In this document: positions 1 through 64,000 of the stretch, one piece after another
Layout: each line of letters starts with the position of its first letter
Numbering within the stretch: position 1 is the stretch's first letter
IMG/VR virus record: IMGVR_UViG_3300035703_000008
Location: 62,001 to 126,000 of that record
DNA: 64,000 nt
Reading direction: 5' to 3' (one strand)
Program-made: the position numbers and the translations under genes
Notes under the pieces: model-generated
Seen by the model: only the letters and a program-made list of their open reading frames with translations
The model's database searches: none
Told to the model about the DNA's origin: nothing

Positions 1-2
1 CT

Positions 3-164
3 GGAGAAATCCAGTACACCGACGAGATTGACCCCAGATACCATTGCGTGTGCGTGGAACAGACTCCGGACTTTGCTCCCATCCTTTTCGAAGACGTGAT
101 CAAGAGGATCGAAGCCGAAGGCGGTCAAATAGGGTTCCGCAACGGCAATGGTCCGGTGATGTAG
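3..164 (+). CDS. 3' end of a gene truncated at the window edge; probable calcineurin-like metallophosphoesterase C-terminus
   Basis: Manual translation GEIQYTDEIDPRYHCVCVEQTPDFAPILFEDVIKRIEAEGG...PVM*. The RYxCVCVEQxDFxPI tail resembles phage metallophosphoesterase C-termini. Confidence 0.5.
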   Translation, partial: GEIQYTDEIDPRYHCVCVEQTPDFAPILFEDVIKRIEAEGGQIGFRNGNGPVM

Positions 165-167
165 ATT

Positions 168-243
168 CCGACCGTAGCTCAGTGGATAGAGCATCTGCCT
201 TCTAAGCAGAGAGTCGCAGGTTCGATTCCTGCCGGTCGGGCCA
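168..243 (+). tRNA. tRNA-Arg(UCU)
   Basis: Acceptor CCGACCG/CGGTCGG, anticodon arm TCTGC-CTTCTAA-GCAGA, T-loop TTCGATT, encoded CCA. Confidence 0.96.
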
Positions 244-302
244 GTAAAAAGCATATTGCTACAAGTGCAAACAGATTTCGAGACGATGTCATATAATAAT
301 AC

Positions 303-425
303 ATGCGTTCAAAATCTGTCGTTCCTGTTGTTTTGCTCATACTCTTTGCCTTGGCTCTGATCGCTGTCGGCGAAGTCCTGGAGTGTGTGATGTTGATCAA
401 TCCCTATGAGACCTGGTGCGATTGA
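303..425 (+). CDS. small hydrophobic (single transmembrane helix) hypothetical protein, 40 aa
   Basis: Manual ORF MRSKSVVPVVLLILFALALIAVGEVLECVMLINPYETWCD* after a TATAAT box. Below the ORF-track cutoff. Confidence 0.4.
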   Translation: MRSKSVVPVVLLILFALALIAVGEVLECVMLINPYETWCD

Positions 426-450
426 TTTTGATCCACTGCCACACAAAGTT

Positions 451-456
451 TAAATA
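451..456 (+). promoter_or_regulatory. T4-like late promoter core (TAAATA) 5 nt upstream of the fpr ATG
   Basis: TAAATA-tccat-ATG. The same core recurs before many genes in the window. Confidence 0.55.
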
Positions 457-461
457 TCCAT

Positions 462-1202
462 ATGGCCACTTATACTCGTCAAACCGTTACCCATGTGCAT
501 CACTGGAGTGATCGCACCTTTACCTTTCGTTGCACACGTGATCGGTCATTCCGATTCGCTGCCGGTGAATTCGTCATGATCGGACTCGAAGTCGAGGGTC
601 GGGCCGTGCTGCGTGCCTATTCAGTGACCTCGGCGCCCTGGGAAGAAGAACTGGAGTTCCTGTCGATCAAGATCGCCGACGGCGAACTCACCAGCCGACT
701 ACAACACATACAAGTGGGCGATACCGTGTTGATCGGCGAACGTGCCACCGGTACGTTAAGGAACGAAGCTCTTGCGCCCGGGCGCGATCTCTGGATGCTG
801 GCCACTGGCACAGGACTGGCACCATTCATGAGCCTGATGCGTGACCTTGACACCATCGAGCGTTGGCAGCATCTACATGTGGTACACAGCGTGAGACATG
901 GCCAGGACTTGGCCTATCACAACCAGCTGGCGGAGGCCTTTGCCGGCGAAGACCTGCATGACTTGGTGGCCGCCAAACTGGTCTATCATCCAGTGGTCAC
1001 TGGCGAGGGTGCAGCTCGCATCGGCGATCAGCTCAAGTCAGGTCAGTTGGAGTTGGATCCTGATCAGGATCGTGTGATGCTGTGCGGCAATCTCGAGTTC
1101 AATCATGAACTGGCCGAATGGTGCCGCGGTGCAGGCATGACCGAGGGTTTGATGCGTAGGCCTGGTGGCTTCGTGCTGGAACGAGCCTTTGTGGAAAAAT
1201 AA
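462..1202 (+). CDS. fpr: ferredoxin/flavodoxin-NADP+ reductase (bacterial FPR type)
   Basis: HHWSDRTFTFRCTRD, GEFVMIGL, RAYS (FAD binding), GELTSRL, MLATGTGLAPFMS (NADP binding), MLCG and terminal ERAFVEK. Confidence 0.93.
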   Translation: MATYTRQTVTHVHHWSDRTFTFRCTRDRSFRFAAGEFVMIGLEVEGRAVLRAYSVTSAPWEEELEFLSIKIADGELTSRLQHIQVGDTVLIGERATGTLRNEALAPGRDLWMLATGTGLAPFMSLMRDLDTIERWQHLHVVHSVRHGQDLAYHNQLAEAFAGEDLHDLVAAKLVYHPVVTGEGAARIGDQLKSGQLELDPDQDRVMLCGNLEFNHELAEWCRGAGMTEGLMRRPGGFVLERAFVEK

Positions 1203-1213
1203 TAGATCTAGAT

Positions 1214-1287
1214 GCGGGTATGGTTTAATGGTAAAACGAAACCTTGCCAAGGTTTAGTTGCGAGTTCGATTCTCGCTACCCGCTCCA
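1214..1287 (+). tRNA. tRNA-Gly(GCC)
   Basis: Acceptor GCGGGTA/TACCCGC, anticodon arm AAACC-TTGCCAA-GGTTT, TTCGATT, T73 then CCA. Confidence 0.96.
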
Positions 1288-1293
1288 CGCTGG

Positions 1294-1322
1294 TTGACAT
1301 CTAAAACCCGATATTGTATACT
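1294..1322 (+). promoter_or_regulatory. sigma70-type promoter upstream of tRNA-Ser
   Basis: TTGACA-17 nt-TATACT. Confidence 0.75.
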
Positions 1323-1332
1323 AACAACAACT

Positions 1333-1423
1333 GGAGACGTGACCGAGAGGCCGAAGGTGCTCCCCTGCTAAGGGAGTATGCGCCAAAAGCGCATCGTGGG
1401 TTCGAATCCCACCGTCTCCGCCA
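1333..1423 (+). tRNA. tRNA-Ser(GCU)
   Basis: Acceptor GGAGACG/CGTCTCC, anticodon arm CTCCC-CTGCTAA-GGGAG, long variable arm, G73, CCA. Confidence 0.96.
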
Positions 1424-1427
1424 AGAC

Positions 1428-1860
1428 GTGCTGTCTAATCAACAGCTAGTGTGGTCCGCATGTCGAGAAGTGGTGTGATAGCCACAGGACCTTACCATTT
1501 GGAGCAAATGGCGCTGGCAATGCGACAATCCTCCCTGGTCGGGAAGCGGGTGGAAGGCATGCGTGATGGGATTGAGACCGCTCGGTTCTTGATGTGCTAC
1601 AATTACCGCCGCAGGGGGGAAGCACCTGTTGTCATCAGTGAAGGCGTGAGCGAAAGTATGGCCATGCCCCAACTACCAGGGGAGAGCACCACCCCGAGCT
1701 TCTGCGACTCTGTTATAGAGCGGACCTGATCCTGGCCGGTCAGGATGAGCATGCGGCGGGGGACATTGGCGTTGGATTCATAGTCCAGATAACGTTCGGG
1801 TCTTAAACACAGGGTAGTGCCTTCACCGATGACGATATCGCCACAGATATCTCGGCATAA
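1428..1860 (+). ncRNA. candidate large structured non-coding RNA (possibly GOLLD-like; unassigned)
   Basis: About 430 nt directly after tRNA-Ser with no convincing gene. Many stems: GCTGT/ACAGC, GTGGT/GCCAC, CCATTTG/CAAATGG, CAATCC/GGATTG, GCAGG/CCTGT, GCGTG/CATGC with a GAAA loop, GGGG/CCCC, CTCT/AGAG, CCTGATC/GGTCAGG, TGGAT/GTCCA, GATATC/GATATC, and long-range CCGCATG/CATGCGG. Confidence 0.5.
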
Positions 1861-1913
1861 AACGATGTCTTTGCTGTGTCTGGGTTAAATATTTTCCTAT
1901 ACGGAGTCAAATC

Positions 1914-2108
1914 ATGGATATATCCATATTACTATTATTGGCAGCAGTGGCAGTGCTTGTATTTTTGTTGAGCAAAAAACAGAACCGTCCGCAAAATCTC
2001 GATGTCAACAACGATGGCGTGCTCAATGAAAAAGATGCAGAAATATTAGATCAGAATTTGCCCAAAGATCCCGACCCCCGCGTCGAAGAATCCCGGGATC
2101 GTAGATGA
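1914..2108 (+). CDS. small membrane-anchored protein with an EF-hand/dockerin-like Ca-binding loop
   Basis: N-terminal hydrophobic helix, then DVNNDGVLNEKD. GGAG Shine-Dalgarno upstream. Confidence 0.65.
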   Translation: MDISILLLLAAVAVLVFLLSKKQNRPQNLDVNNDGVLNEKDAEILDQNLPKDPDPRVEESRDRR

Positions 2109-2494
2109 TGTTGGGCACGATGAAAAAAATCGCGTCATTGGCCTGTGTGGCATTGATATCGTGGTCATGCACCGAGGAGTCTTCTCGCACCGGTGCCGAC
2201 GGATACACATTTGGCACCAAGCAGTTTGAGAAAAAAACCGTGACTGTGGAAATAGTAGTACATCCCACACTAGAAGAACTGCAGACCGAAGCCGAAAGAA
2301 TAGGCGCTGTGCGAAGAATCAATAACCAATCTGCGAGTGTCCAGGCATTTACTCATCTTTATCCACCCAATTTTGATACTTGCACCATACACATGGTAGA
2401 TCCTTCGGTCCATTACAGTCCGGAATTCGTGGGCCACGAATTCTTACATTGCGTGTACGGTCAGTGGCACACTGACAATCACAGTCGTCAATAA
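2105..2494 (+). CDS. hypothetical secreted/lipoprotein-like protein with an HExxH zinc-peptidase motif
   Basis: Signal-like MKKIASLACVALISWSC (likely start 2120) and GHEFLHCVYG. Confidence 0.6.
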   Translation: MMLGTMKKIASLACVALISWSCTEESSRTGADGYTFGTKQFEKKTVTVEIVVHPTLEELQTEAERIGAVRRINNQSASVQAFTHLYPPNFDTCTIHMVDPSVHYSPEFVGHEFLHCVYGQWHTDNHSRQ

Positions 2495-2504
2495 ACAAGA
2501 TCCA

Positions 2505-2579
2505 GCATCGTTAGCTCAGTGGTAGAGCAGGGCCCTTACAAGGCCAAGGTCGGGAGTTCGACCCTCTCACGATGCACCA
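2505..2579 (+). tRNA. tRNA-Val(UAC)
   Basis: Acceptor GCATCGT/ACGATGC, anticodon loop CTTACAA, TTCGACC, A73, CCA. G27-A43 mismatch. Confidence 0.92.
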
Positions 2580-2594
2580 GTCATACATAAACAT

Positions 2595-3911
2595 ATGAAT
2601 CGCAAAGACACCTTCTGTATACTGCCTTTTGTGGGCATGAACGTGCATATCAATGGAGGTCTCACTCCATGCTGTTATCAAGATCGCGGACCCGATGTCA
2701 AATATCGATTCCAAGACTACCAACAATGGCGCCAAGAAGGTCTCGCAGATCTTAAACGAGATCTCCTCACCGGAGTGAGAAACAGCCAATGTCGGCGATG
2801 CTGGGACGAAGAAGATGCCGGTGCTGACAGTTACCGACAGCAACACAACAAACAATACCCCAACCATCCAGCCTGGAAGATCGACGTCACTGAGCCGGGA
2901 TGGGAAAATCTCATCTATGATTTTCGCATGCTACATCTTGAATTTGACAGTCTTTGCAATCTAAGATGCATCATGTGTCACCCCACGGTGAGCACCAGTC
3001 TCGAGACTGAATACAAGCTCAATGCCGATCGATATCAGCCCTTTACCGGAATACTAAATTTTGAAAAAATCAAGTGGACCGAGACCGAACAATTTGAAAA
3101 ACTACTGTCGGCCTTGCAAAACGTAGACACTCTCATGGTCACCGGAGGCGAGCCTCTCACCAATCCCACATTCATACGACTGCTAAAGTCATTTCCCAAT
3201 CTCGAAGAACTCAATATATCAGTGACCACTAATGCCACTGTGATCAAGGACGATGTATACGAATTACTGAGTCGGGCCAAGACCAGTTCCATCACTGTGA
3301 GCTTGGAAGGCATTGGTGCCCACAACGATTATCTGCGGCACGGCAGCGACTGGGACACCGTGGATGCCAACATACAAAAACTGGCACAATTACCTAACTG
3401 GCGATGGATACCCATCAATATAGCCACTGTTTTACAATATACCAGTCTCTGGAGCTTGTCACCATTGATCGACTACTGTATAGAACGCGGCTACAATCTC
3501 CGGATCAACCATCTGCATCACCCTGACTATCTCACATTGTCGTGCATGGAAGACAAGGAACGCAAGAAATTCGTTGCCCAGCTACGCAAGAAATTCAAGG
3601 GACTTTATATAAGTCGTAGGGAGCCACGTGGCAAACAAATCACCTATGCCATAGACACCTTACTGAACACCGAATTTAATTCCAAATCTCGAGAAAAGTT
3701 TTTTTCTTATGTTGGCATGCTAGACAGCGTGAGAGGTACCAAGTTCCATGAAATATTTGACATCAACGAAAAGAGATCCAAATGTCAAAAATCAGTATCC
3801 CCGACGTCATTGAATTCGTCAATCAGCAAGGACCCAACACCCGCGTTTATCTCGGGGCCGATTCAGAACGATTCCGCGAACGCGGAGTCTGGTGGGCCGA
3901 ATACACCGTAG
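2595..3911 (+). CDS. radical SAM protein with an N-terminal twitch/SPASM-like Cys cluster
   Basis: CNLRCIMC, TGGEP, and N-terminal FCILPF...PCC...CRRC. The C-terminal tail overlaps the next gene by 130 nt. Confidence 0.88.
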   Translation: MNRKDTFCILPFVGMNVHINGGLTPCCYQDRGPDVKYRFQDYQQWRQEGLADLKRDLLTGVRNSQCRRCWDEEDAGADSYRQQHNKQYPNHPAWKIDVTEPGWENLIYDFRMLHLEFDSLCNLRCIMCHPTVSTSLETEYKLNADRYQPFTGILNFEKIKWTETEQFEKLLSALQNVDTLMVTGGEPLTNPTFIRLLKSFPNLEELNISVTTNATVIKDDVYELLSRAKTSSITVSLEGIGAHNDYLRHGSDWDTVDANIQKLAQLPNWRWIPINIATVLQYTSLWSLSPLIDYCIERGYNLRINHLHHPDYLTLSCMEDKERKKFVAQLRKKFKGLYISRREPRGKQITYAIDTLLNTEFNSKSREKFFSYVGMLDSVRGTKFHEIFDINEKRSKCQKSVSPTSLNSSISKDPTPAFISGPIQNDSANAESGGPNTP

Positions 3912-4252
3912 TGGTAGTGATACATATCAACGGCAACAACGGCTGCCGTATTTTCGGCGAAGTCACTAGAGAACGCGACTATGATCAACGGCAGGATCGT
4001 CCCAGCATGCGTCTCATGAACGAAGTATATCGTGTCAGTGAGCTGTTCCAGAATCTCGCACCAGCCCTGACAAATCGCGAAGTGGAAGTGCATCTTGACA
4101 TCAATCCCAACGAGCTGCATGGAAGTTCTTGCGTGATACAGCAAGCCATCGGCTATATAAGAGGTACCTGCAATGTGATCCCCATGGTCAAACCGCAGGC
4201 ATTCGCGGCCAGCTATGCAGCTGACCGATTCCGCAATCTCAAAGTAGCATAA
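3782..4252 (+). CDS. RNase H-like protein (YkuK/DUF458 family)
   Basis: VYLGADS, YTVVVVIH, RLMNEV, EVHLDINP, GSS, AADR motifs. Confidence 0.8.
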   Translation: MSKISIPDVIEFVNQQGPNTRVYLGADSERFRERGVWWAEYTVVVVIHINGNNGCRIFGEVTRERDYDQRQDRPSMRLMNEVYRVSELFQNLAPALTNREVEVHLDINPNELHGSSCVIQQAIGYIRGTCNVIPMVKPQAFAASYAADRFRNLKVA

Positions 4253-4262
4253 AGGAAACATC

Positions 4263-4499
4263 GTGGCCAGAATTACCAGCGAAACCGCTGCACAGAAAGT
4301 CGGTAGCAAATATGATCTCATCCTGATCGCGTCGCGACGTGCTCGCGAACTCAGACACGGACATGCACCCATGGTCGCTGCCGAAGACGACAACGAAGTG
4401 GTCATCGCTCTCAGAGAGATCGAACAAGGTCTTGTGGGTCGCGATTATCTTCTCAAGCAACCCGATCTCAAACACGAACCAAGGAAATCACGCACATGA
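4263..4499 (+). CDS. rpoZ: RNA polymerase omega subunit homologue
   Basis: MARIT...KYDLILIASRRAREL..GHAPMV...VVIALREIEQG matches the RpoZ pattern. GTG start with AGGA Shine-Dalgarno. Confidence 0.85.
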   Translation: MARITSETAAQKVGSKYDLILIASRRARELRHGHAPMVAAEDDNEVVIALREIEQGLVGRDYLLKQPDLKHEPRKSRT

Positions 4500-4651
4500 A
4501 AGCCAACAGCCAATATCGCATGAGCAAGCAATCAAAGATCTTCTTAGGCAATGCCTGGAATCGCAGGGATCGCGAACAGTATCGCCGGGCTTTGATCCAG
4601 GCCGAATTGGACAGCAAGATTGTAGTGCGAGCCAAAATCAAAGATAATTAA
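4496..4651 (+). CDS. small basic hypothetical protein, 51 aa
   Basis: Manual ORF MKANSQYRMSKQSKIFLG...KIKDN*, ATGA-coupled to the rpoZ stop. Confidence 0.6.
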   Translation: MKANSQYRMSKQSKIFLGNAWNRRDREQYRRALIQAELDSKIVVRAKIKDN

Positions 4652-4658
4652 AAGTATT

Positions 4659-4733
4659 GCTGGATTAGCTCAGGGGTAGAGCAACCGCCTTGTAAGCGGT
4701 AGGTCGTCAGTTCGAATCCGACATCCAGCACCA
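4659..4733 (+). tRNA. tRNA-Thr(UGU)
   Basis: Acceptor GCTGGAT/ATCCAGC, anticodon arm ACCGC-CTTGTAA-GCGGT, TTCGAAT, CCA. Confidence 0.96.
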
Positions 4734-4750
4734 TCCATCGAGGTACTCTC

Positions 4751-4906
4751 ATGCCCATCAAAGGACTCAAAGAAATCCTGGAAAAGAAACGCGGTAACAC
4801 CGTGCCCGGGGAGAAAACCCCCGATGCCACGGACCGTGGTCCGGCACCCAAGTCACCAGTGCAAAGCAACAAACCCGCTCGTCGCGCTGCGGGTCGAGGT
4901 CGTTAG
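4751..4906 (+). CDS. small basic, low-complexity hypothetical protein, 51 aa
   Basis: Manual ORF MPIKGLKEILEKKRG...KPARRAAGRGR*. AGGT upstream; the stop overlaps the next GTG. Confidence 0.55.
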   Translation: MPIKGLKEILEKKRGNTVPGEKTPDATDRGPAPKSPVQSNKPARRAAGRGR

Positions 4907-5934
4907 TGAGCTATCAAGAAACCTATCAAGGCGAGATCTTCGTCAAGAGCGGTTGCTTGGATCACGAATATCATCTCCTGGAAAGCATCAGAGCCATGCT
5001 GATCAAGGCTGGTTGGATCAGCCAAGATCCACGCCGCTTGATCTGGCAACGCGATCACCGACGTGCATGGTTGGCCATAGTAGACGACATCGAGTCCATA
5101 CCCGAACATTCGCACGAAGATTTCCTGGCCACTCTGGGGCACGATGATCTAGTGATCACCGACAACTTTATCGCACGTCCTGTCCGGGCCCGTGTGATCG
5201 AGCTGCCACGATCCTGGTTTGGCATCTATGCCTATCGGCCCGAGATCACTGTCGACGAGCCTGATCGCGACTATGGATTTGCTGTGAACCGCCTGGATGC
5301 CGTGCGTGCCCAGATACTCTTGGAGATGCAGCAGTGGCGCCACCTCAGTGGTGTACAAGGCTATGTGAATTTCAACTGTGCTAGCCATGCCCTGGACCAG
5401 ACCTATCAGCAAAAACGCGAGCTATGGGCACGGGTGTGCGAAGATCTGCGCGCCTGGCATGAAGATCGCTATGATCGAGCTATTCGCGACATTGATACCT
5501 TGATACCATTCCGCAACCACGACCTCGAGCTGGAGCAGGTCATGCAACGATCTTTGCTCAATGTCATCGTTGAGACCTACAGCAGCGACTACTCAGTGAG
5601 CGTGAGTGAAAAGATATTCCGCGCTTTGGTCACACCGCGACCATGGACCGTGTTTGGCGGCATGTGGACCGTGGCCCGACTGGAACAACTGGGCTTTGAT
5701 TGCGTGAGAGACATAGTGGATCACAAAACCGATGCCATGAAAAGCACCGAAGACCGCATCAAAGAATTCGTTCGCAACTCGGCCAATCATTGGCGCAGCC
5801 TGGTGTGGTCAGAAATCAAAGATCGCTGTGAACAGGCTGCACAACACAATCAAGCAGTGCTGGCCAGCATGCGTGAGCAGTGGCCCACAGATCAGGCCCG
5901 GTTCTTGCAAGAATTACAGCCGTTGCTGGCTTAA
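4906..5934 (+). CDS. glycosyltransferase-like protein (VIVET...SEKIF family, GT10-like motif)
   Basis: LNVIVETY...VSEKIFRAL..PRPW..FG......L.QLGFD, shared with the 30061, 31157, 38780 and 43590 paralogues. Confidence 0.6.
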   Translation: MSYQETYQGEIFVKSGCLDHEYHLLESIRAMLIKAGWISQDPRRLIWQRDHRRAWLAIVDDIESIPEHSHEDFLATLGHDDLVITDNFIARPVRARVIELPRSWFGIYAYRPEITVDEPDRDYGFAVNRLDAVRAQILLEMQQWRHLSGVQGYVNFNCASHALDQTYQQKRELWARVCEDLRAWHEDRYDRAIRDIDTLIPFRNHDLELEQVMQRSLLNVIVETYSSDYSVSVSEKIFRALVTPRPWTVFGGMWTVARLEQLGFDCVRDIVDHKTDAMKSTEDRIKEFVRNSANHWRSLVWSEIKDRCEQAAQHNQAVLASMREQWPTDQARFLQELQPLLA

Positions 5935-6488
5935 AAATCCCACTGCGACCAAGTCACAGGCCGGGCGCACCAATCTCGAGTAAACTGGAATTCCGGTGGT
6001 TGTCCAGCTAGATAGTTTTTTATCATGCGAGCTCGTTGGTCTTCGTCGTGCATGTGGTGGCTGGAATCTGGGTCTACGATCTCAATCCATTCCACAGGAT
6101 CACGGAAAATGTTGGTATTGGCGGGATTGGTAACGATCTCTACAGCACGGAATCCACAATAGTATCTGAGATCTTCCATGTCTTGTATCACGATGCCCTC
6201 GGGCTCGGCCAGTTGTGCCAGCACAGGCGCATGTGTACGACCCAATACATCCAGGGCCATCATGCGTGTATCGCCCACGATCACTTGCCAGTTGGCATCA
6301 ACAAAGATGGGTTTCCTGAGTCGATCTTGCCGGAGATTTTCTACCATCCAATTCAATCGCACGAGATTGATGCGGCTGTCACCGTGATTGGTGGGTTGAT
6401 TGGCCTGGGCTAACATCTGGTCCAGGACGCGCACAGGGCGTATGCGCTGCACGTCGCAGTGTTCGATCCAACACAGTGAAATAGTCAT
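5931..6488 (-). CDS. hypothetical protein with a ParB/sulfiredoxin-like N-terminal motif
   Basis: LRKPIFVDANWQVIVGDTRMMAL resembles ParB-N PIxV...IIDGHxRxxA. Confidence 0.55.
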   Translation of the reverse strand: MTISLCWIEHCDVQRIRPVRVLDQMLAQANQPTNHGDSRINLVRLNWMVENLRQDRLRKPIFVDANWQVIVGDTRMMALDVLGRTHAPVLAQLAEPEGIVIQDMEDLRYYCGFRAVEIVTNPANTNIFRDPVEWIEIVDPDSSHHMHDEDQRARMIKNYLAGQPPEFQFTRDWCARPVTWSQWDF

Positions 6489-6516
6489 TGACAGTGTCTC
6501 TTTGATTTGTTAGAAT
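6488..6516 (+). promoter_or_regulatory. sigma70-type promoter upstream of the RNA cluster/ssrA
   Basis: TTGACA-17 nt-TAGAAT. Confidence 0.65.
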
Positions 6517-6669
6517 AGTTATACACGATGCTGTGGTGTAAATAAAGAAGACTTCGCAGGGGGATGCGCCCGGCAGCTCTGGATCTATCTGCCGGAATCG
6601 TTTGCACGGTGAGACTCCGTGAGAACAGTGGCAGTTCCTACACGCCCTGGGAGATGCCATAAATAAGGT

Positions 6670-6962
6670 TTATCGCTGTATGAAGCGCGGCGAAATCGGT
6701 TCTGGACGCGGGTTCGATTCCCGCCCGGTCCACCATAAGCATGTTCTTTGAGGTCTTGGTCGTTACCAGCGTGGCAAAAACGGCGACAGAGCATGCTTAT
6801 GATGGGCCGGACCTGGTTTCGACAGGGCAAGGAGTAGCCAAGTGGACAGCGGGGTAGGCGATGACCCTAAATCAAGCAAAACCTATAAACGCCAATGATG
6901 AGGTGTTTGCACTGGCCGCTTGAGCCATGCCGGGGTAGCTATACCTTGTTACCAAAAATAGC
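6670..6962 (+). ncRNA. ssrA: circularly permuted (two-piece) tmRNA: acceptor piece ~6670-6735, intervening segment 6736-6803, coding piece from 6804; tag ANDEVFALAA*
   Basis: The 3' tRNA-like part (GCGGG-TTCGATT-CCCGC-CCGGTCC-A-CCA, ends 6735) lies before the 5' part (GGGCCGG-ACCTGGTTTCGAC, starts 6804). G3-U70 alanyl determinant. P2 pairing ACAGCGG/TCGCTGT. pk1 GGGT/ACCC plus TAGG/CCTA. Resume codon GCC at 6891, tag stop at 6923. Confidence 0.93.
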
Positions 6963-6988
6963 AAAACCCGCTCCGGCGGGTTTTTTTT
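6963..6988 (+). terminator. rho-independent terminator after ssrA
   Basis: AAAACCCGC-TCCG-GCGGG followed by T8. Confidence 0.88.
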
Positions 6989-7061
6989 GATTTCTTCTCC
7001 TGGCAGTTAAATACATGCCAGCAGCGCCACCATCCCGGTGACGTCGGTTCAACCTCGACGC

Positions 7062-7090
7062 TTGACACATCGATGTCTTTACTGTATTGT
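7062..7090 (+). promoter_or_regulatory. candidate sigma70 promoter of the porin-MFS operon, overlapped by palindromes
   Basis: TTGACA-17 nt-TATTGT. The spacer contains the palindrome ACATCGATGT, and CTGTAT/ATACAG overlaps the -10 box. Confidence 0.5.
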
Positions 7091-7157
7091 TGATACAGAA
7101 CGCCGACCGTAGCAGTGTTCACTGCGAGCTCAAAATTCAAACTATAGGAAAACTTCA

Positions 7158-7709
7158 ATGAAGAAGATCATCGCATCTATTGTTGTATCTTTGTCTACCA
7201 TTGCGGCTCAAGCCTCGACCACCAGCGTGCTCAGCCTGGGCCAAGAAGAACTCAACTCTACTTCCAAGGCCAATCTCGCTACTGTTAGCATTTCAAAACG
7301 CCTGGAGTCGGGTGTGGAATTTTTCGCAAATGCCCATAGGATCACTCCTGTGGCAGAAAAGTCTTCGTCGGAATATCGCCCCGAACTGGGGTTGGGTTAT
7401 GCTGCACCTACACCGGCGGGGCTGGCCTATGCTCAAGCCTTTGTAGGCCAGCGTGTGCTACCCAATCGAGCCAATGCCGACTATCATGGCGTTCGTGTGG
7501 GTCTGCGCACACCCATCGCTGCAGGTTGGTTCACTGATGTATCGTATCGGTATCGCGACGCACACAGCATCGCCTGGGAAAACCATACCTATGTGGCTGG
7601 GGTGGGCCATAGTATCACCAAATCCACTGCAGTGGTAGTTGGTGTTGGGAAAACCACCGGCGATTATCAATCTAAAGGTGTACAACTGCTGTTGGTCACT
7701 CGCCACTGA
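7158..7709 (+). CDS. outer-membrane beta-barrel/porin-like protein
   Basis: Signal peptide MKKIIASIVVSLSTIAAQA and alternating amphipathic beta-strands (YRPELGLGY, VRVGLRTPI, FTDVSYRYR, HTYVAGVGH). Confidence 0.7.
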   Translation: MKKIIASIVVSLSTIAAQASTTSVLSLGQEELNSTSKANLATVSISKRLESGVEFFANAHRITPVAEKSSSEYRPELGLGYAAPTPAGLAYAQAFVGQRVLPNRANADYHGVRVGLRTPIAAGWFTDVSYRYRDAHSIAWENHTYVAGVGHSITKSTAVVVGVGKTTGDYQSKGVQLLLVTRH

Positions 7710-7721
7710 TAGGAAACGATC

Positions 7722-8960
7722 ATGGACATCAAAACTCGCGTAAATCTTTCGTCGACCATGGGAGCAACATTTGCCTGGTACGATTTTGCTATCTTTAACA
7801 TCGCTGTGGCACTGATATTCCCCCAGCTGTTTTTCACGGGCATGGGTTTTCTCATCCCTGTATTGGTGTTTGCCGTAGGTACAGTGGCTCGCCCTTTGGG
7901 CAGCTTGGTTTTTGGCTACATCGGAGATCGGCTCGGTCGAAAAACAGCTTTGATATCTACCCTGTATCTCACTGGCATCACCACTGTGGCCATTGGCCTC
8001 ATGCCCACATATCAGGACATAGGCGTGATCGCCACTGTGCTGCTGATCACGGCTCGCTTGATACAGACCGTGGCCGTGGGAGGAGAATGGGCCGCGGCCT
8101 CGACCATGATGCTGGAATACAATGTGGAAAGTACCAGGAAAGGATTTATCTCCAGTTTTATCACTTCGGGATTCGCACTGGCACACATCCTCGCTTCCTT
8201 GGTTTTCATGATAGTCACGCAGTTCGGCGATGAATTCTTTGCCACTGTTGGCTGGAGGATTCCTTTCTTACTCAGCGCCTTCATGTTGTTGATCGGTGTA
8301 TATGTGCGTCGTAAAATCCTGGAAACTCCCGAGTTTGAGCAAATGAAATCCCAGGGAACCATACAAAAAAATCCAGTGGCTGCGCTGTTCAGGGATCATC
8401 TCAGGCCCATGGTAGTGGGTGCCTTGTCTGTGAGCCTAGGGCCTGCCTGGTTTTATACCCTGATCACTGCAGGATCAGCTTATGTGCTCAGCGCTGGACT
8501 ATTGACTCGGTCCGACCTCACTCAACAGCAGTTTGCGGCATGGTGGGTGATACTGGGCATCATGTTGTTGTGTGGATGGCTGATCGACAAAGTCAAGCCC
8601 TACTACATGTTTGTGGCCACTTCGGTGTTTTCAGTCATATTGGCCTTGCCAGTGATCGGTTGGCTGCAGCAAGGGCAAATTTTGTGGGCCATGGTAGGCA
8701 CTGGGGTGATCATGACCCCGGCACTGATGACAGCTCCTTATCTTTTTTGCAAAATGTACCCGGCGCCGGTTCGACAAACCGGTAGCGGATGGACCTATGG
8801 CATAGGACTGGCATTGTCGGGACTGTTTACGGTGCTGGCACAAAAAGTGGTGGGCACCACCGGTGATATCTACTCGCTGATCTATGTGTTTGGAGTGTTG
8901 ACTGTGATCACTTTGGTTACCGGCGGACTTTACCTGAGAAAGTACAGCCAAGAATCATGA
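7722..8960 (+). CDS. MFS transporter, metabolite:H+ symporter (MHS; ShiA/ProP-like)
   Basis: GATFAWYDFAIF, ARPLGSLVFGYIGDRLGRK, GGEW, GWRIPF, ETPEF; about 12 hydrophobic segments. Confidence 0.92.
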   Translation: MDIKTRVNLSSTMGATFAWYDFAIFNIAVALIFPQLFFTGMGFLIPVLVFAVGTVARPLGSLVFGYIGDRLGRKTALISTLYLTGITTVAIGLMPTYQDIGVIATVLLITARLIQTVAVGGEWAAASTMMLEYNVESTRKGFISSFITSGFALAHILASLVFMIVTQFGDEFFATVGWRIPFLLSAFMLLIGVYVRRKILETPEFEQMKSQGTIQKNPVAALFRDHLRPMVVGALSVSLGPAWFYTLITAGSAYVLSAGLLTRSDLTQQQFAAWWVILGIMLLCGWLIDKVKPYYMFVATSVFSVILALPVIGWLQQGQILWAMVGTGVIMTPALMTAPYLFCKMYPAPVRQTGSGWTYGIGLALSGLFTVLAQKVVGTTGDIYSLIYVFGVLTVITLVTGGLYLRKYSQES

Positions 8961-10414
8961 TGCTGATAGATCTCTTACTGAATCACCCCAATGGTGATCA
9001 TATCGTATATCGTGGCACTGGTGTGGTGACCGTGAGAGATCTACAAACCATGTGCCAAAGCACTGCAAGATCTCTCAGAGACATGAATGTCGGTCCCGGG
9101 GATCGAGTGGTACTGATCGGCAATGACAGCGCTGAATGGGCTGCTACATTTTGGGCTCTTGTGCTGTTGGGAGCCCACGCTGTGATCCTACATGCAAATA
9201 TGCCGCAAGAACACGTGAACAACGTGATAAAAAAGCACCGAGTCAAACTGGTTTGCACAGATCAATCGAGATTCGACGATGTCGCTGTTTTTGACATAAA
9301 GTCAAAGGTTAAATCGAACATCGGACAGCCGATCGCACCATTTGATCATAAATCAAACACGCTGCTGAGCTGGCCTTCGTCGGGCACCAATGGCACATTC
9401 AAGCTCATCGAACATACCAATGCCAGTTTATGTGCGGCTACAATGTCTCTGGATAATTATGCATCCAGTCGCGAGGTACATCGCGGGGACGTGATTTTTT
9501 GCGGTGCCAAGATGTCGTTTGGCCTAGGATGGCTGTTCAATGTGCTGGGATGTTTGCACTTGCATATCACATCAGTGATTGGTACCGGCCTTGCAGAGTT
9601 GCGTAGTTTTTCGGCGATCGCCGAAAAACATCAGGTACAACATGTGGTAGTCACCCCTTACATATTAGACATCATACACAGAACATCCATGTGCCTTCCT
9701 GACAGTGTCAGGACTATATGTACCAGTGCGGAACCATTGCCTGATCGATTGATTGCGGACATAAAACAAAAATTTTCAATTGATGTAACAAACATCTACG
9801 GTCTTTGTGAATTGTTTATCGTGACCATGGCCGACCAAGATCGATCTTCCAACAGTGCTGGAAAGGTTGTCAACGGAGTAAATTATCGTTTGATCAGCGA
9901 TGATGGAAATGTTATCGGCCTGACTGGATGCGGAATCTTGCAGATCAAAAGTGGATCACAATTTGTTGGCTATCTCGATGACCCGGAATCTACTCGACAG
10001 GTGCTAAGAGATGGTTGGGTACATACCAACGACATGGTCGATGTGCTCGAGGACGGAGAAGTGATTTTCCTAGGGCGAGCCAATTCATGTATAAAAGTCA
10101 AAGGTCATTGGGTATCTTTGCTAGAAATCGAGCAGGCGATATCTCAGATCAGTGGTATCAATGATTGTGTGGTAGTAAAATCCACAGACTCTCAGGGATT
10201 CGATTCGATTTCAGCTTTTGTAGTCGTCGACAACAATTCTGATCTGAGATGTGTGGACACGATCAGAGATCGCCTGAGACGTGATCTAGGTAAAAAATAT
10301 CTCATGCCTTCAGACATATATCTCATCGATGAGATTCCTCGCACAGTGAATCTCAAAAAACTTCGTAATATTTCAGCCATGAATCAATGGCTAGAACAAA
10401 GGAACATGATATGA
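8957..10414 (+). CDS. AMP-forming acyl-CoA ligase (ANL adenylating enzyme), copy 1
   Basis: P-loop variant SSGTNGTFK, YGLCE, GWVHTND, GRANSCIKVKGHWVSLLEIE, IPRTVNLKKLR. ATGA-coupled to the MFS gene. Confidence 0.87.
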   Translation: MMLIDLLLNHPNGDHIVYRGTGVVTVRDLQTMCQSTARSLRDMNVGPGDRVVLIGNDSAEWAATFWALVLLGAHAVILHANMPQEHVNNVIKKHRVKLVCTDQSRFDDVAVFDIKSKVKSNIGQPIAPFDHKSNTLLSWPSSGTNGTFKLIEHTNASLCAATMSLDNYASSREVHRGDVIFCGAKMSFGLGWLFNVLGCLHLHITSVIGTGLAELRSFSAIAEKHQVQHVVVTPYILDIIHRTSMCLPDSVRTICTSAEPLPDRLIADIKQKFSIDVTNIYGLCELFIVTMADQDRSSNSAGKVVNGVNYRLISDDGNVIGLTGCGILQIKSGSQFVGYLDDPESTRQVLRDGWVHTNDMVDVLEDGEVIFLGRANSCIKVKGHWVSLLEIEQAISQISGINDCVVVKSTDSQGFDSISAFVVVDNNSDLRCVDTIRDRLRRDLGKKYLMPSDIYLIDEIPRTVNLKKLRNISAMNQWLEQRNMI

Positions 10415-11862
10415 ACTTTGCTGAATTTATTTTTGATCGGGTACGAAATCATGCTGGTGTGGCCTATTATTGCGGCGACCAGCAACTGTTGTTTCGAGAC
10501 CTCGAACCCCGAGTGAGAGAAACTGCTGGCTTCCTTGGCAGCCAGGGTGTGGATCATCACAGCACTGTGATGATCAATCTTCCCAACAGCCCCGAGTGGC
10601 CGGTGATATTTTATGCTCTTACCTTACTGGGTGCCCGGATCATGGTCACCCATGCCAATCTCGATCCGATCAGCCTCAAAACCATCGCTGCCAGGATCAA
10701 GTCCACACACATCATCGCTGTGACTGAGCGGGATCTAGGTCCGATCAATGTGTTGCTAGAACACATAACACATGACAGATCGGGATTTTTTTACAACGGC
10801 AGTCATGACTACAACGATGATGATCTGCACTTCATGATCACCACATCGGGCACCAGCGGTCGGCAGAAGATCGTCAAGCATCGCCATATTTCTTGTGTGA
10901 ATCTTTGTCGCGAGTTTGACCGTCGTGAAACCATCTATCAGGACCTCGATGAGTCGTCGGTGATCCTGTGTACAGCTAATCTAAACTTTCTCTACGGTCT
11001 TGGCACCTGTGTTTGTCTAGGTCCCAGCCAGGGTGTGCCCACCGTGATCTTCGACCAAACTCTCACTCCCAAAAATATCATCGGGTTGGCCAATCGATTC
11101 CGAGTCACACATCTGTTCAGTGGCCCAGCTGGGTACATGCTGATGACCAAGTATCCCGGAGACGACCTCCTACCCGACTCTGTCAAGTGTTGCGTGTCCG
11201 GCGGAGAGAAACTGCTGGCCAGCGTGTCCAGAGAATTTGAAAACAAGTTTGGACATCGAGTCTACGACTGCATCGGATGCAGCGAGTTGTTTTGGTTTTT
11301 TCTCGGGGAATGGTCTGGCAACATCAGATCCGGCAGCATGGGTCGGCCTTTCCCCGGGCACGATATCAAGGTGGTCAATGCCGACGGTACTCCGTGTCCG
11401 GTTGGCGAAATTGGCTACCTTGTGGTCAAGACCAACGTGATCAGTGCTGGTTATTTTGACGATGCTGAAGGCAACAGATTCAGCTTCCGCGACGGATGGT
11501 TTTGGACCAATGATCTCGTCAAGGTTGACGAGGATGGATACTTCTTTTATCTGGGCCGGCACGGACAACTGCACAAGGTGCACGGGATCTGGGTCAATCT
11601 CCTGGAAGTGGAAGACTATGTGAGTGCCTTGCCGGAAATCACCGACTGCCTGGCCAAGTTCGTGATCGACGATCGTGGACTGGTCGAAGTGGAAGCACAG
11701 GTAGTGACATCTCTGCAGGAGCCAGCAGCTGACATACGCCGTCGGCTACTGGAGATAGTTCCGCCCTGCCAGATGCCAAAATTTGTTACCTTGGTCAATG
11801 AAATACCTCGCACCATGAACGGCAAAAAAATACGTGATCTCGCTATCATCAATCAATCATGA
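10411..11862 (+). CDS. AMP-forming acyl-CoA ligase, benzoate-CoA-ligase-like, copy 2
   Basis: TTSGTSGRQK, YDCIGCSE, GSMGRPFPG, DGWFWTNDL, KVHGIWVNLLEVE, IPRTMNGKKIR. Start taken at the ATGA overlap (10411) rather than the ORF-track start 10387. Confidence 0.88.
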   Translation: MNFAEFIFDRVRNHAGVAYYCGDQQLLFRDLEPRVRETAGFLGSQGVDHHSTVMINLPNSPEWPVIFYALTLLGARIMVTHANLDPISLKTIAARIKSTHIIAVTERDLGPINVLLEHITHDRSGFFYNGSHDYNDDDLHFMITTSGTSGRQKIVKHRHISCVNLCREFDRRETIYQDLDESSVILCTANLNFLYGLGTCVCLGPSQGVPTVIFDQTLTPKNIIGLANRFRVTHLFSGPAGYMLMTKYPGDDLLPDSVKCCVSGGEKLLASVSREFENKFGHRVYDCIGCSELFWFFLGEWSGNIRSGSMGRPFPGHDIKVVNADGTPCPVGEIGYLVVKTNVISAGYFDDAEGNRFSFRDGWFWTNDLVKVDEDGYFFYLGRHGQLHKVHGIWVNLLEVEDYVSALPEITDCLAKFVIDDRGLVEVEAQVVTSLQEPAADIRRRLLEIVPPCQMPKFVTLVNEIPRTMNGKKIRDLAIINQS

Positions 11863-12590
11863 TCAAATCGCGCCCTTTGATTTTCATCGGTTCTCGATAC
11901 TACATGAACGATCTAGCCATCACAGCCGAGCTCATGGGTCTGGAAGTGCTGGGAATACTGGATCATCAGTATCACGGCAACACCGACGAAATTTCGAGCA
12001 TACCAGTGATCGGCAGCGATCACTGGTTGCTGGATCCCGAGAATCGAGAAGCACGAGTCTGGAAAAACACCTGTGATTTTTTTGTAGCCACACTGGACAC
12101 CGGTGAGCAAGAACGTGATCCAGCGAAAAATCGCACTCGACTCCGACAACAACGAATCAACATGCTCGAAGAGCTGGCACTTGGCACTGTCAATCTCATT
12201 GATCCTGAATCGCGCATCGTGCGCGATCAACGGTCGAGATTCTCACGTATCTCTCTGGGTCGCGGCATTTATGTGGCTCCGTTCGTGGACATCAATCACG
12301 AAGTAGTGATAGGCGACTTTTCCACCTTTGAGCATCAGAGCTATATCGGACATCATATCACCATCGGCAAGAACGTCACAGTATTGCCCACTGCTCGTAT
12401 ATGCCACTGCGACATCGGTGATCACGCTGTGATTGGCTACGGGTCCTGGACTAGACACGACGAACGCAAGAGTCGCTATCGTATAGGTTCTAGAAGCACA
12501 GTGTGGAGCCACACCTGTATCGATCGAAGCTGCCCCGACGATCATGTCTATACCAATGTTGGTAAGATTTTACGGAAAAGATCGGTATAG
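11859..12590 (+). CDS. NeuD/PglD-like sugar acyltransferase (left-handed beta-helix)
   Basis: N-terminal Rossmann-like LIFIGS...LEVLGILD, then hexapeptide repeats (ISLGRGIYV, VVIGDFSTF, ITIGKNVTV, CDIGDHAVIG). ATGA-coupled. Confidence 0.8.
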   Translation: MIKSRPLIFIGSRYYMNDLAITAELMGLEVLGILDHQYHGNTDEISSIPVIGSDHWLLDPENREARVWKNTCDFFVATLDTGEQERDPAKNRTRLRQQRINMLEELALGTVNLIDPESRIVRDQRSRFSRISLGRGIYVAPFVDINHEVVIGDFSTFEHQSYIGHHITIGKNVTVLPTARICHCDIGDHAVIGYGSWTRHDERKSRYRIGSRSTVWSHTCIDRSCPDDHVYTNVGKILRKRSV

Positions 12591-12591
12591 T

Positions 12592-13437
12592 CTAAAATCT
12601 TTTCCATCTCGATATCGAGTCTTGATGAGATCGATACCATGGTCCTAGTTCTTTGGCGAGAAAATCATTGTCGGAAAGGCTGTCTCGACTGAGTATCTTT
12701 CCTAAAAATTTTTTTCTGAAGTCAACGCTGTAGCATGTGCGACCCGAATACAAGGCATCGAATAACACATTGGTCAATCTTCGATGATTACTGAGACAAA
12801 GATGTCCGGTGCGTATATCACCAGCAGTGAGACCACATATGGCTTTGTCTGACCACTCCTGTCCCAGCTCCCATTGGCTGACTTGAAAAAGATAAAAATC
12901 AGTCCAGGTAAAACCTTTGATGTTGTGGTCGAATCCGCGAGAAAATTCTCTCAATGCAGAAAGACTTTCTTGAAAACATGGTATGGCCAAGACTCGGTAA
13001 TCGTGCTGTTGTGCGTGTAGTACTACATGCCCCAGCCAGTCAGCCATTGACACCGATCGCAGCTCGGGATCAAAAATATTGTATATTTTTCCAAAGTTTG
13101 CTTTGCCGTAGTGGTCTATCCACACCGAGACATCAGTCTCGCACACATCATCACGATCCAACCAAGCACGGTTGGGATTGGTCAGCACAAGTACCACTAA
13201 ATCTCCACTGGAAAAATTCGATCTCTGTTGATGCCATTGCCAACGAGAATATTCCATGGCCGACCCTGATGCCGAATAGTTTGAGTAGCTGAGCCCCAGA
13301 TATCTAGCCAGACTTGCTGGCCAAATAGGAAAATCTAATAGGTCACTGAGAGGAACCGGTGGCTTACGCTGATGCAGATGATGTCCGGGCATGTCACACC
13401 CATAACTATCACCAAAAATCCAAAGCCTGGATGTCAT
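12592..13437 (-). CDS. SGNH/GDSL-like hydrolase or acyltransferase
   Basis: WIFGDSYG, NYSASGSA, DIRTGHL (DxxxH-like). Tandem paralogue of the 13441 gene. Confidence 0.65.
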   Translation of the reverse strand: MTSRLWIFGDSYGCDMPGHHLHQRKPPVPLSDLLDFPIWPASLARYLGLSYSNYSASGSAMEYSRWQWHQQRSNFSSGDLVVLVLTNPNRAWLDRDDVCETDVSVWIDHYGKANFGKIYNIFDPELRSVSMADWLGHVVLHAQQHDYRVLAIPCFQESLSALREFSRGFDHNIKGFTWTDFYLFQVSQWELGQEWSDKAICGLTAGDIRTGHLCLSNHRRLTNVLFDALYSGRTCYSVDFRKKFLGKILSRDSLSDNDFLAKELGPWYRSHQDSISRWKRF

Positions 13438-13440
13438 GAT

Positions 13441-14274
13441 TTAGGAAATAGTCAATGCCGATTGTATACGGCGGTTGTGTCGAGTATACCAACTTCCAAG
13501 TTCGCGACAAAGAAAATCATGATCGCGTAATGTATCAGGGTTGAGTATTTCTGCCACGAAATTCTGTTTTAGATTCCAGGTCATGTTGTGTTGTTGAGCA
13601 TTTATAGCTCGGTAGATCAGGTCAGCAAGCACGCCGTGATTGGTGGCGGTAAAATGCCCGTTGCGTATGTCTCCGCCGAACATCAATGGACTTTTGTATC
13701 TCCAAGCTGGGTATAACTCCAGCACAGATAATTCGTATAAGTTGATATCAAGCCATACGCAACAACCAGGGACTTGGGTCAAGCCCTCGAACAATGTTTT
13801 TACGATGCGTTGACTCTCAATGAACGCAGGGACTATCACTAGTCGATATCCATTGTGTTGGGCATGTAATATCGCATGTCCCACCCAACCAGCGAGATTC
13901 TCGCCTTTGATGTCGGGATCAACAAGATTGAGTATGGATTTTGCGCACTGCTTGTCTAGCTGTTCTAACCAGGAGAAAGAATGCGCATTTTCCGGCTGAG
14001 CTCGATCAAACCACACACGGGATGGTTCCGTAAGGATCAATGTTACTACATCCCCGGGATTGAAGTTGGCTTTTTGTTGGTTCCACTGCCATTGGGAATA
14101 TTCAATGGCGGATCCACTAACCGAAAAATTCCTGTACTCCATGCCCAATTTACGGCATAGTAGATCTGGCCAAACAGGCAATTCCAAATCTATCAGTTGA
14201 TCACGACGACGTCCAGGGTGGTCCGAGAGATCGCACCCAAAGCTATCACCAAACACCCAAAATTTCGCTGTCAT
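13441..14274 (-). CDS. SGNH/GDSL-like hydrolase or acyltransferase
   Basis: WVFGDSFG, NFSVSGSA, DIRNGHF. Start placed at ATG 14274, 5 nt after a TAAATA box. Confidence 0.65.
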   Translation of the reverse strand: MTAKFWVFGDSFGCDLSDHPGRRRDQLIDLELPVWPDLLCRKLGMEYRNFSVSGSAIEYSQWQWNQQKANFNPGDVVTLILTEPSRVWFDRAQPENAHSFSWLEQLDKQCAKSILNLVDPDIKGENLAGWVGHAILHAQHNGYRLVIVPAFIESQRIVKTLFEGLTQVPGCCVWLDINLYELSVLELYPAWRYKSPLMFGGDIRNGHFTATNHGVLADLIYRAINAQQHNMTWNLKQNFVAEILNPDTLRDHDFLCRELGSWYTRHNRRIQSALTIS

Positions 14275-14293
14275 GACAGTATTTAACCACAGG

Positions 14294-14322
14294 TTGACCA
14301 AAAATTGTTCTTTTCGTATAAT
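14294..14322 (+). promoter_or_regulatory. early promoter 1 (GTTGACCAAWAATT family)
   Basis: TTGACC-aaaaattgttcttttcg(17)-TATAAT. Confidence 0.85.
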
Positions 14323-14354
14323 ATAGACATACTGTAACTCAAAGGAGCCACAGC

Positions 14355-14531
14355 ATGTCTAAGAAACACTTCGAACTGCTCGCCAAATACATCGACTCCA
14401 TCCTGGACCCACATGCCCGTCTCCAAGCGGCCATCGCTGTGGCGTCGGCTTGTAAGGAAGCCAACAGTCGTTTCAACTGTGATCGCTTCTTTTACGCCTG
14501 TGGCGTTGGCCCCGAGCCACAAAGTAAGTAA
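14355..14531 (+). CDS. small early hypothetical protein, 58 aa
   Basis: Manual ORF MSKKHFELLAKYIDSI...RFNCDRFFYACG...*, with an AAAGGAG Shine-Dalgarno behind early promoter 1. Confidence 0.75.
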   Translation: MSKKHFELLAKYIDSILDPHARLQAAIAVASACKEANSRFNCDRFFYACGVGPEPQSK

Positions 14532-14557
14532 CTGCTAACCTAGCAGTTCCGGGGCGG

Positions 14558-14586
14558 TTGACCAAAAATTCCCAATTTCGTATAAT
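14558..14586 (+). promoter_or_regulatory. early promoter 2
   Basis: TTGACC-aaaaattcccaatttcg(17)-TATAAT. Confidence 0.85.
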
Positions 14587-14616
14587 ATGTGTATAGTGAA
14601 CGACAAGGAGCGAACA

Positions 14617-14802
14617 GTGAGCTGGATCAAAGACGGAGAGCATATCAACGCTACCTACATGGGCCACCCGGTATCCGGTGTTGTAGAAAGTAGCCGTGTC
14701 AAGTACGGCGGCCAAGTTCAGTATACTGTGGTTCTGGACCAGCCCATTAATCTTCCATGGCGGCAGGAGTTGGTGAGCCGCGTATTAATTGACAGGGAAT
14801 AA
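14617..14802 (+). CDS. early hypothetical protein
   Basis: ORF track 14587-14802. The GTG at 14617 follows an AAGGAG Shine-Dalgarno. Confidence 0.7.
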   Translation: MSWIKDGEHINATYMGHPVSGVVESSRVKYGGQVQYTVVLDQPINLPWRQELVSRVLIDRE

Positions 14803-14804
14803 CT

Positions 14805-15179
14805 ATGAAGATCCTGATCACCACACAATATCGTGAAAACTACGGAACCCCCACAGAGCCCTACTGGAAGTTCAAGGGCAGTGAGGATTACTTCATCCTG
14901 AACGTGGATCCGCTCAAGGTGGCACCCGGGCTCTTGGTTGACCAGGTGCGTGACCAGATCGAGTACACCGACCCCATGAGCGCGGAGTACATCGTGGATT
15001 GGAGCCTAGTCGAGGACGACTACATCACCGATTACGAGCGTGACCAGCTGGAATACGAAGGCGAGATCCGCTACCCAGCCCGAGTGCTCTACCCCGCTGC
15101 GGGCATCCAAGACCCCCGGGCCTGGATGAACATGGCCGCAGATCTCGATGCCCAACACTATGGTTACCAAGGAGCCTAG
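14805..15179 (+). CDS. early hypothetical phage protein
   Basis: MKILITTQYRENYG...YWKFKG; co-oriented and tightly packed. Confidence 0.75.
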   Translation: MKILITTQYRENYGTPTEPYWKFKGSEDYFILNVDPLKVAPGLLVDQVRDQIEYTDPMSAEYIVDWSLVEDDYITDYERDQLEYEGEIRYPARVLYPAAGIQDPRAWMNMAADLDAQHYGYQGA

Positions 15180-15180
15180 C

Positions 15181-15303
15181 ATGGATGAAATGCAACAAAG
15201 ACTGGTTGTGGCCGAGTGGATACAAGAAGCCCTGGCTGTACTGACCCGCGGTGTGATTTTTTACGCTGTGCCTTTGACTCTATACTGGACCATTGTGGAG
15301 TAA
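15181..15303 (+). CDS. small membrane hypothetical protein, 40 aa
   Basis: Manual ORF MDEMQQRLVVAEW...LYWTIVE*, AGGAG upstream; fills the gap exactly. Confidence 0.5.
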   Translation: MDEMQQRLVVAEWIQEALAVLTRGVIFYAVPLTLYWTIVE

Positions 15304-15306
15304 ACC

Positions 15307-15561
15307 ATGAGCAAACTCGAATTCGTCAAACGCCCATTGGTGAGATTTGATCCAGCCAATCAAGATCATCGTCGTTATTATGCCGAATATCTCAAAACTC
15401 GCGGCTGGGGATCGTGTCCGGTGAGATTCGTATGCCCCGACGAAGTGGGCCAGAGCCTACCAGCCATGATCCACAGCCAGTTGATGACCCACTACCTCAC
15501 CCAGGAATTCCAGGATCCGGAATTGCACCAGGCCCTTGCCCGTCCCGGGGCACTGATCTAG
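15307..15561 (+). CDS. hypothetical phage protein
   Basis: 84-aa ORF in operon context (RPLVRFDPANQDHR...WGSCPVRF). Confidence 0.7.
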   Translation: MSKLEFVKRPLVRFDPANQDHRRYYAEYLKTRGWGSCPVRFVCPDEVGQSLPAMIHSQLMTHYLTQEFQDPELHQALARPGALI

Positions 15562-15590
15562 TTGACCAATAATTGCACCATCGCTATAAT
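15562..15590 (+). promoter_or_regulatory. early promoter 3 (AAA ATPase)
   Basis: TTGACC-aataattgcaccatcgc(17)-TATAAT. Confidence 0.85.
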
Positions 15591-15625
15591 TGTAGGACAG
15601 TAAACACACGAGAGGACAAAGCCCT

Positions 15626-16717
15626 ATGTCAGTAGAACATCGCACCGTAACCGCGTTTGGTGCCCGCAAAGCCATCGTCAAAGCATTCAAAGTACAACGC
15701 CCAGTATTCCTTTGGGGACCTCCTGGTATTGGTAAAAGCGAAGTGGTAGCAGACATCGCTGAGAGCATGGGCGGTCTCATGATTGACCTACGCCTAGGCC
15801 AGATGGATCCCACCGACATACGAGGTATCCCTTTCTACAATCGCGACACTGGGCGCATGGAATGGGCTCCACCTGTGGATCTGCCTGATGCCGAAATGGC
15901 CAGTCAGTATCCCATCATCGTACTGTTCATGGACGAGATGAACTCGGCGCCACCTGCAGTACAGGCCGCTGCCTATCAGCTGGTGCTCAATCGCAGGATT
16001 GGCAAGTATGTGCTGCCTGACAATGTGGTGATGATTGCCGCAGGTAATCGCGAGAGCGACAAAGGTGTCACATATCGCATGCCAACTCCCTTGGCCAATC
16101 GCTTCATCCATGTGGAGATGCGAGCAGACTTTGCCGCTTGGCAGGAATGGGCAGTGAGAAATGGTGAGCACAAGGACGTGGTTGGTTACCTCAGCTTTGC
16201 CAAGCAAGATCTCTATGATTTTGATGCCCGTAGCATCAGCCGCAGTTTCGCCACGCCACGTTCTTGGCATTTTGTCAGTGAACTGCTCAAAGACGAGGAT
16301 CTCGATGATGTCACTGCCACCGATCTCATCGCCGGTACTGTAGGCGAGGGCTTGGCTGTCAAGTTCATGGCACATCGCAAAATCTCAGGCAAGTTACCAC
16401 AGCCCGAGGACATCCTGTCCGGCAAAGAGACCGGGCTTGAAGTCAAAGAAGTTTCAGCCATGTACAGTCTGGTGATCAGCCTCTGCTACGAGCTCCAGGA
16501 CGCCTTGCAAGTGAAAAAGGTCACTGACAAAGAGTTCCATGTCATGGCTGATAATTTCTTTGCCTACATGATGAAGAACTTTGAGACTGAGATCGTTGTC
16601 ATGGGTGCCAGGATCGCACTGACCACATACAATCTGCCGTTCCAGCCCACCAAGCTCAAGAACTTTGACGAGTTCCATCAGCGTTACGGCAAGTACATCC
16701 TCCAGGCCAATAACTAA
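15626..16717 (+). CDS. MoxR-like AAA+ ATPase
   Basis: Walker A GPPGIGKS, Walker B LFMDEMN, AAGNRESD, PLANRF, TPRSW. Confidence 0.9.
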   Translation: MSVEHRTVTAFGARKAIVKAFKVQRPVFLWGPPGIGKSEVVADIAESMGGLMIDLRLGQMDPTDIRGIPFYNRDTGRMEWAPPVDLPDAEMASQYPIIVLFMDEMNSAPPAVQAAAYQLVLNRRIGKYVLPDNVVMIAAGNRESDKGVTYRMPTPLANRFIHVEMRADFAAWQEWAVRNGEHKDVVGYLSFAKQDLYDFDARSISRSFATPRSWHFVSELLKDEDLDDVTATDLIAGTVGEGLAVKFMAHRKISGKLPQPEDILSGKETGLEVKEVSAMYSLVISLCYELQDALQVKKVTDKEFHVMADNFFAYMMKNFETEIVVMGARIALTTYNLPFQPTKLKNFDEFHQRYGKYILQANN

Positions 16718-16759
16718 GGCTCCCGGGGCGGGGTCTACTCTCACAGAGGACATAGGGCT

Positions 16760-16999
16760 ATGTCAGATCCCGCCCCATCCACCCACTCGGTAAGGTACGA
16801 GTTCGTACCTTACAGTCACGAACAAGTCCGCAATCTCCTACACGAAGTAGCCCTGGATTTTGGCCCGCCAGGCGAGCGTCGGAGATGGCAGTTCGTTACC
16901 GCCGATACCCCCGATACCCAAAGCAATCTTTGGGTTGTGGACTTCCATTTTCGTGATATTCACGATGCTATGATGTTTGCCCTTAAATATCAGCGATGA
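16760..16999 (+). CDS. hypothetical protein
   Basis: 79-aa ORF, coupled to the next gene by ATGA. Confidence 0.6.
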   Translation: MSDPAPSTHSVRYEFVPYSHEQVRNLLHEVALDFGPPGERRRWQFVTADTPDTQSNLWVVDFHFRDIHDAMMFALKYQR

Positions 17000-17922
17000 A
17001 ACGATTATTTACTTTTGGATGTAGCTTCACCAGCTATCATTGGCCGACTTGGGCCGACATATTAGGCATTTCCTACGACGTTCACGAAAATTGGGGTCGC
17101 CCTGGCGGTGGAAATCATTTTATACTTTATAGTCTCGTTGAATGTATACAACGTCGTTCCATACAAAAAACCGACGATGTAATGATCATGTGGAGCACAT
17201 TGGCTAGAGAAGATCGATATCTTAATGGTCGATGGAAATTAGAGGGTAGTATTTACAACAGTTCAATGAGCCAAGAGTATATCAAAAAATACACAGACTC
17301 TGATGGGTATTTCCTCATTAATATGTCGGTGATACACGCAGCTCGTCTCATTTTGGACTCAATTGGATGTAAATATCGTTTTATGAGTATAGTGCCGTTC
17401 GATCGGGTGCTCGACGACAGTTACCAGAACAACCATTCTGACGTTTCTGCCGATTTACACCAACGTGTACAACTCCTATATGGTCATACCATGCAACTGA
17501 TTGAGCCCAGTGTCTACGAAGTGATATTTAACAGCAACTGGCATAATCGAGACCATAATGTGGTCAAATCTGTGAGAGATCGCAAAGAAAAGAGCATAGA
17601 CCAATTCCGAAAAAAATACCAGGAATGTTCCGGTCCAGATTGGCCTAGATTTGAAAACTATTTTGACGACAAATTTGCAGGTGTTGATACAAAAATATTG
17701 TCTGAAATCGATGAACATTTTGGATTCTTGGTCTGGAAACAAGGAATCAAGCTCAGAAAAAGAGATCGGCATCCTACGCCGCTCGAACATCTAGAATACA
17801 TTGAATATCTCGGTGGATTCAACATCAGTGACCAACAGCGACAGTTTGCCAAACACTGGGAAAATTGTGTTCTCAATGAGAGTGATTTAAAATTTGAAAG
17901 ATCCGTTGTAGAAAGATTTTAA
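16996..17922 (+). CDS. SGNH-like hypothetical protein (GCSF variant)
   Basis: LFTFGCSFT, NWGRPGGGN, DRHPTPLEH. Visibly AT-rich. Confidence 0.6.
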   Translation: MKRLFTFGCSFTSYHWPTWADILGISYDVHENWGRPGGGNHFILYSLVECIQRRSIQKTDDVMIMWSTLAREDRYLNGRWKLEGSIYNSSMSQEYIKKYTDSDGYFLINMSVIHAARLILDSIGCKYRFMSIVPFDRVLDDSYQNNHSDVSADLHQRVQLLYGHTMQLIEPSVYEVIFNSNWHNRDHNVVKSVRDRKEKSIDQFRKKYQECSGPDWPRFENYFDDKFAGVDTKILSEIDEHFGFLVWKQGIKLRKRDRHPTPLEHLEYIEYLGGFNISDQQRQFAKHWENCVLNESDLKFERSVVERF

Positions 17923-17923
17923 G

Positions 17924-18298
17924 ATGAGGTATCAAATAGTCAAATTGGATAAACGATTTGCGCATCACAACCAATTTGGTTACTGTATCAAGTTTTCTAA
18001 CCGCATGGCTGTGGATCACGGTCCACTGCAATTCAATGATGCGCTGAAATGGTTCATGATGACTTATGGCTGGAGTGCCGAGATTCGCGAGTATGCCAAG
18101 ATGCGTGCCTGGACCAAATCCAGCACAACTTGGATGGGCAACTACAGCCGCAACACAGCCTTGGGCATACTGGAAGAAATGCCAGATCATTGCAATCCAC
18201 ACTGGTCATGGACCAACGGCTACGATGACCTCCGCATCTATGTGGCATCAGACCGAGAACTGGCTTTTTTCCAGCTAGCTCGCCCCGTTGACCAATAA
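17924..18298 (+). CDS. hypothetical protein
   Basis: 124-aa ORF starting 1 nt after the upstream stop. Confidence 0.65.
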   Translation: MRYQIVKLDKRFAHHNQFGYCIKFSNRMAVDHGPLQFNDALKWFMMTYGWSAEIREYAKMRAWTKSSTTWMGNYSRNTALGILEEMPDHCNPHWSWTNGYDDLRIYVASDRELAFFQLARPVDQ

Positions 18299-18316
18299 TT
18301 CACGATCACATATAAT
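18288..18316 (+). promoter_or_regulatory. early promoter 4 (vWA protein)
   Basis: TTGACC-aataattcacgatcaca(17)-TATAAT, overlapping the upstream stop codon. Confidence 0.85.
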
Positions 18317-18337
18317 AATAGAATAAAGGAGCGATCT

Positions 18338-19627
18338 ATGACCACTGCCGCTAGTACACAGAACAAAGACGAAGCCAAAAAATTTGCCAATCTCATAGGT
18401 CCCATGGACCCGAAACTGGACCGTGAGGTGCGTGAGCTTTTGGTCACTGCACGTGTGGGCATGTTATTAAGGGCCAGCTTCTTTGGCAATCTGGCCACTC
18501 GCCTGCGCCTAGTCAATGCCGATGAGTGGTGTGCCACTGCAGCCACCGATGGCAGGAATTTCTACTATAACAGTCGCTTCATCAAGATGTTGCGTCCCAA
18601 AGAGATCGAGTTCTTGTTTGGACACGAGGTCTTGCATTGCGTTTATGACCACTTTGGTCGCAGGGGTGAACGGGATCCACAGCTCTGGAACATCGCCAAT
18701 GACTATTGTGTGAACTCTGATCTTAAAAAACATCGCGTAGGTGAGTTCATCACATCAGTACCTTGTCTCTATGATGCCAAATACGATGGTATGAGCAGTG
18801 AACAGGTCTACGACCATCTCTACGAGAATGCCGAAAAGATTGACATCAATGATCTTATTGATCGCATGATTGATGACCATCTGGATCAGGAAGATGAGGA
18901 CAATGATAGTGGTACCAGTTCCAGCGACGGCAAAAAAGAAGGAGCCAGTCGTCCCAAACCCATGAGCGCCGAAGAGCGTGCTCAACTCAGGGACGAGATC
19001 AAAGAAGCCGTGCTCAGTGCCGCACAGACCTGCGATGCTGGAAATCTGCCAGCGGGTGTGAAACGCATGATCCAGGATCTCACTGATCCCAAAATGGACT
19101 GGCGCGAGCTCCTGCGCATGCAACTGGAGAGCACCATCAAGAGCGATTTCACTTGGCAACGGCCCAGCCGCAAGAGCTGGCACATGGAAGCCGTGATGCC
19201 GGGCATGCGAAACAATGACATGATTGATATCGCTGTGGCCATTGACATGTCGGGATCAATTTCAGATGTACAAGGGCGTGACTTCCTCAGCGAAGTACAA
19301 GGCATCATGTCCCAGTTTGAAAGCTATCGCATCCATGTGTTTTGCTTTGACACCGAAGTCTACAACCCACAAAAGTTTGACTCCGACAATCTCGATGACA
19401 TCGCTGACTATGAACTCAAGGGCGGCGGCGGTACTGACTTTGACGCTATCTTCAACTACCTCAAGCAAGAAGAGATTGAGCCTCGACGCTTGGTGGTATT
19501 CACAGACGGCTATCCATTTGGTTCATGGGGAGATGCCAACTACTGCGACACTGTATGGGTCATACACGGCAACCCCAATCCTGATCCTCCCTTTGGTGTA
19601 TGGGTTGAATATCAGGAAAAAGCCTGA
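18338..19627 (+). CDS. DUF2201-type metallopeptidase-like plus vWA domain protein (AAA+ partner)
   Basis: TAATDGRNFYYN, HEVLH (HExxH), MIDAS-type VAIDMSGS, GGGTDF, VFTDGY. Confidence 0.88.
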   Translation: MTTAASTQNKDEAKKFANLIGPMDPKLDREVRELLVTARVGMLLRASFFGNLATRLRLVNADEWCATAATDGRNFYYNSRFIKMLRPKEIEFLFGHEVLHCVYDHFGRRGERDPQLWNIANDYCVNSDLKKHRVGEFITSVPCLYDAKYDGMSSEQVYDHLYENAEKIDINDLIDRMIDDHLDQEDEDNDSGTSSSDGKKEGASRPKPMSAEERAQLRDEIKEAVLSAAQTCDAGNLPAGVKRMIQDLTDPKMDWRELLRMQLESTIKSDFTWQRPSRKSWHMEAVMPGMRNNDMIDIAVAIDMSGSISDVQGRDFLSEVQGIMSQFESYRIHVFCFDTEVYNPQKFDSDNLDDIADYELKGGGGTDFDAIFNYLKQEEIEPRRLVVFTDGYPFGSWGDANYCDTVWVIHGNPNPDPPFGVWVEYQEKA

Positions 19628-19652
19628 TCAATTTTGCCAGAATCATCAAAAA

Positions 19653-19679
19653 CCCCCGATGATTTCCTGACATCGGGGG
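19653..19679 (-). terminator. hairpin; intrinsic terminator with its U-tract on the minus strand
   Basis: CCCCCGATG/CATCGGGGG 9-bp stem. An A5 on its left gives a U5 tail on the minus strand. Confidence 0.5.
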
Positions 19680-19704
19680 CGACCATGCATTAAATATCAA
19701 CACT

Positions 19705-19896
19705 ATGAATCTTACCATAACAGACCTGGCTGTGCTCAAAGACATCATTGATGTGGCCAGCTCCAGGGGCGCTTTCCGTGCCTCGGAAATGAAGGCTGTG
19801 GGCGAAGCCTATGAAAAACTCACCCAGTTCCTGGACTCGGTAATCCGACAAGCCGAGCAGGATGCGCAGGAAAACAAAGGAGAATCAAATGATTAA
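19705..19896 (+). CDS. small hypothetical phage protein
   Basis: MNLTITDLAVLKDIIDVASSRGAFRASEM; TAAATA box 8 nt upstream. Confidence 0.75.
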   Translation: MNLTITDLAVLKDIIDVASSRGAFRASEMKAVGEAYEKLTQFLDSVIRQAEQDAQENKGESND

Positions 19897-20587
19897 ACAC
19901 ATCGGCAAACACGGCGATCGCAAGGTGGCCATCGTATTCCGGGAAGTGCCCGGCGAAGAACACATGGCCTTGGTGGTCTACCCCGACATCCTCCCCGTGG
20001 CCATGCATGATTCCATCATGAAAGTGATCGAATCTCCAGTGGGTCAGACCGCTGAAAATCTCGGCGATGCCTTGTTCCGCAGCCTCTTGCCTGATGGTCG
20101 TCCCATGCTGCAGACCTTGCACGTGGAAGGCATGATCAAGAAGGTTCAGGCCAAGCAGGTAGTGGTCACTCCCAACGCCACTAGCCATGTGAACCTCGAC
20201 GAAATGAATGCCATCATCCGCAAGATGAAGATGGGCGAAGACGCCATCCGTGAAATGGCCGAGCTGGACAACAATCGTGGCATGACCGGTAAAGTGCGTC
20301 CCAGAGACGAGTACGGTCGTGAGATCGGTGCTCCCATCGATCAAGTCCGTGCTGGCAGTGCCGCAGTGGCTGGCAGTGATGCTGCCTTGGCTCTCGATGA
20401 TGCTGCCTTGGCACAAAACTTCCAGGCACAGGCTCAACGCATGGCTGCTGAAGCTAGATCATTGCTGGCCGAAAGCGAGCGCCTCATGAAAGAAGCTGCG
20501 GCCATGATGGGCACTACCACAGAAGCTGCCGCTCCAGCTCGCAAAACAGGTCGAACCAAACGTGTCAAGACCGCCGATGCAGCTTGA
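19889..20587 (+). CDS. hypothetical phage protein with a coiled-coil C-terminus
   Basis: MIKHIGKHGDRKVAIVFREVPGE. AAGGAG Shine-Dalgarno supports start 19889. Confidence 0.75.
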   Translation: MIKHIGKHGDRKVAIVFREVPGEEHMALVVYPDILPVAMHDSIMKVIESPVGQTAENLGDALFRSLLPDGRPMLQTLHVEGMIKKVQAKQVVVTPNATSHVNLDEMNAIIRKMKMGEDAIREMAELDNNRGMTGKVRPRDEYGREIGAPIDQVRAGSAAVAGSDAALALDDAALAQNFQAQAQRMAAEARSLLAESERLMKEAAAMMGTTTEAAAPARKTGRTKRVKTADAA

Positions 20588-20879
20588 TCACGATTTTTTG
20601 AAAAAGTGGGAAGATATCGTCAACGATGTGGAAAAAGATCATGTCCCCATCGAGTGCGTGAAAAAGGTGGTTTTCCGTCATCGTGACCGACGTCGGAAGA
20701 CCATCAACTTCCAGGCCTTGAAAAAACAGAACCTCAATCTCGACGAGATCACTTCGGCCGTGGAGAGATACATACAGGACAATGATGACTCTATCTCTAG
20801 CATGGAGTTTGTACTAGACATCGAGGCAGTGGCCGAGATACTGCAACCCGAAACCGATAAGATACTCAAAGACATTTGA
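20577..20879 (+). CDS. hypothetical phage protein
   Basis: MQLDHDFLKKWEDIVNDVEK...; start chosen at ATG 20577 within ORF 20562-20879. Confidence 0.7.
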   Translation: MQLDHDFLKKWEDIVNDVEKDHVPIECVKKVVFRHRDRRRKTINFQALKKQNLNLDEITSAVERYIQDNDDSISSMEFVLDIEAVAEILQPETDKILKDI

Positions 20880-20924
20880 TAAAATATTAAATCATCTCAA
20901 AGACATTGCTGTGTCATAGACGCT

Positions 20925-21785
20925 ATGATTAGAAAAAATATAGTAGTATCAGGATGTAGTTACACTGAAAATTCCATTTGGCCAAGACTAATTTGGCCGG
21001 ATTCTAGGATCATAAATCTAGCCCGCAGTGGTGCTGGAAACAACTACATTGCCGATTCGATCATGTATAGACGGGATCCGGCACATTCTCATATTTTTGC
21101 AGTGGATCCACAAAATCCTCCCGATTTTGTATATGTGGTCTTCAGCGGCATTAACCGCAGCGATCTTGCTGTGCCCAATTGCGAGGATACACAAGATTTT
21201 GCAATACAACATCAATTTTTCTTTTCCATCGATGATACTATCTACTTGTTTTCTGGTGGGCATCGAGGAAAATATAATCCATCATTAATAAAAAATTACA
21301 ACAATATCAAAGACCCATCTTGGCCGGAGATCTCGGGATTTCCTGACTGGGTAAAATTGCCATTGAATATTAGGACAGAATGTCTAGAAAAAAATATTTT
21401 TTCATGTGATGTCTGGACTTTGACTCAACAAATCCAAGGCGCATGGAACATACGATATTGGCCCAACGATACATTTTTACAGACCGAAACTTATAAAGCC
21501 GTGATCAGATGCCTGGACTTTCTGACATTGCACAAGATAAAGTATGCTTTCAGTTTTTTCTATGACGTTTTCAATCCCGAATACGAAACCATGAATTCCT
21601 ACGGCTGCCTGAGTCGAGATCATCCGTTATACCACAGGATTGATTGGTCAAAAATGATCAAACCTTTTCCGTTTGATCTAGCTTTGCGCCACGATCATAT
21701 ACTCCAGGATGGCTGTCATCAGAGCCAAGATGGAGAACGACTCTACGCCCAACATATCCAGGATCAATTAAGATCCATGCTCTAG
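20925..21785 (+). CDS. SGNH-like hypothetical protein (GCSY variant)
   Basis: VVSGCSYT, NLARSGAGN, DGCHQ. AT-rich. Confidence 0.6.
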   Translation: MIRKNIVVSGCSYTENSIWPRLIWPDSRIINLARSGAGNNYIADSIMYRRDPAHSHIFAVDPQNPPDFVYVVFSGINRSDLAVPNCEDTQDFAIQHQFFFSIDDTIYLFSGGHRGKYNPSLIKNYNNIKDPSWPEISGFPDWVKLPLNIRTECLEKNIFSCDVWTLTQQIQGAWNIRYWPNDTFLQTETYKAVIRCLDFLTLHKIKYAFSFFYDVFNPEYETMNSYGCLSRDHPLYHRIDWSKMIKPFPFDLALRHDHILQDGCHQSQDGERLYAQHIQDQLRSML

Positions 21786-21793
21786 GAGGTCAA

Positions 21794-22465
21794 ATGAAAG
21801 TACAACTGGTTTCGTATTCACAACCCACTGCGGAGTTCCAGAACCAAGGCATCACAGATGCACAAGAATTAGTGGCTTTTTGTGCCAGGGTCAGCAACCC
21901 CAGCAATCAATACAACGTGGAAACGTCAGAAAAACTCATCAGATATCTTGTCAAGCATCAACACTGGAGTCCACTTGAAATGGTTTCTGTGTGCCTGGAA
22001 ATCGAGACCACCCGAGACATCGCCCGGCAGATGCTGAGACATCGCAGCTTCTCGTTCCAGGAGTTCAGCCAACGCTATGCTGACCCCACACAAGATCTCG
22101 CATTTGAGATACGCGATGCTCGACTGCAAGATCCCCAAAATCGCCAGAATTCTGTGAGCTTGGATTTTTCCAATCCCGACGATCGCGAACTGGCACATCT
22201 CTGGGCAGAAAAACAACGCGAAGTGATCGGCGCAGCCCGTTCTGTATATACCTGGGCCATAACGAATGGCATCGCTCGAGAACAAGCTCGCGCAGTGTTG
22301 CCCGAAGGCAATACCGTGAGCCGTCTTTACATGAATGGCACACTGAGATCCTGGATTCACTACATCGAGCTGAGATCGGCCAATGGTACACAGCTTGAAC
22401 ACCAAGATGTGGCCCGTGCCTGTGCCCAAGTCATCACCCAGGTGTTTCCCATGACAGGTGAATAG
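21794..22465 (+). CDS. thyX: FAD-dependent thymidylate synthase
   Basis: ARVS, HWSPLEM, ThyX motif RHRSFSFQEFSQRY, ARAVLP, TLRSWIHYIELR, EH. AGGAGG Shine-Dalgarno. Confidence 0.96.
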   Translation: MKVQLVSYSQPTAEFQNQGITDAQELVAFCARVSNPSNQYNVETSEKLIRYLVKHQHWSPLEMVSVCLEIETTRDIARQMLRHRSFSFQEFSQRYADPTQDLAFEIRDARLQDPQNRQNSVSLDFSNPDDRELAHLWAEKQREVIGAARSVYTWAITNGIAREQARAVLPEGNTVSRLYMNGTLRSWIHYIELRSANGTQLEHQDVARACAQVITQVFPMTGE

Positions 22466-22717
22466 TTGATCAAGATACAGTTCCATTCGTTTGGCATGGG
22501 CGATGTCGAGGACCCGGAGCTCTATGCTGCCCATCCCATACGGGAATGGCAGAACACCGAACATGGTCAATGGGTCATGGAACACGGTCGTGACCTCACG
22601 TTCCACACGCAGGTAGACCACAACTCCATGGGCTACCGCGTTTTCATCACAGGATATCTACAAGAAGACATCCATGCCACAGAATATTTCCTAAGATGGC
22701 CCAAGGTAAAATACTAG
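22466..22717 (+). CDS. hypothetical phage protein
   Basis: 83-aa ORF (FGMGDVEDPELYAA...GQWVMEH) between thyX and the epimerase. Confidence 0.65.
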   Translation: MIKIQFHSFGMGDVEDPELYAAHPIREWQNTEHGQWVMEHGRDLTFHTQVDHNSMGYRVFITGYLQEDIHATEYFLRWPKVKY

Positions 22718-23670
22718 TCACCGGTGGACTTGGTTTCATCGGACACAATATAGTAGCACAGCTACAGGCTCTGGGTCATGCAATGGTCATCGTCGATGCT
22801 GTGTCAGACTATGGCATCATACCAAGAGATGAGCTAGAAGGTCTGGTAAGAGAACGAGCACGTCTCATCGATCAGACTGATCTCTATCTCACTGACATCA
22901 CAGATCCCGGCCTGGATCACATCTTCCAAGACCACGACATTGCCACAGTGATCCACTTGGCCAGTTTTCCCCGACAAAAAGTGGTTAATCGAGATCCAGT
23001 GTCGGGCAGTCGCGTCATGAGTGAAGGCCTGCTCAATCTCCTGGAACTCAGTGTTGCCCATCATGTTGATCGATTCGTGTATGTAAGTTCCAGCATGGTC
23101 TATGGTGAATTCACTGATGACACCACCGAAGACCATCCATGTGCTCCACAAGGACAATACGGGATCATGAAGCTGGCTGGAGAATGGCTCACACGCGACT
23201 ACACCCAACGCCGTGGCATGTCGCATGTGATCGTGCGTCCCAGTGCTGTGTACGGAGCCAGAGACGTGGAAGATCGCGTGGTCAGCCAGTTCATGATGGC
23301 TGCACATCGCGGCGAAACTCTACGAGTGCGTGGTGCCGGCGAGTGCCTAGATTTCACTGATGTGAGAGACACTGCACGCGGTATCGTTCTCGCTGCTGTC
23401 ACCCCTGCTGCTGCCAACAACACTTACAATATCACTCGTGGACGCGGTCGTAGCTTGCAGGAAGCCGCAGAGATCGCTGTAAAAATCTCAGGATCGGGCA
23501 CTATCGATGTTCTGGATCGCGATCCTTTGTTCCCCAGTCGGGGTGCATTAAATATAGATCGAGCCCGGAGAGATCTTAGCTTTGAACCCACTATAGACAT
23601 CGAGCAAGGCTTTGAAGACTACTACCGCTGGATTACGGATCCCATTCGCAGGTCTACCTCGTCAGTATAA
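22696..23670 (+). CDS. NAD-dependent nucleotide-sugar epimerase/dehydratase (extended SDR)
   Basis: ILVTGGLGFIG, HLAS, SSSMVYG, catalytic YGIMK (YxxxK), VRPSAVYG. Confidence 0.92.
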   Translation: MAQGKILVTGGLGFIGHNIVAQLQALGHAMVIVDAVSDYGIIPRDELEGLVRERARLIDQTDLYLTDITDPGLDHIFQDHDIATVIHLASFPRQKVVNRDPVSGSRVMSEGLLNLLELSVAHHVDRFVYVSSSMVYGEFTDDTTEDHPCAPQGQYGIMKLAGEWLTRDYTQRRGMSHVIVRPSAVYGARDVEDRVVSQFMMAAHRGETLRVRGAGECLDFTDVRDTARGIVLAAVTPAAANNTYNITRGRGRSLQEAAEIAVKISGSGTIDVLDRDPLFPSRGALNIDRARRDLSFEPTIDIEQGFEDYYRWITDPIRRSTSSV

Positions 23671-24739
23671 TACCCTGAGGTCAGAGATCCTTGACATCAC
23701 TGACCAGGTGTTGAGGTCAGGTCAAGTGATGTCTGGCAACTACACTGCCGAGTTCGAGCATTGGCTGGCACGCAAGAATAGATCAAAATTCGCGATCACG
23801 TGTCATTCTGGAACACAGGCCTTGGAGATCATCGCCGAGTTTTATCGTCAGCACTGGCCCTGCGATCCAGGACACACTCCCACGGTGGTCATGCCCAGCA
23901 TTTCTTATGTGGCCACTGCCAATGCATTTGTTCGAGCTAGATGGGATATAAGATTCGCTGATGTTGATGCCCATGGCATGCTTTCACTCAAGGACGTGCC
24001 CAACGATTCTCTCACACACTGGAATGCCATCTGCTTGGTGGGCTTGTATGGCCAGAGTGTGTATCAGTATTCAGACACACAGTTTTGGAAAAGTGTGCGA
24101 TACAAAAATCAAATCGTGATCGAGGATGGCGCCCAACATTGGCTCAGTGCCGGATCTTCGCGCATAGGGCATGCCACTGCCATAAGTTTTGATCCTACCA
24201 AAAATCTCGGCAACTACGGAAACGGTGGGGCGGTAGTCACCGACGACGAGGATCTAGCTACATTTGCACGAGCTTGGTGCGCGAATGGCAAGCCATATTA
24301 TCGCCAACCGGGCACCAACAGTAGGATGAGCGAAATAGATTGTGCCCAGATGTTGGTAAAAGTCAATCACTTGGACCAATGGCAGGTCCGTCGCCGGCAT
24401 ATCACTGAATACTGGTATAGTCGGCTGGCAGGAAAACGACAGGTGCGTAGTCTTGCAGATCTATCCAACATGGATACCCACTGTTTCCATAAATTTGTGA
24501 TTGATGCTGATCACAGGAATGACCTGCAAAGACATCTAAAAGAACACGGAATAGAAACTCGTGTACACTATGACCAGGCCTTGTTTGAACATGCTGGACT
24601 GAGTCAATTCATCAACCCCGGTGTGCTAAGTTCAGCGGCTTCGTTGTGTCGTCGTGTACTGAGCTTGCCACTCTACCCCGAACTCACGGATCTAGAAGTA
24701 GACTACATCATCGACCAGGTGATAGATTTCTCTTCATAA
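23612..24739 (+). CDS. DegT/DnrJ/EryC1/StrS-family PLP-dependent sugar aminotransferase
   Basis: SGTQAL, VATANA, IEDGAQ, SFDPTKNLGNYGNGG (PLP lysine), GTNSRMSE, VLSLPLYPEL. Confidence 0.93.
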   Translation: MKTTTAGLRIPFAGLPRQYNTLRSEILDITDQVLRSGQVMSGNYTAEFEHWLARKNRSKFAITCHSGTQALEIIAEFYRQHWPCDPGHTPTVVMPSISYVATANAFVRARWDIRFADVDAHGMLSLKDVPNDSLTHWNAICLVGLYGQSVYQYSDTQFWKSVRYKNQIVIEDGAQHWLSAGSSRIGHATAISFDPTKNLGNYGNGGAVVTDDEDLATFARAWCANGKPYYRQPGTNSRMSEIDCAQMLVKVNHLDQWQVRRRHITEYWYSRLAGKRQVRSLADLSNMDTHCFHKFVIDADHRNDLQRHLKEHGIETRVHYDQALFEHAGLSQFINPGVLSSAASLCRRVLSLPLYPELTDLEVDYIIDQVIDFSS

Positions 24740-27700
24740 ATGCATAGCTGGCCAACCAGGCCCACTCGTAGCTTTTCCTGAGCTGTTCAAAATCCCCACC
24801 GACTTCTTCGTAGTAGGCCACGGCATCTTCGGCTCCCCACACTGACCATTCGCCGTAGGGTCCTTCTCCACCAGTGAGCCAGGCACGGAGACGATATTCG
24901 TTTTCTACGTCAGGCAGACTGGCTCGTAGTTTGATCGCTTCGCGGAAGGCCGTGCGCCACGCAGTCCAGGCATCGGTGTTGTAGCGAGCCACACCCGACA
25001 TGATGGGCACTACTTCGTGTGCATCGTCTAGTGTGAAGTCCAAGCCACGACCGGGATTGGCCAACACCAGGTTCTTGTTGTAGGCGATCATGGCCTGGTG
25101 TCCATAGATCAAGCGATTCACAGGATTCCTAGCATGGAAGATGTAGTGCTTGGGCTGTTGCATGCGATCCGGCTGCCATGACCAGTCAAAGTCTGGATTC
25201 ACATCCAACTTGGCAAACACAGCAAAGAACCAAGGCGTTTCACTGGCTCGAGCAGCGGCATGATAAGCAGCAGCACGGCCCGGCACTCGATCCACTCGCA
25301 CCAAGCGGTTGGGTTGGCCTTGTTTGCGCAACATCAGGCTGCCCCAGTTTCGGTCAGCTTGGGGTTCTCCATTGGAGATGTAGACGATGTCCAAGGGCTG
25401 GCCTTTTAGTGTGTCGCGATGGCTGCGATCGATGTGGGGATAATCGTACATCTGTGTTCGAATGTAAGGTACAGCATTCTTGGGCACCACCACTACGCCA
25501 GCACCGGGATCCATGGGAATGATGGTCTTGGTCTTTTCTCTCCAGAGACTCACTGTGGGCATCTTGGCGTTGCCCACATCTCTGTTGGCGAACACGGCCA
25601 AGGGTCCCGAGAACGTGCTCGAGATCACTGTGTCCACATGCGTGTCCTGATCATTGCGGATCACTGGCATGGGCCAACGCGGTACTCTCTGATCTTCGCA
25701 GTAGTTCACGGTCTCAAACCAATCTAGCAGTTCCAGTTCGTTGATCTTGTCTCTCAACGCCCGCACAGGCACATAGAATGTGTCACCGAATTTCTGTTCC
25801 GCACTGGGGAACACGTGCAGCATGTCACGTTGCCAGGCTTCGGGTTGCCACGAGAAATCAAATCTCGAATAGTCGCATACACTGCCCGTCACCCATATGT
25901 GTTCGGCTTCGACGTCGGCGATCAAGCGTTTTAGAGTGTCAAGATAATTATCAAAGTATCTCGCGGTCTTGACCACGCGATAGCGACCCTGCAGGAACTC
26001 AATGGTCTTTGGTGCTTCGGCATTGCCAAAATCTATCACATAGATGTCCGAGGCATCGGCAGGTGCTACCACTTGTTGATCCTGCACAAAATTAAGATTG
26101 GGAAACTCTTCTATGCCCGCAGCCCACTTGGCGTGCCGCTCGAACTCCCAGCGATTGATCAGGAATGTGTCCGACCATTTGTTCCACTGGCTACCAAACA
26201 CGTGAGTCATGAAGCTCTGCCAGGGCTGTGCGTGCCAAGCGAAATCAAAGTCTGAGTAGTCGTTTTCGCTGCCTATGACCCAGAATCTCATGCTCTTGGT
26301 CTTGGTGAGACAGCGTTGTATGGTGTCCATCACAGAATTTACATAACGCACTTTTTGTATGTGAGGATACTGTTCGCGAAGGCGTTCAAACCTCGACGCG
26401 CTCATGGCATTGCTGCGATCCATGTAAAAAATATCCAATACACGCACCACGGATTGAGGCTGTTCTTGGATGATCTGTGGAGGATCGCCGGCAAACTTGA
26501 GATCTTGGGCTCCGGGCACAGTGTAGGTGAGTCCCACTGATGCTTGATATTCTGTACCGAAGTGGTAGATATAAGGCGGCTCTTGTGGGTCGGGTATCCA
26601 TGAATAGTCGATGACATCGGCATCTACTTCTTCGGGCACTGACCATCGCGCGCGATCAGGCAAGATGCGGGCCAGTGGTTCGGTCATGAACTTGCGCTCA
26701 GTGGCACCTGGCACATGATATTCAATGGTGCTCATCTGTGTGGCAGGCCACCACTGGTTGCCAAACACATAGATGTAAGGCGGTGAGCCAGGATCGGGCC
26801 GCCAGGAACGATCAAACTCGAACACATGATCAGTAGTCACTTGCCAACACTGATCGGTGGCAACAAGACGTGCCTGCGGTTCAGACATGAATTTGCGTTC
26901 TGTTGCCCCAGGAACGCGATATTCTACCGTGGGCATGATCTCTGCAGGCCACCACTGATTGCCGAACACATAGATGTAAGCGGGCGATCCAGGATCGGGT
27001 TCCCACGAGTAGTCAAACTCGCAGTCATAATGCGTGACGAACTCGTTGGGTCTGGCTGCGCGTCGTGCTCGCGGTTCCGACATGTACTTGATCTCTGTGG
27101 CTCCAGTCACACGATACTGCAAGGCCGGACGTTGTTCAGGTGTGAGCCATTGGTTACCAAACACATAGACGTAGGCGGGATCTGTGGGATTTGGGCGCCA
27201 CGAATAATCAAACTCTTCGATGTCATCCAACTGCTCCCAGGCCGAGACATCCTGTGCTAGAGTGGCCACCGGTTCTGCCATGTACTTGATCTCAGTGCCA
27301 CCTGTGTTGTATACCACAGTGGGTTCCAGCACAGCAGGGTTCCACTGGTTGCCAAACACATAGGTCATGGGAGGATCAAAGGGATTGGGTTCCCACGAGT
27401 AATCAAAGTCGCTGACAGCGAGATTGTGGCCAAACAACGCAGGCTGCGGCAGTCTGCGTGTGCGTGTGTCCATGTACTTGACTTCGGTGGCACCCGGTAC
27501 CGTATATCGCACACTGGCTTTGTATTCAGCCGGGTTCCACTGGTTGCCCCACACATAGATGTAGGCCGGATCCCGAGGATTGGGTCGCCAGGTCCAGTCC
27601 CAATCCTCTTCGGCTATGGGTTCGAGGATTTCCCAGTGATCGCGCGATTCTGACAACTGCGCTCGCGGTTCATCCACGAACTTTTCTTGAGTCGCTCCAG

Positions 27701-30062
27701 CCACACGATAACGAACAGTGGGCATGACAGTACCAGGATAATGCTGATTACCAAAAACATAGATGTAGGGTTCCTCTGTGGTGTCAGGATGCCAGCTAAA
27801 ATCAAAATCGGTGATAGATTCTAACACCTCCCAGTGATGATCCTGGGAGGCCTTCCTTTGATGCACAATGTCAACAAACTTGCGTTCTTGGGCTCCAGGA
27901 ACCACATAGCAGGCTCCGCCGTTTCTCTGCCACTGGGTGGCAAACTCATAGATGTAGGCAGGGTCGCCCGGATCGGGACACCAGGTATAGTCCACGGTGC
28001 TGTCGTCAATGACATCGGGCGTGACCCAGTTTTCGAGGTTGGGCAGCAGCCTAGGACCTCCGGTCATGTACTTGCGCTCAGTGGCGCCCGGTACACGATA
28101 TTCCAGGGTGGGCATCTTTTCTGCAGGCCAGTGTTGATTGCCCCACACATAGATATAGGCCGGATCTCGGGGGTGTGGTCTCCATGACCAATCAAACGAT
28201 GCATCGTCGATGCTGTGCAATCTGTGCCAATTGATCTGGCTGGCCGACAATGTGGCACGTGGAGACTCGTGGTATTTGCGTTCTTCCGCGCCGGGCATGT
28301 GGAATACGGGTCCACCTTCGTCGTACCATTGCGTGCCGAACTCGTGGGTGTAGAGCGGATCAAGTGGGTTAGGATGCCAGGTGTAGTCAAACCCCACAAT
28401 GTTGTCGGGCACGGACCACAACGACAAGTCCTTGATTGATCTCACCCGGGGAGATTCCAGCAACTTGACCTCTCCGGCTCCGGGTACTGTGTACGTGACG
28501 CCACTGGCTGGTTGATGCTGGCTGGGGAAGTGATAGATGTAGGCAGGTTCTAGGGGATTGGGATGCCAGGTATAATCCACACTATCGGCATTGATCCAAG
28601 CTGGCACCGACCATGGCTCACGATCTCGAGCATGTGCTACTACCTGGAAGGCGTCTACGAGCTTGATCTCTGTGGCCCCAGGTACAGTGTACGTGACACC
28701 ACTCACTGGTTGATGTTGATCTGGGAAGTGGTAGATGTAGGGCGGATCAAGTGGATTGGGATGCCAGGTGTAGTCAACGCCAGTGACTTCAGCAGGTACG
28801 TTCCATGCGGTATGTTCAACCCGAGTGGTCCTGACTTGGAAAGCATCCACCATCTTGATCTCTGTAGCCCCAGGTACTGTATAGGTAACGCCACTAATGG
28901 GTTGGTGTTGATCCGGGAAGTGATAGATGTAGGGCGGATCTAGTGGGTTTGGGTGCCAAGTATAGTCAACATTGTCTACAAATTCAGGCACCGTCCAGTA
29001 TTCGCGATTTTCTTTGATTGCCTTGGCTTGGAAGGCATCCACCATCTTGATCTCTGTAGCCCCAGGTACTGTGTAGGTAACGCCACTTACCGGTTGATGT
29101 TGATCCGGGAAGTGATAGATGTAGGGTGGGTCAAGTGGGTTTGGGTGCCAGGTGTAATCAATACCTACTACTCCATCGGGCACTGACCAGTTTGTGTTGT
29201 CTGTTTTTTTAGTGGTTACTTGGAAAGCATCTGTGAGCTTGATCTCCGTGGCACCAGCGACCGTATAGGTAACGCCACTTACCGGTTGATGTTGATCCGG
29301 GAAGTGATAGATGTAGGGTGGGTCAAGTGGGTTTGGGTGCCAGGTGTAATCAATACCTACTACTCCATCGGGCACTGACCAGTTTGTGTTGTCTGTTTTT
29401 TTAGTGGTTACTTGGAAAGCATCCGTGAGCTTGATCTCTGTGGCACCAGGCACTGTATAGGTAACGCCACTCACTGGCTGGTGTTGATCTGGAAAGTGAT
29501 AGATGTAGGGCGGATCCAGTGGGTTTGGATGCCAGGTGTAGTCGACGCCGGTGATGTGTTGTGGCACCATCCAATTGGTAGGATCAGGTCTGCGTTGTGC
29601 TCGTTGATCGTGTACCAGTTTCGTGCCAGCAGTGCCGGGATACACGGGCCCGCCTGCACTCTGCCACTGTGTACCAAAATGATATTCATAGTCGGGTTCA
29701 GCGAAATCTGGATGCCAAGAGTAATCGAACCCAGTAGTGCCACGTGTGTTGAGCCACACAGACTCGTCGGCACGTCGTGTTATGCGTCGATCCTGATGAT
29801 AGTTGGTGTCAGTGTAGCCTGATTTGGGCACTAGGTATGTGCCTGAGTCTCGCTGCCATTGGCTGGGCCATGCATGACGTTGATGGCTTTGCCAAGGCAC
29901 CGGCTCCCAAAGCCAATCCCACCCTTGATAGTCCGATAAGTAGTTTACGATCCAGAAATATCGAGTGCGACTCAGTTCGCAGGCTTCTTGGATCGATGCT
30001 GCAGATCGTTCATGCGGGAAAAGTCCCGGCTTCTTACCACTGATATAGAAAACATCAAACAT
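24708..30062 (-). CDS. 1784-aa multidomain protein: 17 tandem ~64-aa repeats flanked by glycosyltransferase-like domains
   Basis: Repeat core D(Y/F)xWxPxPxDPxYxYxF(G/P)xQ. The C-terminal domain (LDIVYISNGE...AYHAAA...WRTAFREAIKL) resembles the 46116 protein. Confidence 0.85.
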   Translation of the reverse strand: MFDVFYISGKKPGLFPHERSAASIQEACELSRTRYFWIVNYLSDYQGWDWLWEPVPWQSHQRHAWPSQWQRDSGTYLVPKSGYTDTNYHQDRRITRRADESVWLNTRGTTGFDYSWHPDFAEPDYEYHFGTQWQSAGGPVYPGTAGTKLVHDQRAQRRPDPTNWMVPQHITGVDYTWHPNPLDPPYIYHFPDQHQPVSGVTYTVPGATEIKLTDAFQVTTKKTDNTNWSVPDGVVGIDYTWHPNPLDPPYIYHFPDQHQPVSGVTYTVAGATEIKLTDAFQVTTKKTDNTNWSVPDGVVGIDYTWHPNPLDPPYIYHFPDQHQPVSGVTYTVPGATEIKMVDAFQAKAIKENREYWTVPEFVDNVDYTWHPNPLDPPYIYHFPDQHQPISGVTYTVPGATEIKMVDAFQVRTTRVEHTAWNVPAEVTGVDYTWHPNPLDPPYIYHFPDQHQPVSGVTYTVPGATEIKLVDAFQVVAHARDREPWSVPAWINADSVDYTWHPNPLEPAYIYHFPSQHQPASGVTYTVPGAGEVKLLESPRVRSIKDLSLWSVPDNIVGFDYTWHPNPLDPLYTHEFGTQWYDEGGPVFHMPGAEERKYHESPRATLSASQINWHRLHSIDDASFDWSWRPHPRDPAYIYVWGNQHWPAEKMPTLEYRVPGATERKYMTGGPRLLPNLENWVTPDVIDDSTVDYTWCPDPGDPAYIYEFATQWQRNGGACYVVPGAQERKFVDIVHQRKASQDHHWEVLESITDFDFSWHPDTTEEPYIYVFGNQHYPGTVMPTVRYRVAGATQEKFVDEPRAQLSESRDHWEILEPIAEEDWDWTWRPNPRDPAYIYVWGNQWNPAEYKASVRYTVPGATEVKYMDTRTRRLPQPALFGHNLAVSDFDYSWEPNPFDPPMTYVFGNQWNPAVLEPTVVYNTGGTEIKYMAEPVATLAQDVSAWEQLDDIEEFDYSWRPNPTDPAYVYVFGNQWLTPEQRPALQYRVTGATEIKYMSEPRARRAARPNEFVTHYDCEFDYSWEPDPGSPAYIYVFGNQWWPAEIMPTVEYRVPGATERKFMSEPQARLVATDQCWQVTTDHVFEFDRSWRPDPGSPPYIYVFGNQWWPATQMSTIEYHVPGATERKFMTEPLARILPDRARWSVPEEVDADVIDYSWIPDPQEPPYIYHFGTEYQASVGLTYTVPGAQDLKFAGDPPQIIQEQPQSVVRVLDIFYMDRSNAMSASRFERLREQYPHIQKVRYVNSVMDTIQRCLTKTKSMRFWVIGSENDYSDFDFAWHAQPWQSFMTHVFGSQWNKWSDTFLINRWEFERHAKWAAGIEEFPNLNFVQDQQVVAPADASDIYVIDFGNAEAPKTIEFLQGRYRVVKTARYFDNYLDTLKRLIADVEAEHIWVTGSVCDYSRFDFSWQPEAWQRDMLHVFPSAEQKFGDTFYVPVRALRDKINELELLDWFETVNYCEDQRVPRWPMPVIRNDQDTHVDTVISSTFSGPLAVFANRDVGNAKMPTVSLWREKTKTIIPMDPGAGVVVVPKNAVPYIRTQMYDYPHIDRSHRDTLKGQPLDIVYISNGEPQADRNWGSLMLRKQGQPNRLVRVDRVPGRAAAYHAAARASETPWFFAVFAKLDVNPDFDWSWQPDRMQQPKHYIFHARNPVNRLIYGHQAMIAYNKNLVLANPGRGLDFTLDDAHEVVPIMSGVARYNTDAWTAWRTAFREAIKLRASLPDVENEYRLRAWLTGGEGPYGEWSVWGAEDAVAYYEEVGGDFEQLRKSYEWAWLASYAFMKRNLSPGR
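26520..29740 (-). repeat. in-frame tandem repeat array (~192-nt period, 17 units)
   Basis: 17 occurrences of the repeat core counted in the translation. Units at 29081 and 29273 are identical over roughly 150 nt. Confidence 0.85.
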
Positions 30063-31173
30063 GATTAGGATAGATGAGCTTTATAACAATACCTTTTGGC
30101 CTTACATCACCAAGAACATTCCCTTGACCCGACTGTTTTTCTGCGATCCGCCGGGGAGGAGCGACCCTGATGCGTTGTTTAACTTCGGCAGTGATACCAT
30201 AGAGTCTAATTATATATTCTTACATGACCAAGAGCCAATACATCTGGACATACATCGGCCCTTGTTTGATGATGTTGTTCGCCGGAATCTCGATCTCAAC
30301 AACGGACAAGGTGCCCGACATCGGGCCATAGTCACCAGCGAGTGGAACAGTGAATTCGTTGATCAAGTATGTAGCCAATATGACTGGAGCCACTACTATT
30401 ATTTCTGGCACGGATGGGCTGCATTGGATTGGTATCGTGGATATCACCGAACATTCCTGATGACTCCACCCGAAGATCGCGAGATACGCCGGAGCTTTAT
30501 CAGTCCCAATCGCATCATCGGCGGCAAGCGTGATCACCGTGTGCTGCTGCTGTATCATATCTTCAAGAACGGCGTCCGTAATGCCTGGGTCAGTTGCCCC
30601 GAAACATGTCCCTACGAAAACGTGCCTATCTCCGACATCGGTGCTCGATTCAGCGATCGTTACCAAGACATCGAACAGGTATTCAAAGATGCTCCTGTAC
30701 CTTTGCATTTCCCCGGAGAGACCGATCATCCCATGCACTCTTGCTGGTTGAGCTTGTTTGATCAAGTGGATGAGACCTTGGCCTATGTGGTGACAGAAAC
30801 TGTGTTTTTTGGGCGCAGAAATCACATCACAGAAAAAACATTCAAGCCCATCTGTCAGCAGCTACCATTCGTGCTGGCATCAACCGCAGGCAGCCTCGAG
30901 TATCTACGACGCTATGGTTTCCAGACATTTTCATCGATCTGGGACGAGAGCTACGACGAAGAAACCAACGATCTACTGCGCATAGAAAAGATCGCTGCTC
31001 TTCTCCGAGATCTCGATGCGATGACGCCGCGCGAACTCAATCAAATGTATCAGGCCGTCATGCCCATAGTAAAACACAACTATGAGCATTTCTACGGCGG
31101 TGGGTTTGAACGATTGCTCTGGCCCGAACTCACTGGTATGCTAGACAGGATCACCAATGATTTTCGAGTTTGA
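30061..31173 (+). CDS. glycosyltransferase-like protein (TEKTFKP family)
   Basis: VVTETVFF...HITEKTFKPI...PF...L.YLRRYGFQTF..IWDESYD. Confidence 0.65.
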   Translation: MIRIDELYNNTFWPYITKNIPLTRLFFCDPPGRSDPDALFNFGSDTIESNYIFLHDQEPIHLDIHRPLFDDVVRRNLDLNNGQGARHRAIVTSEWNSEFVDQVCSQYDWSHYYYFWHGWAALDWYRGYHRTFLMTPPEDREIRRSFISPNRIIGGKRDHRVLLLYHIFKNGVRNAWVSCPETCPYENVPISDIGARFSDRYQDIEQVFKDAPVPLHFPGETDHPMHSCWLSLFDQVDETLAYVVTETVFFGRRNHITEKTFKPICQQLPFVLASTAGSLEYLRRYGFQTFSSIWDESYDEETNDLLRIEKIAALLRDLDAMTPRELNQMYQAVMPIVKHNYEHFYGGGFERLLWPELTGMLDRITNDFRV

Positions 31174-32317
31174 TCGTTACTCGCAAGACAAACCCTATCC
31201 CAATCTCGCACGGCATCGCGCCGAAGCCTACACCCCCGAGTGGCGCAGGTTCAGCCATCATTGGCCGTTTTCAGAACCGCCCATGCTGATCGAATACATG
31301 CAAGACGAAGGCTTGGATTGGCGCAGCTCGGGACCCAGGGTGTTGTTGGTGGCCGTGAGTTTCTTTGATTTCAGCATACGATGGTTTGATCTCGTACCCG
31401 ATGAGCATCTCCGTGATCTACGCAAGGGCGATCTACATCTGTGTTTTTTCTACAGCGAAGGCGACAATCCTGCGGTGATACGCCGGCATCTCGAACAACA
31501 ATGTGAGGCTGCTGGCGTGAGCACAGATCAACTGATGTTGATCACTGCCAACTCAGCTGCTGACCTCTTGCCCAACTCGGCCTGGTTTGCCGACGACGAG
31601 CTCTTGTTCCGCAAAAGAAATCGTCGGCAGCCAGCCTTGCCTTATCACGAGCAGCCACGCCGTAGGATGTTTACAGCTCTGGTTCGCACACACAAATGGT
31701 GGAGAGCCACTGTGATGGCTGACCTATGGCGTCGAGACTATCATCAACTCGGTTACTTCAGTTACAATCCCGATGTAGCCGTAGGCGAACCTGAATCGGA
31801 AAATCCCATCGAAGTAGATCGCTGGGCAGGATTGAGATCAGCCACACACGAATTTTTGAAACAGAGATTCCAGGCCGACTCGCTCACAGCCGACGAGCAC
31901 AACGATCATCATCTCTTGGTGGCCGATCATTTCCAAGACAGCTATCTCAACATCGTGATAGAAACACACATGGATGTGGATCAAAGCGGAGGAGTGTTCC
32001 TCACCGAAAAAACATTCAAACCCATCAAGCACGCACAACCATTCGTGATATTTGGTGCCGCACACAGCCTAGCACGACTGAGAGACCTCGGATATCGGAC
32101 CTTTGACTCTGTGATTGATCCCAGCTATGACAGCATCGACAACACCACCGAACGCTATGAATGCTTGATGTATCTCTTGGATGAGATGCTGAGTCGTGGG
32201 CCCGAATACATGCATCGTCAGCTCCGGGCCTGTCGTACAGACCTCGAGCACAACCAGCAGCATTTTTTGTCAGACAAGAAACAGCGTTTAAATAACTTAC
32301 TAGGAAAATTCAAATGA
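31157..32317 (+). CDS. glycosyltransferase-like protein (TEKTFKP family)
   Basis: LNIVIETH...FLTEKTFKPIKHAQPF...LRDLGYRTFD.VIDPSYD. Confidence 0.65.
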   Translation: MIFEFDRYSQDKPYPNLARHRAEAYTPEWRRFSHHWPFSEPPMLIEYMQDEGLDWRSSGPRVLLVAVSFFDFSIRWFDLVPDEHLRDLRKGDLHLCFFYSEGDNPAVIRRHLEQQCEAAGVSTDQLMLITANSAADLLPNSAWFADDELLFRKRNRRQPALPYHEQPRRRMFTALVRTHKWWRATVMADLWRRDYHQLGYFSYNPDVAVGEPESENPIEVDRWAGLRSATHEFLKQRFQADSLTADEHNDHHLLVADHFQDSYLNIVIETHMDVDQSGGVFLTEKTFKPIKHAQPFVIFGAAHSLARLRDLGYRTFDSVIDPSYDSIDNTTERYECLMYLLDEMLSRGPEYMHRQLRACRTDLEHNQQHFLSDKKQRLNNLLGKFK

Positions 32318-33339
32318 AAAGAGTAAACTCATACACCAGCTGGCAACCCTTGGAAGAAGTCATCGTGGGCCGTGCCTATAGCCCCGACTATTTTGACTTC
32401 ATCGACGATGCCCAGGTCAGGAATCAACTGCAACAGATCCTGGCCGAGACCGAAGAAGATCTCAACAATCTTGCTCGTACCATCCAAGAATACGGAGCTG
32501 TAGTACAACGTCCTGATCTTCCCAGCAAGGACCAGTTCGTATGGTTCCAGACCGAAGGCGGTGGCGCACCACTTCCACCACTCACTCCTCGGGACTGGCA
32601 GATCACGCTAGGCGACAAGCTGTTGCGTGTGCTCAACATGAAAGAGCTGGATTCGATCTGTGCCCAGTACGGAGATCAAGTGATAAACCCGCATCGCAGC
32701 GAGTGGGACGAAGACTGCATACTCAACGGTGCATCAGCATCGTGCATCGTGCGTGTGGGCCGTGACGTGTTCTTTGACAATTCAGACTTCCTGCGCCCTG
32801 ATCAGACCCGTTGGATCGTTGACAATGTTCTAGGTCCCGAGTACCGCATACACGAAGCTGTCACCGACGGGCACGGCGATGCTGTGTTTGCCATCCTCAA
32901 GCCCGGTGTTCTCTTGAGTTCCAAGCATGATGTGAATCTAGACTTGGCACGCGACTTTCCGGGATGGGATGTATGCAAGATCTGGGATAGCTCGATCTGG
33001 GCAGCCATGGAAGTGGGCAAGTTCAAGTACGAAGAGTCACCAGGTGCATGGTATGTGCAAGGTCAGACACCCACAGCCGAGTTTACCAAGTTCGTGGATA
33101 CCTATCTCAACAAGTGGACCGGGTTCGTGGCAGAAACAGTGTTTGATGTCAACTGCTTGGTTCTCGACGAGTCTAACGTGATATTCTCGGCCTACAACAA
33201 AGAAGTGTTTGCCTACTGCGAAAAGCACGGTATCAACCCCATCATCTCAGAACTGCGTCACAGTTATTTCTGGGACGGCGGTATATCTTGTTGCACACAA
33301 GACATACACCGACGTGGTGGTCTTGAAACTTATCTTTAA
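32314..33339 (+). CDS. amidinotransferase (glycine/inosamine-phosphate amidinotransferase family)
   Basis: VNSYTSWQPLEEVIVGR, PRD, DGHGD (catalytic His), FDVNCL, DGGISCCT (catalytic Cys). Confidence 0.85.
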   Translation: MKRVNSYTSWQPLEEVIVGRAYSPDYFDFIDDAQVRNQLQQILAETEEDLNNLARTIQEYGAVVQRPDLPSKDQFVWFQTEGGGAPLPPLTPRDWQITLGDKLLRVLNMKELDSICAQYGDQVINPHRSEWDEDCILNGASASCIVRVGRDVFFDNSDFLRPDQTRWIVDNVLGPEYRIHEAVTDGHGDAVFAILKPGVLLSSKHDVNLDLARDFPGWDVCKIWDSSIWAAMEVGKFKYEESPGAWYVQGQTPTAEFTKFVDTYLNKWTGFVAETVFDVNCLVLDESNVIFSAYNKEVFAYCEKHGINPIISELRHSYFWDGGISCCTQDIHRRGGLETYL

Positions 33340-34112
33340 CGAGTACCAAACCCGGGGTCTGGATACCGAACACAGTTGGGATTTACGATCTGGAATCCTG
33401 ACAGATCTATTTCCTGTACTCCGGGACGATAATCTTCAATGTCGTTTATTATTGTTTTGGCCAACGCCAGGTTGTTCTCAGCTCCAAAATGATTGTAGCG
33501 GTTTTCGTCTACAGAAATAGCCGATCTGATTTCATCATCGGTACCAGTTCTCTCTCCCACAGAAATCTGCACCAACGGTGTGGTATAGATCACACAGTCA
33601 TCGCCGAGATAATGTTGTATTTGTTGTGTTTCCGTAAAACAATGGAAGTGTATCACAGGAATGCCCGGAAACATCGACGACAATTCTCGAAACCATTGTA
33701 TCATTGCCCATTGGTGGAAATTCCCGTCCCAGAGATGGGTATAATAAAATTTTCTTGCCTTGACTACGTCTGGGTCACTGGGTCTCACTGCTAAATCATC
33801 GTGACGAACCATAAGGTCATTGGTATCGTGACTGATCAACATCCTCCCCCAATCAGTGTGCATACATACCACTGCTTTCAATCTCGATCGATCCTGTGGA
33901 TTTCGATCGAGATGGCTGGTCATATGATGTCGGCTATACCACCAACCTTTGCCAGCAAAACCAAATAGTAACTGATCAGCATCAAAGTGGTCGCAGATCA
34001 GGTCCTGATAAGAGGGGTAGTCCTTGGAATAAAGCTGGTCCTTGTGCCAGCAAGCCCGTCCAGTATTAGAGAAACTGTCTCCAAAAAATAATATAGCCGG
34101 TTTTACGAGCAT
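33336..34112 (-). CDS. SGNH/GDSL-like hydrolase or acyltransferase
   Basis: LFFGDSFS, GFAGKGWW, NHFGAENN. Confidence 0.6.
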   Translation of the reverse strand: MLVKPAILFFGDSFSNTGRACWHKDQLYSKDYPSYQDLICDHFDADQLLFGFAGKGWWYSRHHMTSHLDRNPQDRSRLKAVVCMHTDWGRMLISHDTNDLMVRHDDLAVRPSDPDVVKARKFYYTHLWDGNFHQWAMIQWFRELSSMFPGIPVIHFHCFTETQQIQHYLGDDCVIYTTPLVQISVGERTGTDDEIRSAISVDENRYNHFGAENNLALAKTIINDIEDYRPGVQEIDLSGFQIVNPNCVRYPDPGFGTR

Positions 34113-35584
34113 ACTTTTACACCATACCGCTCCTGGAATCGATCAGCATCTGCACGATCATTGACCATGGGCTCTCCCCGGATATTGAGACTGGTGTTGA
34201 GCAGCATGGGACATCCTGTCAGCAAGAACCAGGCTTCCAATAGCTGTCTGATACCCGATCCATCAGCGGGCACGGTCTGCACTCGGGCTGTGTTGTCTAC
34301 ATGGCATATGGCCGGGAAACTGGCAGGATCTCGAACTCGTGCCACGATCTGCATGTAAGGACTGGAGGTCCACTTGTCAGGCATGTCAAAGTAGTCGTTG
34401 ACATGCTCTTCTAGGATCACTGGAGCAAAGGGACGGAACTTTTGTCTGCGCTTGATCTCATTGACACGATCTTTGATGTCAGGACCGCGTGGGTCAGCCA
34501 AGAGACTGCGATTGCCCAAGGCCCTGGGACCAAACTCAGCGCGACCGCTGGCCACTCCCACGATCTTATTGATCACTAGTTCGTCCAACAGAGGTTTCAC
34601 AGGATAGGCACCGGGTATGAGTCGTCCAAGGAAAGCGTCGCGCCAGTTGAGTTGCTTTCCATAACTGAGAGCCGCAGCACCGAGACTGCTACCAGCATCA
34701 CCGGGATTGGGCATGATCCATATGCGATCAAATACTTCGCCCAGTCTGCGATTGGCTACGCAGTTGAGAGCCACTCCGCCCATGTAAACGAGATTGGGAC
34801 TATTGGTGATGCGTCGAGCATGCTGCATCACGCTCATGATCAAGCGTTCAGTGATGTGCTGTGCGCAGGCTGCCACATGCACGTCTTCCATGTCATAGAC
34901 CACGTTGTCGGGCATGCCGATATGGAAATTGTGTTGTAGCTCGATGCGATCTAGATCAGCCACTACCTTGCGTTCTACAGCCTGATAGTCCTGGTAGCTG
35001 CCCCAGGCAGCCATGCCCATGGTGATGTATTCCTCGTCCATGGGACGGAGACCCACATGTTTGGTCACGGCCGAGTAAAACAATCCGATCGAATGCGGAT
35101 AACCTTGGCGCCACAAACGTAGGTACTGTGCGCGGCCTTGGCTGTCATACCAGGCTTGGTAGATCGAAATAGTGTCCATCTCACCGATGGCATCAATCAC
35201 CACCACGGCCGCGAATTCAAACGGAGATGTCTGGAATCCTGCAGCAGCATGGCTGAGATGGTGGCTGTGTCCTTGTATTCGTGCTGGACGTTGGAGCCAA
35301 TCGCCGAGATGTTTTTTTACTGCGCTCTTGACTGTCCAGGCACCAAACTCTCGTTGACCAGACCATAGTTGCTGGAGATTGTGCATCCACGGACGTTCGT
35401 AGAACGCGATGGTGTCAATGTCATAGTCGCAGCATTCACGCAAGAGATCAGGATGTATCTCTGCATCGTTCTTGCGTTTGCTGTATCTTTCGCTGTGTCC
35501 GGCGAATTCGATGTCACCATCGCTGTTGATCACGCTCACAGCAGCGTCATGGAAACCGGCACTGATTCCTAGATAGTGTTTCAT
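34103..35584 (-). CDS. O-carbamoyltransferase (NodU/CmcH/TobZ family)
   Basis: LGISAGFHDAA, ERYSKRK, HHLSHAA, GGVALNC, GDAG, GRAEFGPRALGNRSLLADP, RPFAP, LLNTSLN. Confidence 0.93.
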   Translation of the reverse strand: MKHYLGISAGFHDAAVSVINSDGDIEFAGHSERYSKRKNDAEIHPDLLRECCDYDIDTIAFYERPWMHNLQQLWSGQREFGAWTVKSAVKKHLGDWLQRPARIQGHSHHLSHAAAGFQTSPFEFAAVVVIDAIGEMDTISIYQAWYDSQGRAQYLRLWRQGYPHSIGLFYSAVTKHVGLRPMDEEYITMGMAAWGSYQDYQAVERKVVADLDRIELQHNFHIGMPDNVVYDMEDVHVAACAQHITERLIMSVMQHARRITNSPNLVYMGGVALNCVANRRLGEVFDRIWIMPNPGDAGSSLGAAALSYGKQLNWRDAFLGRLIPGAYPVKPLLDELVINKIVGVASGRAEFGPRALGNRSLLADPRGPDIKDRVNEIKRRQKFRPFAPVILEEHVNDYFDMPDKWTSSPYMQIVARVRDPASFPAICHVDNTARVQTVPADGSGIRQLLEAWFLLTGCPMLLNTSLNIRGEPMVNDRADADRFQERYGVKVCS

Positions 35585-35682
35585 TTGTAGATAAATGGAT
35601 CTCTTTTGCGCAGCTCTTTGAGCTTTTTACGATAACGTATTTCTAGCTTGATCTTGTTGATGAGATTGATTAACCATTTCAT
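35581..35682 (-). CDS. small basic protein, 33 aa, coupled to the carbamoyltransferase
   Basis: MKWLINLINKIKLEIRYRKKLKELRKRDPFIYK*, with an ATGA overlap. Confidence 0.65.
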   Translation of the reverse strand: MKWLINLINKIKLEIRYRKKLKELRKRDPFIYK

Positions 35683-35704
35683 GGCAGTTTCCTTGTAAAA
35701 TCTG

Positions 35705-36423
35705 TCAACTGGTGCGGCGCACCAGAGGAGTATACGATCCCGATCGTTGTTTCTGTTCCATGTCGGGATCATAGTAGGGCACAGCCGTAAAAGTCACTGT
35801 GCCTTTTTCGAGATGTCGATCACGACGCACAGCTAACACAGTCTCGAGATTATAGTAATTATACGCAGTATCGATGGGCTGTGTCCATTTCAGGGCTGAT
35901 CCTATGCAGGAACCATGCTGTATGTCATAGTTGGGCTCGACCATGCCGGCAAATTCCTGCCAATCGGTGTTCCAGTCCATGAGATAGGGCAAGATCAGCA
36001 GGCGCCAACCTGGTGCCATGCGAGCGCGCCATGGCCAATGCAGCAATCTAATCGATATCGCCAGGGACTGGTATCTACATTACCGTCGGGCTCGGTCCAT
36101 TGAGCATCTTCGATACGTTCGGCCCAAGGAGTACCGTGCAACATGTCAGGATGCAGTCGACCTCGGCTGAAATAGGTGTCGTAGCCGGTTATGGTTTCAG
36201 GCAAAGGTATGGTATAGCCCAGATGTGCTAGACCACGGAATCCCAAGCAGTGTCGTATGGTCCGATCATCGGACATGTCAATGGGTCGGTAGGCTCGCAG
36301 ATCCTTGAACCACCTCGGCAAATGATTGATCATAGGCGAGGGCGGAGGGCAATCCAGGTACTGTATGTCAGGATCTGTACAGTACTCCCAGGTCAGATAA
36401 TCATTTACTTGTAAATCCATCAT
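35705..36423 (-). pseudogene. hypothetical gene split by a single-base frameshift near 36050 (pseudogene or sequence error)
   Basis: The 5' part (MMDLQVNDY...SPWRYRL, ATGA-coupled start 36423) continues sensibly only in the neighbouring frame (LHWPWRARMAPGWRLLILPY...). Confidence 0.6.
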
Positions 36424-37562
36424 CGTGCGATAATTTTTACTTGTTGTTCTCGATAGTCGGGATCGCTCCAGTGGTAATCGTACTCGCAACGAGCATCGCT
36501 GGTGGTCACTGACCACACATCGAGGTGATTGTCTAACATGGTCCAAATACGGCCGGCATCCGACGTACCAAAGCTACGATCGAGATCTACCTGTCCCACT
36601 TGTGGATGTCCGATAGTGAGACTCTTGTCTTCGGGGTCAAATCCATTGTCGCGAAGCCATCCACGGAAATCATCGAGACGATCTCGCTGCCACGGGAACT
36701 CGCCGGGATCCTTGCCCCACTCAATGTCAAAGTCAGCCGCAGCTTCGGTCTGGCTACGAAGGGTGGTGCTTACCAGTTCGCCGAGTCGGCTGTCGCGTCC
36801 TTCGTCGTTGAACACTTCCCAGTGGTGCTTGCCCACGGCCTTGTTCACGCCCACGAACACTCCGCCCAGGCTGCGATTGATAGTATCAACTCCGAACAGT
36901 TCGTAGTCTTCCTCATCGAGCACAAACCTCGGTGCATGCAACCAGCACATCAGTGTGCTGGGACGTTGCCATTCAGGAGCTTCGATCTCCTTGCGCCAGC
37001 TCAGGGCCCAGGATTCGAACTCGTGACACAAGAGATTCAGTTGTCTGATGTGCCAGCGCGTGGCTGGATCTGCTTTCAAGAAAAACTCGCTCATGGATCC
37101 ACTCACACCTTGAAGGTCTTCAAAGTATCTGTGCAGCCAATTGAATCGATCGTGGATGATATTGCGTCCCACATTGCGACCTGGCTCTGTGGGTTTATCG
37201 GTGATCACTGTCGACATGGTGAAATGATCGTCGATGTGATATCCAATGTTGGCAGCGTTGATGGCAGCGATACTGGCATTGACTTGATCCAGGATGTACC
37301 ATCCGTTGCGCTCGTGGTTAGTGAAACCAAAAAAGCAGTAGTTCTTTTCGAGATGCCGCTGATCGTCGAGAACATTGTTTAGAGCTGCCAGCCATTTGCG
37401 ACTGAGGCTGTTATCATAGACATCCACGTAGGTTTTAAGTAGATCGCCGGTGCGATGATCTCGCAATTCAAGCTCGACTACATCAAGCAGGTATTTTTTT
37501 CCACCAATCATATATTTCCTTGTCATTTTCTTCAAGTATGCGTTCAAGTGTGAAAGTGTCAT
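36420..37562 (-). CDS. hypothetical protein in the radical SAM cluster (start uncertain)
   Basis: 380-aa ORF. The true start is probably near 37490-37525, at the stop of the upstream radical SAM gene. Confidence 0.7.
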   Translation of the reverse strand: MTLSHLNAYLKKMTRKYMIGGKKYLLDVVELELRDHRTGDLLKTYVDVYDNSLSRKWLAALNNVLDDQRHLEKNYCFFGFTNHERNGWYILDQVNASIAAINAANIGYHIDDHFTMSTVITDKPTEPGRNVGRNIIHDRFNWLHRYFEDLQGVSGSMSEFFLKADPATRWHIRQLNLLCHEFESWALSWRKEIEAPEWQRPSTLMCWLHAPRFVLDEEDYELFGVDTINRSLGGVFVGVNKAVGKHHWEVFNDEGRDSRLGELVSTTLRSQTEAAADFDIEWGKDPGEFPWQRDRLDDFRGWLRDNGFDPEDKSLTIGHPQVGQVDLDRSFGTSDAGRIWTMLDNHLDVWSVTTSDARCEYDYHWSDPDYREQQVKIIAR

Positions 37563-38793
37563 TGCGTATATGCTCGAGCTTCAATACACGTTGTTTGCCT
37601 CGAGTCAAGGCTGCTTGCCATTCCCCGGGCCATTGTTGTTCGAATGTGGGACGATTCTTGAGCTGCAGCAAAACATCTTTGAGAGCACCATTGGGCATGC
37701 CCGCGGTAAGTGTGTCTACCCTGGCATCCAATAGCTCACGAGGTAAAGCCAAAGGACTCATGACGATGTCGGGCGTAAAAGAAAATATCACTTTGGCCAG
37801 GATTTCCACGCCCATCTCCTGTGCCAAGGACTGTATGCGATCCACTTCAAACAAGCCCGGCAATGTGAGGGTAAAGTCGATCCTCATTTGCCGCGGATGC
37901 TGCGCGATGTCTCGACCTTGTTGGAAATGCTGTCGCCATTGCTGGTAGTCCAATCCTGTGCGGATGTATTCTCCAATCGCTCCAGTTCCATCCAGACTCG
38001 CGCAGATTTGCCAGTCTCGGATATGCCGGAGTATATCACTATAAAGGTTGACACCACGGTAATCAACCCTACTAAGATTAGTATTATATCTTGCATAGAC
38101 ACGCGGTCCATCTCCCAGTTCTACTATCCGCTGCATGTAGCGCCAGTGTTGTTCGTACATGAGGGGCTCACCACCCACCCAGTAGATCTCCTCCACACGG
38201 TGTTGCTCCACAGCTTCGGCGAATTCTCGCTCGATCTGCTCGTCCTGGAATCTGGTGATCTCTCGTTTGACTTCGGGGCGCATCCAGGTATTCTTGGGAT
38301 TGGCCCAGTCGATCATGTCGTGCTGTCTCTGTTCAGTTTCCCAGGCCGAGCTCAGCATGTCGCCGCAGGTCCTGCACTTGAAGTTGCAGAGATTTGAGAA
38401 TCTATAATCCCAGCTCACGGGCTGCATGCTGGTGCGCCCGTCAGCGTCGGTGGTTGCCCAGATGTCGTCGTACTTGTGCCGGAAAAGATGCCAGAAATAA
38501 GTGCGGTAGACATCAGTATTTAACAAACGATTGTTACAAACGTCGCACTCAGGCAAGGTTTCTCCGGCCATCATCCTACGACGCACTGATCGCATGTGCT
38601 CTGAATTCCAGTGCTGATCCAGGGTCAAAGGAATGTAGCGACCAGTGCCTGCGGCTGTGTCGATGTACTGCTGGAAGTTTTGGGCAGGCTCGCGACTGGC
38701 GCAGCACATCCTGCGTTCGGTCTGTGGACTCAGATAAGTGTGAGTCCACGGTGCCATGCACAGGGTATCGGGTCGTTGATCAGGAGGTAGCAT
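37483..38793 (-). CDS. radical SAM protein with an N-terminal twitch-like cluster
   Basis: CNFKCRTC, VGGEP; N-terminal LCMAPW...MCC...CDVC. Confidence 0.9.
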   Translation of the reverse strand: MLPPDQRPDTLCMAPWTHTYLSPQTERRMCCASREPAQNFQQYIDTAAGTGRYIPLTLDQHWNSEHMRSVRRRMMAGETLPECDVCNNRLLNTDVYRTYFWHLFRHKYDDIWATTDADGRTSMQPVSWDYRFSNLCNFKCRTCGDMLSSAWETEQRQHDMIDWANPKNTWMRPEVKREITRFQDEQIEREFAEAVEQHRVEEIYWVGGEPLMYEQHWRYMQRIVELGDGPRVYARYNTNLSRVDYRGVNLYSDILRHIRDWQICASLDGTGAIGEYIRTGLDYQQWRQHFQQGRDIAQHPRQMRIDFTLTLPGLFEVDRIQSLAQEMGVEILAKVIFSFTPDIVMSPLALPRELLDARVDTLTAGMPNGALKDVLLQLKNRPTFEQQWPGEWQAALTRGKQRVLKLEHIRNDTFTLERILEENDKEIYDWWKKIPA

Positions 38794-39760
38794 ATTCTAG
38801 TACCGGGCGTATTACACGATCAAAGTATCTTCCCATTACAAAATCATGGTTCCAAAAATGTTGTCGATTATGTTCGATCCTGTCCAGGGTCTCCCGATCG
38901 TATCCGCGATCAAGGTCGATTACATCCAAGTTACTCAACATGAGTTTTACACGATCGTACATGTCATTTATTTTATCGTAGCTCTCATCAAATATATTGT
39001 CGAATGTGACAAATCCCAGCGACTTGATATACTCCAAGGTGCCAGGGCAGGCTTGGATCAAAAACGGATGACAATAAGCGATGGGCTTAAAAGTTTTTTC
39101 AGTGATCCATGGACCAGCGCCGATGTAGGTCTCTGATACCACTGAACAAAAGGTCTTGTTATACCAGTCCCACTTTACGTACCTATCATTGAAATAGTGA
39201 AAAAGAGTTTCATGGTCCACGTCCCCAGGTAGAAAGATATTTTCGTCGTTGAAACTCCAGATCATGCGATCCAACCAAGGACCGGCTAGTTCTTTTAACA
39301 TACGCCGATGAAAACGAGTCTTTCGAATCGGCATCAATGCTAATTTTTCAAGTTGAAGGTCCCAGACTCTCAGATTTTCATAATGCTGATTATTCACATA
39401 CTCATTGTACCAAAAATACTCTTGGCATTCTAAAATATACCACCCGTCTTGGACGGCCTCACCGATGTTGTAGTTGAGAGCGATAGAATCGTCGTCGTCG
39501 CGGGGAGCTAGCCACGACGGTATCTCCCAGAGATTATCGAGAATCACCCGGTGACCATTGCTTCTTAGTTCTTTGAGTATGGGAGTCGGGCCATGTATGA
39601 TGCTAGAAATAAAAACTGTGTTTTTTTTATCGTAATGCCGGTTGGCATCATAAATCTCGATATTGAAATACTGCTGCCAGATTTTCCTGTGATGATCAAC
39701 GATCATCGACGGAGCCGGGTACTCCATTTCTCGAAACCAGATCAACTTGGGCTTGGTCAT
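38780..39760 (-). CDS. glycosyltransferase-like protein (TEKTFKP family)
   Basis: SVVSETY...WITEKTFKPIAYCHPF...YIKSLGFVTFDNIFDESYD. AT-rich. Confidence 0.65.
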   Translation of the reverse strand: MTKPKLIWFREMEYPAPSMIVDHHRKIWQQYFNIEIYDANRHYDKKNTVFISSIIHGPTPILKELRSNGHRVILDNLWEIPSWLAPRDDDDSIALNYNIGEAVQDGWYILECQEYFWYNEYVNNQHYENLRVWDLQLEKLALMPIRKTRFHRRMLKELAGPWLDRMIWSFNDENIFLPGDVDHETLFHYFNDRYVKWDWYNKTFCSVVSETYIGAGPWITEKTFKPIAYCHPFLIQACPGTLEYIKSLGFVTFDNIFDESYDKINDMYDRVKLMLSNLDVIDLDRGYDRETLDRIEHNRQHFWNHDFVMGRYFDRVIRPVLEYATS

Positions 39761-40983
39761 CTACTGGGACCCGAGTACTCAATCGCTGCAGCCAATTCAG
39801 GATGATGATCGCAGAGATTTTGTTGGCGCTTCCAGTCAAGGTCTTCTACCTTCATCCTCAAGATGCTGCCATCGAGGCTGACACCACGCTCAATGAATTC
39901 AATCACTCGATCAAATTCAGCACGATGTCTGGCAGTGACCTGTGCCGATTTCAAGCGATCGATCACTGCTGATTTAGCAGCATCAGGCAGGGTGCCCACT
40001 GAAAAGTAGTAGGCTTCGTGCATCATATTCCAATACACAAAGTCGAAACCTTGCTGGTCAATCCAGTTGGCCAATCCTTCGAGATACATAACGTTAAAAA
40101 CATTTATAGTACTACAGACCTGTAGCTGTATGCGGCCAGGATGTCGAGATCTGAGATCCCGGAATCGCTGCAGATTTTCTTGCACCTCAGACCAAACAGC
40201 GTTGGTTCTTTGATATTCAAATCTCTCATCAAGGTCATCGATGCTGAATGCGATCTCTACTGTCTTGAAATGCCGCCAGATCTCTTCGGCTTCCTCAGGC
40301 CACTGAGTGCCGTTGGTGTTGTAGTGTATTTCTACGTTGCCGGCAATGCCACGCTCAACGATGCCACGCAAGAGTTGGAAGTGCTCGCGGATCATGAAAG
40401 GTTCACCACCGGTGAATTCGATGTAGCGGATCTGATCGATGATGGTGTCGATCTGGCTCCAGAACGTTTCGTTTTCCTTGGGCCAGGCACCCTTCTTCAG
40501 CATGGTGTAGTGGAAACTCTTTTTCTTGGTTTCTTCGTCGCGACTCACATATGTGAGCTCTTCCACGGCGAATGTACTGGAACTCCAGGACCCACAAATC
40601 CTGCATTTGAGATTGCAGATGTTGCCCAGCTTGAGATCAAGGAACATGAGAGGTTTGGCATCCACAGTCCACTCTTCGTCGGGGATCATGTGCTTGAGTC
40701 GATCCAAGGTATGCATGCGTTTGCTGGTACGGCCAGCACGTTCTTCGTTCCAGCACTTGCGGCAGGTGCGTGGCTTTTTGGCATCAAGGAACTCTTGGCG
40801 CAGCTGGATCATGTATCGACTCTGCTGTACTTGTCCGAGATCGGCTGTGCTGAGTTCAAACTTTTCTCCGGCATCGTCCACGATCTCTTCTTCGGCCAAG
40901 CAGCAAGGACGTACGGTACCGATCGGTGATGTTTCTAGGCTCACCCATGGTAGTACACAAAATTTGTCGTGTGGTATTTTCAT
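39757..40983 (-). CDS. radical SAM protein with an N-terminal twitch-like cluster
   Basis: CNLKCRIC, TGGEP; FCVLPW...PCC...CRKC. Confidence 0.9.
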   Translation of the reverse strand: MKIPHDKFCVLPWVSLETSPIGTVRPCCLAEEEIVDDAGEKFELSTADLGQVQQSRYMIQLRQEFLDAKKPRTCRKCWNEERAGRTSKRMHTLDRLKHMIPDEEWTVDAKPLMFLDLKLGNICNLKCRICGSWSSSTFAVEELTYVSRDEETKKKSFHYTMLKKGAWPKENETFWSQIDTIIDQIRYIEFTGGEPFMIREHFQLLRGIVERGIAGNVEIHYNTNGTQWPEEAEEIWRHFKTVEIAFSIDDLDERFEYQRTNAVWSEVQENLQRFRDLRSRHPGRIQLQVCSTINVFNVMYLEGLANWIDQQGFDFVYWNMMHEAYYFSVGTLPDAAKSAVIDRLKSAQVTARHRAEFDRVIEFIERGVSLDGSILRMKVEDLDWKRQQNLCDHHPELAAAIEYSGPSR

Positions 40984-42269
40984 CTCAGTGCCTCAAGTTC
41001 GGGGATGACATCTAGTAGGTTTTCGTTACGGATAGCATCCAGTTGCGCTGTTTTCTGCCAGAACTTTGGAATAAGAGCGGAGTTATCGGTGGCGTTCATA
41101 AATGCGATAGCTGATTCAAACCCCACTGTGGCTCTCTGCAAAGGATCTTGTGGGCGCAACCAATCAAGATGCTGATTAAATCTTTCAGTGAGTTTGATCT
41201 TGTAGTCAGGTGTGGCTATGTCGATTCGATAGTATTCAGGATCCTGCAGGATGTTTACATTGAGATCCTGCGGACGCAGCAGGCCTTTTTCGACCCAGTC
41301 TCTGTGGAACTCTGGCAGATGCCAGGCATTCATGATCGACAGCGTGGGAGAAATATAGAAGTCAACATCAGGACAGGTGTCCATCATCCTGCGACGATTT
41401 TCTTCGACCACGTTCCAACGGGTGCCTTTACGGATGTATTCTCCGCGAGCGCCCGAGTCATCGAGGCTGGCACCCACGGCCACTGATTTGAATTTTTTCC
41501 AATAATCAAACACGTAGCGATCTTTGAGTTTGACTTGTGTAAAGTTAGTATTGTAGATCAACCGTACATCAAATCTCCCACGCCGTTCCAGTTCGTCGAG
41601 GATGCGATAATGCTCGTCCATCATGAGAGGCTCGCCGCCGGCAAAATAGATCTGTTCCACATAGTCTAGATGCCCAGTCAGTTGTTCCCAGATATCAGTT
41701 TCGTGTCTCCCAGCATAGTTCAGGACTTTGTTGTTTTTGGCCCAATCACCGCCGGCCAGCTGTGCTTGATCCTGGAACCAAGAACTGGAAAAGATGTGCC
41801 CACAGCTACGGCAACTGAGATTGCAGAGATTGGAAAATCTCACGTCCCAGTAGGTCATCTTGAAATCTTCGTAGTGTCCGTCTCTGGCAGTGCGATCGGT
41901 GCGATCGATGTGATGTCCATGATGCTTGTTGGCGCTCTGGCGTCCACTGAAGAACCCTGATTTTTCTTGTTCGTAGCAGCGAGTACAATATGGATTCTTT
42001 CGTCCGTCCAACATGTCTCGGCGCAACTGTTTCATCTTATCGGAGTTCCAGATCTCTTGCATGCTGTTGTCTCGACAACTGCCCATGGGTCCAGCACGCA
42101 TCTCGGCATGGCAGCAAGGCCATGCTTCGCCGGTGGGATAGGCATGCATGTGGATCCAAGGATACATGCAGAAAGTTTTTGACTCACTGAGCAAAAATCG
42201 CTTGTGATCGCTGATGTCGTCGAGCTTGATCTTGATAGGATCAGCTGAATTGTAGTTGTATTGAGTCAT
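40980..42269 (-). CDS. radical SAM protein with an N-terminal twitch-like cluster
   Basis: CNLSCRSC, AGGEP; FCMYPW...PCC...CTRC. Confidence 0.9.
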   Translation of the reverse strand: MTQYNYNSADPIKIKLDDISDHKRFLLSESKTFCMYPWIHMHAYPTGEAWPCCHAEMRAGPMGSCRDNSMQEIWNSDKMKQLRRDMLDGRKNPYCTRCYEQEKSGFFSGRQSANKHHGHHIDRTDRTARDGHYEDFKMTYWDVRFSNLCNLSCRSCGHIFSSSWFQDQAQLAGGDWAKNNKVLNYAGRHETDIWEQLTGHLDYVEQIYFAGGEPLMMDEHYRILDELERRGRFDVRLIYNTNFTQVKLKDRYVFDYWKKFKSVAVGASLDDSGARGEYIRKGTRWNVVEENRRRMMDTCPDVDFYISPTLSIMNAWHLPEFHRDWVEKGLLRPQDLNVNILQDPEYYRIDIATPDYKIKLTERFNQHLDWLRPQDPLQRATVGFESAIAFMNATDNSALIPKFWQKTAQLDAIRNENLLDVIPELEALR

Positions 42270-43599
42270 ACCAATCTTTCAGTCGTGGAAAAGTCGCGGC
42301 AAAGTCTTTGCCGCGACGTTGATCATACTGTTGATAAAACAAGCGAAAATCGTTGTGCAGTTTAGACATCTCGAATGCATCAGAATGCGGAGTCTTGACC
42401 ACATCAAGGTAGTCAACTAGTCTCTGTAAATGATTGATCTCGTGCTCGTGCATGTAATCACAACCTTTGTGGCGCACCATAAATTCAGCGAGACGATCCT
42501 TGTAATAGCTGCGCAATTCATCGGGCAGCACCAATGGCGATTGGAAGCTAGGGAACCGCAGGATGTTTAAGGTAAAGTTCACACGTTCGCGGCCGTACTG
42601 CTTTTTGAATTCGATCACTTGTTCGAGATACTCAGGCAAGCTGTCTAGACACAGGGCATTGATGGTACACATACTGTGTACGGCACGTATGTGATCGTGC
42701 TCTAGTAATTCTCGCATGTTGCCTAGCCAAACATTATAATCGATACCGTCTCGTATGTATTCGCTTTGTGCACCAACCGCTTCGTTGCTGGTATAGATTT
42801 CCACATGAGACAACCCAGCTACGCTGTCCAGGAACTCTAGGAGCCTTTCCTTTTCCAAGGCGAGGTTAGAGTTGATGGCCAATTTCGTCGAGCAGCGACC
42901 TTGATTCTCCTTGAACCAGTCAAGTAACTGCCACATATAGCCGGACATGAGCGGTTCGCCGCCGGTGATGCGTAGTTCTTCGAGCGTACGGTGTAGGTCT
43001 GATTCCCACCACTCAAAGAACGCGCGGATATATGGATTATCCTCACCAAAGCGATATAACTGGGCACTATCATGAGTGTGAGTAAAATGGTTTCGACCAT
43101 CAGATACCAGTCCCCGATAAGGACCGGAATTCTTAATATCCTTAACCCATGTACTAGAAAAAGCAGGATTACAGTAAGAGCAAGCCAGTTGGCAAGTGCG
43201 ATCAAAGGCAATTTCCAGCGTGCGGAGATTGACATCCACGCTTGGATCAAGTTGGCTTGCATGATGTAGAGTCTGGATCGGGTAGATTCGGCTTTTATAT
43301 ACGCGATCTGATATTGCGTCCCGCCCCATGTCTTCAATCTTCCAGCAATACTCGCAACCAGGTGGTCTTCGACCCGCTTGCATGTCAGCTCGATCTTGTT
43401 TTTTAGCTGGTGTATTGTGGAGAGCACGTGGATTGATCTGGACATCTTCTATACTTATTTTGTGTGCGGGAGGATGGTGGCAGCTGGTGGTCATACCGGA
43501 GCCGAGCCAAATGGTGGCATTGTACCATTTGGCGCCACAAAAACTGTCGGATATGGTGTCTAGCACCTGTTGTCGGAATTCTAGATCGTTCATTGGCAA
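42241..43599 (-). CDS. radical SAM protein with an N-terminal Cys/His cluster
   Basis: CQLACSYC, TGGEP; FCGAKW...SCHH...CEYC. Confidence 0.9.
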   Translation of the reverse strand: MPMNDLEFRQQVLDTISDSFCGAKWYNATIWLGSGMTTSCHHPPAHKISIEDVQINPRALHNTPAKKQDRADMQAGRRPPGCEYCWKIEDMGRDAISDRVYKSRIYPIQTLHHASQLDPSVDVNLRTLEIAFDRTCQLACSYCNPAFSSTWVKDIKNSGPYRGLVSDGRNHFTHTHDSAQLYRFGEDNPYIRAFFEWWESDLHRTLEELRITGGEPLMSGYMWQLLDWFKENQGRCSTKLAINSNLALEKERLLEFLDSVAGLSHVEIYTSNEAVGAQSEYIRDGIDYNVWLGNMRELLEHDHIRAVHSMCTINALCLDSLPEYLEQVIEFKKQYGRERVNFTLNILRFPSFQSPLVLPDELRSYYKDRLAEFMVRHKGCDYMHEHEINHLQRLVDYLDVVKTPHSDAFEMSKLHNDFRLFYQQYDQRRGKDFAATFPRLKDWYDSIQLQFS

Positions 43600-44756
43600 T
43601 GGGGTTGGGTAAACTTCTGTAGTCGATCGGGAAACTCGGCCTGAATCTGTGGCACGAGTGCATTCAAGTGTTGCTGATTGTATTTACACACCTCTCGACA
43701 AGCATCAAGGAAAGCCGAGAGGTCTTGGCGACAAAGATCCTCGACAATGTCGGTGATGCGTTCAACTCGTGCCTGATTGTCGTCGATGAGATCAAAACTT
43801 TCATCAATGACATGGTTGAATGTACGGAATCCTAGATCCTGCATGTCGCGATAAAAGCCTCGGTTGGCCACTGCTATCCAAGGGTGTGCCATGGCCAAGG
43901 GCTTGGCTATTTTCTCGGTGCGGAAACTATAGGGATAATCAAACACTGTTTCTGTGATCAAACTGAAATAGGTATCGATATAGGGTTCAGGACGGAGATA
44001 GATTTCGCCCCAGTCATCACCAAATAGATGGAACTTGACAAACTGAACTCCTTGAGGCACGGGTTCAGCTAGTTTAGCACGATATGTGTCAACTTCATAG
44101 TTTTCTGGCAAATACTGTACGGGACGATCCTCTAGCATGAGATTGCGCCCGTCTTGTTCCAGTCGAAGAATGCGACTGTTAAATCCTTTTCCTTCGAGAC
44201 AACTCCATAGACTCTGATCCAGCAGTCCCGAACTACGGAATCGTTCCATGAGATACTTGCGATGTGGTCGTGCCCGACCATTCAGGAACAGGAACTTGTA
44301 GGGCTTGATCTTTTTCTTGAAGATTTCACCTGACAACAAAAATGCCGAATGATTTTCGTGATATTTTAGGACTTGGGCCAGGAATGCATCATAACGTAGA
44401 CATGTGTAACCGGGTTCCATGTCTCCGCCGCCGATTACCAGTATGTGTCCTGCTAGTATGAGATCTTCCAGGCCCATCATGCGCATCTGCCAACGAAAGG
44501 TTTCTGATCCCTCGGCTGGATTGCTGATGATTACCAATGATCCTGGTCGTTGGGCTAGATCTCGCACCTTGGATGTGTTTTCTTTGCACTGCTGTCGTCC
44601 AATGAGATAGATGCTGTTGTCTACTGGTTCATGGGAAGAGAAATCCCAGAATTCGATGTCGGCTAGATGCGCTATCAGCTCGTAGACTTCGCAGTGAGTA
44701 TCGATGATGAGTTTACGACCGTTGAGCATGTGCTCTGCACTCCTCCCACCAGGCAC
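43590..44756 (-). CDS. glycosyltransferase-like protein (TEKxxKP family)
   Basis: FSLITETVF...RTEKIAKPLAMAHPW...DLGFRTFNHVIDESFD. Start probably at MLNGRK. Confidence 0.65.
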   Translation of the reverse strand: MPGGRSAEHMLNGRKLIIDTHCEVYELIAHLADIEFWDFSSHEPVDNSIYLIGRQQCKENTSKVRDLAQRPGSLVIISNPAEGSETFRWQMRMMGLEDLILAGHILVIGGGDMEPGYTCLRYDAFLAQVLKYHENHSAFLLSGEIFKKKIKPYKFLFLNGRARPHRKYLMERFRSSGLLDQSLWSCLEGKGFNSRILRLEQDGRNLMLEDRPVQYLPENYEVDTYRAKLAEPVPQGVQFVKFHLFGDDWGEIYLRPEPYIDTYFSLITETVFDYPYSFRTEKIAKPLAMAHPWIAVANRGFYRDMQDLGFRTFNHVIDESFDLIDDNQARVERITDIVEDLCRQDLSAFLDACREVCKYNQQHLNALVPQIQAEFPDRLQKFTQPHCQ

Positions 44757-46122
44757 GCATCTCAGGGAACGTGGCTAGAAAATTGGTGCCACGACGGCGA
44801 TCATGTTCGTTGAAAAATCTATAGAAGTCGGCCCGGGCCACAATGTTGTCTTGTTCTTGGCCTCGACGCATCCAAGCAAGATCCCGATCCAGACGCTGGC
44901 ATTCGTAGTCTTTGAAGCCCTGAAAACGTGTGGCTTCGGTTTCTTGGTTGGTCAGCATCCAGTCACGTATACGCTCCACCCGGGCGGCATAGCTCTCGGG
45001 CAGGATCTGCAGGCTCTGCCAGGCAGGTTGTCGCAGTACAGGTGTGTCAAACCAAACTCGCTGATAGGTCTTGCTGTGACGTCGGCGTAGATTCAGGATC
45101 TCGGCCAGGAATCGATCCAGGCTGGTCACTGATAGATTGTTCATGGTGATGATGAATGTGAGGCTGCTGCGATATGGAACTTGTTCAAGGAACTGTTCCA
45201 CTCGGCTCCACATGAGATCAAAGTCCAGACCATGCCGCATGTATTCAGCCTGTGATCCCCAGCCATCCACGCTGACATATTGCATGTAGTGTTCTACACG
45301 ATCCTGTTCGGTGATGCGTTTGACATAGTCGAGATATCGATCAAACAGTTTCTGCTCCACTGAGAAATTGGATGTGACATTGAGATGCAGTCGGGGATTG
45401 AGATGTTCCAACACATAATCAAACACACGATAGGTGTTGCGGTCCATCAATGGCTCGCCGCCGGTCATGCGGAAGTGTTCCAGTTCAGGATACAGGTCCG
45501 GCCACCAGCGCCAGAATGCTTCCACATATGGATTGTGTTCTCGATGTGGGATAGGTCTGCGTTCGCCTTCGAAATGAGTGAGTTGGTTGTGCGGCACACT
45601 GGTAGGGTAAGCACCTTCGCGCTGTATCTCGTCCATCCAACTGCTGGAGAATTGCGGGCTACAATAGCTGCACCGGAGATTACATGCCGAGTTGAAATTG
45701 ACTTCTACATAACTGGGTGTGGCATCTTGGTCCCAGGGCGCCGACATGATGGCATGGAAATCTCGTGCTGCCCAGGGCTCGCCAGATCTGTAATGACGAT
45801 CACTGAGCTTGCCATTGTCCTCCATGTTCCAGCAGTATTGACATTCTGGGGGACGTTGACCTTGTTTCATCATCAGACGCTGTTGCTTTTTATGGGCAGT
45901 GTTATGGATACCACTGGCGCTGCGACCGATATCCTCGAGAGTGATGCGATGCAAGGGAGGGTGATAGCAACTGTTGGTATGCCCTGTGGTGAGATGCAGG
46001 CTGACCTGTTTCCATTTGGCCAAGCACATGGCGTCGCCGAGGTCCTCCTTCATCTGCTCAGCGGAACTCAGAAACTTGCTCTTTCCTTCTTGTGTGACTT
46101 CGTCACCTTTGTTGTTTACCAA
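44713..46122 (-). CDS. radical SAM protein with an N-terminal Cys/His cluster
   Basis: CNLRCSYC, TGGEP; MCLAKW...SCYH...CQYC. Confidence 0.9.
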   Translation of the reverse strand: MVNNKGDEVTQEGKSKFLSSAEQMKEDLGDAMCLAKWKQVSLHLTTGHTNSCYHPPLHRITLEDIGRSASGIHNTAHKKQQRLMMKQGQRPPECQYCWNMEDNGKLSDRHYRSGEPWAARDFHAIMSAPWDQDATPSYVEVNFNSACNLRCSYCSPQFSSSWMDEIQREGAYPTSVPHNQLTHFEGERRPIPHREHNPYVEAFWRWWPDLYPELEHFRMTGGEPLMDRNTYRVFDYVLEHLNPRLHLNVTSNFSVEQKLFDRYLDYVKRITEQDRVEHYMQYVSVDGWGSQAEYMRHGLDFDLMWSRVEQFLEQVPYRSSLTFIITMNNLSVTSLDRFLAEILNLRRRHSKTYQRVWFDTPVLRQPAWQSLQILPESYAARVERIRDWMLTNQETEATRFQGFKDYECQRLDRDLAWMRRGQEQDNIVARADFYRFFNEHDRRRGTNFLATFPEMRAWWEECRAHAQRS

Positions 46123-47039
46123 CCTTCTTGTCTCCGGATCACATCAATCTCACGCACCATGATGCCTTGGTTATGCCAGTTACCACGATAGTGATGTTTG
46201 AAGAAACGGCTCTGGTCGGGATTCAGGGTGCATACTGGAAGATCCAACTGTGTTCGTAGAGCATTGGCATAGGTCTCGGCGGCTTCGTATGGGTCCACAT
46301 ACTGTTCTACCTCCCAGAGTTTTTCCAGGGCATCAAACCATTGCACTTCTCGATAGTCCCAGTCCGTGAGCATGGTCATGTATGTGCCCATCCTGGCGCC
46401 CATTATGGCCCAGATACCATGTTCGACGTCGTCTCCTACATTGTGCCACACTGTGAGATTGTCGAGATTCCTGTGATGTACACGATCGCGGAATTCGCTG
46501 AGACTGGGTCTTGCACCTTTGTTGAGGCACATCTTGACACCTTCACGGAAACCCGCACGCCAGGCATGCTTGGCGGATCCGTTGGGATGGGTAGTAGAAT
46601 AACAATCATGCATGGGCCAATACAAGGGATCGAAACAAAATTCGACCACTGTCTCGTCCCTGCCATCAGTGTTTTCATGTGTTTTCATACCAAGCACAAA
46701 CTCGCGTGTCCACGAACTCATACCACCGTTACCGTACATGAGTCCATTGATCTCATTCCTGGCTCGCCAACGGAACACAGCCTGTTCCCATTCTCGGGTA
46801 GGCATGTCCAAGATCAGGTTAAAGAACTCAGGGTCAGGCATGTTGTCGCCATCGATGAGTATGAATCGTTCGGTGTCCGAAGCTTCGGCTGCGGCCTTGT
46901 GTGCAGCATCTGAGCCCTTGACTCCATCTACACGTTTGGCCCAAGGTACCATGTTGCGTATTCGAACCCAGAATTCTTCTTTCTGCGGTTCGTCGTAGCT
47001 GAGATAGATACAATCAAGATCGGCTACATCAATTTTCAT
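46116..47039 (-). CDS. GT-A-like glycosyltransferase
   Basis: DCIYLSYDEP, RVDGVKGSDAAHKAAA, FILIDGDN (DxD), YGNGG, AWRAGFREGVKM. Confidence 0.65.
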   Translation of the reverse strand: MKIDVADLDCIYLSYDEPQKEEFWVRIRNMVPWAKRVDGVKGSDAAHKAAAEASDTERFILIDGDNMPDPEFFNLILDMPTREWEQAVFRWRARNEINGLMYGNGGMSSWTREFVLGMKTHENTDGRDETVVEFCFDPLYWPMHDCYSTTHPNGSAKHAWRAGFREGVKMCLNKGARPSLSEFRDRVHHRNLDNLTVWHNVGDDVEHGIWAIMGARMGTYMTMLTDWDYREVQWFDALEKLWEVEQYVDPYEAAETYANALRTQLDLPVCTLNPDQSRFFKHHYRGNWHNQGIMVREIDVIRRQEGW

Positions 47040-47454
47040 AGGTTTTCTTCCATTTCGTATGAGCAGTGACAGGATCTACTACAACGCTGACATCCCTCGG
47101 GTGGCACGGTGTGCCCGAATCTCTGGGTCTCAATTTTCCCACCCCAGTGCCAGTGTCTAACAATACCAGTCGACCATCTACCACACGCACATTCCTGGAG
47201 CTTTGTGCATAAGTGGCCTGGTCGATGTCTATGTAATTACCGGGCAGATCTTCTTGGCTGTAGAATAAAGGATTGCCTTGATCATCATAGTATAAGCGAT
47301 AAAGAATCGGCTGTGCTTCTTGGCCTTGGGTAAGACGCGCTACCTCGGCCCAGAAATCTTCGGCTTCGCTCATGTCCAATCCTTGTGATAGTAGTGTACC
47401 AGCCCCCACTGTGCCACAGTATTGATCCTTAGACCTGGCTGTGTTTTTTCCCAC
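47029..47454 (-). CDS. hypothetical protein
   Basis: ORF in operon context. The true start is probably near MSEAEDF (47373). Confidence 0.6.
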   Translation of the reverse strand: MGKNTARSKDQYCGTVGAGTLLSQGLDMSEAEDFWAEVARLTQGQEAQPILYRLYYDDQGNPLFYSQEDLPGNYIDIDQATYAQSSRNVRVVDGRLVLLDTGTGVGKLRPRDSGTPCHPRDVSVVVDPVTAHTKWKKTYEN

Positions 47455-48104
47455 ACCAGTTCTTGACGCCAGTCATCAGTGGCTGTGCCGATGATGTTCT
47501 TTTTCATGTGTACTATGCGTGGAGTCACTGATGCAGGTAAGGTCACTGTTTCAGGACCAAGTATCTGTGCAGCCATGGCATAAACCACGTCTGTGGTGGG
47601 TTCATTTTCGGGCATGATCAGCATGCTGCGAAACTTGGACCAGTTGTCAAAGATCGATCTCACCGTGGCAAAAAATTGCTGTGCAGTGCGACTCAGCCTC
47701 CAGTAGGTCACAGCATTGTAGACATCGGGCAACCCATTGGCGTCAAACACCCGTCGATACCTGCGGTCTTTGCCGACTTGATCATAGTAGTCGCGGCAGC
47801 CTTGGCTGATGACCACATCCCGGTGTTCAAACAAGGCCCAGAGATGATCTATGGCACTGGCACACCACATGTCGGCTTCCAGCTTGATGGTCTGTCGATA
47901 GGGAGAAATCTCGAACATCTGCCAGTCATTGGCGAATCCGCCTTGATCACCGTGGGGAAGTTGATCCCGGGTGACTATGGTTATGTCGGCCGCGGGATGC
48001 CATTCGCGTATGGTGCGTGCCAGTTGTTCAGCGCAGGCCACATAGTCGCAGTCATCGGTGTTGATGGCCGGTATCAGATAGCCACGTTCAGCTCGTACTG
48101 GCAA
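47370..48104 (-). CDS. nucleotide-diphospho-sugar transferase-like (GT-A) protein
   Basis: RGYLIPAIN...DYVACA...SPYRQTIKLEADM; paralogue of 48088. Confidence 0.6.
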   Translation of the reverse strand: MPVRAERGYLIPAINTDDCDYVACAEQLARTIREWHPAADITIVTRDQLPHGDQGGFANDWQMFEISPYRQTIKLEADMWCASAIDHLWALFEHRDVVISQGCRDYYDQVGKDRRYRRVFDANGLPDVYNAVTYWRLSRTAQQFFATVRSIFDNWSKFRSMLIMPENEPTTDVVYAMAAQILGPETVTLPASVTPRIVHMKKNIIGTATDDWRQELVWEKTQPGLRINTVAQWGLVHYYHKDWT

Positions 48105-48951
48105 TGATGTCTCCTAGATGTTTTTTGCCCATGGCATGGAAATCATGATCGGCGATGTCAACCCATCGGGCGCGTCCGTCTTGAGCTCGATAGTCTACTC
48201 GGAAATGATCGTCACTGATCTGGCTCAGTCGGGAATCCGGCATTACCGATGCTAGATCCCAGGCTATGGCATTCTGGTTTCCTGTGTGGCCCGACAGTAT
48301 ATTGAGCGCGATGCTGAGAGCATGATCGTTGCGATAGGTACGACTGTTGATACCGTAGAGATCTTTGTAATGTACCCAATTTTCTTTGACCATGTTCATG
48401 ACACCAAAAACGTGATCAGCCACTGCTCCTTTGCGGAACATCATCACTGTGGCCCAAGACATGGGCATGCGAACACGTCCAAAATAATTGAGATCTTCGT
48501 GACCGGGCCTGGCAGCCACATCATAGGCCCAGCGATGGCAGAGAAAGTCTTCGCTGCTGTCTAACAACAGTCTCAATCGATCGCTGGCCACTACATAGTC
48601 AGCGTCTAAGACCAGGGTCTGTCGCCAGGGAGTGAACAAGTTGGCATCACAACGATTGTGATTGTACCAGGTCACAGAAGCGTCGAGATCTTCGAAGTAT
48701 CTACGAGTATCGTGTTCATAACGCTCGATGTCCAAGACTCGATCAAACATCTTCATGCCGCGAGTACTAGCATCAGTGACCACACATACTGGGATATCTA
48801 GATGTCGATGTATGCGTTCAGCGCTCCATGCAGCCATCCGTAGATAATCAATGCCTTCGTTGTTGATGGCGAAGATTAGAGCACCAACACTCATCGCTTT
48901 TTCTGCGCTTCCTGGTGCTCCAACAGCCAAGCTGTCATCTGCTCTTGCCAT
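48088..48951 (-). CDS. nucleotide-diphospho-sugar transferase-like (GT-A) protein
   Basis: GALIFAINN..IDY...PVCVVTD...TPWRQTLVLDADY (DxD), RNDHALSIA. Start probably at MSVGAL (48894). Confidence 0.65.
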   Translation of the reverse strand: MARADDSLAVGAPGSAEKAMSVGALIFAINNEGIDYLRMAAWSAERIHRHLDIPVCVVTDASTRGMKMFDRVLDIERYEHDTRRYFEDLDASVTWYNHNRCDANLFTPWRQTLVLDADYVVASDRLRLLLDSSEDFLCHRWAYDVAARPGHEDLNYFGRVRMPMSWATVMMFRKGAVADHVFGVMNMVKENWVHYKDLYGINSRTYRNDHALSIALNILSGHTGNQNAIAWDLASVMPDSRLSQISDDHFRVDYRAQDGRARWVDIADHDFHAMGKKHLGDIIASTS

Positions 48952-49196
48952 CTCTGTTGGCTCATGGCCATGAGCTGTTCTACTTCTACCCGCACAGGAT
49001 TGTCATAGAGATCCAGGATCACTGCCTGCGGCTCGACACAGGTCTTGAGCAGGATCTGCAATTCCGGTCCGGCTCGCCACATGCCTCCAGCATAGGCAAA
49101 CAGCATTTTGGCGAGATATTTTTCTTTGAGCACACGTTTTTGAGCCTCGTGGTCAAAACGGGCGCGAGCATTTTCTACTAGTTGATCAGTATTCAT
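48891..49196 (-). CDS. hypothetical protein
   Basis: 101-aa ORF, first gene after the tail-gene terminator. Confidence 0.7.
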   Translation of the reverse strand: MNTDQLVENARARFDHEAQKRVLKEKYLAKMLFAYAGGMWRAGPELQILLKTCVEPQAVILDLYDNPVRVEVEQLMAMSQQRWQEQMTAWLLEHQEAQKKR

Positions 49197-49228
49197 GAGT
49201 TGATTTTACAGCAAAAAAAGATAAAAGT

Positions 49229-49250
49229 AAAGGGCCACTAGGGCCCTTTT
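49229..49250. terminator. bidirectional intrinsic terminator
   Basis: AAAGGGCC-ACTAG-GGCCCTTT with T-rich tails on both strands. Confidence 0.7.
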
Positions 49251-49270
49251 GGTAAAACGTCAGTGTGCGA

Positions 49271-50263
49271 TTAGGCCACTGTGGCAGCGATAGTGGGTGT
49301 GCCCCAGGAAGCGCTGGTGAGATATGTGCTTGAAGGTGGGAAATAAGTGACCACTGTGGCCGGGGCTGTACCAAAACTCGAGAACGGAGATGTGGTAGCT
49401 GTACCGCCCGAAATAGCGTCAGTGGAACCTGCTCCCGAACCGCCCGGATCTACCCATGTGGTAGTAAGGATCAGCTGTGTGCCATCTGCGCTCTTGCGAG
49501 CAGCGATAGCGATGTACTGTGTGGTATAGGGAGGAGTATCTGCGTACTGCTGGTAAATCGTTACATTGCTGGTGGTGAGATCGTACCAACCTGTGGTTGT
49601 GGCCAGGGTGCTGGGAGTACCAGTACCACCAGTCTTGGTAGTACCTGTGTAAGTGGTCCCGCCAATGGTTTGTGTGAGGCTTCCACCGGTGATGAAAATA
49701 TCTCCACACAGTGTGTTGGCCAGATCGTTCCACTCGTCGTCGGCTTCAGTACCAGTGGATGTCTTGCTGAACTCGACCTTGATGCGTCCGCCAGCATTGA
49801 AAAAATAGCGTGCGGCATCTGTGCTGGCAAATGTCACTGTGTGTGTGAATGTGATGGTCCATGCACTGGATCCCGACCCTGTGCCTGTGGTCTTGCTGGT
49901 AGTGCCCGAAAATGTAGTGACCTGTGTGCCATTGGCCGCAGCATTACCGCGGTTGTTGGTGACATTGGTAAGGTCTGTGTTGAGTGCGTTAAGGATCGAG
50001 ATCGTATCGCCAGCCACTGGAGCGACACGAGCTGTGATCGAAGTTCCTTGATGGTTGGCCATGGCACTGATGGTGTTGACCAGGCTGGCCCATTGTGTAG
50101 CTGTCACTGTTCCAGCTGCAGATACAGTAGCCAAAGCACTTTGACCGTATCCTTTGTCTGCACTTCCTGTTGACCAAACGTCGTTTACGTTGGCACCAGA
50201 TGTAGTGCTCACAAATCCATTATAGTCTGTTGCTTGTATCAGTCCGCCCGATGTATACGTCAT
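49271..50263 (-). CDS. virion structural protein (tail fibre/baseplate-associated, Thr/Gly-rich)
   Basis: MTYTSGGLIQATDYN...ARYFFNAGGRI; T/G/S-rich beta composition; in the tail module. Confidence 0.65.
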   Translation of the reverse strand: MTYTSGGLIQATDYNGFVSTTSGANVNDVWSTGSADKGYGQSALATVSAAGTVTATQWASLVNTISAMANHQGTSITARVAPVAGDTISILNALNTDLTNVTNNRGNAAANGTQVTTFSGTTSKTTGTGSGSSAWTITFTHTVTFASTDAARYFFNAGGRIKVEFSKTSTGTEADDEWNDLANTLCGDIFITGGSLTQTIGGTTYTGTTKTGGTGTPSTLATTTGWYDLTTSNVTIYQQYADTPPYTTQYIAIAARKSADGTQLILTTTWVDPGGSGAGSTDAISGGTATTSPFSSFGTAPATVVTYFPPSSTYLTSASWGTPTIAATVA

Positions 50264-50272
50264 TTTCTGTCC

Positions 50273-51808
50273 TTATTTTGTTGCCACGATGGCTTCGACC
50301 ATGCCTTCAGAGGTCGAATTTTTGTCTTCAAGTGCTCGGCCTATAACATTAAATGCTGTGGCCTCACCTGGTCTAGCAGATCGGGCAAAACCGTCACCGG
50401 CACTGACCAATCTGTCTCCTTTTTTCACTGATCCTACTACTCGAACTGGTACCCGTCCTGTCATTGCGATAGGGGGATGTGTTTCATCTGTACCAGCCGC
50501 CGAGTTCATAAGATAGGCTGCTCTTGTACTTATTACACCAAACACATTTTCGCTGAGTTCGCTCTGTGCTTTGGTGATTTCTGCTACGCCGCCGAGCTCA
50601 ACTACAGTGCCCGGTGCATACTCTTGATCGGCTGCAAAACGCTCGGCTACGTCAGCGTACTGTGCCGAAGTGGCTTTGGCGAATACTGTATTGAAATAAC
50701 CGGTACTGGATCCCACGTTGCCCACGCCGTTGGCATTGTTATTAATGATACCAGCCAGGGCCACGTTACCTCCTACTGTGAGCTGATTCACTGACTTATT
50801 AAAGGCCAAACCGCTGGTGGCATTGAGAACACCGTTGTCGTTGAACTGTACCTGTGTGTTGGATCCAGCTGGTGTGACGTTGCCAGAAATGCTGCCACCG
50901 CTGAGTGTGAGGTTACCAGCGATGGAGACATTGGTTGGGAAAGTGACCACACTGGTGTCGCCACGCACTGACATGATGGTAGTGGATACACCACCGTCAT
51001 TGACTTGTACGAATAGGTTGCCGTCCTGGGTGGCATTGCGGATATACACATCGCTGCCTGTGACAGAAATACGAGCATCGCTGTCAACACCAACACTGAG
51101 ACCCGAATCATTGACGATTCCCAGGGTGCCGCTTGTGGTATCATTGGATGTGGAGCTTAAAAATCCTGTACTGTCTACACCATCCAATGTTTGTGCATCA
51201 GTGGAAGTGCCGCGGAATAGAGCATTTGTGATCGTGGTGCTCAGCTGGATACCTGGACCGATAGTGGTAAAACCCGAGATACCAGTTTGTGGAGTGAATG
51301 TGGCATCTTTGGATACGATGGCAACGACATCATCTTCAACAAACAGTTTTACTACCACATGATCTACCGAAAGATTGTCTGTTACAGTGTCTACAACAGC
51401 ACCTGATGTGCCTTGGCCCGAAGTTGATGCAGGGCCCACCAGGATCCATGCTGCACCTGTGTAAACTTTGAGCTGTGCGTTTACGGAGTCATACCAGAGA
51501 TCACCAGCCACGTTTGATGTTGGTGCGGTTGAACTAGCTGTGGCTGCGGATATCACCTTGAAGGTGCTTCCGTTGAATACCTTCATCACGCCACCGGCCT
51601 TGTCCCACCATAGCTGACCTACCAGCGGCGCGCCGGGTGGAGTGGTATTGGAACCATTTTCCAAAAGGTGGATAAAGTTTTCATCCAGGAACTCACCGTA
51701 GCCGGCGTAGTTTTTGCCCACCAATACCATGCTAGAGCTGGTATTAATGGTGCCATCAGCGATGGTAGCAAATATACTACCATCGGTTAAGTTAATCGTG
51801 TATGCCAT
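50273..51808 (-). CDS. tail fibre protein with a C-terminal intramolecular-chaperone-like (peptidase G2/S74-type) domain
   Basis: N-terminal LVGKNYAGYGEFLDENFIHLLEN...GQLWWD; C-terminal YADVAERF...PGTVV...GVIST...GRVPVRVVGSVKKGDRLVS. Confidence 0.75.
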   Translation of the reverse strand: MAYTINLTDGSIFATIADGTINTSSSMVLVGKNYAGYGEFLDENFIHLLENGSNTTPPGAPLVGQLWWDKAGGVMKVFNGSTFKVISAATASSTAPTSNVAGDLWYDSVNAQLKVYTGAAWILVGPASTSGQGTSGAVVDTVTDNLSVDHVVVKLFVEDDVVAIVSKDATFTPQTGISGFTTIGPGIQLSTTITNALFRGTSTDAQTLDGVDSTGFLSSTSNDTTSGTLGIVNDSGLSVGVDSDARISVTGSDVYIRNATQDGNLFVQVNDGGVSTTIMSVRGDTSVVTFPTNVSIAGNLTLSGGSISGNVTPAGSNTQVQFNDNGVLNATSGLAFNKSVNQLTVGGNVALAGIINNNANGVGNVGSSTGYFNTVFAKATSAQYADVAERFAADQEYAPGTVVELGGVAEITKAQSELSENVFGVISTRAAYLMNSAAGTDETHPPIAMTGRVPVRVVGSVKKGDRLVSAGDGFARSARPGEATAFNVIGRALEDKNSTSEGMVEAIVATK

Positions 51809-51831
51809 CTGTGGTTACTCCGTCCTGTCAG

Positions 51832-51839
51832 TATTTATA
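51832..51839 (-). promoter_or_regulatory. T4-type late promoter TATAAATA upstream of the tail fibre gene
   Basis: Perfect TATAAATA on the minus strand. A second CATAAATA lies at 51857-51864. Confidence 0.75.
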
Positions 51840-51859
51840 GCGGAATTCTGTACGCATAT

Positions 51860-52465
51860 TTATGCGGCACTCAAGTTAGTCAGTGTTTGAATACGCACTG
51901 TATAGTCAATCTGTATCTGTCGATTCAAGCTCTTTTGAACTGGGTGGAAGATCACGTGTGTGATCAACATGAGATCTGAACTGGATCCCTCCCAGCTCTT
52001 GAGTCCTAGTTCATCAAACACGTAATCGCCATTGAAATTGGTGCTGTTGTCAAAGGCCTGTTGCCCGGGTGGTTCACCGTAATCAAGCAAACAGCTGACC
52101 AGTACATCAGTATACACCCGACCCGAGGTATGCAATACCGTGAGTTTGTTTCGCGTAGGATCTGTGTTGGCCGGGCTGTTATCGTCCACAACTTTGCTGT
52201 AGGTTTGATTGTAGAGATCTGCGTTCTGTCCCGTGGTGTTAGGGGGCAGATATGTGATCACTCCTGTGGGATCTACACTGCTGCCGCCATTTCCAAAGGC
52301 CATGGCATAGACGAATCCCAGGTTCTTATTGGCCAAGGTCTGTGCCAATGCTATACTCATGTTTTCATAATGGATAGCATTTTTCTTTTCAACAAAAACT
52401 TCGCCCGAGTTGGGATCATAGATCTTGAGTCGGCCTTCGATCTGGGCAGGTCCTAGATCCATCAT
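51860..52465 (-). CDS. virion structural protein (baseplate/tail-associated, putative)
   Basis: GRLKIYDP...KNAIHYENMS...MAFGNGG...FDELGL...HPVQKSLNRQIQIDYTVRI; in the tail module. Confidence 0.65.
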   Translation of the reverse strand: MMDLGPAQIEGRLKIYDPNSGEVFVEKKNAIHYENMSIALAQTLANKNLGFVYAMAFGNGGSSVDPTGVITYLPPNTTGQNADLYNQTYSKVVDDNSPANTDPTRNKLTVLHTSGRVYTDVLVSCLLDYGEPPGQQAFDNSTNFNGDYVFDELGLKSWEGSSSDLMLITHVIFHPVQKSLNRQIQIDYTVRIQTLTNLSAA

Positions 52466-52614
52466 GCTCGTTTCTCCACGTAGACTTCTTTGGTGTTAGG
52501 GTCAAAAATCTTCACGAATCCGTCGATCTGCAAGGTGCCGGTTTCATTGGGACGTGCGGGCACAGGTTGCGATGCTTTTTCGTTGAGAGGTTGTGTTTCT
52601 TTCTTTTCTTCCAT
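52462..52614 (-). CDS. small protein, 50 aa, homologous to the N-terminus of the next gene
   Basis: Manual ORF MEEKKETQP...TLQIDGFVKIFDPNTKEVYVEKRA*. TAAATA 4 nt upstream; ATGA-coupled downstream. Confidence 0.7.
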   Translation of the reverse strand: MEEKKETQPLNEKASQPVPARPNETGTLQIDGFVKIFDPNTKEVYVEKRA

Positions 52615-52631
52615 ACCTTATTTACCAGTGT

Positions 52632-55600
52632 TTAATCGCCTCTTATAAACCTAGCAGCCACAGTGTCGGTTTCCTGGAGAGGAACACCATCAGAAGCTGT
52701 GCCCGGACCGGGTTGGTACCAACTGAGTCCACGACGAACTTGTATGCTGACCTGGTATCCATTGGTGGGCGGCTGCGAGAACTGTATGGTCACGGGATCT
52801 CCGTCCGTGATCACATAGCCGCCTACTTGTAAAATACCGCCTACATAGACTTGTACGCTGTCATCAAGCTCGGTACTGTCTACACCCAACACAGAAATTT
52901 CTGTGGCTTCAAATATGGTGGTTCGTCCGTCGGCCAAGAAGTTCTGGGCCACGATGCGATCCTGATATTCAGCTGGTAACATGTTTCCGACGCCAATGTC
53001 ATACACGGCAGCGCCCGCTGCGTGTGCTGCTACCCCTGTGCCTGCAGTACCGCGACGTAATCCTGTCAAGGTATTGGTGGCCAGATCACGCGATCTATAA
53101 GTGATACGTTCGCCGTCTATGGTGACCATTCCAAAGAATCCCTCGGCCAGATTTGGCTGTGGAAACTTGCTGGCGTCCTGCACTGAGATCACTGTGCTGT
53201 CAGTGGTCATGGCCTGGGTCAATATGCTGCTGGTGCTTTCTGTGATACGGTAAGTGGTCTGCTGGCCACGCATGTCCTGGAATATACGGAATTCAATGCT
53301 GCCAGGTACTGTGCTATTGGTCATAGTGGTAATAGCCACCACATCCGCGGCGTTGATTATCTCGCCTAGGATAGTGACCGTAGTACCAGTGACTGTGAAT
53401 CCCACTTCTGGGAACAAGAACTCGCCGTTGAGAGTCACGGTCATCCTGCTGGTGTCAGTGATGACGCGGCCGATGTTGAAGTTGTTGGTCTGAACCGACA
53501 GGCCCACGCCAAAATCATAGGGATCGTAGTCATAGCTGCCTGTGGTTCCTGGAGAAGAAGCCGAATCAAATCCCACATCTACTGTGATGCCTTCTGTGGT
53601 GGGTCCCACGAATACCTGTGTGAGCAAGCCTTGTTGTGCTGTGTCATTGAATGTGGTTATGCTCAATGTATCGCCGGGGATGGGAACCAGACCGCCCGAT
53701 GATCTCCACTGCATGAAATTGCCCGAAATAACATACTGTGCCGCGGTCCATACACTGATTACGATGCGGCTACCTGCAGGTGGCATCTGTAAAAACATGA
53801 TAGATCTTGGTGAGCTGCCATCCCAGGGAACCAACTCCCAGTCCACAAAGAGTTGTTGCTGTTGATCATCAACATATACATATACATCATTTTCAGTCAC
53901 AGCTGATTGATCATAATCTCCGCTGTAGGGCAAATAATACTCAAGGCTGCTGCCATCTGCGATCTCTTCGCTGCTTTCGGGCGGTCTTGCACGCACGCCG
54001 TTTTTCTCTACGATGGCATTCACAGCATTGGTGCCTTGCATGCTGTTAAACAAGGTAAAGGTGTAAGGACCGCCACCGTAACCCATGACCTGCTGCTGCG
54101 GAGTGCTCCAGTCGTTGAGTGTGTTGGTACCAAATGCTATCACAGTGACCCAGTCACTGCTGGTCCACTCGTCGTCAAATACCACTCGTGAGCTTACAGT
54201 GTCGTTGACTTGGGCTGTGAAATCTGTGTACCTAGCACCGTTGACAAACACCAAGAACTGGGTGGTCACAGAATCAATCACCAATGGTACCGGGACTATC
54301 ACGGTATCGCCTATGTCTTCGCCCGAGAAAGATCTACGATAGAGCTGGCTGCCACCACCCACACTGTAGGCCATGATCACCAGCACATCCCCGGTAACAG
54401 CACCTGAATTCACAGTCACTGACAAGTTGCCCCAATCCACTGTGAATTGGCGGCCTATGGCCAGCTCTGTACCTTGTGTGCGGTTGAACACACGTACCAC
54501 CACTGTGTAGTCAAGGATGCCATCAAAGCTGTAACTAGATCCCGATACGGTAAACACATAGTTGATGGCCTGCGATGTAAACCCATGCCCATCCAACTCC
54601 CAGTCTGATCCCGGAGTAGTCAACACGCGGATATCGAGCGTGTCAAATATAGCACCGGGTACCAGTTCTTCAGGAGCATGACTGCTATAGGTGTCAACAA
54701 ATGCACCGCCGTCAACGTCGATGGCTGCTGGGCCTACACCAAGATAGGGATCTACAAACTCGCTTTCGTAGATAGCGTCCAAGAGATTTTCATCATATGT
54801 GGGCAAGCCTTCAGGACCGTAGTCGATGTTGTCAAACGGCAAGGTATCAAAACCAGCGCCGCCGATGTAGCGATCAGCACACCATTGCGAAGGAGTGAAT
54901 GTTTCGGGCTCCCTTGGTACTACCACATAGGTACCGGTGTCTTCGTCGTAGGCGTAAAGTGTGGCCAGTTGTACATCGCGATAGCCTTCTACGTACAACG
55001 GATCCTGGCTGGCTGCTGGATCAAACAAGGGATTCACATAGCTGCCACTGTCAAAGCCGGGATTGAAATTAAAGCCCAATCCAAATACTTGTACGCCCGG
55101 GTAATCTACTCCGGATATCAAGAGAGCGAGATCCAGTCCAGGTTCATTGGCAGTGGGAGTATAAAATCCCATGGTACGGTCTACGCCACTGAGCGCAGAT
55201 GCTGGAACCAAAGTCCACTCATCGGGGTCAAATGTGATGGACTCCACGGCTGTGCTGTCGTCGGCCGAGGCTGCCCACACACGGTCGTCGTAGCGAACCA
55301 TCTCGCCATTGGCATAATCTCGCCCGGGCTGCCATTCCTGGATGGTGCTGGAATACTGATAACGGTCATACTTGATGGTGGTCGTGATTGATCGTACCAG
55401 ACCGTTGCCCATGTTGGCCACGGCCTGTGCTCGTGTGCCAAGATAGTTTAGTATAGTGGTACCATACACAATGTTGCCGGAGGCGGTGCTGGTGGGCGGC
55501 ACACTTTCAAACATGCCAGATTCGGCCACGCTGTAGACCAAGCCGCCGGGAGCTTCATAGATCTGGCCGGCAAATGCTTCGATGCTGGGCTGCCAAACAC

Positions 55601-58600
55601 GCGCTGCTGGGAGACCGCCATCAAGCACGAGCATGGCAGTGGTGGTTCTAGGCTGTCCAGGATTGACCACTGTGATGCCAGTGACCTGTCCTTGGCTGTT
55701 GATCGTAGCTGTGAGCACAGCCGTATCGTCATCTTCGACGATCACTGTGGGAGCCACGATGTAGCCTGATCCAGCACGAGCTATGGTCACGCTTTCAATG
55801 GTCAAGAGATAGTTTTGATACCACTGGCTGTAAGGCCATTCGGTCCAGATCGCAGCAGTGTCAGGGTAGCTGCTGGTAGTGCTCAAGGTGTTGGTGTTGT
55901 CCAACACCGGGCTCACAAACAGATTTTCACTGGCGTTCCAGAATGCTGGGAGATCGAAATCGTTGACACTGCCTTGGTAAACATCTTGGCCCTGATATAT
56001 GAGATTGAACTCGCGTATCTGCACATGATAGGGTTTGACTTCGCGGATGTAGTCTAGCACAAAGTCTTGATTGTCCTGACGATAGACCTGGAAAGGCACC
56101 AATTCACGTATGGTGTGGTCCACGTCTACTAGACTGGTCTTGACCAGCCATGTGGGAGCGATCTGTTCCGTGAGTATAAAGTTGAACATCAAGATCAAGA
56201 GACGATTGCGTTCAATGGCCAGCTCGTCGATGAATATCTCTTGATTGAGAGCCTGTATGATCTTGCGTGTTTCGATGCTGGGTTCTTTGTCAAAATATTG
56301 TGCATCAAAAACTTCAACGTCAAACCCAAATCTGCCGATGCTATAGTCCCAGATGCTGGCGGAAATTTCTATGGTTCCGCTTTCTAGAGCCACTCGATCC
56401 CAGCCAGTCGCTGTGCGCTGGTAGATTTCCCATTTGTTCTGTGCATTGGCCGTGACTTTGACTGCGCTGCCCACTGGTACTGTGAGAGTTTCCAGCAGCG
56501 AATCGTTGGCCACTTCTGTGACTGGACGTGTGAGAGGATTGAAGCCGGGTTGGTACCAGTTCACATAACTCCAATACAGCTTGGTGTCATAGTTTTGTAC
56601 TCGTATCAAAGCCAGCTCACGCTCGCCAAACAAGGATCCCGACACCACTTGATAGATGGTCCACAGTCCGTTGTTGGTGGCGTCACTGGCCACGAGATAG
56701 CGATAGCCCAAGGATACCTGTGCGAGATCCTGGAATGCCAGTTCTTCATAGTTGGCAAGACGCTTGTCCCAGGCGCCACTGCCAGGCGTGGGTTCGGGTT
56801 CCTCGCTGTTGAGCAAGGGAGACCTACGGGTTTCGGCCAAGGGGAACTGTGCCATCACACGATTGGCACGTTCGAGGTAGTTTTCCAGGGCCAGGAATCT
56901 GTTTATAAACATGCTCTGGCGCGGCCTCACTGCTACGCCATACTTTTCGCTGGGCGTCAAGAAAGGATCAGGCACAGCGCGACCCTGTGCATCTGATCCA
57001 GCGAGGCTGTCTGTGAGCTTCTGATACAAACTATCTACCAAGAAGCTGTCAGGGCGATTCTCGGCCACCAGCTGATATTCTAGGTGTACTGCATTTTCAG
57101 TGCGTTCGAGATCGTATTCCACGTGCAGCACTGTGTCTTCGGCGCTGATATATTGTAAGCCGTTATAGATGGCCACTGTGCTGGCATTGATGGGAACCAC
57201 ATAGCTGATTCCGCTGCTGCGCGGAGATTCGATGTAGCGAGCCAATGTTTCGATACTGAGTGTTTTTCCGGCCGCGGTATCAACTGTGGTGATACCGGAT
57301 ACCCAGAAGAAGTAGTTGGTGATAAAAAATCCCTGTTCGTTGACTTCGCTGGTCACTGTGTAGCTGAAGTCGCTGAGAGGTTCTCCTGGTCCGGTGTACT
57401 CCACAGGTGGGACTGGACTGCGCACCCATTGATAGATGTCTATGCTGCTGCCTGGGAAGGTCTGTCCCCATCTGCGGCTGGCATAAACTATGTCGTCCTG
57501 GTTGGGATCAATGAATCTCACATTGTTGGTATTCCACCAGATCTGACCCACGCGTTCTTGCGCCCACTTGACACCGTAGTTGTTGATATCTCCTACATTG
57601 TAGGCTGCAGGGTCCACGGCTCCGATGAAATCGAGATTCTGACGGACTGCGCCCAACACTGTGCCCTGGAGAGGATCAAAATAGTCAAAATACTGGCGCG
57701 CATTGCCTTGCACTCGATCGTACATGAACACTGTGTTGAGCAGGCTGATATCCACCACCGGCTGCTGGGATCTCACCACTTGCCAGGCCGGACTCAGTGT
57801 GGGATTCACAAACTGCCCAACTCGTCCAAAGTCGGCTGCGGCGCTGTCACCGCGGTCTTGGCTGGGTGCACCAACCAAAAGCACACCGGTGGTGAGATTG
57901 AGACTGGCTCCAAACTGCTCGAGTTCAGAAACACCCTCGTCATAGATCTCTTGACCAAACACAAATCTTCCGGGATTGTTTACTGTAGAGTTGGTACTGG
58001 GCAGGAAGTCGTATTCGTACACAGCACCACTCTGTGTGACCGGGTCAGAGAATACCGTAGACTTGGCATCAAATCGAGTGGTTCCCGCATCAAAGGTAGT
58101 GGGACGAATAGTGCTGCCGTTGGGCGCGCCAATTACCACTCCCAGTGAGGTCGAACTCAGTGCGATACTGGATCCAAAATAAGCATCGTCCTGTGCCACA
58201 GGAGCAGTGATGGTCTGTTGATACACATAGATGTCAAAACCCACGCTGTCAAACAACGTGCCCGAACCCGGCAAAACCTGTATCTTGTCGGCTGCAGGAG
58301 CCGTGGCCGAGTTCTTGATGCTGACCGTGATCCGTCCAGCAGCCACTCGTATCACTGAGCCCGCAGCCGGTGCTGCAGAGAATGTGATCTGCTTGGTGGT
58401 GTTGTTGTAGGTGTATCCCGAAGTTTGTATCACATCATTGATGTAGACCACCGTGGTATACGAACTGGCGCTGCTGTAGATTGACCCGATGTCAAACACT
58501 CGAGTAGCACCGTCGCCCGCGATTTCTAGATCCGGACCATACACGACATCAACGTTGGGTAGATCTCCGGCTGTGATAGCTGCTTGTATGTCTCGAGCGA

Positions 58601-61600
58601 ATGATTCAGCCCAGCCTGTGGGTTTCCAGTAAACAGCATCATCCAAGGTGATACCGATGGGCACATCTATGCGTGCCAGGAAAATATCACCGCTGCTGAT
58701 TACGAATGTGCCTGACAACCAGGTCTGACCGCTGCTCCATGCTGCCGGTGCGGTGAGGGTCACAAACACATCGTTGATACGTACAGCTTCTCCAACTTCG
58801 GCAGCGAGATTGGGATTGGCAATGGTGCTGGTAATGGTGCCATACACACGAGCTTGATTCTGCCAATACTCCACTTGTCCGGCCTGCGGTGCTGTGGTGG
58901 TCTGTCGTGGTGCGCCAACAAAGAAGCTGCAGCTATTGGTACACTGCTCTACGGCTGTGCCAAACACAGCATCTTTGCTGGGGGTCTGGCTGGTGAGATT
59001 CTGCAGCAGCGAGAACTGATTGGTACTGATCTCAATCTCGTCGCCCACTGTGAGTTGGACCTGCGGGAGCAGAGTCACGGTGCTGCCACTCACAGTATAA
59101 TCACCGTTGATGAAATAATCAGCATCGCTCAGTCGATTGCCATTTAGGAACACAAATACTGGGCCTTGCGGCGCGACGGTTGTGGTATAGCTGCGAACGT
59201 CTGTGCTGATCACAGCAAATCGTTGTACGCTGCGATCAAAGATGTAGCTGCGTCCAGCTTGAGTGAATGTGTCGACTGTGGAGTTGGGAGAACCTATCAT
59301 GATGGTGCGACCTTCGCCGCTGACATTGATGCTGCTGCCAAATCGATCGGCAGCACCCACGCCTGACACCGTGATGGTGTCAACATAATCCCAGTAGGTA
59401 CGATTCACTACCTGGATTACTGCACCCAAGGGCGGACTGGCCACAAACGTGATCTCTCCCAGCCCACTATCGTAGGTATAGTCAATGAAAGGTCGATAAA
59501 ATGCTTCGTTGACTTTGACCGAGAATGAAAAGATGTCAGATACGTTGTAGAGGTACGACGAAAGATCAAAAGTCAGAGTAGATGTAGACCCTGTGCCTGA
59601 TACTTTTTCAATGGCAGTAATGGCGTTTGGACTCACAAAAAACACTAGAGTACCAGCAGTCAGCGTAGGAGTGTCAATGATAAATTGCGTCTGGCTAGGA
59701 ACTGACAATATCGTTGTACCAGGCACAAAAGTGCCCGATCCTGACAGATAATGAAGAGTTTGTCCAGGCACCAACCCATCAGTGCTGGAAATGTTAATAG
59801 TGGTAGATCCGGCGCTGACGATAGTGGAATAGTTTGGTCCTGTTTGCAACACACGCAATACCAGATCGTTGGCCGGTGTGGATCCGCCCAATAATGTCCC
59901 AGGTATGGTCACAGTTTCAAGATAAGAGTATCCCGATCCACTGTCCTGGAGTGTTGGAGAATATTCGCCTCGAGCGACATTCACATAGAAAGATGCGCCC
60001 GACCCAGCAATCGAAGATCCAGTCACACCCGAATAGTTCTGCACATCAAGTTGATATGAACTGCGTCGAGCGATGACTAGGACCAGACCCGGAGCTGGTG
60101 TATTCGTAAGGATCACCACATTGTTGATTATAGAATAGTCAACTCCGGGAGCGAGTATCGCATTAGCGAGAGTCACGCTGATCTGTGTGTCAAATGCGGT
60201 ATCGTAGACTATGAGACCAGCAAAAGAATACTGTGTTTCCCCACGTTCAGTGATGTAGGTGACCACTTGTTCTTCGAGGTCCTGGCGTGCATAAGCAAAC
60301 ACTTTGTTGTCACCGGGGCTGCCCACATACATCCAAAGTTCGTCCTGGCTGATGCCCACAGATCGACCAAAGTCGCCGGTGCCCGAAAAATCGTTTTCAG
60401 GATTGACCAGCAGCTGGCGCTGCTCGTAGTTGTTGGCGCTGTTGTCGCGATAGATGGCTACTGCATAACCTTTGCCGCTGTAACTGTCTGCAGCGCCGGC
60501 CACTGCCCAGTTTTCACTGCCGATCTCTACGGCATTACCAAAGCCGGCCACACCGGCCACACGCAGGCTCTGTATGTCCTGGTCCTGCACATAACGATTG
60601 TTGCTCTCTTTGACGAACGTGTAGACACCACCACGACCTTGATCGTAGCCAGGAGCACCGACCAGGGCTGCTAGATTGCGATTGCTTTGTGTGACAGCAG
60701 CACCAAATCGTTGATCAGCGCTCTCATCCGATGGCTCCAGGCTAGTGGTCAGCGAGTAAGGATCGGTTTTTTCCAGCACTGCCCAGCGATCTTCGCCGGT
60801 GTTGTCGACCCATACCCGAGCACCAGCCACGAGACTGCGTGCATAAGGAAGATTCACGATGTCTGATGGTTGTGCTACACGTGCTGATTCCAACACGAAC
60901 GCCACGCCTTCGCCGGTGTAGGCAGCTTGAGTGCCAACAAATACGAAATCGACGATCACGGTTGTGAGTGAGGGCACTGCACGCACTTGATAGACACCGT
61001 TCACAGCATCATTGAAGAATCGTATAATGATCTGATCGTTCACTGACAGGCCGTGTTGTGCATCAAACTGCACCAGGGCACGATTGTTGAGATTGTTAGA
61101 GACCGTGGTCACTACGCCAGGAACACGCTCACAACGATAGATATTCCAATCATAGGAGTTGACTTTGGCTACCCATACAGTGGTGCCCACGCCGATGTCG
61201 TTGAGATCGTCGTTGAGGCTGCCGAGATCTTCAAAGTTGAACACAGTGTAGTCAACATCGTCGAGCTTGACATAACCTGCTGTGGGCAGTCCCACGTCAG
61301 TGACCGGAATGGTGGTCGTGGGCAGGAAATCTGGACTGTTGAGTTTGTAAGTGCTCTTCCAAACATTGCCGAACTGCACGGTCTGGTCGGCCTGGCTGGA
61401 TTGGCCTGGTGTGATCACTTGTATCAAAGCAGGGTCACTGCGCAGGCGTGCTTCGTTGAGCAAGAGCTCAACGTAGTTTCTGTTGGCAGTGGCGCCATAC
61501 TGGCTGCGCAGGATCGACCAGTATTCGTAGACATCGTACTCGGCGGTTTCTTTGCCAAGGTCAGCATAGGTAAACAGTTCAGCACTGCGTTTGGTACCTT

Positions 61601-64000
61601 TGCTGCCTAGGAAACTCTGATAGAGTCCTACCTGGCTCACATCGTCGAGGTTCAATGCCTGCATGTACTCTCTTGGACGGAATCCAATCAAGCCATAGGC
61701 AAAGAGATCTATCTCTTGCTCGAGGTTGGCGCTGTAGACGCTGTAGGAGTTGGACAATTCGTCGCTGACTGCGGCAGCGTTGGGCAAGAGACCTTTTTGT
61801 ATCTCGTCGTAGTCGCTCTTGATCCACAGCGTGTAGTCAAACTGTTGGCTGGGCTGTATGATAGTGGATGCAGACCAGTACTCGTTCTTGAACAGCACGA
61901 TCTCGCCTTTGGCATACTTACGGCTGGGCACCCACTCCTGGATGTTGTCTTGATTGAGCACGAATCCTGGAGCATTCACTGTACCGTTCCAGTCACCGCT
62001 GAGCCAGCCTGATACCAGCACGCGACCTTGGCGACTGCCCGTGGCAGGATCATAGATGAGATCAGCAAAGATGCTGACATCATCCAGCACTATCATGTGT
62101 TCGTAGTTGGTGAATCTCAGTTCGATGTAGTTGATAGTGTCTGATGTCAACGATGTCACGCGGAAAGTGTTGTCGAGACGATCGATCACGAGATTGCTCT
62201 GTGACAGAGTGAGACGATTTTGATTGAGTATGAGATTTTCTGGCGTGGGTGTGGCAATGCTTTCGGCCACAGCAAAGGGTCTCGTCACTGTGAGACGAGT
62301 GGCACTGGGGTTGAGATTGATCAAGGATCCCTCGCTCCAGCCTTGCTGGCTCCAGTACAGGAATTCCTGTGCCATCTGATTCCAGTTCAGCACATAGCCG
62401 TTTTCTTGATTTTCAAACTCCAGACCTTGCAGAGTCAACAGCTGACCGTAGCTGAGCAGGAAATCACAGACCGCGGTTTCATTGGTAAACACATAGCCGT
62501 AAGGCACACGCACCACCGTATCGGTGTAGGTGGTGGGCACACGCACCTGTTGATTGCCCACTGTGATCTGCCGTGTGGGTCCGGCCACTTGGCTGACAAG
62601 GATTTCAAAATAGGGTCGCGTGGTGCTGTATCCCAACACTGCCCAACCTGTGTCGGTCTTTTGCACGATCACCGAACTGTAGGTCACCCGCTCAAATGCT
62701 TGATTTTTGTACAACAGCAGCTGATAACTTTCGTCGGGCAGGAGCAGGCTGGTGTTGAGACTGTTGGGCGTAGATCTTTCAGTGTAGATCTTGAGATATT
62801 TCTTGTCAGTGAACGCTGCGGTTCTCCAACACAATCTCACTCCGGTATTGGCCAGCACAGTTTCGAGATCGCTGGTGCTGTTGCTGCCGGTCTGGCGATT
62901 GTAGTCGATGATCCAGTTCATGAAGCTGGCCTTGCTGACACCGTTGCCATACAAGGGTGCTAGATTCTTGGCGTCAAGGCGGTATCTACGATCCCACAGC
63001 CACTGGCCGAGATCAGGTTCAAACTGATAACGATCTCGGTCGGCAAACAAGGAAAAGAACTTGGCCGGTTTGGTGAGAGCCAGCAGCCGCATGATCGAGA
63101 ATGGGTAGGAGCTGCTGGATCTCCACGAGCTTTCTACTGGGCCACCGTCACCAAATGTCCAGGATCTGCGCATGGTTTCAAGGCTGTAGTTGCCTACCAC
63201 TGAATTCAGCGGGCTCAGTAAGTTTCCTTCCGAGTCCGACGGAATAACATCAGTGAGACCGGGTCTGGCGTATCTGGGCAGATAGTAGATTCCTGCAGGA
63301 TCACGCACCAGTCCTTGCTCGAGGTCATCCCAGAGCACCAAGTTGCCCGAAGTATAAGGAGCGGGTCCATATTGATTCTGCCACCAGTCGGGCTCTTCGC
63401 TGAATCCCAGCATTTCCCAGGGAGTGACATTGGGTCTTTCAGTGTCGTAGAAATAGAGATAGATACCACGCCATGCGCCTGGCATGAGCTCACCGCTGAT
63501 GCGATCTGAGCTCTGGCTGTAGTTCCAGGTAAACTCATTGGTGGCCACATAGTTCTGTGTGGTGTAGTCCAGCTTGTTCCAGCCCACCCAGCTGAGGAAA
63601 TCTGTGCTCAACATCTGATTGATTTCTTCCAGGGTATAATCCGTGTCACGAAAACGCCCGGGTATCACTTCAGATTCCACGAGCGGAACCGGAGTGGCCA
63701 CTTTGAGGTTGTCAAAGATGCGTGTTTCAAACTCCAACAATATCTGATCACGCACATCACCAAATGCGCGAGTTATTGATCCGTCGTGGCCTTGTATTAC
63801 CATCACTGATCCCGTGGATGTCTTGTCCAGGAACATTTGTGGACGGAATGCGGGATATAGGCCCATCTTGGTGGGTGTGTTGGGAACAAAACTACCGTAA
63901 GTGGTGGCATATTCACGTATGACGATGACATCGCCCACAGTCAAAGGCACAGTTACCGTGAGATTGGGTGCATCCACGGCCACTTCATACTCGTAACCTT
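52632..64000 (-). CDS. giant virion structural protein (baseplate wedge/receptor-binding-like), 5'-truncated, >3780 aa
   Basis: Open frame to the window edge. FG-GAP-like propeller repeats (FGAAV, FGNAV, FGRSVGIS, FGSSINVS, FGSSIALS, FGASLNL, xVGAP), CBM5/12-like WxxxxxYxxGxxV motifs, and T/S/V/G-rich composition. Confidence 0.8.
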   Translation of the reverse strand, partial: GYEYEVAVDAPNLTVTVPLTVGDVIVIREYATTYGSFVPNTPTKMGLYPAFRPQMFLDKTSTGSVMVIQGHDGSITRAFGDVRDQILLEFETRIFDNLKVATPVPLVESEVIPGRFRDTDYTLEEINQMLSTDFLSWVGWNKLDYTTQNYVATNEFTWNYSQSSDRISGELMPGAWRGIYLYFYDTERPNVTPWEMLGFSEEPDWWQNQYGPAPYTSGNLVLWDDLEQGLVRDPAGIYYLPRYARPGLTDVIPSDSEGNLLSPLNSVVGNYSLETMRRSWTFGDGGPVESSWRSSSSYPFSIMRLLALTKPAKFFSLFADRDRYQFEPDLGQWLWDRRYRLDAKNLAPLYGNGVSKASFMNWIIDYNRQTGSNSTSDLETVLANTGVRLCWRTAAFTDKKYLKIYTERSTPNSLNTSLLLPDESYQLLLYKNQAFERVTYSSVIVQKTDTGWAVLGYSTTRPYFEILVSQVAGPTRQITVGNQQVRVPTTYTDTVVRVPYGYVFTNETAVCDFLLSYGQLLTLQGLEFENQENGYVLNWNQMAQEFLYWSQQGWSEGSLINLNPSATRLTVTRPFAVAESIATPTPENLILNQNRLTLSQSNLVIDRLDNTFRVTSLTSDTINYIELRFTNYEHMIVLDDVSIFADLIYDPATGSRQGRVLVSGWLSGDWNGTVNAPGFVLNQDNIQEWVPSRKYAKGEIVLFKNEYWSASTIIQPSQQFDYTLWIKSDYDEIQKGLLPNAAAVSDELSNSYSVYSANLEQEIDLFAYGLIGFRPREYMQALNLDDVSQVGLYQSFLGSKGTKRSAELFTYADLGKETAEYDVYEYWSILRSQYGATANRNYVELLLNEARLRSDPALIQVITPGQSSQADQTVQFGNVWKSTYKLNSPDFLPTTTIPVTDVGLPTAGYVKLDDVDYTVFNFEDLGSLNDDLNDIGVGTTVWVAKVNSYDWNIYRCERVPGVVTTVSNNLNNRALVQFDAQHGLSVNDQIIIRFFNDAVNGVYQVRAVPSLTTVIVDFVFVGTQAAYTGEGVAFVLESARVAQPSDIVNLPYARSLVAGARVWVDNTGEDRWAVLEKTDPYSLTTSLEPSDESADQRFGAAVTQSNRNLAALVGAPGYDQGRGGVYTFVKESNNRYVQDQDIQSLRVAGVAGFGNAVEIGSENWAVAGAADSYSGKGYAVAIYRDNSANNYEQRQLLVNPENDFSGTGDFGRSVGISQDELWMYVGSPGDNKVFAYARQDLEEQVVTYITERGETQYSFAGLIVYDTAFDTQISVTLANAILAPGVDYSIINNVVILTNTPAPGLVLVIARRSSYQLDVQNYSGVTGSSIAGSGASFYVNVARGEYSPTLQDSGSGYSYLETVTIPGTLLGGSTPANDLVLRVLQTGPNYSTIVSAGSTTINISSTDGLVPGQTLHYLSGSGTFVPGTTILSVPSQTQFIIDTPTLTAGTLVFFVSPNAITAIEKVSGTGSTSTLTFDLSSYLYNVSDIFSFSVKVNEAFYRPFIDYTYDSGLGEITFVASPPLGAVIQVVNRTYWDYVDTITVSGVGAADRFGSSINVSGEGRTIMIGSPNSTVDTFTQAGRSYIFDRSVQRFAVISTDVRSYTTTVAPQGPVFVFLNGNRLSDADYFINGDYTVSGSTVTLLPQVQLTVGDEIEISTNQFSLLQNLTSQTPSKDAVFGTAVEQCTNSCSFFVGAPRQTTTAPQAGQVEYWQNQARVYGTITSTIANPNLAAEVGEAVRINDVFVTLTAPAAWSSGQTWLSGTFVISSGDIFLARIDVPIGITLDDAVYWKPTGWAESFARDIQAAITAGDLPNVDVVYGPDLEIAGDGATRVFDIGSIYSSASSYTTVVYINDVIQTSGYTYNNTTKQITFSAAPAAGSVIRVAAGRITVSIKNSATAPAADKIQVLPGSGTLFDSVGFDIYVYQQTITAPVAQDDAYFGSSIALSSTSLGVVIGAPNGSTIRPTTFDAGTTRFDAKSTVFSDPVTQSGAVYEYDFLPSTNSTVNNPGRFVFGQEIYDEGVSELEQFGASLNLTTGVLLVGAPSQDRGDSAAADFGRVGQFVNPTLSPAWQVVRSQQPVVDISLLNTVFMYDRVQGNARQYFDYFDPLQGTVLGAVRQNLDFIGAVDPAAYNVGDINNYGVKWAQERVGQIWWNTNNVRFIDPNQDDIVYASRRWGQTFPGSSIDIYQWVRSPVPPVEYTGPGEPLSDFSYTVTSEVNEQGFFITNYFFWVSGITTVDTAAGKTLSIETLARYIESPRSSGISYVVPINASTVAIYNGLQYISAEDTVLHVEYDLERTENAVHLEYQLVAENRPDSFLVDSLYQKLTDSLAGSDAQGRAVPDPFLTPSEKYGVAVRPRQSMFINRFLALENYLERANRVMAQFPLAETRRSPLLNSEEPEPTPGSGAWDKRLANYEELAFQDLAQVSLGYRYLVASDATNNGLWTIYQVVSGSLFGERELALIRVQNYDTKLYWSYVNWYQPGFNPLTRPVTEVANDSLLETLTVPVGSAVKVTANAQNKWEIYQRTATGWDRVALESGTIEISASIWDYSIGRFGFDVEVFDAQYFDKEPSIETRKIIQALNQEIFIDELAIERNRLLILMFNFILTEQIAPTWLVKTSLVDVDHTIRELVPFQVYRQDNQDFVLDYIREVKPYHVQIREFNLIYQGQDVYQGSVNDFDLPAFWNASENLFVSPVLDNTNTLSTTSSYPDTAAIWTEWPYSQWYQNYLLTIESVTIARAGSGYIVAPTVIVEDDDTAVLTATINSQGQVTGITVVNPGQPRTTTAMLVLDGGLPAARVWQPSIEAFAGQIYEAPGGLVYSVAESGMFESVPPTSTASGNIVYGTTILNYLGTRAQAVANMGNGLVRSITTTIKYDRYQYSSTIQEWQPGRDYANGEMVRYDDRVWAASADDSTAVESITFDPDEWTLVPASALSGVDRTMGFYTPTANEPGLDLALLISGVDYPGVQVFGLGFNFNPGFDSGSYVNPLFDPAASQDPLYVEGYRDVQLATLYAYDEDTGTYVVVPREPETFTPSQWCADRYIGGAGFDTLPFDNIDYGPEGLPTYDENLLDAIYESEFVDPYLGVGPAAIDVDGGAFVDTYSSHAPEELVPGAIFDTLDIRVLTTPGSDWELDGHGFTSQAINYVFTVSGSSYSFDGILDYTVVVRVFNRTQGTELAIGRQFTVDWGNLSVTVNSGAVTGDVLVIMAYSVGGGSQLYRRSFSGEDIGDTVIVPVPLVIDSVTTQFLVFVNGARYTDFTAQVNDTVSSRVVFDDEWTSSDWVTVIAFGTNTLNDWSTPQQQVMGYGGGPYTFTLFNSMQGTNAVNAIVEKNGVRARPPESSEEIADGSSLEYYLPYSGDYDQSAVTENDVYVYVDDQQQQLFVDWELVPWDGSSPRSIMFLQMPPAGSRIVISVWTAAQYVISGNFMQWRSSGGLVPIPGDTLSITTFNDTAQQGLLTQVFVGPTTEGITVDVGFDSASSPGTTGSYDYDPYDFGVGLSVQTNNFNIGRVITDTSRMTVTLNGEFLFPEVGFTVTGTTVTILGEIINAADVVAITTMTNSTVPGSIEFRIFQDMRGQQTTYRITESTSSILTQAMTTDSTVISVQDASKFPQPNLAEGFFGMVTIDGERITYRSRDLATNTLTGLRRGTAGTGVAAHAAGAAVYDIGVGNMLPAEYQDRIVAQNFLADGRTTIFEATEISVLGVDSTELDDSVQVYVGGILQVGGYVITDGDPVTIQFSQPPTNGYQVSIQVRRGLSWYQPGPGTASDGVPLQETDTVAARFIRGD

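What the first reader, a model, noticed from the sequence alone, without database searches (positions are those of the whole stretch)
6670..6962. Phage-encoded circularly permuted two-piece tmRNA with its own tag ANDEVFALAA
Seen: the CCA-ending acceptor piece precedes the 5' piece. A 68-nt spacer folds into a hairpin (TAAGCATGTTCT/AGAGCATGCTTA) that would hold the ends together for RNase P and 3' processing. G3-U70, P2 and pk1 are intact, a TAAATA late promoter core sits just upstream, and a terminator follows. Established: permuted ssrA is known in alphaproteobacteria, some cyanobacteria and one betaproteobacterial lineage; the tag resembles betaproteobacterial ANDERFALAA. Inference: the phage supplies ribosome rescue late in infection, possibly against tRNA- or mRNA-cleaving defences. 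No smpB in this window.
Basis: partly seen in the sequence, partly recalled or inferred. Interest (0 to 1): 0.78.

Follow-up and report, generated by a model that had tools for sequence, protein, structure and literature searches.

The report
Jumbo-phage two-piece tmRNA gene
An uncultured giant phage carries a complete, well-conserved copy of the split ("circularly permuted") ribosome-rescue RNA tmRNA, which is a real gene but belongs to a kind already reported in phages.

Summary
Window 6674-6988 (+) holds a complete circularly permuted tmRNA gene. ARAGORN calls it tmRNA* with tag ANDEVFALAA. Rfam beta_tmRNA scores 155 bits (threshold 84) and tmRNA_permuted 134 bits (threshold 47).

The anatomy holds: CCA end at 6735, G1 at 6804, G3-U70, T-arm, P2, pk1, the 68-nt spacer hairpin and the terminator. 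Sixty-seven unique homologues on viral contigs support most of these features by covariation. The tag is under purifying selection: against its nearest tag relative, 7 of 10 codons differ and all changes are synonymous.

The window is part of a 209-kb subsurface-metagenome contig (IMG/VR UViG) of a jumbo phage distantly related to Pseudomonas phage PA5oct. Related 223-kb and 364-kb contigs also carry the gene.

The novelty is overstated. Phage-encoded two-piece tmRNAs are published (Buchholz 2022: 53 unique). Huge-phage tmRNAs were noted in 2020, and a single pattern scan here found at least 85 on viral contigs.

"Late" expression is unsupported. The only strong promoter is sigma-70-like at 6488-6516. 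The TAAATA motif is conserved at a fixed distance in 16 of 67 homologues, but its role is unknown. The window has no smpB, and no RNA data exist for this phage.

In passing: in related contigs the excised spacer often encodes a small protein.

The parts
6488..6516 (+). Sigma-70-type promoter: TTGACA (6488-6493), 17 nt, TGnTAGAAT (-10 at 6511-6516). Predicted start is near 6523, about 150 nt upstream of the tmRNA.
   Evidence: 11 of 12 consensus matches plus an extended -10. Matches of 11/12 or better number 8 in the window against 0.8 in shuffles. No terminator lies between it and the gene. Function not tested.
6523..6673 (+). Putative leader between the promoter and the tmRNA. It holds a doubtful 32-codon ORF (6564-6662).
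   Evidence: No Rfam match. The fold is not better than shuffles, z = -0.8. The ORF was read from the sequence and has a poor Shine-Dalgarno spacing.
6660..6666 (+). TAAATAA motif, 7-8 nt upstream of the first tmRNA nucleotide.
   Evidence: TAAATA lies at the same distance (7-9 nt) in 16 of 67 unique viral homologues, often overlapping the stop codon of unrelated upstream ORFs. Other homologues have a sigma-70 -10 hexamer at that place. It is not enriched in the window.
6674..6735 (+). Acceptor piece (3' tRNA-like half). It comprises the P2 5' strands (6674-6679 and 6699-6704), the T-arm (6708-6724), the acceptor 3' strand (6725-6731), discriminator A 6732 and CCA 6733-6735.
   Evidence: Rfam alignment. 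In 67 homologues the T-arm is 100% canonical with 4 pair types at one position, and P2a is 65-67 of 67 paired.
6736..6803 (+). Intervening segment, presumed to be excised. Closing helix 6736-6747 / 6788-6799, then the unpaired tail UGAU 6800-6803 before G1.
   Evidence: MFE -22.1 kcal/mol, z = -2.4. The closing helix is present in all 62 unique homologous spacers of 40 nt or more despite 56 distinct arm sequences: 10.8 of 12 positions paired against 8.5 in the cross-paired control. The tail is TGAT in 50 of 62.
6804..6890 (+). 5' part of the coding piece. It comprises the acceptor 5' strand GGGCCGG (6804-6810, G3 = 6806), the D-loop analogue, the P2 3' strands (6823-6828 and 6846-6851) and pseudoknot pk1 (6852-6877).
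   Evidence: G3-U70 in 65 of 67 homologues. pk1 stem 1 is 6852-6855/6864-6867. pk1 stem 2 is 6862-6864/6872-6874 plus 6858-6859/6876-6877. Stem 2 shows compensatory changes: window UGA/UCA, L069 CUG/CAG, L119 CGG/CCG.
6891..6923 (+). Tag reading frame GCC...GCT TGA, encoding ANDEVFALAA plus stop.
   Evidence: ARAGORN. Against L028, 7 of the last 10 codons differ and all are synonymous. Many other homologues show 7-8 synonymous and 1 nonsynonymous change.
6938..6962 (+). 3' hairpin GCUAU / AUAGC with the conserved loop ACCUUGUUACCAAAA.
   Evidence: Modelled helix of RF01850. The loop sequence matches the family consensus and L008.
6963..6988 (+). Intrinsic terminator: 9-bp stem AAAACCCGC/GCGGGUUUU followed by a T-run.
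   Evidence: Terminator scan. It is also the last helix of RF01850.
168..4733 (+). Five co-oriented tRNA genes (Arg-TCT, Gly-GCC, Ser-GCT, Val-TAC, Thr-TGT) upstream of the tmRNA. Together they form a translation-RNA island.
   Evidence: ARAGORN and Rfam tRNA hits. A sigma-70-like promoter at 1294-1322 directly precedes tRNA-Ser.

Best explanation
This is a functional ssrA gene of the circularly permuted, betaproteobacterial-type form, carried by an uncultured jumbo phage.

Shown:
- All sequence and structure features that define a two-piece tmRNA are present.
- They are conserved with covariation across related phage contigs.
- The tag peptide is under purifying selection.
- The gene lies in a co-oriented island of phage tRNA genes, downstream of a strong sigma-70-type promoter.

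Inferred:
- Host RNA polymerase transcribes a precursor, either from about 6523 or from a signal at the TAAATAA motif.
- The acceptor stem forms across the spacer, whose closing helix holds the two halves together.
- RNase P cuts 5' of G6804 after the conserved UGAU tail, and 3' trimming stops at CCA6735. This releases a 62-nt acceptor piece and a coding piece of about 185 nt, held together by the acceptor stem and P2.
- Host AlaRS charges the RNA through G3-U70, and host SmpB delivers it. No smpB is in the window.
- Stalled ribosomes resume on GCC 6891 and add ANDEVFALAA, a host-type ALAA degron.

The likely benefit is to keep ribosomes free while the phage remodels or degrades host RNA. This fits with the tRNA genes as a translation-support module. 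The timing (early or late) is not known.
For: - Detection: (ARAGORN tmRNA*; RF01850 at 155 bits; RF04321 at 134 bits).
- Anatomy.
- Covariation in 67 unique viral homologues: acceptor stem with G3-U70 in 65 of 67, T-arm 67 of 67 paired at all 5 positions, P2a 65-67 of 67. pk1 has compensatory changes.
- Spacer helix is conserved.
- Tag: 7 synonymous and 0 nonsynonymous codon differences against L028.
- Phage context:
  - The window is part of the 208,932-bp JGI contig Ga0310140_0000114, which is IMGVR_UViG_3300035703_000008.
  - The best isolate matches are PA5oct-like jumbo phages, Phosso and Atu_ph07, at 39-51% amino-acid identity for three proteins, one of them a virion/baseplate protein.
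  - Neighbouring proteins fall in virus-only Atlas clusters.
- The gene is kept in relatives. L028 (223 kb), L049 (364 kb), L111 and L089 have a permuted tmRNA beside homologues of the window's 1784-aa protein and carbamoyltransferase, the latter at 47-73% identity.
- Promoter.
- Precedent: PMC9004378 (two-piece tmRNA in phage Melnitz; 53 unique two-piece tmRNAs in isolate phages) and PMC7162821 (tmRNA and SmpB in huge phages).
Against: - There is no expression, processing, alanylation or tagging data for this phage. The RNA runs found hold only relatives, and run X16, of unknown kind, holds exact contigs that span both junctions, as DNA or an unprocessed precursor would.
- The window has no smpB. 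The other 145 kb of the contig were not examined.
- The host is unknown, so compatibility with host SmpB and AlaRS is assumed.
- The middle of P2 has non-canonical pairs in the Rfam alignment, and P2b/P2c could not be confirmed on the MAFFT alignment.
Confidence: 0.78

Rival explanations
1. The RNA works mainly as a decoy or regulator. It would soak up host SmpB, AlaRS or EF-Tu, or compete with host tmRNA, to shut down or re-route host trans-translation rather than to rescue ribosomes for the phage.
For: A phage tRNA-like-domain-only tmRNA (mycobacteriophage DS6A) exists. A similar molecule inhibits tmRNA in E. coli (PMC4131195, PMC11915505). No smpB is encoded in the window, so the RNA must use the host's.
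Against: The full mRNA-like domain is kept: pk1, the resume codon, a 10-codon frame and the stop. The tag evolves almost only by synonymous change. That pattern is expected only if the peptide is made and matters. A decoy would not need it.
Confidence: 0.08
2. The tmRNA tags proteins for a phage-specific purpose. Examples are bulk degradation of host nascent proteins to recycle amino acids, or sensing of host translational stress, rather than general ribosome rescue.
For: Both ideas have been suggested for phage tmRNAs (PMC9004378; PMC7162821). The tag ends in ALAA, a protease-targeting C-terminus by established knowledge of ssrA tags.
Against: Nothing in the sequence distinguishes this from ordinary rescue. 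The mechanism of entry (empty A site on a non-stop ribosome) is the same. It is a difference in benefit, not in mechanism.
Confidence: 0.1
3. The gene is not a phage gene. It would be a host ssrA on a chimeric or mis-binned contig, on a prophage flank, or an attachment-site remnant.
For: IMG/VR prophage calls can include host flanks. A scan with E. coli SmpB returned many UViGs with smpB at the contig end. Genomic islands often integrate at ssrA (PMC11915505).
Against: - The gene lies about 68.6 kb inside a 209-kb contig.
- Phage-like genes and phage-style interspersed tRNA genes lie on both sides.
- GC is even at 46-53% across the 64 kb.
- It is a complete gene, not a 3' fragment.
- Related jumbo-phage contigs keep it.
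- No species-representative bacterial genome has a tmRNA with the same 26-nt T-arm and acceptor end.
- The same DNA assembles independently in a Logan run, though that run may be the same sample.
Confidence: 0.03

Closest known systems
Betaproteobacterial two-piece tmRNA (Rfam RF01850 beta_tmRNA; Sharkady & Williams 2004, as cited in PMC9004378 and PMC11915505)
   Same: The gene order is the same: P2 5' strand, T-arm, acceptor 3' strand with CCA, spacer, acceptor 5' strand, P2 3' strand, pk1, tag, 3' hairpin with the CCUUGUUACC loop, terminator. It matches the full length of the model at 155 bits. The tag is of the ANDExFALAA type.
   Different: It is carried by a phage. The acceptor stem is GGGCCGG/CCGGUCC rather than the consensus GGGGnUG/CAnCUCC. 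The bacterial -35/-10 promoter that the model includes is replaced by TAAATAA, with an 11-nt deletion in the alignment. No bacterial representative genome shares the 26-nt 3' end in a tmRNA.
Two-piece tmRNA of marine phages (OM43 phage Melnitz, pelagimyophages, cyanophages; Buchholz et al. 2022, PMC9004378)
   Same: It is a phage-encoded, circularly permuted ssrA called by ARAGORN, in a lytic myovirus-type genome that also carries tRNAs, with no phage smpB reported nearby.
   Different: Melnitz's tmRNA is of the alphaproteobacterial type and carries a glutamine riboswitch in its 3' domain. The one here is beta-type, shows no riboswitch and comes from a subsurface jumbo phage. That survey found two-piece forms mostly in marine and aquatic phages.
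Unannotated permuted tmRNAs of isolated Xanthomonas and Stenotrophomonas phages (JGB6, BUDD, X1, vB_Sm_QDWS359, DLP_6)
   Same: They are the nearest hits among 50,697 deposited phage genomes. Five records were checked (the sixth, X1, was not examined further). All give ARAGORN tmRNA* and RF04321 scores of 77-137 bits, and two also pass RF01850.
   Different: DNA similarity covers only about 65 nt of the T-arm and acceptor. The tags differ (ANDSVYAQAIAA, ANDDSFAPMAIAA and others). The phage genomes are unrelated. In GenBank these loci carry no tmRNA feature, and in several a 'hypothetical protein' CDS is drawn over them.
One-piece tmRNAs of mycobacteriophages (Bxz1 group) and Bacillus phage G (PMC4131195)
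   Same: They are phage-encoded ssrA genes in large phages rich in tRNA genes.
   Different: They have the standard, non-permuted gene form and Gram-positive or actinobacterial hosts.

Membership tests
tmRNA (ssrA), circularly permuted / two-piece form | Covariance-model match above the curated threshold | tested here: met
   RF01850 scores 155.1 bits against 84. RF04321 scores 134 bits against 47. Both match their full model length.
tmRNA (ssrA), circularly permuted / two-piece form | tRNA-like domain: 7-bp acceptor stem with G3-U70, discriminator A, encoded CCA, and a T-arm with the GGUUCGAUUCC loop | tested here: met
   GGGCCGG (6804-6810) pairs with CCGGUCC (6725-6731). G6806 pairs with U6729. 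A6732 and CCA 6733-6735 follow. G-U is kept in 65 of 67 homologues, and the T-arm is paired in 67 of 67.
tmRNA (ssrA), circularly permuted / two-piece form | Permuted order: the CCA-ending 3' half is encoded upstream of the 5' half, separated by an intervening segment | tested here: met
   ARAGORN calls tmRNA*. The 68-nt segment 6736-6803 has a closing helix that is conserved in homologues.
tmRNA (ssrA), circularly permuted / two-piece form | mRNA-like domain: Ala resume codon, short frame ending in a hydrophobic Ala-rich degron, stop codon | tested here: met
   GCC 6891 through TGA 6923 encodes ANDEVFALAA. Codon changes are synonymous-dominated against homologues.
tmRNA (ssrA), circularly permuted / two-piece form | P2 helix joining the two pieces, and pseudoknot pk1 upstream of the resume codon | tested here: met
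   P2a (6699-6704 / 6823-6828) is paired in 65-67 of 67 with covariation. The outer P2 (6674-6679 / 6846-6851) is 6 bp in the window. The middle of P2 has mismatches and was not confirmed. Both pk1 stems are present, with compensatory changes.
tmRNA (ssrA), circularly permuted / two-piece form | Processing of the precursor into two RNAs (RNase P at G1, 3' maturation at CCA) | tested here: inconclusive
   No RNA run holds this phage. Run X16, of unknown kind, has exact contigs spanning both junctions. A lake metatranscriptome has very deep 31-32-nt contigs of relatives that end at the CCA position.
tmRNA (ssrA), circularly permuted / two-piece form | Alanylation, SmpB binding, and tagging of non-stop products | not testable with these tools
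   These need biochemistry or genetics. No smpB is in the window: phmmer --max with E. coli SmpB gives all E > 1, and tblastn gives a best E of 0.097.
Phage-encoded gene (as opposed to host ssrA) | Lies inside a viral genome, with viral genes on both sides | tested here: met
   The gene lies in the interior of a 209-kb IMG/VR contig. PA5oct, Phosso and Atu_ph07 homologues lie at 15.6-19.6 kb and 50.3-51.8 kb of the window. Five interspersed tRNA genes lie upstream. Related jumbo-phage contigs share the gene.
T4-type late promoter (TATAAATA, no -35) | Match to TATAAATA at -10, and recurrence upstream of late (structural) genes | tested here: inconclusive
   CATAAATA at 6658-6665 matches 7 of 8. 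TATAAATA occurs once in the window, at 51832-51839 (-), just upstream of a baseplate-like gene. ATAAATA occurs 3 times against 3.7 expected. In homologues the conserved motif is TAAATAA, with no conserved TA before it.

The most novel reading that the evidence does not exclude
Beta-type permuted tmRNA may be a long-standing heirloom of several lineages of large phages rather than a recent host capture.

Three points fit this reading:
- It has its own upstream signal (TAAATAA at a fixed 7-8 nt).
- It has a conserved spacer architecture: ACCA, closing helix, UGAU, then G1.
- In many relatives the spacer doubles as an mRNA for a small protein. These are often membrane-type peptides of 23-26 aa, and the stop codon is the conserved UGA just before G1.

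The excised spacer would then be a functional product in its own right. Phages, rather than bacteria, might be a main reservoir or vector of this gene form. The window's own spacer has no such ORF, so at most it would be a member that lost it.
Probability: 0.2. Interest if true: 0.65.

Novelty: new member of a known kind. Interest (0 to 1): 0.3.

Why it matters
On its own it matters modestly. It adds a well-documented, beta-type example to the known set of phage-encoded two-piece tmRNAs.

It also shows three further things:
- The gene is conserved across a group of uncultured jumbo phages of 200-360 kb.
- Such genes are common on viral contigs and are missed or mis-annotated in deposited phage genomes.
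- The comparative set gives a concrete processing model: closing helix plus a 4-nt UGAU leader.

If the phage tmRNA works with host SmpB, it is direct evidence that large phages invest in ribosome rescue as well as in tRNA supply.

Tried and rejected
1. I guessed an N4-like phage from the 3783-aa ORF, and then Xanthomonas phage XacN1 (50% GC, tRNA-rich). XacN1 is in the phage collection and does not match. The big ORF has FG-GAP and DUF2460 hits, not an RNA polymerase.
2. I searched for the bacterial donor or host with a 26-nt T-arm and acceptor pattern in 185,579 species genomes. The only hit was a tRNA-Ala of a Saccharibacteria MAG. Atlas neighbours hint only at Pseudomonadota.
3. RNA evidence for processing was sought. 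The RNA runs hold 7-16% of the words, which are relatives only. Laying them was inconclusive.
4. I looked for smpB elsewhere on the contig through a viral-contig scan with E. coli SmpB. It returned only E. coli-like prophage flanks and was uninformative.
5. I looked for a riboswitch or other known RNA in the 150-nt leader or the 3' domain and found none. The sub-threshold hits all sit on the terminator hairpin. The leader fold is not better than shuffles.
6. Late-promoter enrichment was not found.
7. An MFE co-fold of the two pieces did not recover the tRNA-like fold and was discarded in favour of the covariance-model structure.
8. The original descriptions of two-piece tmRNA (PMC16621, PMC516066) are not held. 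What is said about them rests on papers that cite them.

Full report
**What is there.**

Window 6674-6988 (+) is a complete circularly permuted tmRNA gene. ARAGORN calls a permuted tmRNA with tag ANDEVFALAA. Rfam's betaproteobacterial model RF01850 matches end to end at 155.1 bits (threshold 84). The general permuted model RF04321 matches at 134 bits (threshold 47).

- The acceptor piece is 6674-6735 and ends in ACCA.
- The spacer is 68 nt (6736-6803).
- The coding piece starts at G6804.
- The 7-bp acceptor stem GGGCCGG/CCGGUCC includes G3(6806)-U70(6729).
- The T-arm is at 6708-6724.
- The tag frame runs from GCC 6891 to TGA 6923.
- A hairpin with the family's conserved CCUUGUUACC loop lies at 6938-6962.
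- An intrinsic terminator follows at 6963-6988.
- The spacer arms 6736-6747 and 6788-6799 pair at 12 of 12 positions, one of them G-U. The spacer folds better than shuffles, z = -2.4.

**Comparative support.**

ARAGORN found permuted tmRNAs in about 85 of them. From these I took 67 unique genes, including the window's.

Structure counts on this set:
- G3-U70 is kept in 65 of 67.
- All five T-arm pairs are canonical in 67 of 67, with up to four pair types at one position.
- The P2 helix next to the tRNA-like domain is paired in 65-67 of 67, with covariation.

pk1 is supported in both stems. The second stem shows full compensatory changes: window UGA/UCA, L069 CUG/CAG, L119 CGG/CCG. The middle of P2 has mismatches in the Rfam alignment and could not be confirmed on a sequence-only alignment.

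The spacer varies from 29 to 248 nt and in sequence (56 distinct 5' arms among 62 spacers), yet its architecture is constant. A helix starts directly after CCA and ends 4-5 nt before G1. The unpaired tail is TGAT in 50 of 62. The helix has 10.8 of 12 positions paired, against 8.5 when arms of different genes are cross-paired. Processing itself is inferred.

**The tag is translated, or at least selected as a peptide.**

Against the related contig L028, whose tag ends in the same ANDEVFALAA, 7 of the 10 codons differ and every change is synonymous. Many other homologues show 7-8 synonymous changes and 1 nonsynonymous change. This argues against a pure decoy role.

**Whose gene is it?**

A window protein is encoded on the 208,932-bp JGI contig Ga0310140_0000114 of metagenome 3300035703. 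This contig is IMGVR_UViG_3300035703_000008, and the sample is a subsurface metagenome. The tmRNA lies about 68.6 kb into that contig.

No deposited phage is close at the DNA level. By protein, the best isolate relatives are the PA5oct group of Pseudomonas jumbo phages, Sinorhizobium phage Phosso and Agrobacterium phage Atu_ph07. Identity is 39-51% for an ATPase, a phrog_1314 protein and a virion/baseplate protein.

Further points on context:
- Five tRNA genes are interspersed with ORFs on the same strand just upstream.
- Neighbouring proteins fall in virus-only clusters.
- GC is even across the window.
- Contigs L028 (223 kb), L049 (364 kb), L111 and L089 carry a permuted tmRNA next to homologues of the window's 1784-aa protein and carbamoyltransferase, the latter at 47-73% identity.

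The gene is therefore a conserved feature of a group of related large phages. It is not a host flank or an assembly chimera.

The host is unknown. No bacterial species representative has a tmRNA with that end.

**Expression.**

TATAAATA occurs once in the window, and ATAAATA occurs three times against 3.7 expected. The other two copies do sit just upstream of a baseplate-like gene, which is suggestive at most.

The only strong promoter upstream is sigma-70-like: TTGACA, 17 nt, TGnTAGAAT at 6488-6516, with no terminator before the gene. Such near-consensus promoters are ten-fold enriched in the window (8 against 0.8 in shuffles). One of them directly precedes tRNA-Ser.

The 150-nt leader has no Rfam match and no unusual fold.

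The TAAATA motif is nevertheless not noise.
- It lies 7-9 nt upstream of the first tmRNA nucleotide in 16 of 67 homologues, often overlapping the stop codon of unrelated upstream genes.
- Other homologues have a sigma-70 -10 hexamer at the same place.
- In three homologues TAAATA is itself preceded by TTGACA at 18 nt.

It is most simply a -10-like or 5'-end signal. Whether it acts early or late cannot be said.

**Partner and RNA evidence.**

No RNA run holds this phage. Laying the best candidates showed only relatives, plus exact contigs of unknown kind that span both junctions. Processing, charging and tagging therefore remain untested.

**How it most likely works.**

- A precursor is made by host polymerase.
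- The acceptor stem and P2 form across the spacer helix.
- RNase P cuts after the UGAU tail at G6804, and 3' maturation stops at CCA6735.
- The two pieces stay base-paired.
- Host AlaRS charges the RNA through G3-U70, and host SmpB delivers it to ribosomes stalled on broken mRNAs.
- Translation resumes at GCC 6891 and adds ANDEVFALAA, a host-type degron.

With the adjacent tRNA genes it forms a translation-support module. I put this at about 0.78. The rivals are a decoy or regulator (0.08), special-purpose tagging (0.10) and a non-phage origin (0.03).

**Comparison with what is known.**

It passes every sequence-level test for membership of the permuted tmRNA family, beta type. Phage carriage is not new.
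- Buchholz et al. 2022 described a two-piece tmRNA in OM43 phage Melnitz. They counted 53 unique two-piece forms among 133 unique tmRNAs in 18,146 phage genomes, mostly marine (PMC9004378).
- The 2025 tmRNA database lists 79 bacteriophage sequences (PMC11915505).
- Al-Shayeb et al. 2020 noted tmRNAs and SmpB in huge phages (PMC7162821).
- Earlier lists had only one-piece forms in mycobacteriophages and phage G (PMC4131195).

This example differs in three ways. It is a beta-type copy that closely matches the bacterial consensus over its whole length. It sits in a subsurface PA5oct-like jumbo phage. And it is shared with related contigs. It is a new member of a known kind.

**Verdict.**

Interest is modest at 0.3.

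The most novel reading left open, at about 0.2, has three parts: these phage tmRNA genes are an old phage heirloom with their own signals; the 'discarded' spacer is itself functional; and in relatives the spacer encodes small proteins.

Noticed in passing
Related loci L093, L123, L102, L111, L048, L008, L046, L106, L011, L049, L078, L108, L124 (intervening segments of their permuted tmRNA genes): In 13 of 55 unique spacers of 60 nt or more, a Shine-Dalgarno-preceded ATG opens an ORF that fills at least 75% of the spacer. The interior-shuffled control gives a mean of 2.6 and a maximum of 6. Most of these ORFs end at the conserved TGA of ..TTATGAT just before G1. One family is a 23-26-aa hydrophobic peptide (for example MNDNLNSLAIGVIVVLVVFALVLL) with mostly synonymous differences between close members (10 synonymous against 5 nonsynonymous). 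Others are 38-73 aa. The window's own spacer has no such ORF. I found no report of protein genes nested in the tmRNA spacer.
   Followed up: partly
window 6660-6666, and the same position in L025, L027, L030, L040, L041, L054, L064, L066, L088, L093, L101, L110, L113, L116, L124: TAAATA(A) lies 7-9 nt upstream of the first tmRNA nucleotide in 16 of 67 homologues. It often doubles as the Lys-stop (AAA TAA) end of unrelated upstream protein genes. Other homologues have a sigma-70 -10 hexamer at that place. It is a conserved signal of unknown role.
   Followed up: partly
L001 (Xanthomonas phage JGB6, OQ436456.1, about 52.7 kb), L002 (Stenotrophomonas phage vB_Sm_QDWS359), L003 (DLP_6, KU682439.2), L004 (Xanthomonas phage BUDD); Xanthomonas phage X1 not fetched: In the four fetched isolate phage records (JGB6, vB_Sm_QDWS359, DLP_6, BUDD), ARAGORN finds permuted tmRNA genes (tmRNA*; RF04321 at 77-137 bits). 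The GenBank records do not annotate them. In several, a 'hypothetical protein' CDS is drawn across them. As far as I recall, their hosts have one-piece tmRNA. I did not verify this here. Xanthomonas phage X1 matched the window's T-arm and acceptor region in the phage search but was not examined further.
   Followed up: partly
window 2595-3911 (+), 7722-12590 (+), 22696-24739 (+), 34103-35584 (-), 37483-46122 (-): The window holds an unusually large biosynthesis-like gene set for a phage:
- at least six radical SAM proteins; the one scanned against NCBIfam (2595-3911) is of the twitch-domain N_Twi_rSAM type (273 bits);
- two AMP-binding adenylating enzymes;
- an MFS transporter;
- a hexapeptide transferase;
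- a NAD-dependent sugar epimerase/dehydratase;
- a DegT aminotransferase;
- a Nol-type carbamoyltransferase;
- ThyX at 21794-22465 and a ferredoxin-NADP reductase-like protein at 462-1202.
This suggests a sugar, nucleotide or peptide modification pathway.
   Followed up: partly
window 52632-63983 (-) and 24708-30062 (-): Two giant ORFs are present. The 3783-aa protein has FG-GAP repeats and a weak DUF2460 (phage tail) hit. The 1784-aa internally repetitive protein has no family hit. Homologues of the 1784-aa protein sit right beside the tmRNA in related contigs L028, L111 and L049.
   Followed up: partly
window 1294, 6488, 14294, 14558, 15562, 18288, 61000 (+) and 35887 (-): Eight near-consensus sigma-70 promoters (11 of 12 matches, mostly TTGACC/A-17-TATAAT) are found against 0.8 expected. 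Six of them lie on the + strand in the first 18.3 kb. The phage probably relies on host RNA polymerase for this region.
   Followed up: partly
L010 5858-5932 (Saccharibacteria MAG CAYJWW010000004.1): An ordinary tRNA-Ala(UGC) has exactly the same 26-nt T-arm, acceptor 3' strand and CCA as the phage tmRNA. This is a reminder that this half of the tmRNA is indistinguishable from tRNA-Ala.
   Followed up: no
window 6713-6827 in run X16: A 2025 run of unrecorded kind holds contigs identical to the window across the spacer and both junctions. The same or a nearly identical phage therefore occurs in a second data set.
   Followed up: no
loci L131-L210: Many IMG/VR 'viral' contigs from E. coli genomes begin or end with the host smpB gene. 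Prophage calls next to ssrA therefore include host flank. This is a caution when counting 'viral' tmRNA or smpB genes on short contigs.
   Followed up: no

What the first reader, a model, noticed from the sequence alone, without database searches (positions are those of the whole stretch)
7158..12590. Phage operon for importing, activating and transferring a carboxylic (probably aromatic) acid: porin, MHS transporter, two acyl-CoA ligases, NeuD-like acyltransferase
Seen: five co-oriented genes. The last four are joined by ATGA stop-start overlaps (8957, 10411, 11859), so they form one translational unit. Established: MHS-family MFS proteins carry shikimate, citrate and aromatic acids; benzoate-CoA-ligase-like ANL enzymes make acyl-CoA; NeuD/PglD left-handed beta-helix enzymes move acyl groups from acyl-CoA onto nucleotide sugars. 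Inference: the phage pulls an environmental acid across both membranes, activates it, and puts a non-acetyl acyl group on a sugar made by the downstream glycan region (virion or host-surface decoration). Two SGNH-like genes abut it tail-to-tail. I know of no described phage pathway with this complete layout.
Basis: partly seen in the sequence, partly recalled or inferred. Interest (0 to 1): 0.88.

Follow-up and report, generated by a model that had tools for sequence, protein, structure and literature searches.

The report
Phage acid-uptake and acyl-transfer operon
A giant bacteriophage carries a rare, tightly packed set of genes that probably imports an organic acid, activates it with ATP and attaches it to another molecule, most likely a nucleotide-linked sugar; which acid and which final target remain unknown.

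Summary
Five co-oriented genes lie at 7158-12590, and three ATGA overlaps join the last four. They encode a signal-peptide outer-membrane beta-barrel, an MHS-like MFS transporter, two divergent ANL adenylate-forming ligases (28% identical) and a NeuD/PglD/VioB-like hexapeptide acyltransferase. Two cytoplasmic SGNH-fold paralogues abut tail-to-tail.

The window comes from a 209-kb IMG/VR contig, a jumbo phage distantly related to Pseudomonas phage PA5oct. It carries a betaproteobacterial-type tmRNA.

The gene order recurs in at least four other metagenomic contigs, usually with one ligase of either type. The ligase is the hub of the module. Elsewhere it pairs with MFS plus a GDSL-like protein, or with the acyltransferase plus an MfnB-like furan synthase.

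The operon is a rare accessory island: 0 of 79 lineage relatives in IMG/VR have it. The downstream SDR-aminotransferase pair is lineage core.

"Import, activate, transfer onto an amino sugar" is the best reading, but it is inferred. "Aromatic" is weakly supported and "porin" is not established. The SDR looks like an epimerase, not a dehydratase, and no glycosyltransferase was found. I rate it a new variant of a known kind, of moderate interest.

The parts
6963..6984 (+). Intrinsic-terminator-like hairpin plus T-run that closes the upstream tmRNA gene and marks the 5' boundary of the operon
   Evidence: 9-bp stem, 5 GC pairs, T tail; sequence read
7062..7090 (+). Sigma-70-like promoter candidate (TTGACA-17-TATTGT), 68 nt upstream of the first gene
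   Evidence: This is a consensus match only, not evidence of function.
7158..7709 (+). Small outer-membrane beta-barrel protein (183 aa). It has a Sec signal peptide ending AQA, and its relatives end in an aromatic residue. Porin-like, but not an established porin.
   Evidence: Pfam Porin_4 E=0.008, 16.5 bits, below the cut-off of 27. AF2 pLDDT 70.5 with 9 strands over residues 38-181. Foldseek hits are only outer-membrane barrels; the best is the Omp32 anion porin, over part of its length. Conserved at this position in L002, L005 and L006.
7722..8960 (+). MFS transporter (412 aa) nearest to the metabolite:H+ symporter (MHS) family
   Evidence: MFS_1 56 bits; TIGR00883 255.6 bits (cut-off 443); shikimate transporter 168, ProP 144, TcuC 119, aromatic-acid AAHS only 60 bits. 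Multiple hydrophobic segments. It is the best-conserved part of the module (47-98% identity among 8 loci).
8957..10414 (+). ANL adenylate-forming ligase 1 (485 aa), belonging to a phage-restricted clade
   Evidence: AMP-binding 134 bits and AMP-binding_C 40.6 bits. Its own clade is P0122-P0129 at 32-63% identity. It is 28% identical to ligase 2. Against L006 the gene is a mosaic hot-spot (60-70% nt identity vs 91-98% in the flanks).
10411..11862 (+). ANL adenylate-forming ligase 2 (483 aa from the ATG in the ATGA overlap), related to benzoate/anthranilate-CoA ligases
   Evidence: AMP-binding 168 bits. TIGR02262 benz_CoA_lig 196 bits (cut-off 375). Best PDB matches are anthranilate-CoA ligase 4wv3 at 153 bits and benzoate-CoA ligases at 140 bits; the next family scores 96 bits. 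It is the single ligase in L002-L005 (59-60% identity).
11859..12590 (+). Left-handed beta-helix acyltransferase (243 aa), a distant NeuD/PglD/VioB (class I sugar N-acyltransferase)-like protein
   Evidence: Hexapep 41.5 bits. TIGR03570 69 bits, E=3e-19, covering 2-196/202 of the profile (cut-off 160.8). PDB matches WeeI 4m9c, VioB, PerB and PglD. The family has about 20 clusters, all metagenomic.
12592..13437 (-). Cytoplasmic SGNH-fold protein a (281 aa), convergent with the operon
   Evidence: No Pfam hit. 123 representatives in 1.8 billion proteins. Invariant G9 D10 S11, H212, N217 and H218; D207 and R209 nearly invariant. AF2 pLDDT 89.8. Foldseek top hits are SGNH esterases and TesA, prob 1.0, TM 0.3-0.5. 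No signal peptide or TM segment.
13441..14301 (-). Cytoplasmic SGNH-fold protein b (286 aa), a paralogue of a (37% identity)
   Evidence: The pair is conserved in L002-L004.
22696..23670 (+). Extended SDR, a nucleotide-sugar epimerase-like enzyme. It is a possible partner pathway and is core to the lineage.
   Evidence: Epimerase 145 bits. GalE 107 and dTDP-glucose dehydratase 106 bits, both below their cut-offs. The SSSMVYGE and YGIMK motifs are epimerase-like. Best PDB matches are UDP-Glc and UDP-GlcA 4-epimerases. Present in 44 of 79 lineage relatives.
23612..24739 (+). DegT/PseC/WecE-type sugar aminotransferase. This is the longest ORF; the true start is probably downstream, since the relatives' product is 336 aa. 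It is a possible source of the amino-sugar acceptor and is core to the lineage.
   Evidence: DegT_DnrJ_EryC1 197 bits. PseC 125 bits and dTDP-4-amino-4,6-dideoxygalactose transaminase 115 bits. Present in 37 of 79 relatives. Absent from the PA5oct group.

Best explanation
This is an accessory island of a PA5oct-like jumbo phage whose host is probably a betaproteobacterium. It encodes a self-contained uptake, activation and transfer route for a carboxylic acid.

Shown:
- A signal-peptide outer-membrane beta-barrel, an MHS-like inner-membrane MFS transporter, one or two cytoplasmic ANL adenylate-forming enzymes of phage-restricted clades, and a PglD/VioB-like left-handed beta-helix acyltransferase are encoded as one translationally coupled unit.
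- This unit recurs in related phages.

Inferred:
- The barrel and the MFS bring an external organic acid into the infected cell.
- The ligase(s) convert it, with ATP, to an acyl-adenylate and then most likely to an acyl-CoA. No carrier protein is encoded nearby.
- The acyltransferase moves the acyl group onto an amine or hydroxyl of a nucleotide-linked sugar. The best candidate is the amino sugar made by the lineage-core SDR plus DegT aminotransferase about 10 kb downstream.
- The island would therefore give this sub-lineage a non-standard acyl decoration on a phage-made glycoconjugate. The final target (virion, host envelope or DNA) is unknown.
- The two convergent cytoplasmic SGNH-fold paralogues probably act as thioesterases or esterases that edit or recycle the acyl intermediates.
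- The two ligases are interchangeable alternatives in relatives, so here they probably widen or split the range of acids rather than act in strict sequence.

The identity of the acid is open. Ligase 2 leans toward small aromatic or heteroaromatic acids.
For: - Gene identities and coupling.
- Phage origin: the window is part of IMGVR_UViG_3300035703_000008, 208,932 bp. The VWA/DUF2201 protein is 49% identical to that of the PA5oct group. The window carries five tRNAs and a beta-type tmRNA.
- Conserved order OMP-MFS-ligase-LbH, followed by two convergent SGNH genes, with 4-bp overlaps, in a 341-kb and a 207-kb ENA contig and in Logan/JGI contigs.
- The ligase is the hub. MFS-ligase-GDSL-like occurs in L007, L008, L009 and L190. 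LbH-ligase, with or without an MfnB-like furan synthase, occurs in unrelated large phage contigs L011-L015 and L019-L022.
- Catalytic residues are retained: A5 Glu, A7 Asp and A10 Lys in both ligases.
- No PP-binding carrier protein among the neighbouring small ORFs.
- The LbH N-terminal domain and LIxP motif align to VioB/PerB/PglD, and the window protein has a His at the catalytic-His position of WeeI (PMC9271549 read).
- In the 236-kb relative L023, a family member sits beside a GT4 glycosyltransferase at the same genomic position.
- SDR and DegT are conserved with the operon in the 341-kb relative.
- Ligase 2 and the L011-type ligase score best on the benzoate-CoA ligase family (196 and 281 bits) and on anthranilate/benzoate-CoA ligase structures.
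Against: - No biochemical evidence exists. Every family-specific curated cut-off is missed: TIGR00883, TIGR02262 and TIGR03570.
- Both ligases lack the P-loop Pro, have TND instead of TGD in A7, and lack the A8 hinge Asp. Mutating that Pro abolished activity in 4-chlorobenzoate-CoA ligase, according to the review PMC8388817. CoA-ligase chemistry is therefore not assured.
- The class I conserved Asn is replaced in the LbH, and the catalytic His is not invariant across its family.
- The SDR looks like an epimerase, not a 4,6-dehydratase.
- No glycosyltransferase was recognised in the window.
- SDR and DegT occur in most lineage relatives without the operon, and the LbH-ligase pairs in other phages have no DegT within 10 kb. 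The link to that sugar pathway rests on family precedent only.
- The direction of transport by the MFS is unknown.
- The barrel is too small to be a classical 16-strand porin.
Confidence: 0.45

Rival explanations
1. Small-molecule route. The ligase plus the acyltransferase (or, in other phages, the GDSL-like enzyme) make or modify a diffusible small molecule, such as an acylated metabolite, a signal or an inhibitor. Alternatively they neutralise an anti-phage compound. The MFS and the outer-membrane barrel would move that compound out or in. No glycan is involved.
For: - The ligase pairs with three different partner types: LbH, a GDSL-like protein and an MfnB-like furan synthase. This looks like a small biosynthetic cassette.
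- No glycosyltransferase was found in the window.
- The LbH-ligase loci in other phages lack sugar genes within 10 kb.
- LbH enzymes also include xenobiotic and antibiotic acetyltransferases (established knowledge; an example appears, PMC7885111).
Against: - The LbH has the two-domain NeuD/PglD/VioB architecture, with a strongly conserved N-terminal domain that binds the nucleotide in those enzymes.
- MHS transporters are typically importers (established knowledge).
- A relative couples the LbH with a GT4 glycosyltransferase.
Confidence: 0.2
2. Two independent functions that happen to be adjacent. The barrel, MFS and ligase(s) are an auxiliary metabolic module that scavenges an organic acid into the host acyl-CoA pool for energy or carbon during infection. 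The LbH is an ordinary acetyl-CoA-dependent sugar N-acetyltransferase.
For: - Most characterised class I enzymes use acetyl-CoA (PMC9271549).
- Other LbH genes occur without ligases at the same variable site in relatives L023, L111 and L158.
- MFS-ligase occurs without the LbH in L007-L009 and L190.
Against: - The ATGA overlap couples ligase and LbH here and in relatives.
- The LbH-ligase pairing recurs in unrelated phage lineages with overlapping or near-abutting reading frames, in either order.
- A single activation step with no downstream catabolic enzymes gives little metabolic gain.
Confidence: 0.12
3. Nucleic-acid or nucleotide modification. The acyl group ends up on a hypermodified DNA base or on a nucleotide-derived molecule rather than on a glycan. 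The island would then contribute to protection against host nucleases or immune signalling.
For: - The window is rich in radical-SAM enzymes and also encodes ThyX, an aminotransferase and a carbamoyltransferase. Enzyme types like these are known from phage DNA hypermodification pathways (established knowledge).
- The conserved N-terminal domain of the LbH would fit any nucleotide-linked acceptor.
Against: No DNA glycosyltransferase, base-hydroxymethylase or kinase typical of hypermodification systems was identified. All solved relatives of the LbH act on NDP-sugars. Nothing in the data points to this directly.
Confidence: 0.1
4. Envelope lipid or polymer re-acylation, analogous to LplT-Aas (an MFS flippase plus an acyl-ACP synthetase/acyltransferase) or to Dlt (the ANL enzyme DltA plus the SGNH-like DltD). 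This would remodel the host envelope, for example to exclude superinfection.
For: The co-occurrence of MFS, ANL and SGNH-fold proteins resembles the composition of those systems (from memory). Aas appears among the weak NCBIfam hits of ligase 2 (93 bits).
Against: - The MFS is MHS-like, not LplT-like.
- There is no carrier protein and no MBOAT.
- The SGNH-fold proteins have no signal peptide or membrane anchor, so they cannot act in the periplasm.
- The ligases are nearest to aryl-CoA ligases.
Confidence: 0.05

Closest known systems
Class I (PglD/PerB/VioB/WeeI/NeuD) nucleotide-sugar N-acyltransferases
   Same: Both have a bilobal layout: an N-terminal globular domain followed by a left-handed beta-helix. 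The GxLD and LIxP sequence motifs are shared. The window protein has a His at the catalytic-His position. In the window's genome the protein occurs together with a DegT-type aminotransferase (PMC9271549).
   Different: The score is far below the TIGR03570 cut-off (69 vs 160.8 bits), and the protein is about 40 residues longer. The strictly conserved Asn is replaced, and the His is not invariant in the phage family. The gene is translationally coupled to an acid-activating ligase, which argues for a non-acetyl donor. The family was found only in viral or metagenomic contigs.
Aryl-CoA ligases (benzoate-, 2-aminobenzoate-, 4-hydroxybenzoate-CoA ligase; TIGR02262) with neighbouring transport genes in aromatic-acid catabolic clusters
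   Same: Both have the ANL two-domain enzyme. For ligase 2, the best HMM and PDB matches are benzoate/anthranilate-CoA ligases. A transporter gene lies next to the ligase, as in catabolic clusters (PMC8388817).
   Different: Ligase 2 scores below the family cut-off (196 vs 375 bits). The P-loop (no Pro), A7 (TND) and A8 (no hinge Asp) motifs are atypical. No reductase, oxygenase or beta-oxidation genes follow. The transporter is MHS-like, not AAHS-like. The downstream enzyme is an acyltransferase, so the route is biosynthetic rather than catabolic.
Vibrio cholerae O1 O-antigen tetronate tailoring genes (rfbK-O): an acid-activating ANL-like enzyme plus a hexapeptide acyltransferase that N-acylates perosamine (recalled from memory, not checked here)
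   Same: The logic is the same: a dedicated adenylating enzyme supplies an unusual acyl group, and an LbH enzyme puts it on an NDP-4-amino sugar.
   Different: That system includes an acyl carrier protein and reductases and makes its acid internally. Here no carrier protein is encoded, the acid appears to be imported, and the system is phage-borne.
FadL-FadD vectorial acylation (an outer-membrane barrel plus an acyl-CoA synthetase; from memory)
   Same: An outer-membrane beta-barrel is combined with an ANL ligase that traps an imported acid as a thioester.
   Different: FadL is a 14-strand barrel of about 420 aa, whereas this barrel is about 164 aa. Here an MFS is interposed. The ligases are not close to the FadD models, and the product feeds an acyltransferase rather than beta-oxidation.
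SGNH/GDSL hydrolases such as TesA acyl-CoA thioesterase I
   Same: They share the fold, the N-terminal GDS nucleophile block and a C-terminal His block.
   Different: No Pfam GDSL model is reached. The proteins carry a large helical insertion. The Asp-His spacing is unusual (D207...H212). TM-scores are only 0.3-0.5.

Membership tests
ANL superfamily (adenylate-forming enzymes, Pfam PF00501/PF13193) | AMP-binding domain above the Pfam gathering score | tested here: met
   Ligase 1 scores 134.3 bits and ligase 2 scores 168.4 bits against a cut-off of 29.9.
ANL superfamily (adenylate-forming enzymes, Pfam PF00501/PF13193) | C-terminal domain (AMP-binding_C) with the A10 catalytic Lys | tested here: met
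   Ligase 1 scores 40.6 bits (cut-off 24.5). Ligase 2 scores only 17.5 bits, but it aligns over 1-76/76 of the profile. The Lys is present in PRTxNxKK in both.
ANL superfamily (adenylate-forming enzymes, Pfam PF00501/PF13193) | Canonical core motifs: A3 (T/S)SG(T/S)TGxPK, A7 TGD and the A8 hinge Asp | tested here: not met
   A3 reads SSGTNGTFK and TSGTSGRQK (no Pro). A7 reads TND. A8 reads GRANSC and GRHGQL (no Asp). The A5 Glu and the A7 Asp are kept. The same deviations are conserved across the phage clades. Motif definitions come from PMC8388817.
Benzoate-CoA ligase family (NCBIfam TIGR02262) | Score at or above the curated cut-off (375.25 bits) | tested here: not met
   Ligase 2 scores 196 bits (its best family). 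Ligase 1 scores 136.7 bits; its best family is HbdA at 180 bits against a cut-off of 1000.
Benzoate-CoA ligase family (NCBIfam TIGR02262) | Aromatic-acid substrate specificity | not testable with these tools
   Only relative similarity is available: 4wv3 at 153 bits and benzoate-CoA ligases at 140 bits, against 96 bits for the next family.
Metabolite:H+ symporter (MHS) family of the MFS (TIGR00883) | Score at or above the curated cut-off (443.45 bits) | tested here: not met
   The score is 255.6 bits, covering 1-400/400 of the profile. It is the best family by a wide margin. General MFS membership is met (MFS_1 56.2 bits vs 33.4).
NeuD/PglB/VioB sugar acyltransferases (TIGR03570; class I sugar N-acetyltransferases) | Score at or above the curated cut-off (160.8 bits) | tested here: not met
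   The score is 69.4 bits, E=3.1e-19, covering 2-196/202 of the profile.
NeuD/PglB/VioB sugar acyltransferases (TIGR03570; class I sugar N-acetyltransferases) | Bilobal architecture: an N-terminal nucleotide-binding domain followed by a left-handed beta-helix | tested here: inconclusive
   Sequence coverage spans both domains. The family profile aligns its positions 3-50 to VioB residues 2-49 and its beta-helix to VioB, PerB and PglD. No structure prediction was run for this protein.
NeuD/PglB/VioB sugar acyltransferases (TIGR03570; class I sugar N-acetyltransferases) | Catalytic His and the strictly conserved Asn about 7 residues upstream (PMC9271549) | tested here: inconclusive
   The window protein has a His aligned to the WeeI catalytic His (IGHH vs VAHD), but it has a His where the Asn should be. 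Across the phage family neither position is invariant.
NeuD/PglB/VioB sugar acyltransferases (TIGR03570; class I sugar N-acetyltransferases) | Acts on an NDP-amino sugar with an acyl-CoA donor | not testable with these tools
   Only contextual evidence is available: DegT and an SDR in the same genome, and a GT4 beside a family member in L023.
Gram-negative general porins (Pfam Porin_4) | Score at or above the gathering cut-off, and a 16-strand barrel of about 300 or more residues | tested here: not met
   The score is 16.5 bits against 27, and it matches only the C-terminal 70 profile positions. The mature protein is about 164 aa with 9 predicted strands. Structural matches cover only parts of porins.
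Outer-membrane beta-barrel proteins (general) | Sec signal peptide, an all-beta amphipathic barrel and a C-terminal aromatic residue | tested here: met
   The signal peptide MKKII...AAQA is read. The AF2 model is an all-beta sheet with pLDDT 70.5. Foldseek hits are exclusively outer-membrane barrels. Relatives end in Y or F, whereas the window copy ends in H.
SGNH/GDSL hydrolases | Block I GDS nucleophile, block V His and the SGNH flavodoxin-like fold | tested here: met
   G9 D10 S11 and H212 are invariant in 42 homologues. The AF2 model has pLDDT 89.8. The top 19 Foldseek hits are all SGNH enzymes. Pfam GDSL models are not reached by the window proteins, so this is a very divergent member.

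The most novel reading that the evidence does not exclude
A phage-restricted ligase-acyltransferase hub lets jumbo phages put an unusual acyl tag on a nucleotide-linked amino sugar made by the lineage's core SDR-aminotransferase genes. The acid may be imported or phage-made, and may be aromatic or furan-type. The result would be a variable chemical mark on the virion, the DNA or the host surface. The mark would evolve by cassette exchange, as suggested by the swapping of ligase 1 and the outer-membrane barrel between near-identical genomes. If so, this would be the first phage pathway that takes up an environmental small molecule in order to build a phage-specific macromolecular decoration.
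Probability: 0.2. Interest if true: 0.8.

Novelty: new variant of a known kind. Interest (0 to 1): 0.58.

Why it matters
Phage auxiliary genes are usually single enzymes borrowed from host metabolism. Here a jumbo phage carries a complete and conserved envelope-to-cytoplasm route: an outer-membrane protein, an inner-membrane transporter, activating enzyme(s) and a transferase. The route is built from protein clades seen only in viral or metagenomic contigs.

If the reading is right, phages can make their own chemistry depend on a compound taken from the environment. It would also identify a modular acyl-tailoring system in which the ligase is the hub and the acid sources and transferases are exchangeable. 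Such a system could explain variable glycan or nucleic-acid decorations in large phages.

The ligase and acyltransferase clades would also be new enzymes for making unusual acyl-CoAs and N-acyl sugars. If the acid turns out to be ordinary and the transferase uses acetyl-CoA, the island is just another accessory metabolic module.

Tried and rejected
1. blastn of the operon against 50,697 cultured or deposited phage records found no match. tblastn with ligase 2 gave only hits of 26% identity or less, mostly in unannotated or mis-assigned records.

2. The PA5oct region homologous to the window backbone has no operon, and the PA5oct group has no DegT.

3. A search of 185,579 species genomes for the LbH family found none. 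The pattern-based sensitivity of that search is limited. Bacterial MHS homologues reach 37% identity at most. An ANL gene is nearby in about 11 of 80 such loci, but none is close. No cellular ancestor was identified.

4. I looked for a carrier protein (PP-binding) among ten neighbouring ORFs, most of them small, and found none. This argues against a Dlt- or NRPS-like loading mechanism.

5. I rejected the reading of the SDR as a 4,6-dehydratase. It carries the epimerase-type SSSxVYG motif, and its best structural relatives are 4-epimerases.

6. I tested whether the 311-320-aa GDSL-like proteins of L007, L009 and L190 are homologues of the window's SGNH-fold pair. No homology was detectable.

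7. I did not build a tree of the ligases against characterised benzoate-, anthranilate- or fatty-acid-CoA ligases. HMM and PDB scores served as a proxy.

8. The search for related loci with the SGNH alignment failed because the alignment has no conserved stretch. The context of the distant homologue P0186 was uninformative.

9. PDB sequence searches for the MFS and for the barrel were uninformative.

10. Literature searches for phage MFS/ligase modules, MfnB in phages and benzoate-CoA ligase as a viral AMG found nothing relevant.

Full report
**What is there**

The + strand between 7158 and 12590 carries five ORFs:
- 7158-7709 (183 aa)
- 7722-8960 (412 aa)
- 8957-10414 (485 aa)
- 10411-11862 (483 aa, counted from the ATG that forms the overlap; a longer ORF starts at 10387)
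- 11859-12590 (243 aa)

I read ATGA directly at 8957, 10411 and 11859. The first two genes are 12 nt apart, with an AGGAA ribosome-binding site between them. A hairpin plus T-run at 6963-6984 closes the upstream tmRNA gene. A TTGACA-17-TATTGT site at 7062-7090 precedes the first gene; this is a consensus match only. Two convergent genes (12592-13437 and 13441-14301) begin 1 nt after the last stop codon.

**What the proteins are**

- **Gene 1.** It has a classical signal peptide ending AQA. It hits Pfam Porin_4 only below threshold (16.5 bits vs 27), and only over the last 70 profile positions. An AlphaFold model built from four homologues (pLDDT 70.5) is an all-beta sheet of nine strands over residues 38-181. 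Foldseek returns only outer-membrane barrels; the best is the Omp32 anion porin, matched over part of its length. It is therefore a small outer-membrane beta-barrel. It is too small to be a classical porin, and a channel function is unproven.
- **Gene 2.** It is an MFS protein whose best family by far is the metabolite:H+ symporter family (TIGR00883, 256 bits, below the cut-off of 443). The aromatic-acid AAHS family scores only 60 bits.
- **Genes 3 and 4.** Both are full-length ANL enzymes (AMP-binding 134 and 168 bits), but they are only 28% identical to each other.
  - Ligase 2 is nearest to the benzoate-CoA ligase family (196 bits, cut-off 375). Its best solved relatives are anthranilate- and benzoate-CoA ligases (153 and 140 bits, against 96 bits for the next family).
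  - Ligase 1 has no clear nearest family.
  - Both keep the A5 Glu, the A7 Asp and the A10 Lys. Both lack the P-loop Pro, have TND instead of TGD, and lack the A8 hinge Asp. These deviations are shared by all the phage ligase clades examined (motif definitions from PMC8388817).
- **Gene 5.** It is a left-handed beta-helix protein that matches the NeuD/PglB/VioB model over its full length (E=3e-19), though below the cut-off.
  - Its family profile aligns to VioB in both domains, and to PerB, PglD and WeeI.
  - The window protein has a His at the catalytic-His position. The class I conserved Asn is replaced, and neither residue is invariant in the phage family. The invariant residues of that family lie mostly in the N-terminal domain, which binds the nucleotide in PglD-type enzymes (PMC9271549).
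- **The two convergent genes.** They are 37% identical paralogues with no Pfam hit. They have an invariant GDS near the N-terminus, an invariant His and a confident SGNH-like model (pLDDT 89.8). The top structural hits are all SGNH esterases or TesA, at modest TM-scores.
- **Localisation.** Neither the convergent pair, the ligases nor the acyltransferase has a signal peptide, and only ligase 1 shows one weakly hydrophobic stretch. They should all act in the cytoplasm.

**Where it comes from**

The window is part of IMGVR_UViG_3300035703_000008, a contig of 208,932 bp. Its VWA/DUF2201 protein is 49% identical to that of the Pseudomonas jumbo phage PA5oct group. PA5oct has the same radical-SAM, RNaseH, MoxR-ATPase and VWA backbone, but no operon. 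The window also carries five tRNAs and a two-piece tmRNA that matches Rfam beta_tmRNA at 155 bits. This points to a betaproteobacterial host, and hence a Gram-negative one, which fits a phage-encoded outer-membrane protein.

**Conservation and modularity**

- *Ligase 2.* It has only two close relatives among 5.8 billion proteins (59-60% identity; the next is 29%). They lie on a 341-kb and a 207-kb ENA contig and on short Logan contigs. Their layout is barrel, MFS, one ligase, acyltransferase, followed by two convergent SGNH genes, and the 4-bp overlaps are kept.
- *Ligase 1.* It has its own clade.
  - L006 has the same two-ligase layout as the window.
  - L016 has MFS, a ligase-1-type enzyme and the acyltransferase.
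  - L007, L008, L009 and L190 have MFS and a ligase-1-type enzyme followed by a 311-320-aa GDSL-like protein in place of the acyltransferase.
- *The acyltransferase family.* It has about 20 clusters, all metagenomic.
  - In unrelated large phage contigs it sits directly upstream of a third ligase clade. That ligase is either fused to, or followed by, an MfnB-like (5-formylfuran-3-yl)methyl-phosphate synthase homologue in L011-L015. It occurs without that homologue in L019-L022.
  - A pattern scan of 185,579 species genomes found no cellular copy.

The ligase is therefore the hub. Its acid-supply partners and its transferase partners are exchangeable.

**How rare it is, and how it relates to the sugar genes**

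I fetched 79 other IMG/VR loci of the same lineage (MoxR 69-83% identical) with up to 10 kb on each side.
- None has the barrel, the MFS, either ligase or the SGNH pair.
- 44 have the SDR and 37 have the DegT aminotransferase.
- The block SDR, DegT, a convergent large repetitive protein and a carbamoyltransferase is lineage core.
- The stretch upstream of MoxR is hypervariable and rich in tRNA and tmRNA genes. Other LbH genes occur there in L023, L111 and L158; in L023 the LbH lies beside a GT4 glycosyltransferase.
- In IMG/VR the MFS occurs only in this one contig.

The operon is thus a rare accessory island. It sits in genomes that already carry a core pathway for making a sugar amine.

**Mosaicism**

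- Against L006, nucleotide identity is 91-98% across the barrel, the MFS and ligase 2. It falls to 60-70% across ligase 1.
- Between L002 and L005, identity is 98% for the MFS, 84% for the ligase, 79% for the acyltransferase and only 42% for the barrel.
- Ligase 1 and the barrel therefore behave as exchangeable or fast-evolving cassettes.

**Best explanation**

An external organic acid is taken up through the barrel and the MFS. The ligase(s) activate it to an acyl-adenylate. The acyl group is then most likely passed to CoA, because no carrier protein was found among the neighbouring ORFs. The acyltransferase transfers it to a nucleotide-linked acceptor. The best candidate acceptor is the amino sugar from the core SDR-DegT genes. 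The SGNH pair probably edits or recycles thioesters or esters.

The gene identities, the translational coupling and the recurrence of the module are shown. Everything about substrates, the direction of transport and the acceptor is inferred. I put the whole chain at about 0.45.

**What weakens it**

- All family-specific cut-offs are missed.
- The ligase motifs are atypical.
- The acyltransferase active site departs from class I.
- The SDR carries the epimerase-type SSSMVYGE motif rather than the dehydratase TDE motif, and its best structural relatives are UDP-Glc and UDP-GlcA 4-epimerases.
- No glycosyltransferase was recognised in the window.
- LbH-ligase pairs in other phages have no DegT within 10 kb.

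**Rival explanations**

- A small-molecule biosynthetic or detoxifying cassette: 0.2.
- Two independent functions, that is acid scavenging plus an ordinary acetyltransferase: 0.12.
- Nucleotide or DNA modification: 0.1.
- LplT-Aas-like or Dlt-like envelope re-acylation: 0.05.

**On "aromatic"**

The transporter gives no support for an aromatic acid. Ligase 2 and the L011-type ligase lean toward the benzoate-CoA ligase family. In some phages the ligase is fused to a furan-forming enzyme homologue, which hints at a heteroaromatic acid. That remains speculation.

**Comparison with the known, and novelty**

The closest known logic is N-acyl tailoring of NDP-amino sugars by PglD/VioB-type enzymes, and the tetronate tailoring genes of Vibrio cholerae O1 (recalled from memory). 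The closest known uptake-activation logic is the aryl-CoA ligase/transporter clusters and FadL-FadD. None of these is phage-borne, and none combines all the parts. I found no paper describing such a phage module.

I rate it a new variant of a known kind, with interest 0.58. It is real, conserved and built from phage-restricted enzyme clades. However, it is biochemically uncharacterised, and it does not yet bear on a long-standing open question.

Noticed in passing
window 6634-7014 (+): A phage-encoded two-piece (circularly permuted) tmRNA lies immediately upstream of the operon. ARAGORN calls it tmRNA* with tag peptide ANDEVFALAA. Rfam beta_tmRNA scores 155 bits and tmRNA_permuted 134 bits. 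This suggests a betaproteobacterial host.
   Followed up: partly
window 168-4733 (+): A cluster of five tRNA genes: Arg-TCT, Gly-GCC, Ser-GCT, Val-TAC and Thr-TGT. In the lineage this tRNA/tmRNA-rich stretch upstream of MoxR is hypervariable.
   Followed up: partly
window 9049-10448 vs L006: Ligase 1 is a mosaic hot-spot. It shows 60-70% nucleotide identity to L006, while the flanking barrel, MFS and ligase 2 genes are 91-98% identical. This points to cassette replacement or strong diversifying selection.
   Followed up: partly
L002 8207-8758 vs L005 279-830: The outer-membrane barrel is only 42% identical between two contigs whose MFS proteins are 98% identical. The surface-exposed component is swapped or evolves fast.
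   Followed up: no
L011 10001-12899; L014 4540-7418: In unrelated large phage contigs, which also encode ribosomal protein S21, HSP70 and CsgG/F, the same acyltransferase family is followed by an ANL ligase. That ligase is fused to, or followed by, an MfnB-like (5-formylfuran-3-yl)methyl-phosphate synthase homologue (NF002576, about 255 bits). I know of no described ANL-MfnB fusion.
   Followed up: partly
window 37483-46122 (-): A run of radical-SAM proteins. Five ORFs have radical-SAM hits, and in three of them the SPASM domain lies N-terminal to the radical-SAM core, which is the reverse of the usual order.
   Followed up: no
window 24708-30062 (-): A 1784-aa protein with no family hit, convergent with and overlapping the end of the DegT gene. 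In lineage relatives it varies in length and aligns to itself at several offsets, indicating internal repeats. It always lies between DegT and a NodU-like carbamoyltransferase, which is at 34103-35584 in the window. It could be a target or a partner of the sugar pathway.
   Followed up: partly
window 52632-63983 (-): A giant ORF of at least 3783 aa that runs off the end of the window. It was not searched against any family library. A Peptidase_G2-like tail-fibre/spike protein lies just downstream at 50273-51808.
   Followed up: no
window 14294-14322, 14558-14586, 15562-15590 (+): Three identical promoter-like sites, TTGACC-17-TATAAT, lie in front of small genes and of the MoxR ATPase. They may be a phage-specific promoter class.
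   Followed up: no
L190 3354-4840: In this JGI contig, the ligase between the MFS and the GDSL-like gene is split into two ORFs of 318 and 169 aa. The cause could be a frameshift, an assembly error or a decaying copy.
   Followed up: no
L023 4729-10711: In a 236-kb relative, the site upstream of MoxR holds a different island: a P-loop/GNAT protein, a metallophosphoesterase, a GT4 glycosyltransferase, a PstS-like PBP_like_2 protein and an LbH acyltransferase.
   Followed up: partly

Follow-up and report, generated by a model that had tools for sequence, protein, structure and literature searches.

Why would a giant phage keep a long run of sugar-transferring and sugar-modifying genes directly beside its tail genes, and what would such a run of genes build? 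The question is raised by a 26-kb block at positions 22696-48951 of a 64,000-nucleotide stretch of an uncultivated virus genome (the window). A first-pass annotation described this block as an unusually large, apparently self-contained glycosylation toolkit that builds a heavily modified glycan and attaches it to the virion, or remodels host LPS or DNA. Important first steps include establishing whether the listed genes are present, how widely their arrangement is shared, and which acceptor is the most plausible.

Gene content of the block

The observation itself holds up: an open reading frame map places the first gene start at 22696 and the last gene end at 48951, and all of the listed enzymes are present, with only the ‘SGNH-like’ call lacking support. 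Four genes belong to recognizable sugar-tailoring families. The SDR (22696..23670, plus strand) is a GalE-like, NAD-dependent protein of the sugar epimerase/dehydratase family that matches Pfam Epimerase at 2.4e-42. It carries the motifs SSSMVYG and YGIMK but no TDE dehydratase signature, and its NCBIfam matches to GalE (1e-30) and dTDP-glucose dehydratase (2.5e-30) are both below the cut-offs. It is followed by a DegT/PseC/WecE-type PLP sugar aminotransferase (23612..24739, plus; Pfam DegT_DnrJ_EryC1 6.6e-58), for which the best NCBIfam hits are PseC (2e-36) and dTDP-4-amino-4,6-dideoxygalactose transaminase (4e-33). An arginine:X amidinotransferase of the AGAT/StrB1/HsvA/SxtG superfamily (32314..33339, plus) matches AGAT at 6.5e-16 and StrB1 at 4.3e-14 in a PDB sequence search, with the C-terminal catalytic Cys aligned, and has a median identity of 83% to orthologues in related phages. 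The NodU/TobZ-family carbamoyltransferase (34103..35584, minus) has Kae1-like and YrdC-like domains (Pfam Carbam_trans_N 7e-33, Carbam_trans_C 1e-50). Its best isolate relative is RsoM2USA at 43%, and it is present in 27 of 34 full loci.

The five radical SAM enzymes, all on the minus strand, each carry CxxxCxxC and an N-terminal four-Cys twitch domain, and all match NCBIfam NF033640 above the cut-off, at 1e-83 to 5e-125. Enzyme 1 (37483..38793; motif CNFKCRTC) matches at 1e-83, or 282 bits against a cut-off of 170, and enzyme 2 (39757..40983) at 3.8e-97. Enzyme 3 (40980..42269; 4.6e-125) is very highly conserved, with 7861 homologues at E<=1e-10 and the 120 listed top cluster representatives at about 71-98% identity. 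Enzyme 4 (42241..43599; 4.3e-90) and enzyme 5 (44713..46122; 1e-93) have orthologues in RsoM2USA, namely gp202 (1.7e-151) and gp349 (3e-97). A sixth member of the family lies outside the block at 2595..3911 (plus; 4e-81).

The glycosyltransferase-like (GT-like) families could have proved to have non-GT folds, a result that would have counted against the first-pass reading; structure prediction and fold searches instead gave GT folds. Four paralogues form one GT-B-like family, at 30061..31173 and 31157..32317 (both plus) and at 38780..39760 and 43590..44756 (both minus). The first three carry the exact motif TEKTFKP and the fourth carries TEKIAKP. The third was modelled with AF2 (pLDDT 91.1), and Foldseek returned EXT1/EXT2, H. 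pylori FucT (2nzw), FUT9 and SenB, giving a GT10/GT47-like GT-B fold. For the first paralogue, only viral clusters were found in the Atlas, and the nearest Pfam family is Glyco_transf_10. At least 233 unnamed homologues were found for the third.

Three GT-A-like proteins follow on the minus strand. The protein at 48088..48951 (motif DAD) resembles Nucleotid_trans/GT8 models, with Atlas structure matches to PF03407/PF01501 clusters at TM 0.61/0.70, and RsoM2USA gp353 matches it at 4e-28. The protein at 47370..48104 (phrog_1903) is its paralogue (hhalign 99.1%, E 1.3e-18), with EAD in place of DxD. The third (46116..47039) is GT2-like with a DGD motif and a median identity to orthologues of 71%; its nearest Atlas clusters are auto-named ‘Glycosyltransferase 2-like’, and RsoM2USA gp350 matches at 7.6e-72. 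It is homologous to the C-terminus of a 1784-aa protein (24708..30062, minus; hhalign 99.8%, E 2e-27). This giant protein has a small N-terminal alpha/beta domain, about 17 repeats of roughly 65 aa (motif F-D-x-S/T-W-x-P ... Y-I-Y-x-F-G-N-Q) and then tandem GT-A-like domains. A 192-nt DNA period occurs 4.7 times at 28641-29543, and 898 representative clusters are homologous. An AF2 model of residues 1339-1784 has a pLDDT of 95, and Foldseek returned only GT-A/GT2 structures, the top hits being K4 chondroitin polymerase, PcManGT, WrtF, RmlT, ArnC, GtrB and SunS. However, TM-scores in the Foldseek searches for this model and the GT-B model are modest, at 0.2-0.5, and the last GT-A domain of the giant protein lacks DxD, with FAK aligned to the DGD of the GT2-like protein.

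The remaining genes of the block have no family assignment. The 258-aa protein annotated as ‘SGNH-like’ (33336..34112, minus) has an N-terminal GDS motif but no Pfam, NCBIfam, PHROG or PDB match, and an orthologue was found in only 1 of 34 loci. A conserved 380-aa protein (36420..37562, minus) always lies between the last radical SAM gene and the carbamoyltransferase with its neighbouring mini-protein (described below). It has many invariant His, Glu and Asp residues and is present in 27 of 34 loci, but no Pfam, NCBIfam, PHROG or PDB match was obtained even with a 25-sequence profile. A 141-aa protein (47029..47454, minus), whose true start is probably internal, also has no family match but is syntenic in 74 of 74 fibre-adjacent loci.

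Two further features had been overlooked by the first-pass annotation. The gene at 35705..36421 (minus), 239 aa in relatives, is broken here by a 1-nt deletion near 36049/36050, as seen by comparison with the intact orthologue at 13284-14003 of a related locus (L001). A related metagenome contig has an extra A behind 36049, while an independent assembly of the source sample does not. The second is an unannotated basic mini-protein of 33 aa (35581..35682, minus; ORF 35682-35584), whose stop overlaps the carbamoyltransferase start (ATGA). Its C-terminal 21 residues (LEIRYRKKLKELRKRDPFIYK) are nearly invariant across phages. It is present in all 31 syntenic loci examined, at least 120 viral contigs carry the exact core, and codon-position entropies of 7.7/2.9/21.7 show coding selection; the ORF is under strong purifying selection. 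Family and literature searches gave no match. Other metagenomes show a depth spike on exactly this segment. The mini-protein opens a peptide-centred alternative, in which the block makes a peptide-scaffolded product, and SPASM/twitch radical SAM enzymes do more often act on peptides.

Conservation beside the tail-fibre genes

The clustering is far beyond chance. The same gene order recurs in dozens of independent viral contigs. Gene order is conserved in 27 of 34 full loci, with enzyme identities of 58-83%. In 74 of 74 related loci, a giant protein, baseplate, 511-aa fibre and 330-aa fibre genes are followed by the GT-A block on one strand. The block is not unusual for its lineage, contrary to the first-pass annotation, but is a standard, vertically conserved cassette, fixed downstream of the distal tail-fibre genes, of a large clade of uncultivated Rak2/Atu_ph07/RsoM2USA-like jumbo myoviruses. 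However, synteny within one clade is largely inherited and so is weak evidence of functional coupling. The radical SAM module is also absent from some relatives that keep the fibres and the GT-A block, so the two modules may serve different ends.

The placement of the minus-strand genes directly downstream of the tail-fibre and baseplate genes is correct in position. The nearest gene (49271..50263, minus) encodes a 330-aa fibre-tip-like protein with 32% Ser+Thr, the candidate glycan acceptor, which lies immediately upstream of the GT-A block in 74 of 74 loci. Next to it lies a tail fibre (50273..51808, minus) with a C-terminal intramolecular-chaperone (Peptidase_G2-like) domain (Pfam 3.4e-5), PHROG tail-fibre and virion hits, and homology to Atu_ph07 gp176 (phmmer 5.6e-54). 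However, a consensus scan places a terminator-like hairpin (49229..49249, minus), followed by a promoter-like site (49231-49203), in the 320-bp gap between the fibre gene and the cassette.

Nor is the cassette self-contained, as had been suggested. No sugar-nucleotide-activating enzyme and no 4,6-dehydratase signature were found, so host NDP-sugars are needed. Besides the sixth radical SAM gene, whose orthologue in another phage (L290) sits directly beside the SDR and DegT genes, an Fpr-type ferredoxin/flavodoxin-NADP+ reductase (462..1202, plus; NCBIfam PRK10926 9.4e-41) lies outside the block. It is a probable electron supplier for the radical SAM enzymes, and in two other phages it directly follows the mini-protein ORF. 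Also outside is a NeuD/PglB/VioB-family sugar N-acetyltransferase-like protein (11859..12590, plus), with a Pfam Hexapep match and an NCBIfam TIGR03570 match (3.1e-19) below the cut-off.

What the cassette may build

The first-pass interpretation is partly supported: the enzymes form a coherent sugar-tailoring set and the link to the tail-fibre genes is real and deeply conserved, but the choice among virion, host LPS and DNA rests on indirect evidence. No cassette protein has a transmembrane-like segment, and no flippase, polymerase or lipid-carrier transferase appeared in any family search, which argues against classical LPS or capsule remodelling. Host-surface remodelling is one of the rival readings. 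The TEKTFKP family is also almost confined to viruses. Only 3 loci were found in 185,579 species genomes, all carrying phage cassette genes, so it is not a recently borrowed host LPS gene. DNA modification is a further rival, but nothing in the cassette looks like a DNA-base modification enzyme. Virion protein is therefore the leading, though unproven, acceptor.

What the analysis establishes is the enzyme inventory: nine or more glycosyltransferase-fold domains (four GT10/GT47-like GT-B proteins, two GT8-like and one GT2-like GT-A proteins, and the giant protein with tandem GT-A domains), the epimerase-type SDR, the 4-aminotransferase-type DegT enzyme, the amidinotransferase, the O-carbamoyltransferase-family enzyme and the five twitch radical SAM enzymes, all soluble as judged from the lack of membrane segments. 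Their activities and the pathway are inferred. In our tentative reading, this is a phage-specific cytoplasmic glycan assembly and tailoring system. Host nucleotide sugars would be epimerized, and oxidized or rearranged by the radical SAM enzymes, by analogy with BtrN, the twitch radical SAM dehydrogenase of butirosin biosynthesis. They would then be transaminated, with the amine converted to a guanidino group and hydroxyls carbamoylated. A free aminoglycoside-like metabolite is another rival for the product of such a pathway. The GT set would then build an oligo- or polysaccharide on a phage-made soluble acceptor, most likely the Ser/Thr-rich fibre proteins encoded immediately upstream, giving glycan-coated tail fibres. 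The Fpr-type reductase may supply electrons, and the mini-protein would be an essential component whose role has no assignment in this scheme.

Known systems offer parallels for this reading. A cultured but distantly related phage, Ralstonia RsoM2USA, carries a compact version of the cassette, in which the same GT-A block plus a radical SAM gene follows the fibre genes. Mycobacteriophage virions are glycosylated by GTs encoded next to structural genes, and the capsid or fibril glycans of chloroviruses and mimivirus are made by virus-encoded GTs and 4-amino-6-deoxy-sugar pathways.

Genomic setting and enzyme families of the cassette

The cassette lies on IMG/VR contig UViG_3300035703_000008, which is 208,932 bp long and comes from a subsurface metagenome. 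A megablast of 20 kb against GenBank phages gave no match, and there is no close DNA relative among sequenced phage isolates. However, three structural genes place the virus in the Rak2 / PA5oct / Atu_ph07 / RsoM2USA group of jumbo myoviruses, namely the 3783-aa virion protein at 52632-63983, the 201-aa baseplate-associated protein and the 511-aa fibre protein, which has an intramolecular-chaperone domain. This placement is supported by PHROG phrog_10938 and tail-fibre families, by tblastn matches at 29-53% identity to those phages, and by phmmer matches to Atu_ph07 gp176 and gp177.

The first-pass annotation had described a 26-kb sugar-tailoring region beside the tail genes, and this observation held for every listed component except one. 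An ORF map reproduced its boundaries (22696-48951) exactly. The SDR epimerase was confirmed (Pfam Epimerase, 2.4e-42), and NCBIfam places it equally near GalE and RmlB, with a GalE-like SSSMVYG...YGIMK active-site pattern. The DegT aminotransferase was also confirmed (6.6e-58) and lies nearest PseC/WecE-type 4-aminotransferases; its listed TTG start overlaps the SDR gene by 59 nt (23612-23670), and the true start is probably further downstream. The carbamoyltransferase has both TobZ/NodU domains, with Carbam_trans_N and Carbam_trans_C scoring 114.9 and 171.8 bits against Pfam cut-offs of 24 and 27, but it does not reach the NodU equivalog cut-off (132 against 1000) and is therefore a family member rather than NodU itself. 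The amidinotransferase matches AGAT at 6.5e-16 and StrB1 at 4e-14 (4.3e-14), with the C-terminal catalytic Cys and the H-x-D segment aligned. The exception is the protein called SGNH-like (33336-34112), which has only an N-terminal GDS motif and gave nothing in searches of Pfam at E<=1, NCBIfam and the PDB.

The five radical SAM proteins, each with CxxxCxxC, were confirmed as well. All five, together with a sixth at 2595-3911, belong to NCBIfam NF033640, 'twitch domain-containing radical SAM protein', scoring 273-418 bits against a curated cut-off of 170. In this family the auxiliary-cluster domain lies N-terminal to the core, and here the Pfam SPASM hits cover residues about 10-100, before the Radical_SAM hit. 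The six paralogues share four invariant N-terminal Cys (C34, C53, C95 and C98), the CX3CX2C motif (C149, C153 and C156) and GGEP, which contains the GGE SAM-binding motif; binding of an auxiliary Fe-S cluster is inferred from these residues. One member, encoded by the gene at 40980, has 7861 homologues at E<=1e-10, and the 120 listed top cluster representatives are about 71-98% identical to it. Literature searches on the family name and on radical SAM enzymes in phages returned nothing relevant, and we found no paper that describes a function for the family. An Fpr-type ferredoxin/flavodoxin-NADP+ reductase (9.4e-41) encoded at 462-1202 (+), outside the cassette, is a plausible reductant supply for the six enzymes.

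The first-pass annotation had named non-GT folds as a finding that would count against it, and we therefore examined the folds of the GT-like proteins. The motif TEKTFKP is exact in three proteins and is TEKIAKP in a fourth, and the four are paralogues at 23-27% identity. An AlphaFold2 model of the paralogue at 38780-39760 has a pLDDT of 91, and its best PDB matches are exostosin EXT1/EXT2 (GT47), H. pylori alpha-1,3-fucosyltransferase (2nzw) and human FUT9 (GT10), and SenB. These have probabilities of 0.99-1.0 and TM-scores of 0.38-0.50, with E-values of 1e-4 to 1e-3 for the EXT1/2, FucT and FUT9 hits, which indicates a GT-B fold. There is no sequence-level membership in Pfam Glyco_transf_10 or Exostosin (no Pfam hit at E<=0.01), and a PDB profile search was empty, so we file the family as GT10/GT47-like in fold and not as a member. 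A tblastn search of the TEKTFKP protein against phage isolates gave no match. In 39 sequences R152, E210, K222 and K225 are invariant and T220 and E221 nearly so, although any equation of these with the donor-binding Arg and Glu-Lys pair of FucT is by analogy rather than by superposition. Of the GT-A-like proteins, g48088 structurally resembles nucleotide-diphospho-sugar transferase / GT8 clusters (PF03407/PF01501 models, TM 0.61/0.70) and has a DAD motif, and g47370 is its paralogue (hhalign 99.1%) with an EAD motif. A model of the C-terminal 446 residues of the giant protein has a pLDDT of 95 and matches only GT-A/GT2 structures, with the two-domain K4 chondroitin polymerase first, then PcManGT, WrtF, RmlT, ArnC, GtrB, SunS/ThuS and PBCV-1 A64R. 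The third GT-A protein, g46116, is homologous to that domain (hhalign 99.8%, E 2e-27), and its DGD motif aligns with FAK in the giant protein. Within the giant gene, a 192-nt period repeated 4.7 times at 82% identity (28641-29543) points to recent expansion of the 64-aa repeat units, and homologues range from about 170 to 2248 aa. The families are therefore GT-like and not of non-GT fold, with the caveat that the TM-scores are modest. Other searches were less informative: single-sequence PDB searches for the three GT-A proteins gave no credible match, PDB profile searches gave only insignificant hits (E >= 0.16) for the GT2-like protein and none for the conserved 380-aa protein U380, PHROGs gave almost nothing for the unknown proteins, and NCBIfam and Pfam gave nothing for U380, the 141-aa protein U141 and the proteins g20925 and g4906.

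This set of enzymes raises the possibility of a free specialised metabolite, in which the cassette would make an aminoglycoside- or aminocyclitol-like pseudo-oligosaccharide carrying guanidino and carbamoyl groups, used for host takeover or against competitors. The families mirror aminoglycoside pathways: StrB1-type amidinotransferase, TobZ-type carbamoyltransferase, StsC/BtrS-type DegT, twitch radical SAM like BtrN, and GTs. Upstream, at 7722-12590 (+), the phage encodes a metabolite/H+ MFS symporter, two adenylate-forming (benzoate/acyl-CoA ligase-like) enzymes and a NeuD/PglB/VioB-like sugar acetyltransferase (3e-19), which may extend the tailoring pathway and which, like the reductase, are conserved in the nearest relative (which has one ligase). 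A cyanophage paper called a similar gene trio 'antibiotic synthesis genes' (PMC12801897). However, no cyclitol synthase, resistance gene or dedicated exporter lies inside the cassette, nine or more GT domains and a polymerase-like giant protein are excessive for a small molecule, and the invariant placement behind the fibre genes is left unexplained. We consider this reading improbable.

Conservation of the cassette and its link to the tail fibres

The cassette is conserved and is not a one-off. The nearest relative, an ENA contig of 341 kb at about 67% amino-acid identity, carries the whole block in the same order, and a scan of IMG/VR with the TEKTFKP alignment gave more than 522 viral hits. 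Among 34 loci with full 10-kb flanks, 33 contain N-twitch radical SAM genes (typically five), 27 contain the carbamoyltransferase and U380, 23 contain the giant protein and 20 contain g46116-like genes. The gene order is essentially fixed: [fibre] GT8-like, GT8-like paralogue, U141, GT2-like, rSAM, GT-B, rSAM, rSAM, rSAM, GT-B, rSAM, U380, mini-ORF, carbamoyltransferase, [amidinotransferase, GT-B, GT-B on the other strand], giant protein, [DegT, SDR]. The tailoring enzymes are as conserved as core genes, with median identities of 83% for the amidinotransferase, 50-72% for the radical SAMs, 71% for GT2-like and 62% for the carbamoyltransferase, while the GT-B paralogues are the most variable at 32-46%. 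A 286-aa protein encoded at 20925-21785 (+), with no family match, has homologues inside the radical SAM module in several related phages (for example, the loci L007, L017 and L087) and may be a displaced member of the cassette. Across 185,579 species genomes the GT-B family appears in only three loci, two of which lie on long contigs (L087 and L088, 183 kb and 148 kb) of one 'Haliscomenobacter sp.' MAG. Both carry the complete cassette and are probably jumbo-phage contigs binned with a Bacteroidota genome, which may be a clue to the host.

Centring the search on the GT8-like gene, 74 of 74 loci with enough upstream sequence show the same order on one strand: giant protein, 201-aa baseplate protein, 511-aa fibre, 330-aa fibre, then the GT-A block. 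The cultured Ralstonia phage RsoM2USA shares only 28-43% identity, yet it has giant protein gp361, an SDR gp358 and a fibre-like gp355, followed by gp353 and gp352 (GT8-like), gp350 and gp348 (GT2-like) and gp349 (N-twitch radical SAM, 3e-97). It also has a second module elsewhere, made of radical SAM gp202, gp200 and carbamoyltransferase gp199. The RsoM2USA paper does not annotate these genes, and its virion proteomics does not list them. In our contig a terminator-like hairpin (49249-49229) and a promoter-like site lie in the 320-bp gap after the fibre gene, and some relatives keep the fibres and the GT-A block but lack the radical SAM module. The cassette is therefore probably two modules. 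Other radical SAM sets occur in isolated phages. At the equivalent position after the fibre gene, Agrobacterium phage Atu_ph07 (record 115997-123646) has three radical SAM genes alongside a cupin-like gene and a 296-aa protein ending in a Cys/His-rich tail (CHSSCHASCH), which may be a peptide- or protein-modifying set. We considered whether these radical SAM genes might be homologues of ours and rejected this, as they are conventional C-terminal-SPASM enzymes with no phmmer match. In Vibrio phage K566 (record about 161548-168284), four N-twitch radical SAM genes alternate with hypothetical proteins of 310-360 aa that do not match the TEKTFKP profile, forming another uncharacterised radical SAM cassette.

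Several features bear on the acceptor. The 330-aa fibre protein directly upstream is 32% Ser+Thr, so that GT genes lie adjacent to structural genes that include a Ser/Thr-rich protein. In another phage (L290), two N-twitch radical SAM genes abut the SDR and DegT genes, which fits radical SAM action on sugars; BtrN is the precedent, generating a ketone for a DegT-family transaminase. Alternatively, the enzymes may alter host LPS, capsule, S-layer or flagellar glycans during infection, for example to block superinfection, as was proposed for GTs in the host-recognition clusters of pelagimyophages. GT8- and GT2-type enzymes, DegT/SDR pairs and carbamoyltransferases are typical of O-antigen and capsule loci, and similar GT and radical SAM genes near tail fibres have been interpreted this way (PMC7029224). 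However, none of the cassette proteins has a transmembrane-like segment, and no flippase, polymerase, ligase or lipid-carrier (polyprenyl-phosphate) transferase family was detected in the cassette, which argues against classical LPS or capsule pathways. The GT-B family is also virtually absent from cellular genomes, and enzyme identity of 58-83% across phages that presumably infect different hosts fits a phage-internal substrate better. Host-surface remodelling is thus possible but unlikely. Less likely still is attachment of the sugars to modified bases of the phage genome to evade restriction. Phage GTs classically glycosylate hydroxymethyl-pyrimidines, radical SAM and PLP enzymes occur in thymidine hypermodification clusters, and a ThyX gene lies next to the cassette. 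However, ThyX is an ordinary dTMP synthase, and no hydroxymethylase, DNA-base (5-hmdU) kinase, DpdA/TGT or aGPT-Pplase-type gene was found among the proteins scanned, which come from only 64 kb of a contig of at least 209 kb. The GT families found are glycan-type, and the source DNA assembled normally, although this last point is weak evidence.

A near-invariant 33-residue ORF and a frameshifted neighbour

Two features were missed by the first-pass annotation. The first is an unannotated, basic 33-aa ORF at 35682-35584 (35581-35682, - strand), whose stop overlaps the carbamoyltransferase start and which is translationally coupled to it. It is present in all 31 syntenic loci examined, and its C-terminal 21 residues are almost invariant although the flanking enzymes are only 35-70% identical. 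In 30 distinct DNA versions, the summed entropy over codons 13-33 is 7.7, 2.9 and 21.7 at codon positions 1, 2 and 3, a clear signature of a translated gene under strong purifying selection. We considered that the conservation might reflect an RNA element and rejected this because variation is concentrated at third codon positions. Its C-terminal core, KELRKRDPFIYK, is invariant in at least 120 viral contigs, which carry the exact 12-residue core in one copy each. In two unrelated metagenomes, contig depth rises 3- to 10-fold on the mini-ORF core only (35588-35634), so many different phages in unrelated soil and other metagenomes share this short segment. The mini-protein has no Pfam or NCBIfam match, and a literature search on the peptide core returned nothing relevant.

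The second is a conserved gene between U380 and the mini-ORF (36421-35705, - strand), which encodes 239 aa in the relative and is split here by a 1-nt deletion near 36049/36050. An assembly artefact is unlikely, because an independent assembly of the source run shows the same sequence, while a related metagenomic population carries an extra A behind 36049 that restores the frame.

The mini-protein suggests the main rival to a glycan pathway, in which it would be a precursor or carrier on which the five twitch radical SAM enzymes make cross-links or other radical modifications. The amidinotransferase and carbamoyltransferase would modify its lysines (to homoarginine or homocitrulline) and the GTs would then glycosylate the product, following a RiPP, PQQ or mycofactocin logic carried by a phage. 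The peptide is Lys-, Arg- and Tyr-rich with invariant E14, Y17, D28 and Y32, and AGAT-family enzymes can amidinate lysine. SPASM/twitch enzymes are typically peptide maturases, as weak NCBIfam side-hits to SkfB, PapB, YhhB and MftC-type models suggest. Of 50 peptide loci with enough upstream sequence, 31 have radical SAM genes within 6 kb, but the other 19 show no recognised radical SAM gene within that distance upstream. The gene that starts at the peptide's stop codon also varies, being the carbamoyltransferase in 57 of 105 cases, a DUF6071/GDSL-like gene in 28 and the Fpr-like reductase in 2. Pfam and NCBIfam scans of the cassette proteins revealed no RiPP recognition element (RRE), leader peptidase or exporter. 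RsoM2USA has the radical SAM and carbamoyltransferase genes, but no such peptide was found nearby, and the peptide could instead be a small accessory subunit. We regard this reading as unlikely but not excluded. If true, a bacteriophage would encode a complete machine that turns a ribosomal peptide into a heavily cross-linked, glycosylated product, a phage RiPP or cofactor-like molecule possibly attached to or acting with the tail fibres.

Interpretation and comparison with known systems

The best-supported reading, which we hold tentatively, is a phage-autonomous cytoplasmic glycan assembly and tailoring system whose product is attached to a phage-made acceptor, most plausibly the Ser/Thr-rich fibres. 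The proposal of the first-pass annotation, a dedicated pathway that builds a heavily modified glycan and attaches it to the virion, or remodels host LPS or DNA, is thus supported only in part. What the analysis establishes are the enzyme families, the GT-like folds of the models, the fixed gene order behind the fibre genes and the coding selection on the mini-ORF, whereas the catalytic activities, the glycan itself and its attachment to any acceptor are inferred. If the cassette glycosylates tail fibres, a whole clade of environmental jumbo phages builds a chemically exotic sugar coat (amino, guanidino, carbamoyl and radical-modified) on its host-recognition organelle, which would bear on host range, immune and defence evasion, and virion stability. 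It would also assign a first function to three large, essentially virus-only protein families that have thousands of metagenomic members and no annotation: the N-terminal-twitch radical SAM family, the TEKTFKP GT-B family and the repeat/multi-GT-A giant proteins. The invariant mini-protein provides a new, easily testable handle, and the compact version of the locus in the cultured phage RsoM2USA makes the question accessible at the bench.

GT and radical SAM genes near tail fibres have been noticed before. In the 'host recognition cluster' of pelagimyophages and cyanomyophages (PMC7029224), in T4-like marine viral genomes with up to 12 radical SAM genes (PMC5332604) and in cyanophage S-SCSM2R with its 'antibiotic synthesis genes' (PMC12801897), GTs, DegT-type aminotransferase, amidinotransferase and radical SAM genes cluster with tail-fibre genes in large aquatic myoviruses, without an established function. 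Those regions are described as hypervariable, while here the order is rigidly conserved, and the family-level identities (N-twitch radical SAM, GT10/47-like GT-B, the mini-protein) and the fixed architecture were not reported there. We therefore view the cassette as virus-encoded glycosylation machinery of inferred function that differs from earlier examples in these respects.

In mycobacteriophage virion glycosylation loci, GTs and methyltransferases next to capsid and tail genes modify Ser/Thr-rich extensions. As there, phage-encoded soluble GTs sit beside structural genes, next to a Ser/Thr-rich structural protein, and assembly would be cytoplasmic. However, the present cassette, for which glycosylation is inferred, has about 20 genes rather than 1-4, including five radical SAM enzymes, amidino- and carbamoyltransferases, a multi-GT-A giant protein and a conserved mini-protein. 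Giant viruses also encode their own multi-enzyme sugar tailoring and GT sets for a virion surface structure. For example, chlorovirus PBCV-1 capsid glycans are made by A64R and others, and Mimivirus and Megavirus have fibril glycan clusters with 4-amino-4,6-dideoxy-sugar pathways. PBCV-1 A64R is among the structural hits of our GT-A domain, and an SDR + DegT (+ NeuD/VioB-like) logic is present here, but this is a bacterial virus, and radical SAM, guanidino and carbamoyl chemistry has not been described for those systems.

Mycofactocin and PQQ pathways combine a small precursor peptide, a SPASM radical SAM enzyme and, for mycofactocin, a GT2 glycosyltransferase. The resemblance lies in a short conserved peptide with invariant Glu/Asp and Tyr residues next to SPASM/twitch-type radical SAM enzymes and GTs, but any relation is hypothetical, as no RRE chaperone, peptidase or flavoenzyme homologues were detected and the five radical SAMs are of a different subfamily. 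Finally, the enzyme superfamilies of aminoglycoside biosynthesis, BtrN (twitch radical SAM dehydrogenase), BtrS/StsC (DegT family), StrB1 (amidinotransferase) and TobZ (carbamoyltransferase), occur together here as well, with StrB1 a direct sequence hit and both TobZ-family domains present. The cassette differs from these pathways in that the twitch domain is N-terminal rather than C-terminal, no cyclitol synthase is present, there are far more GTs, and the context is a phage structural region.
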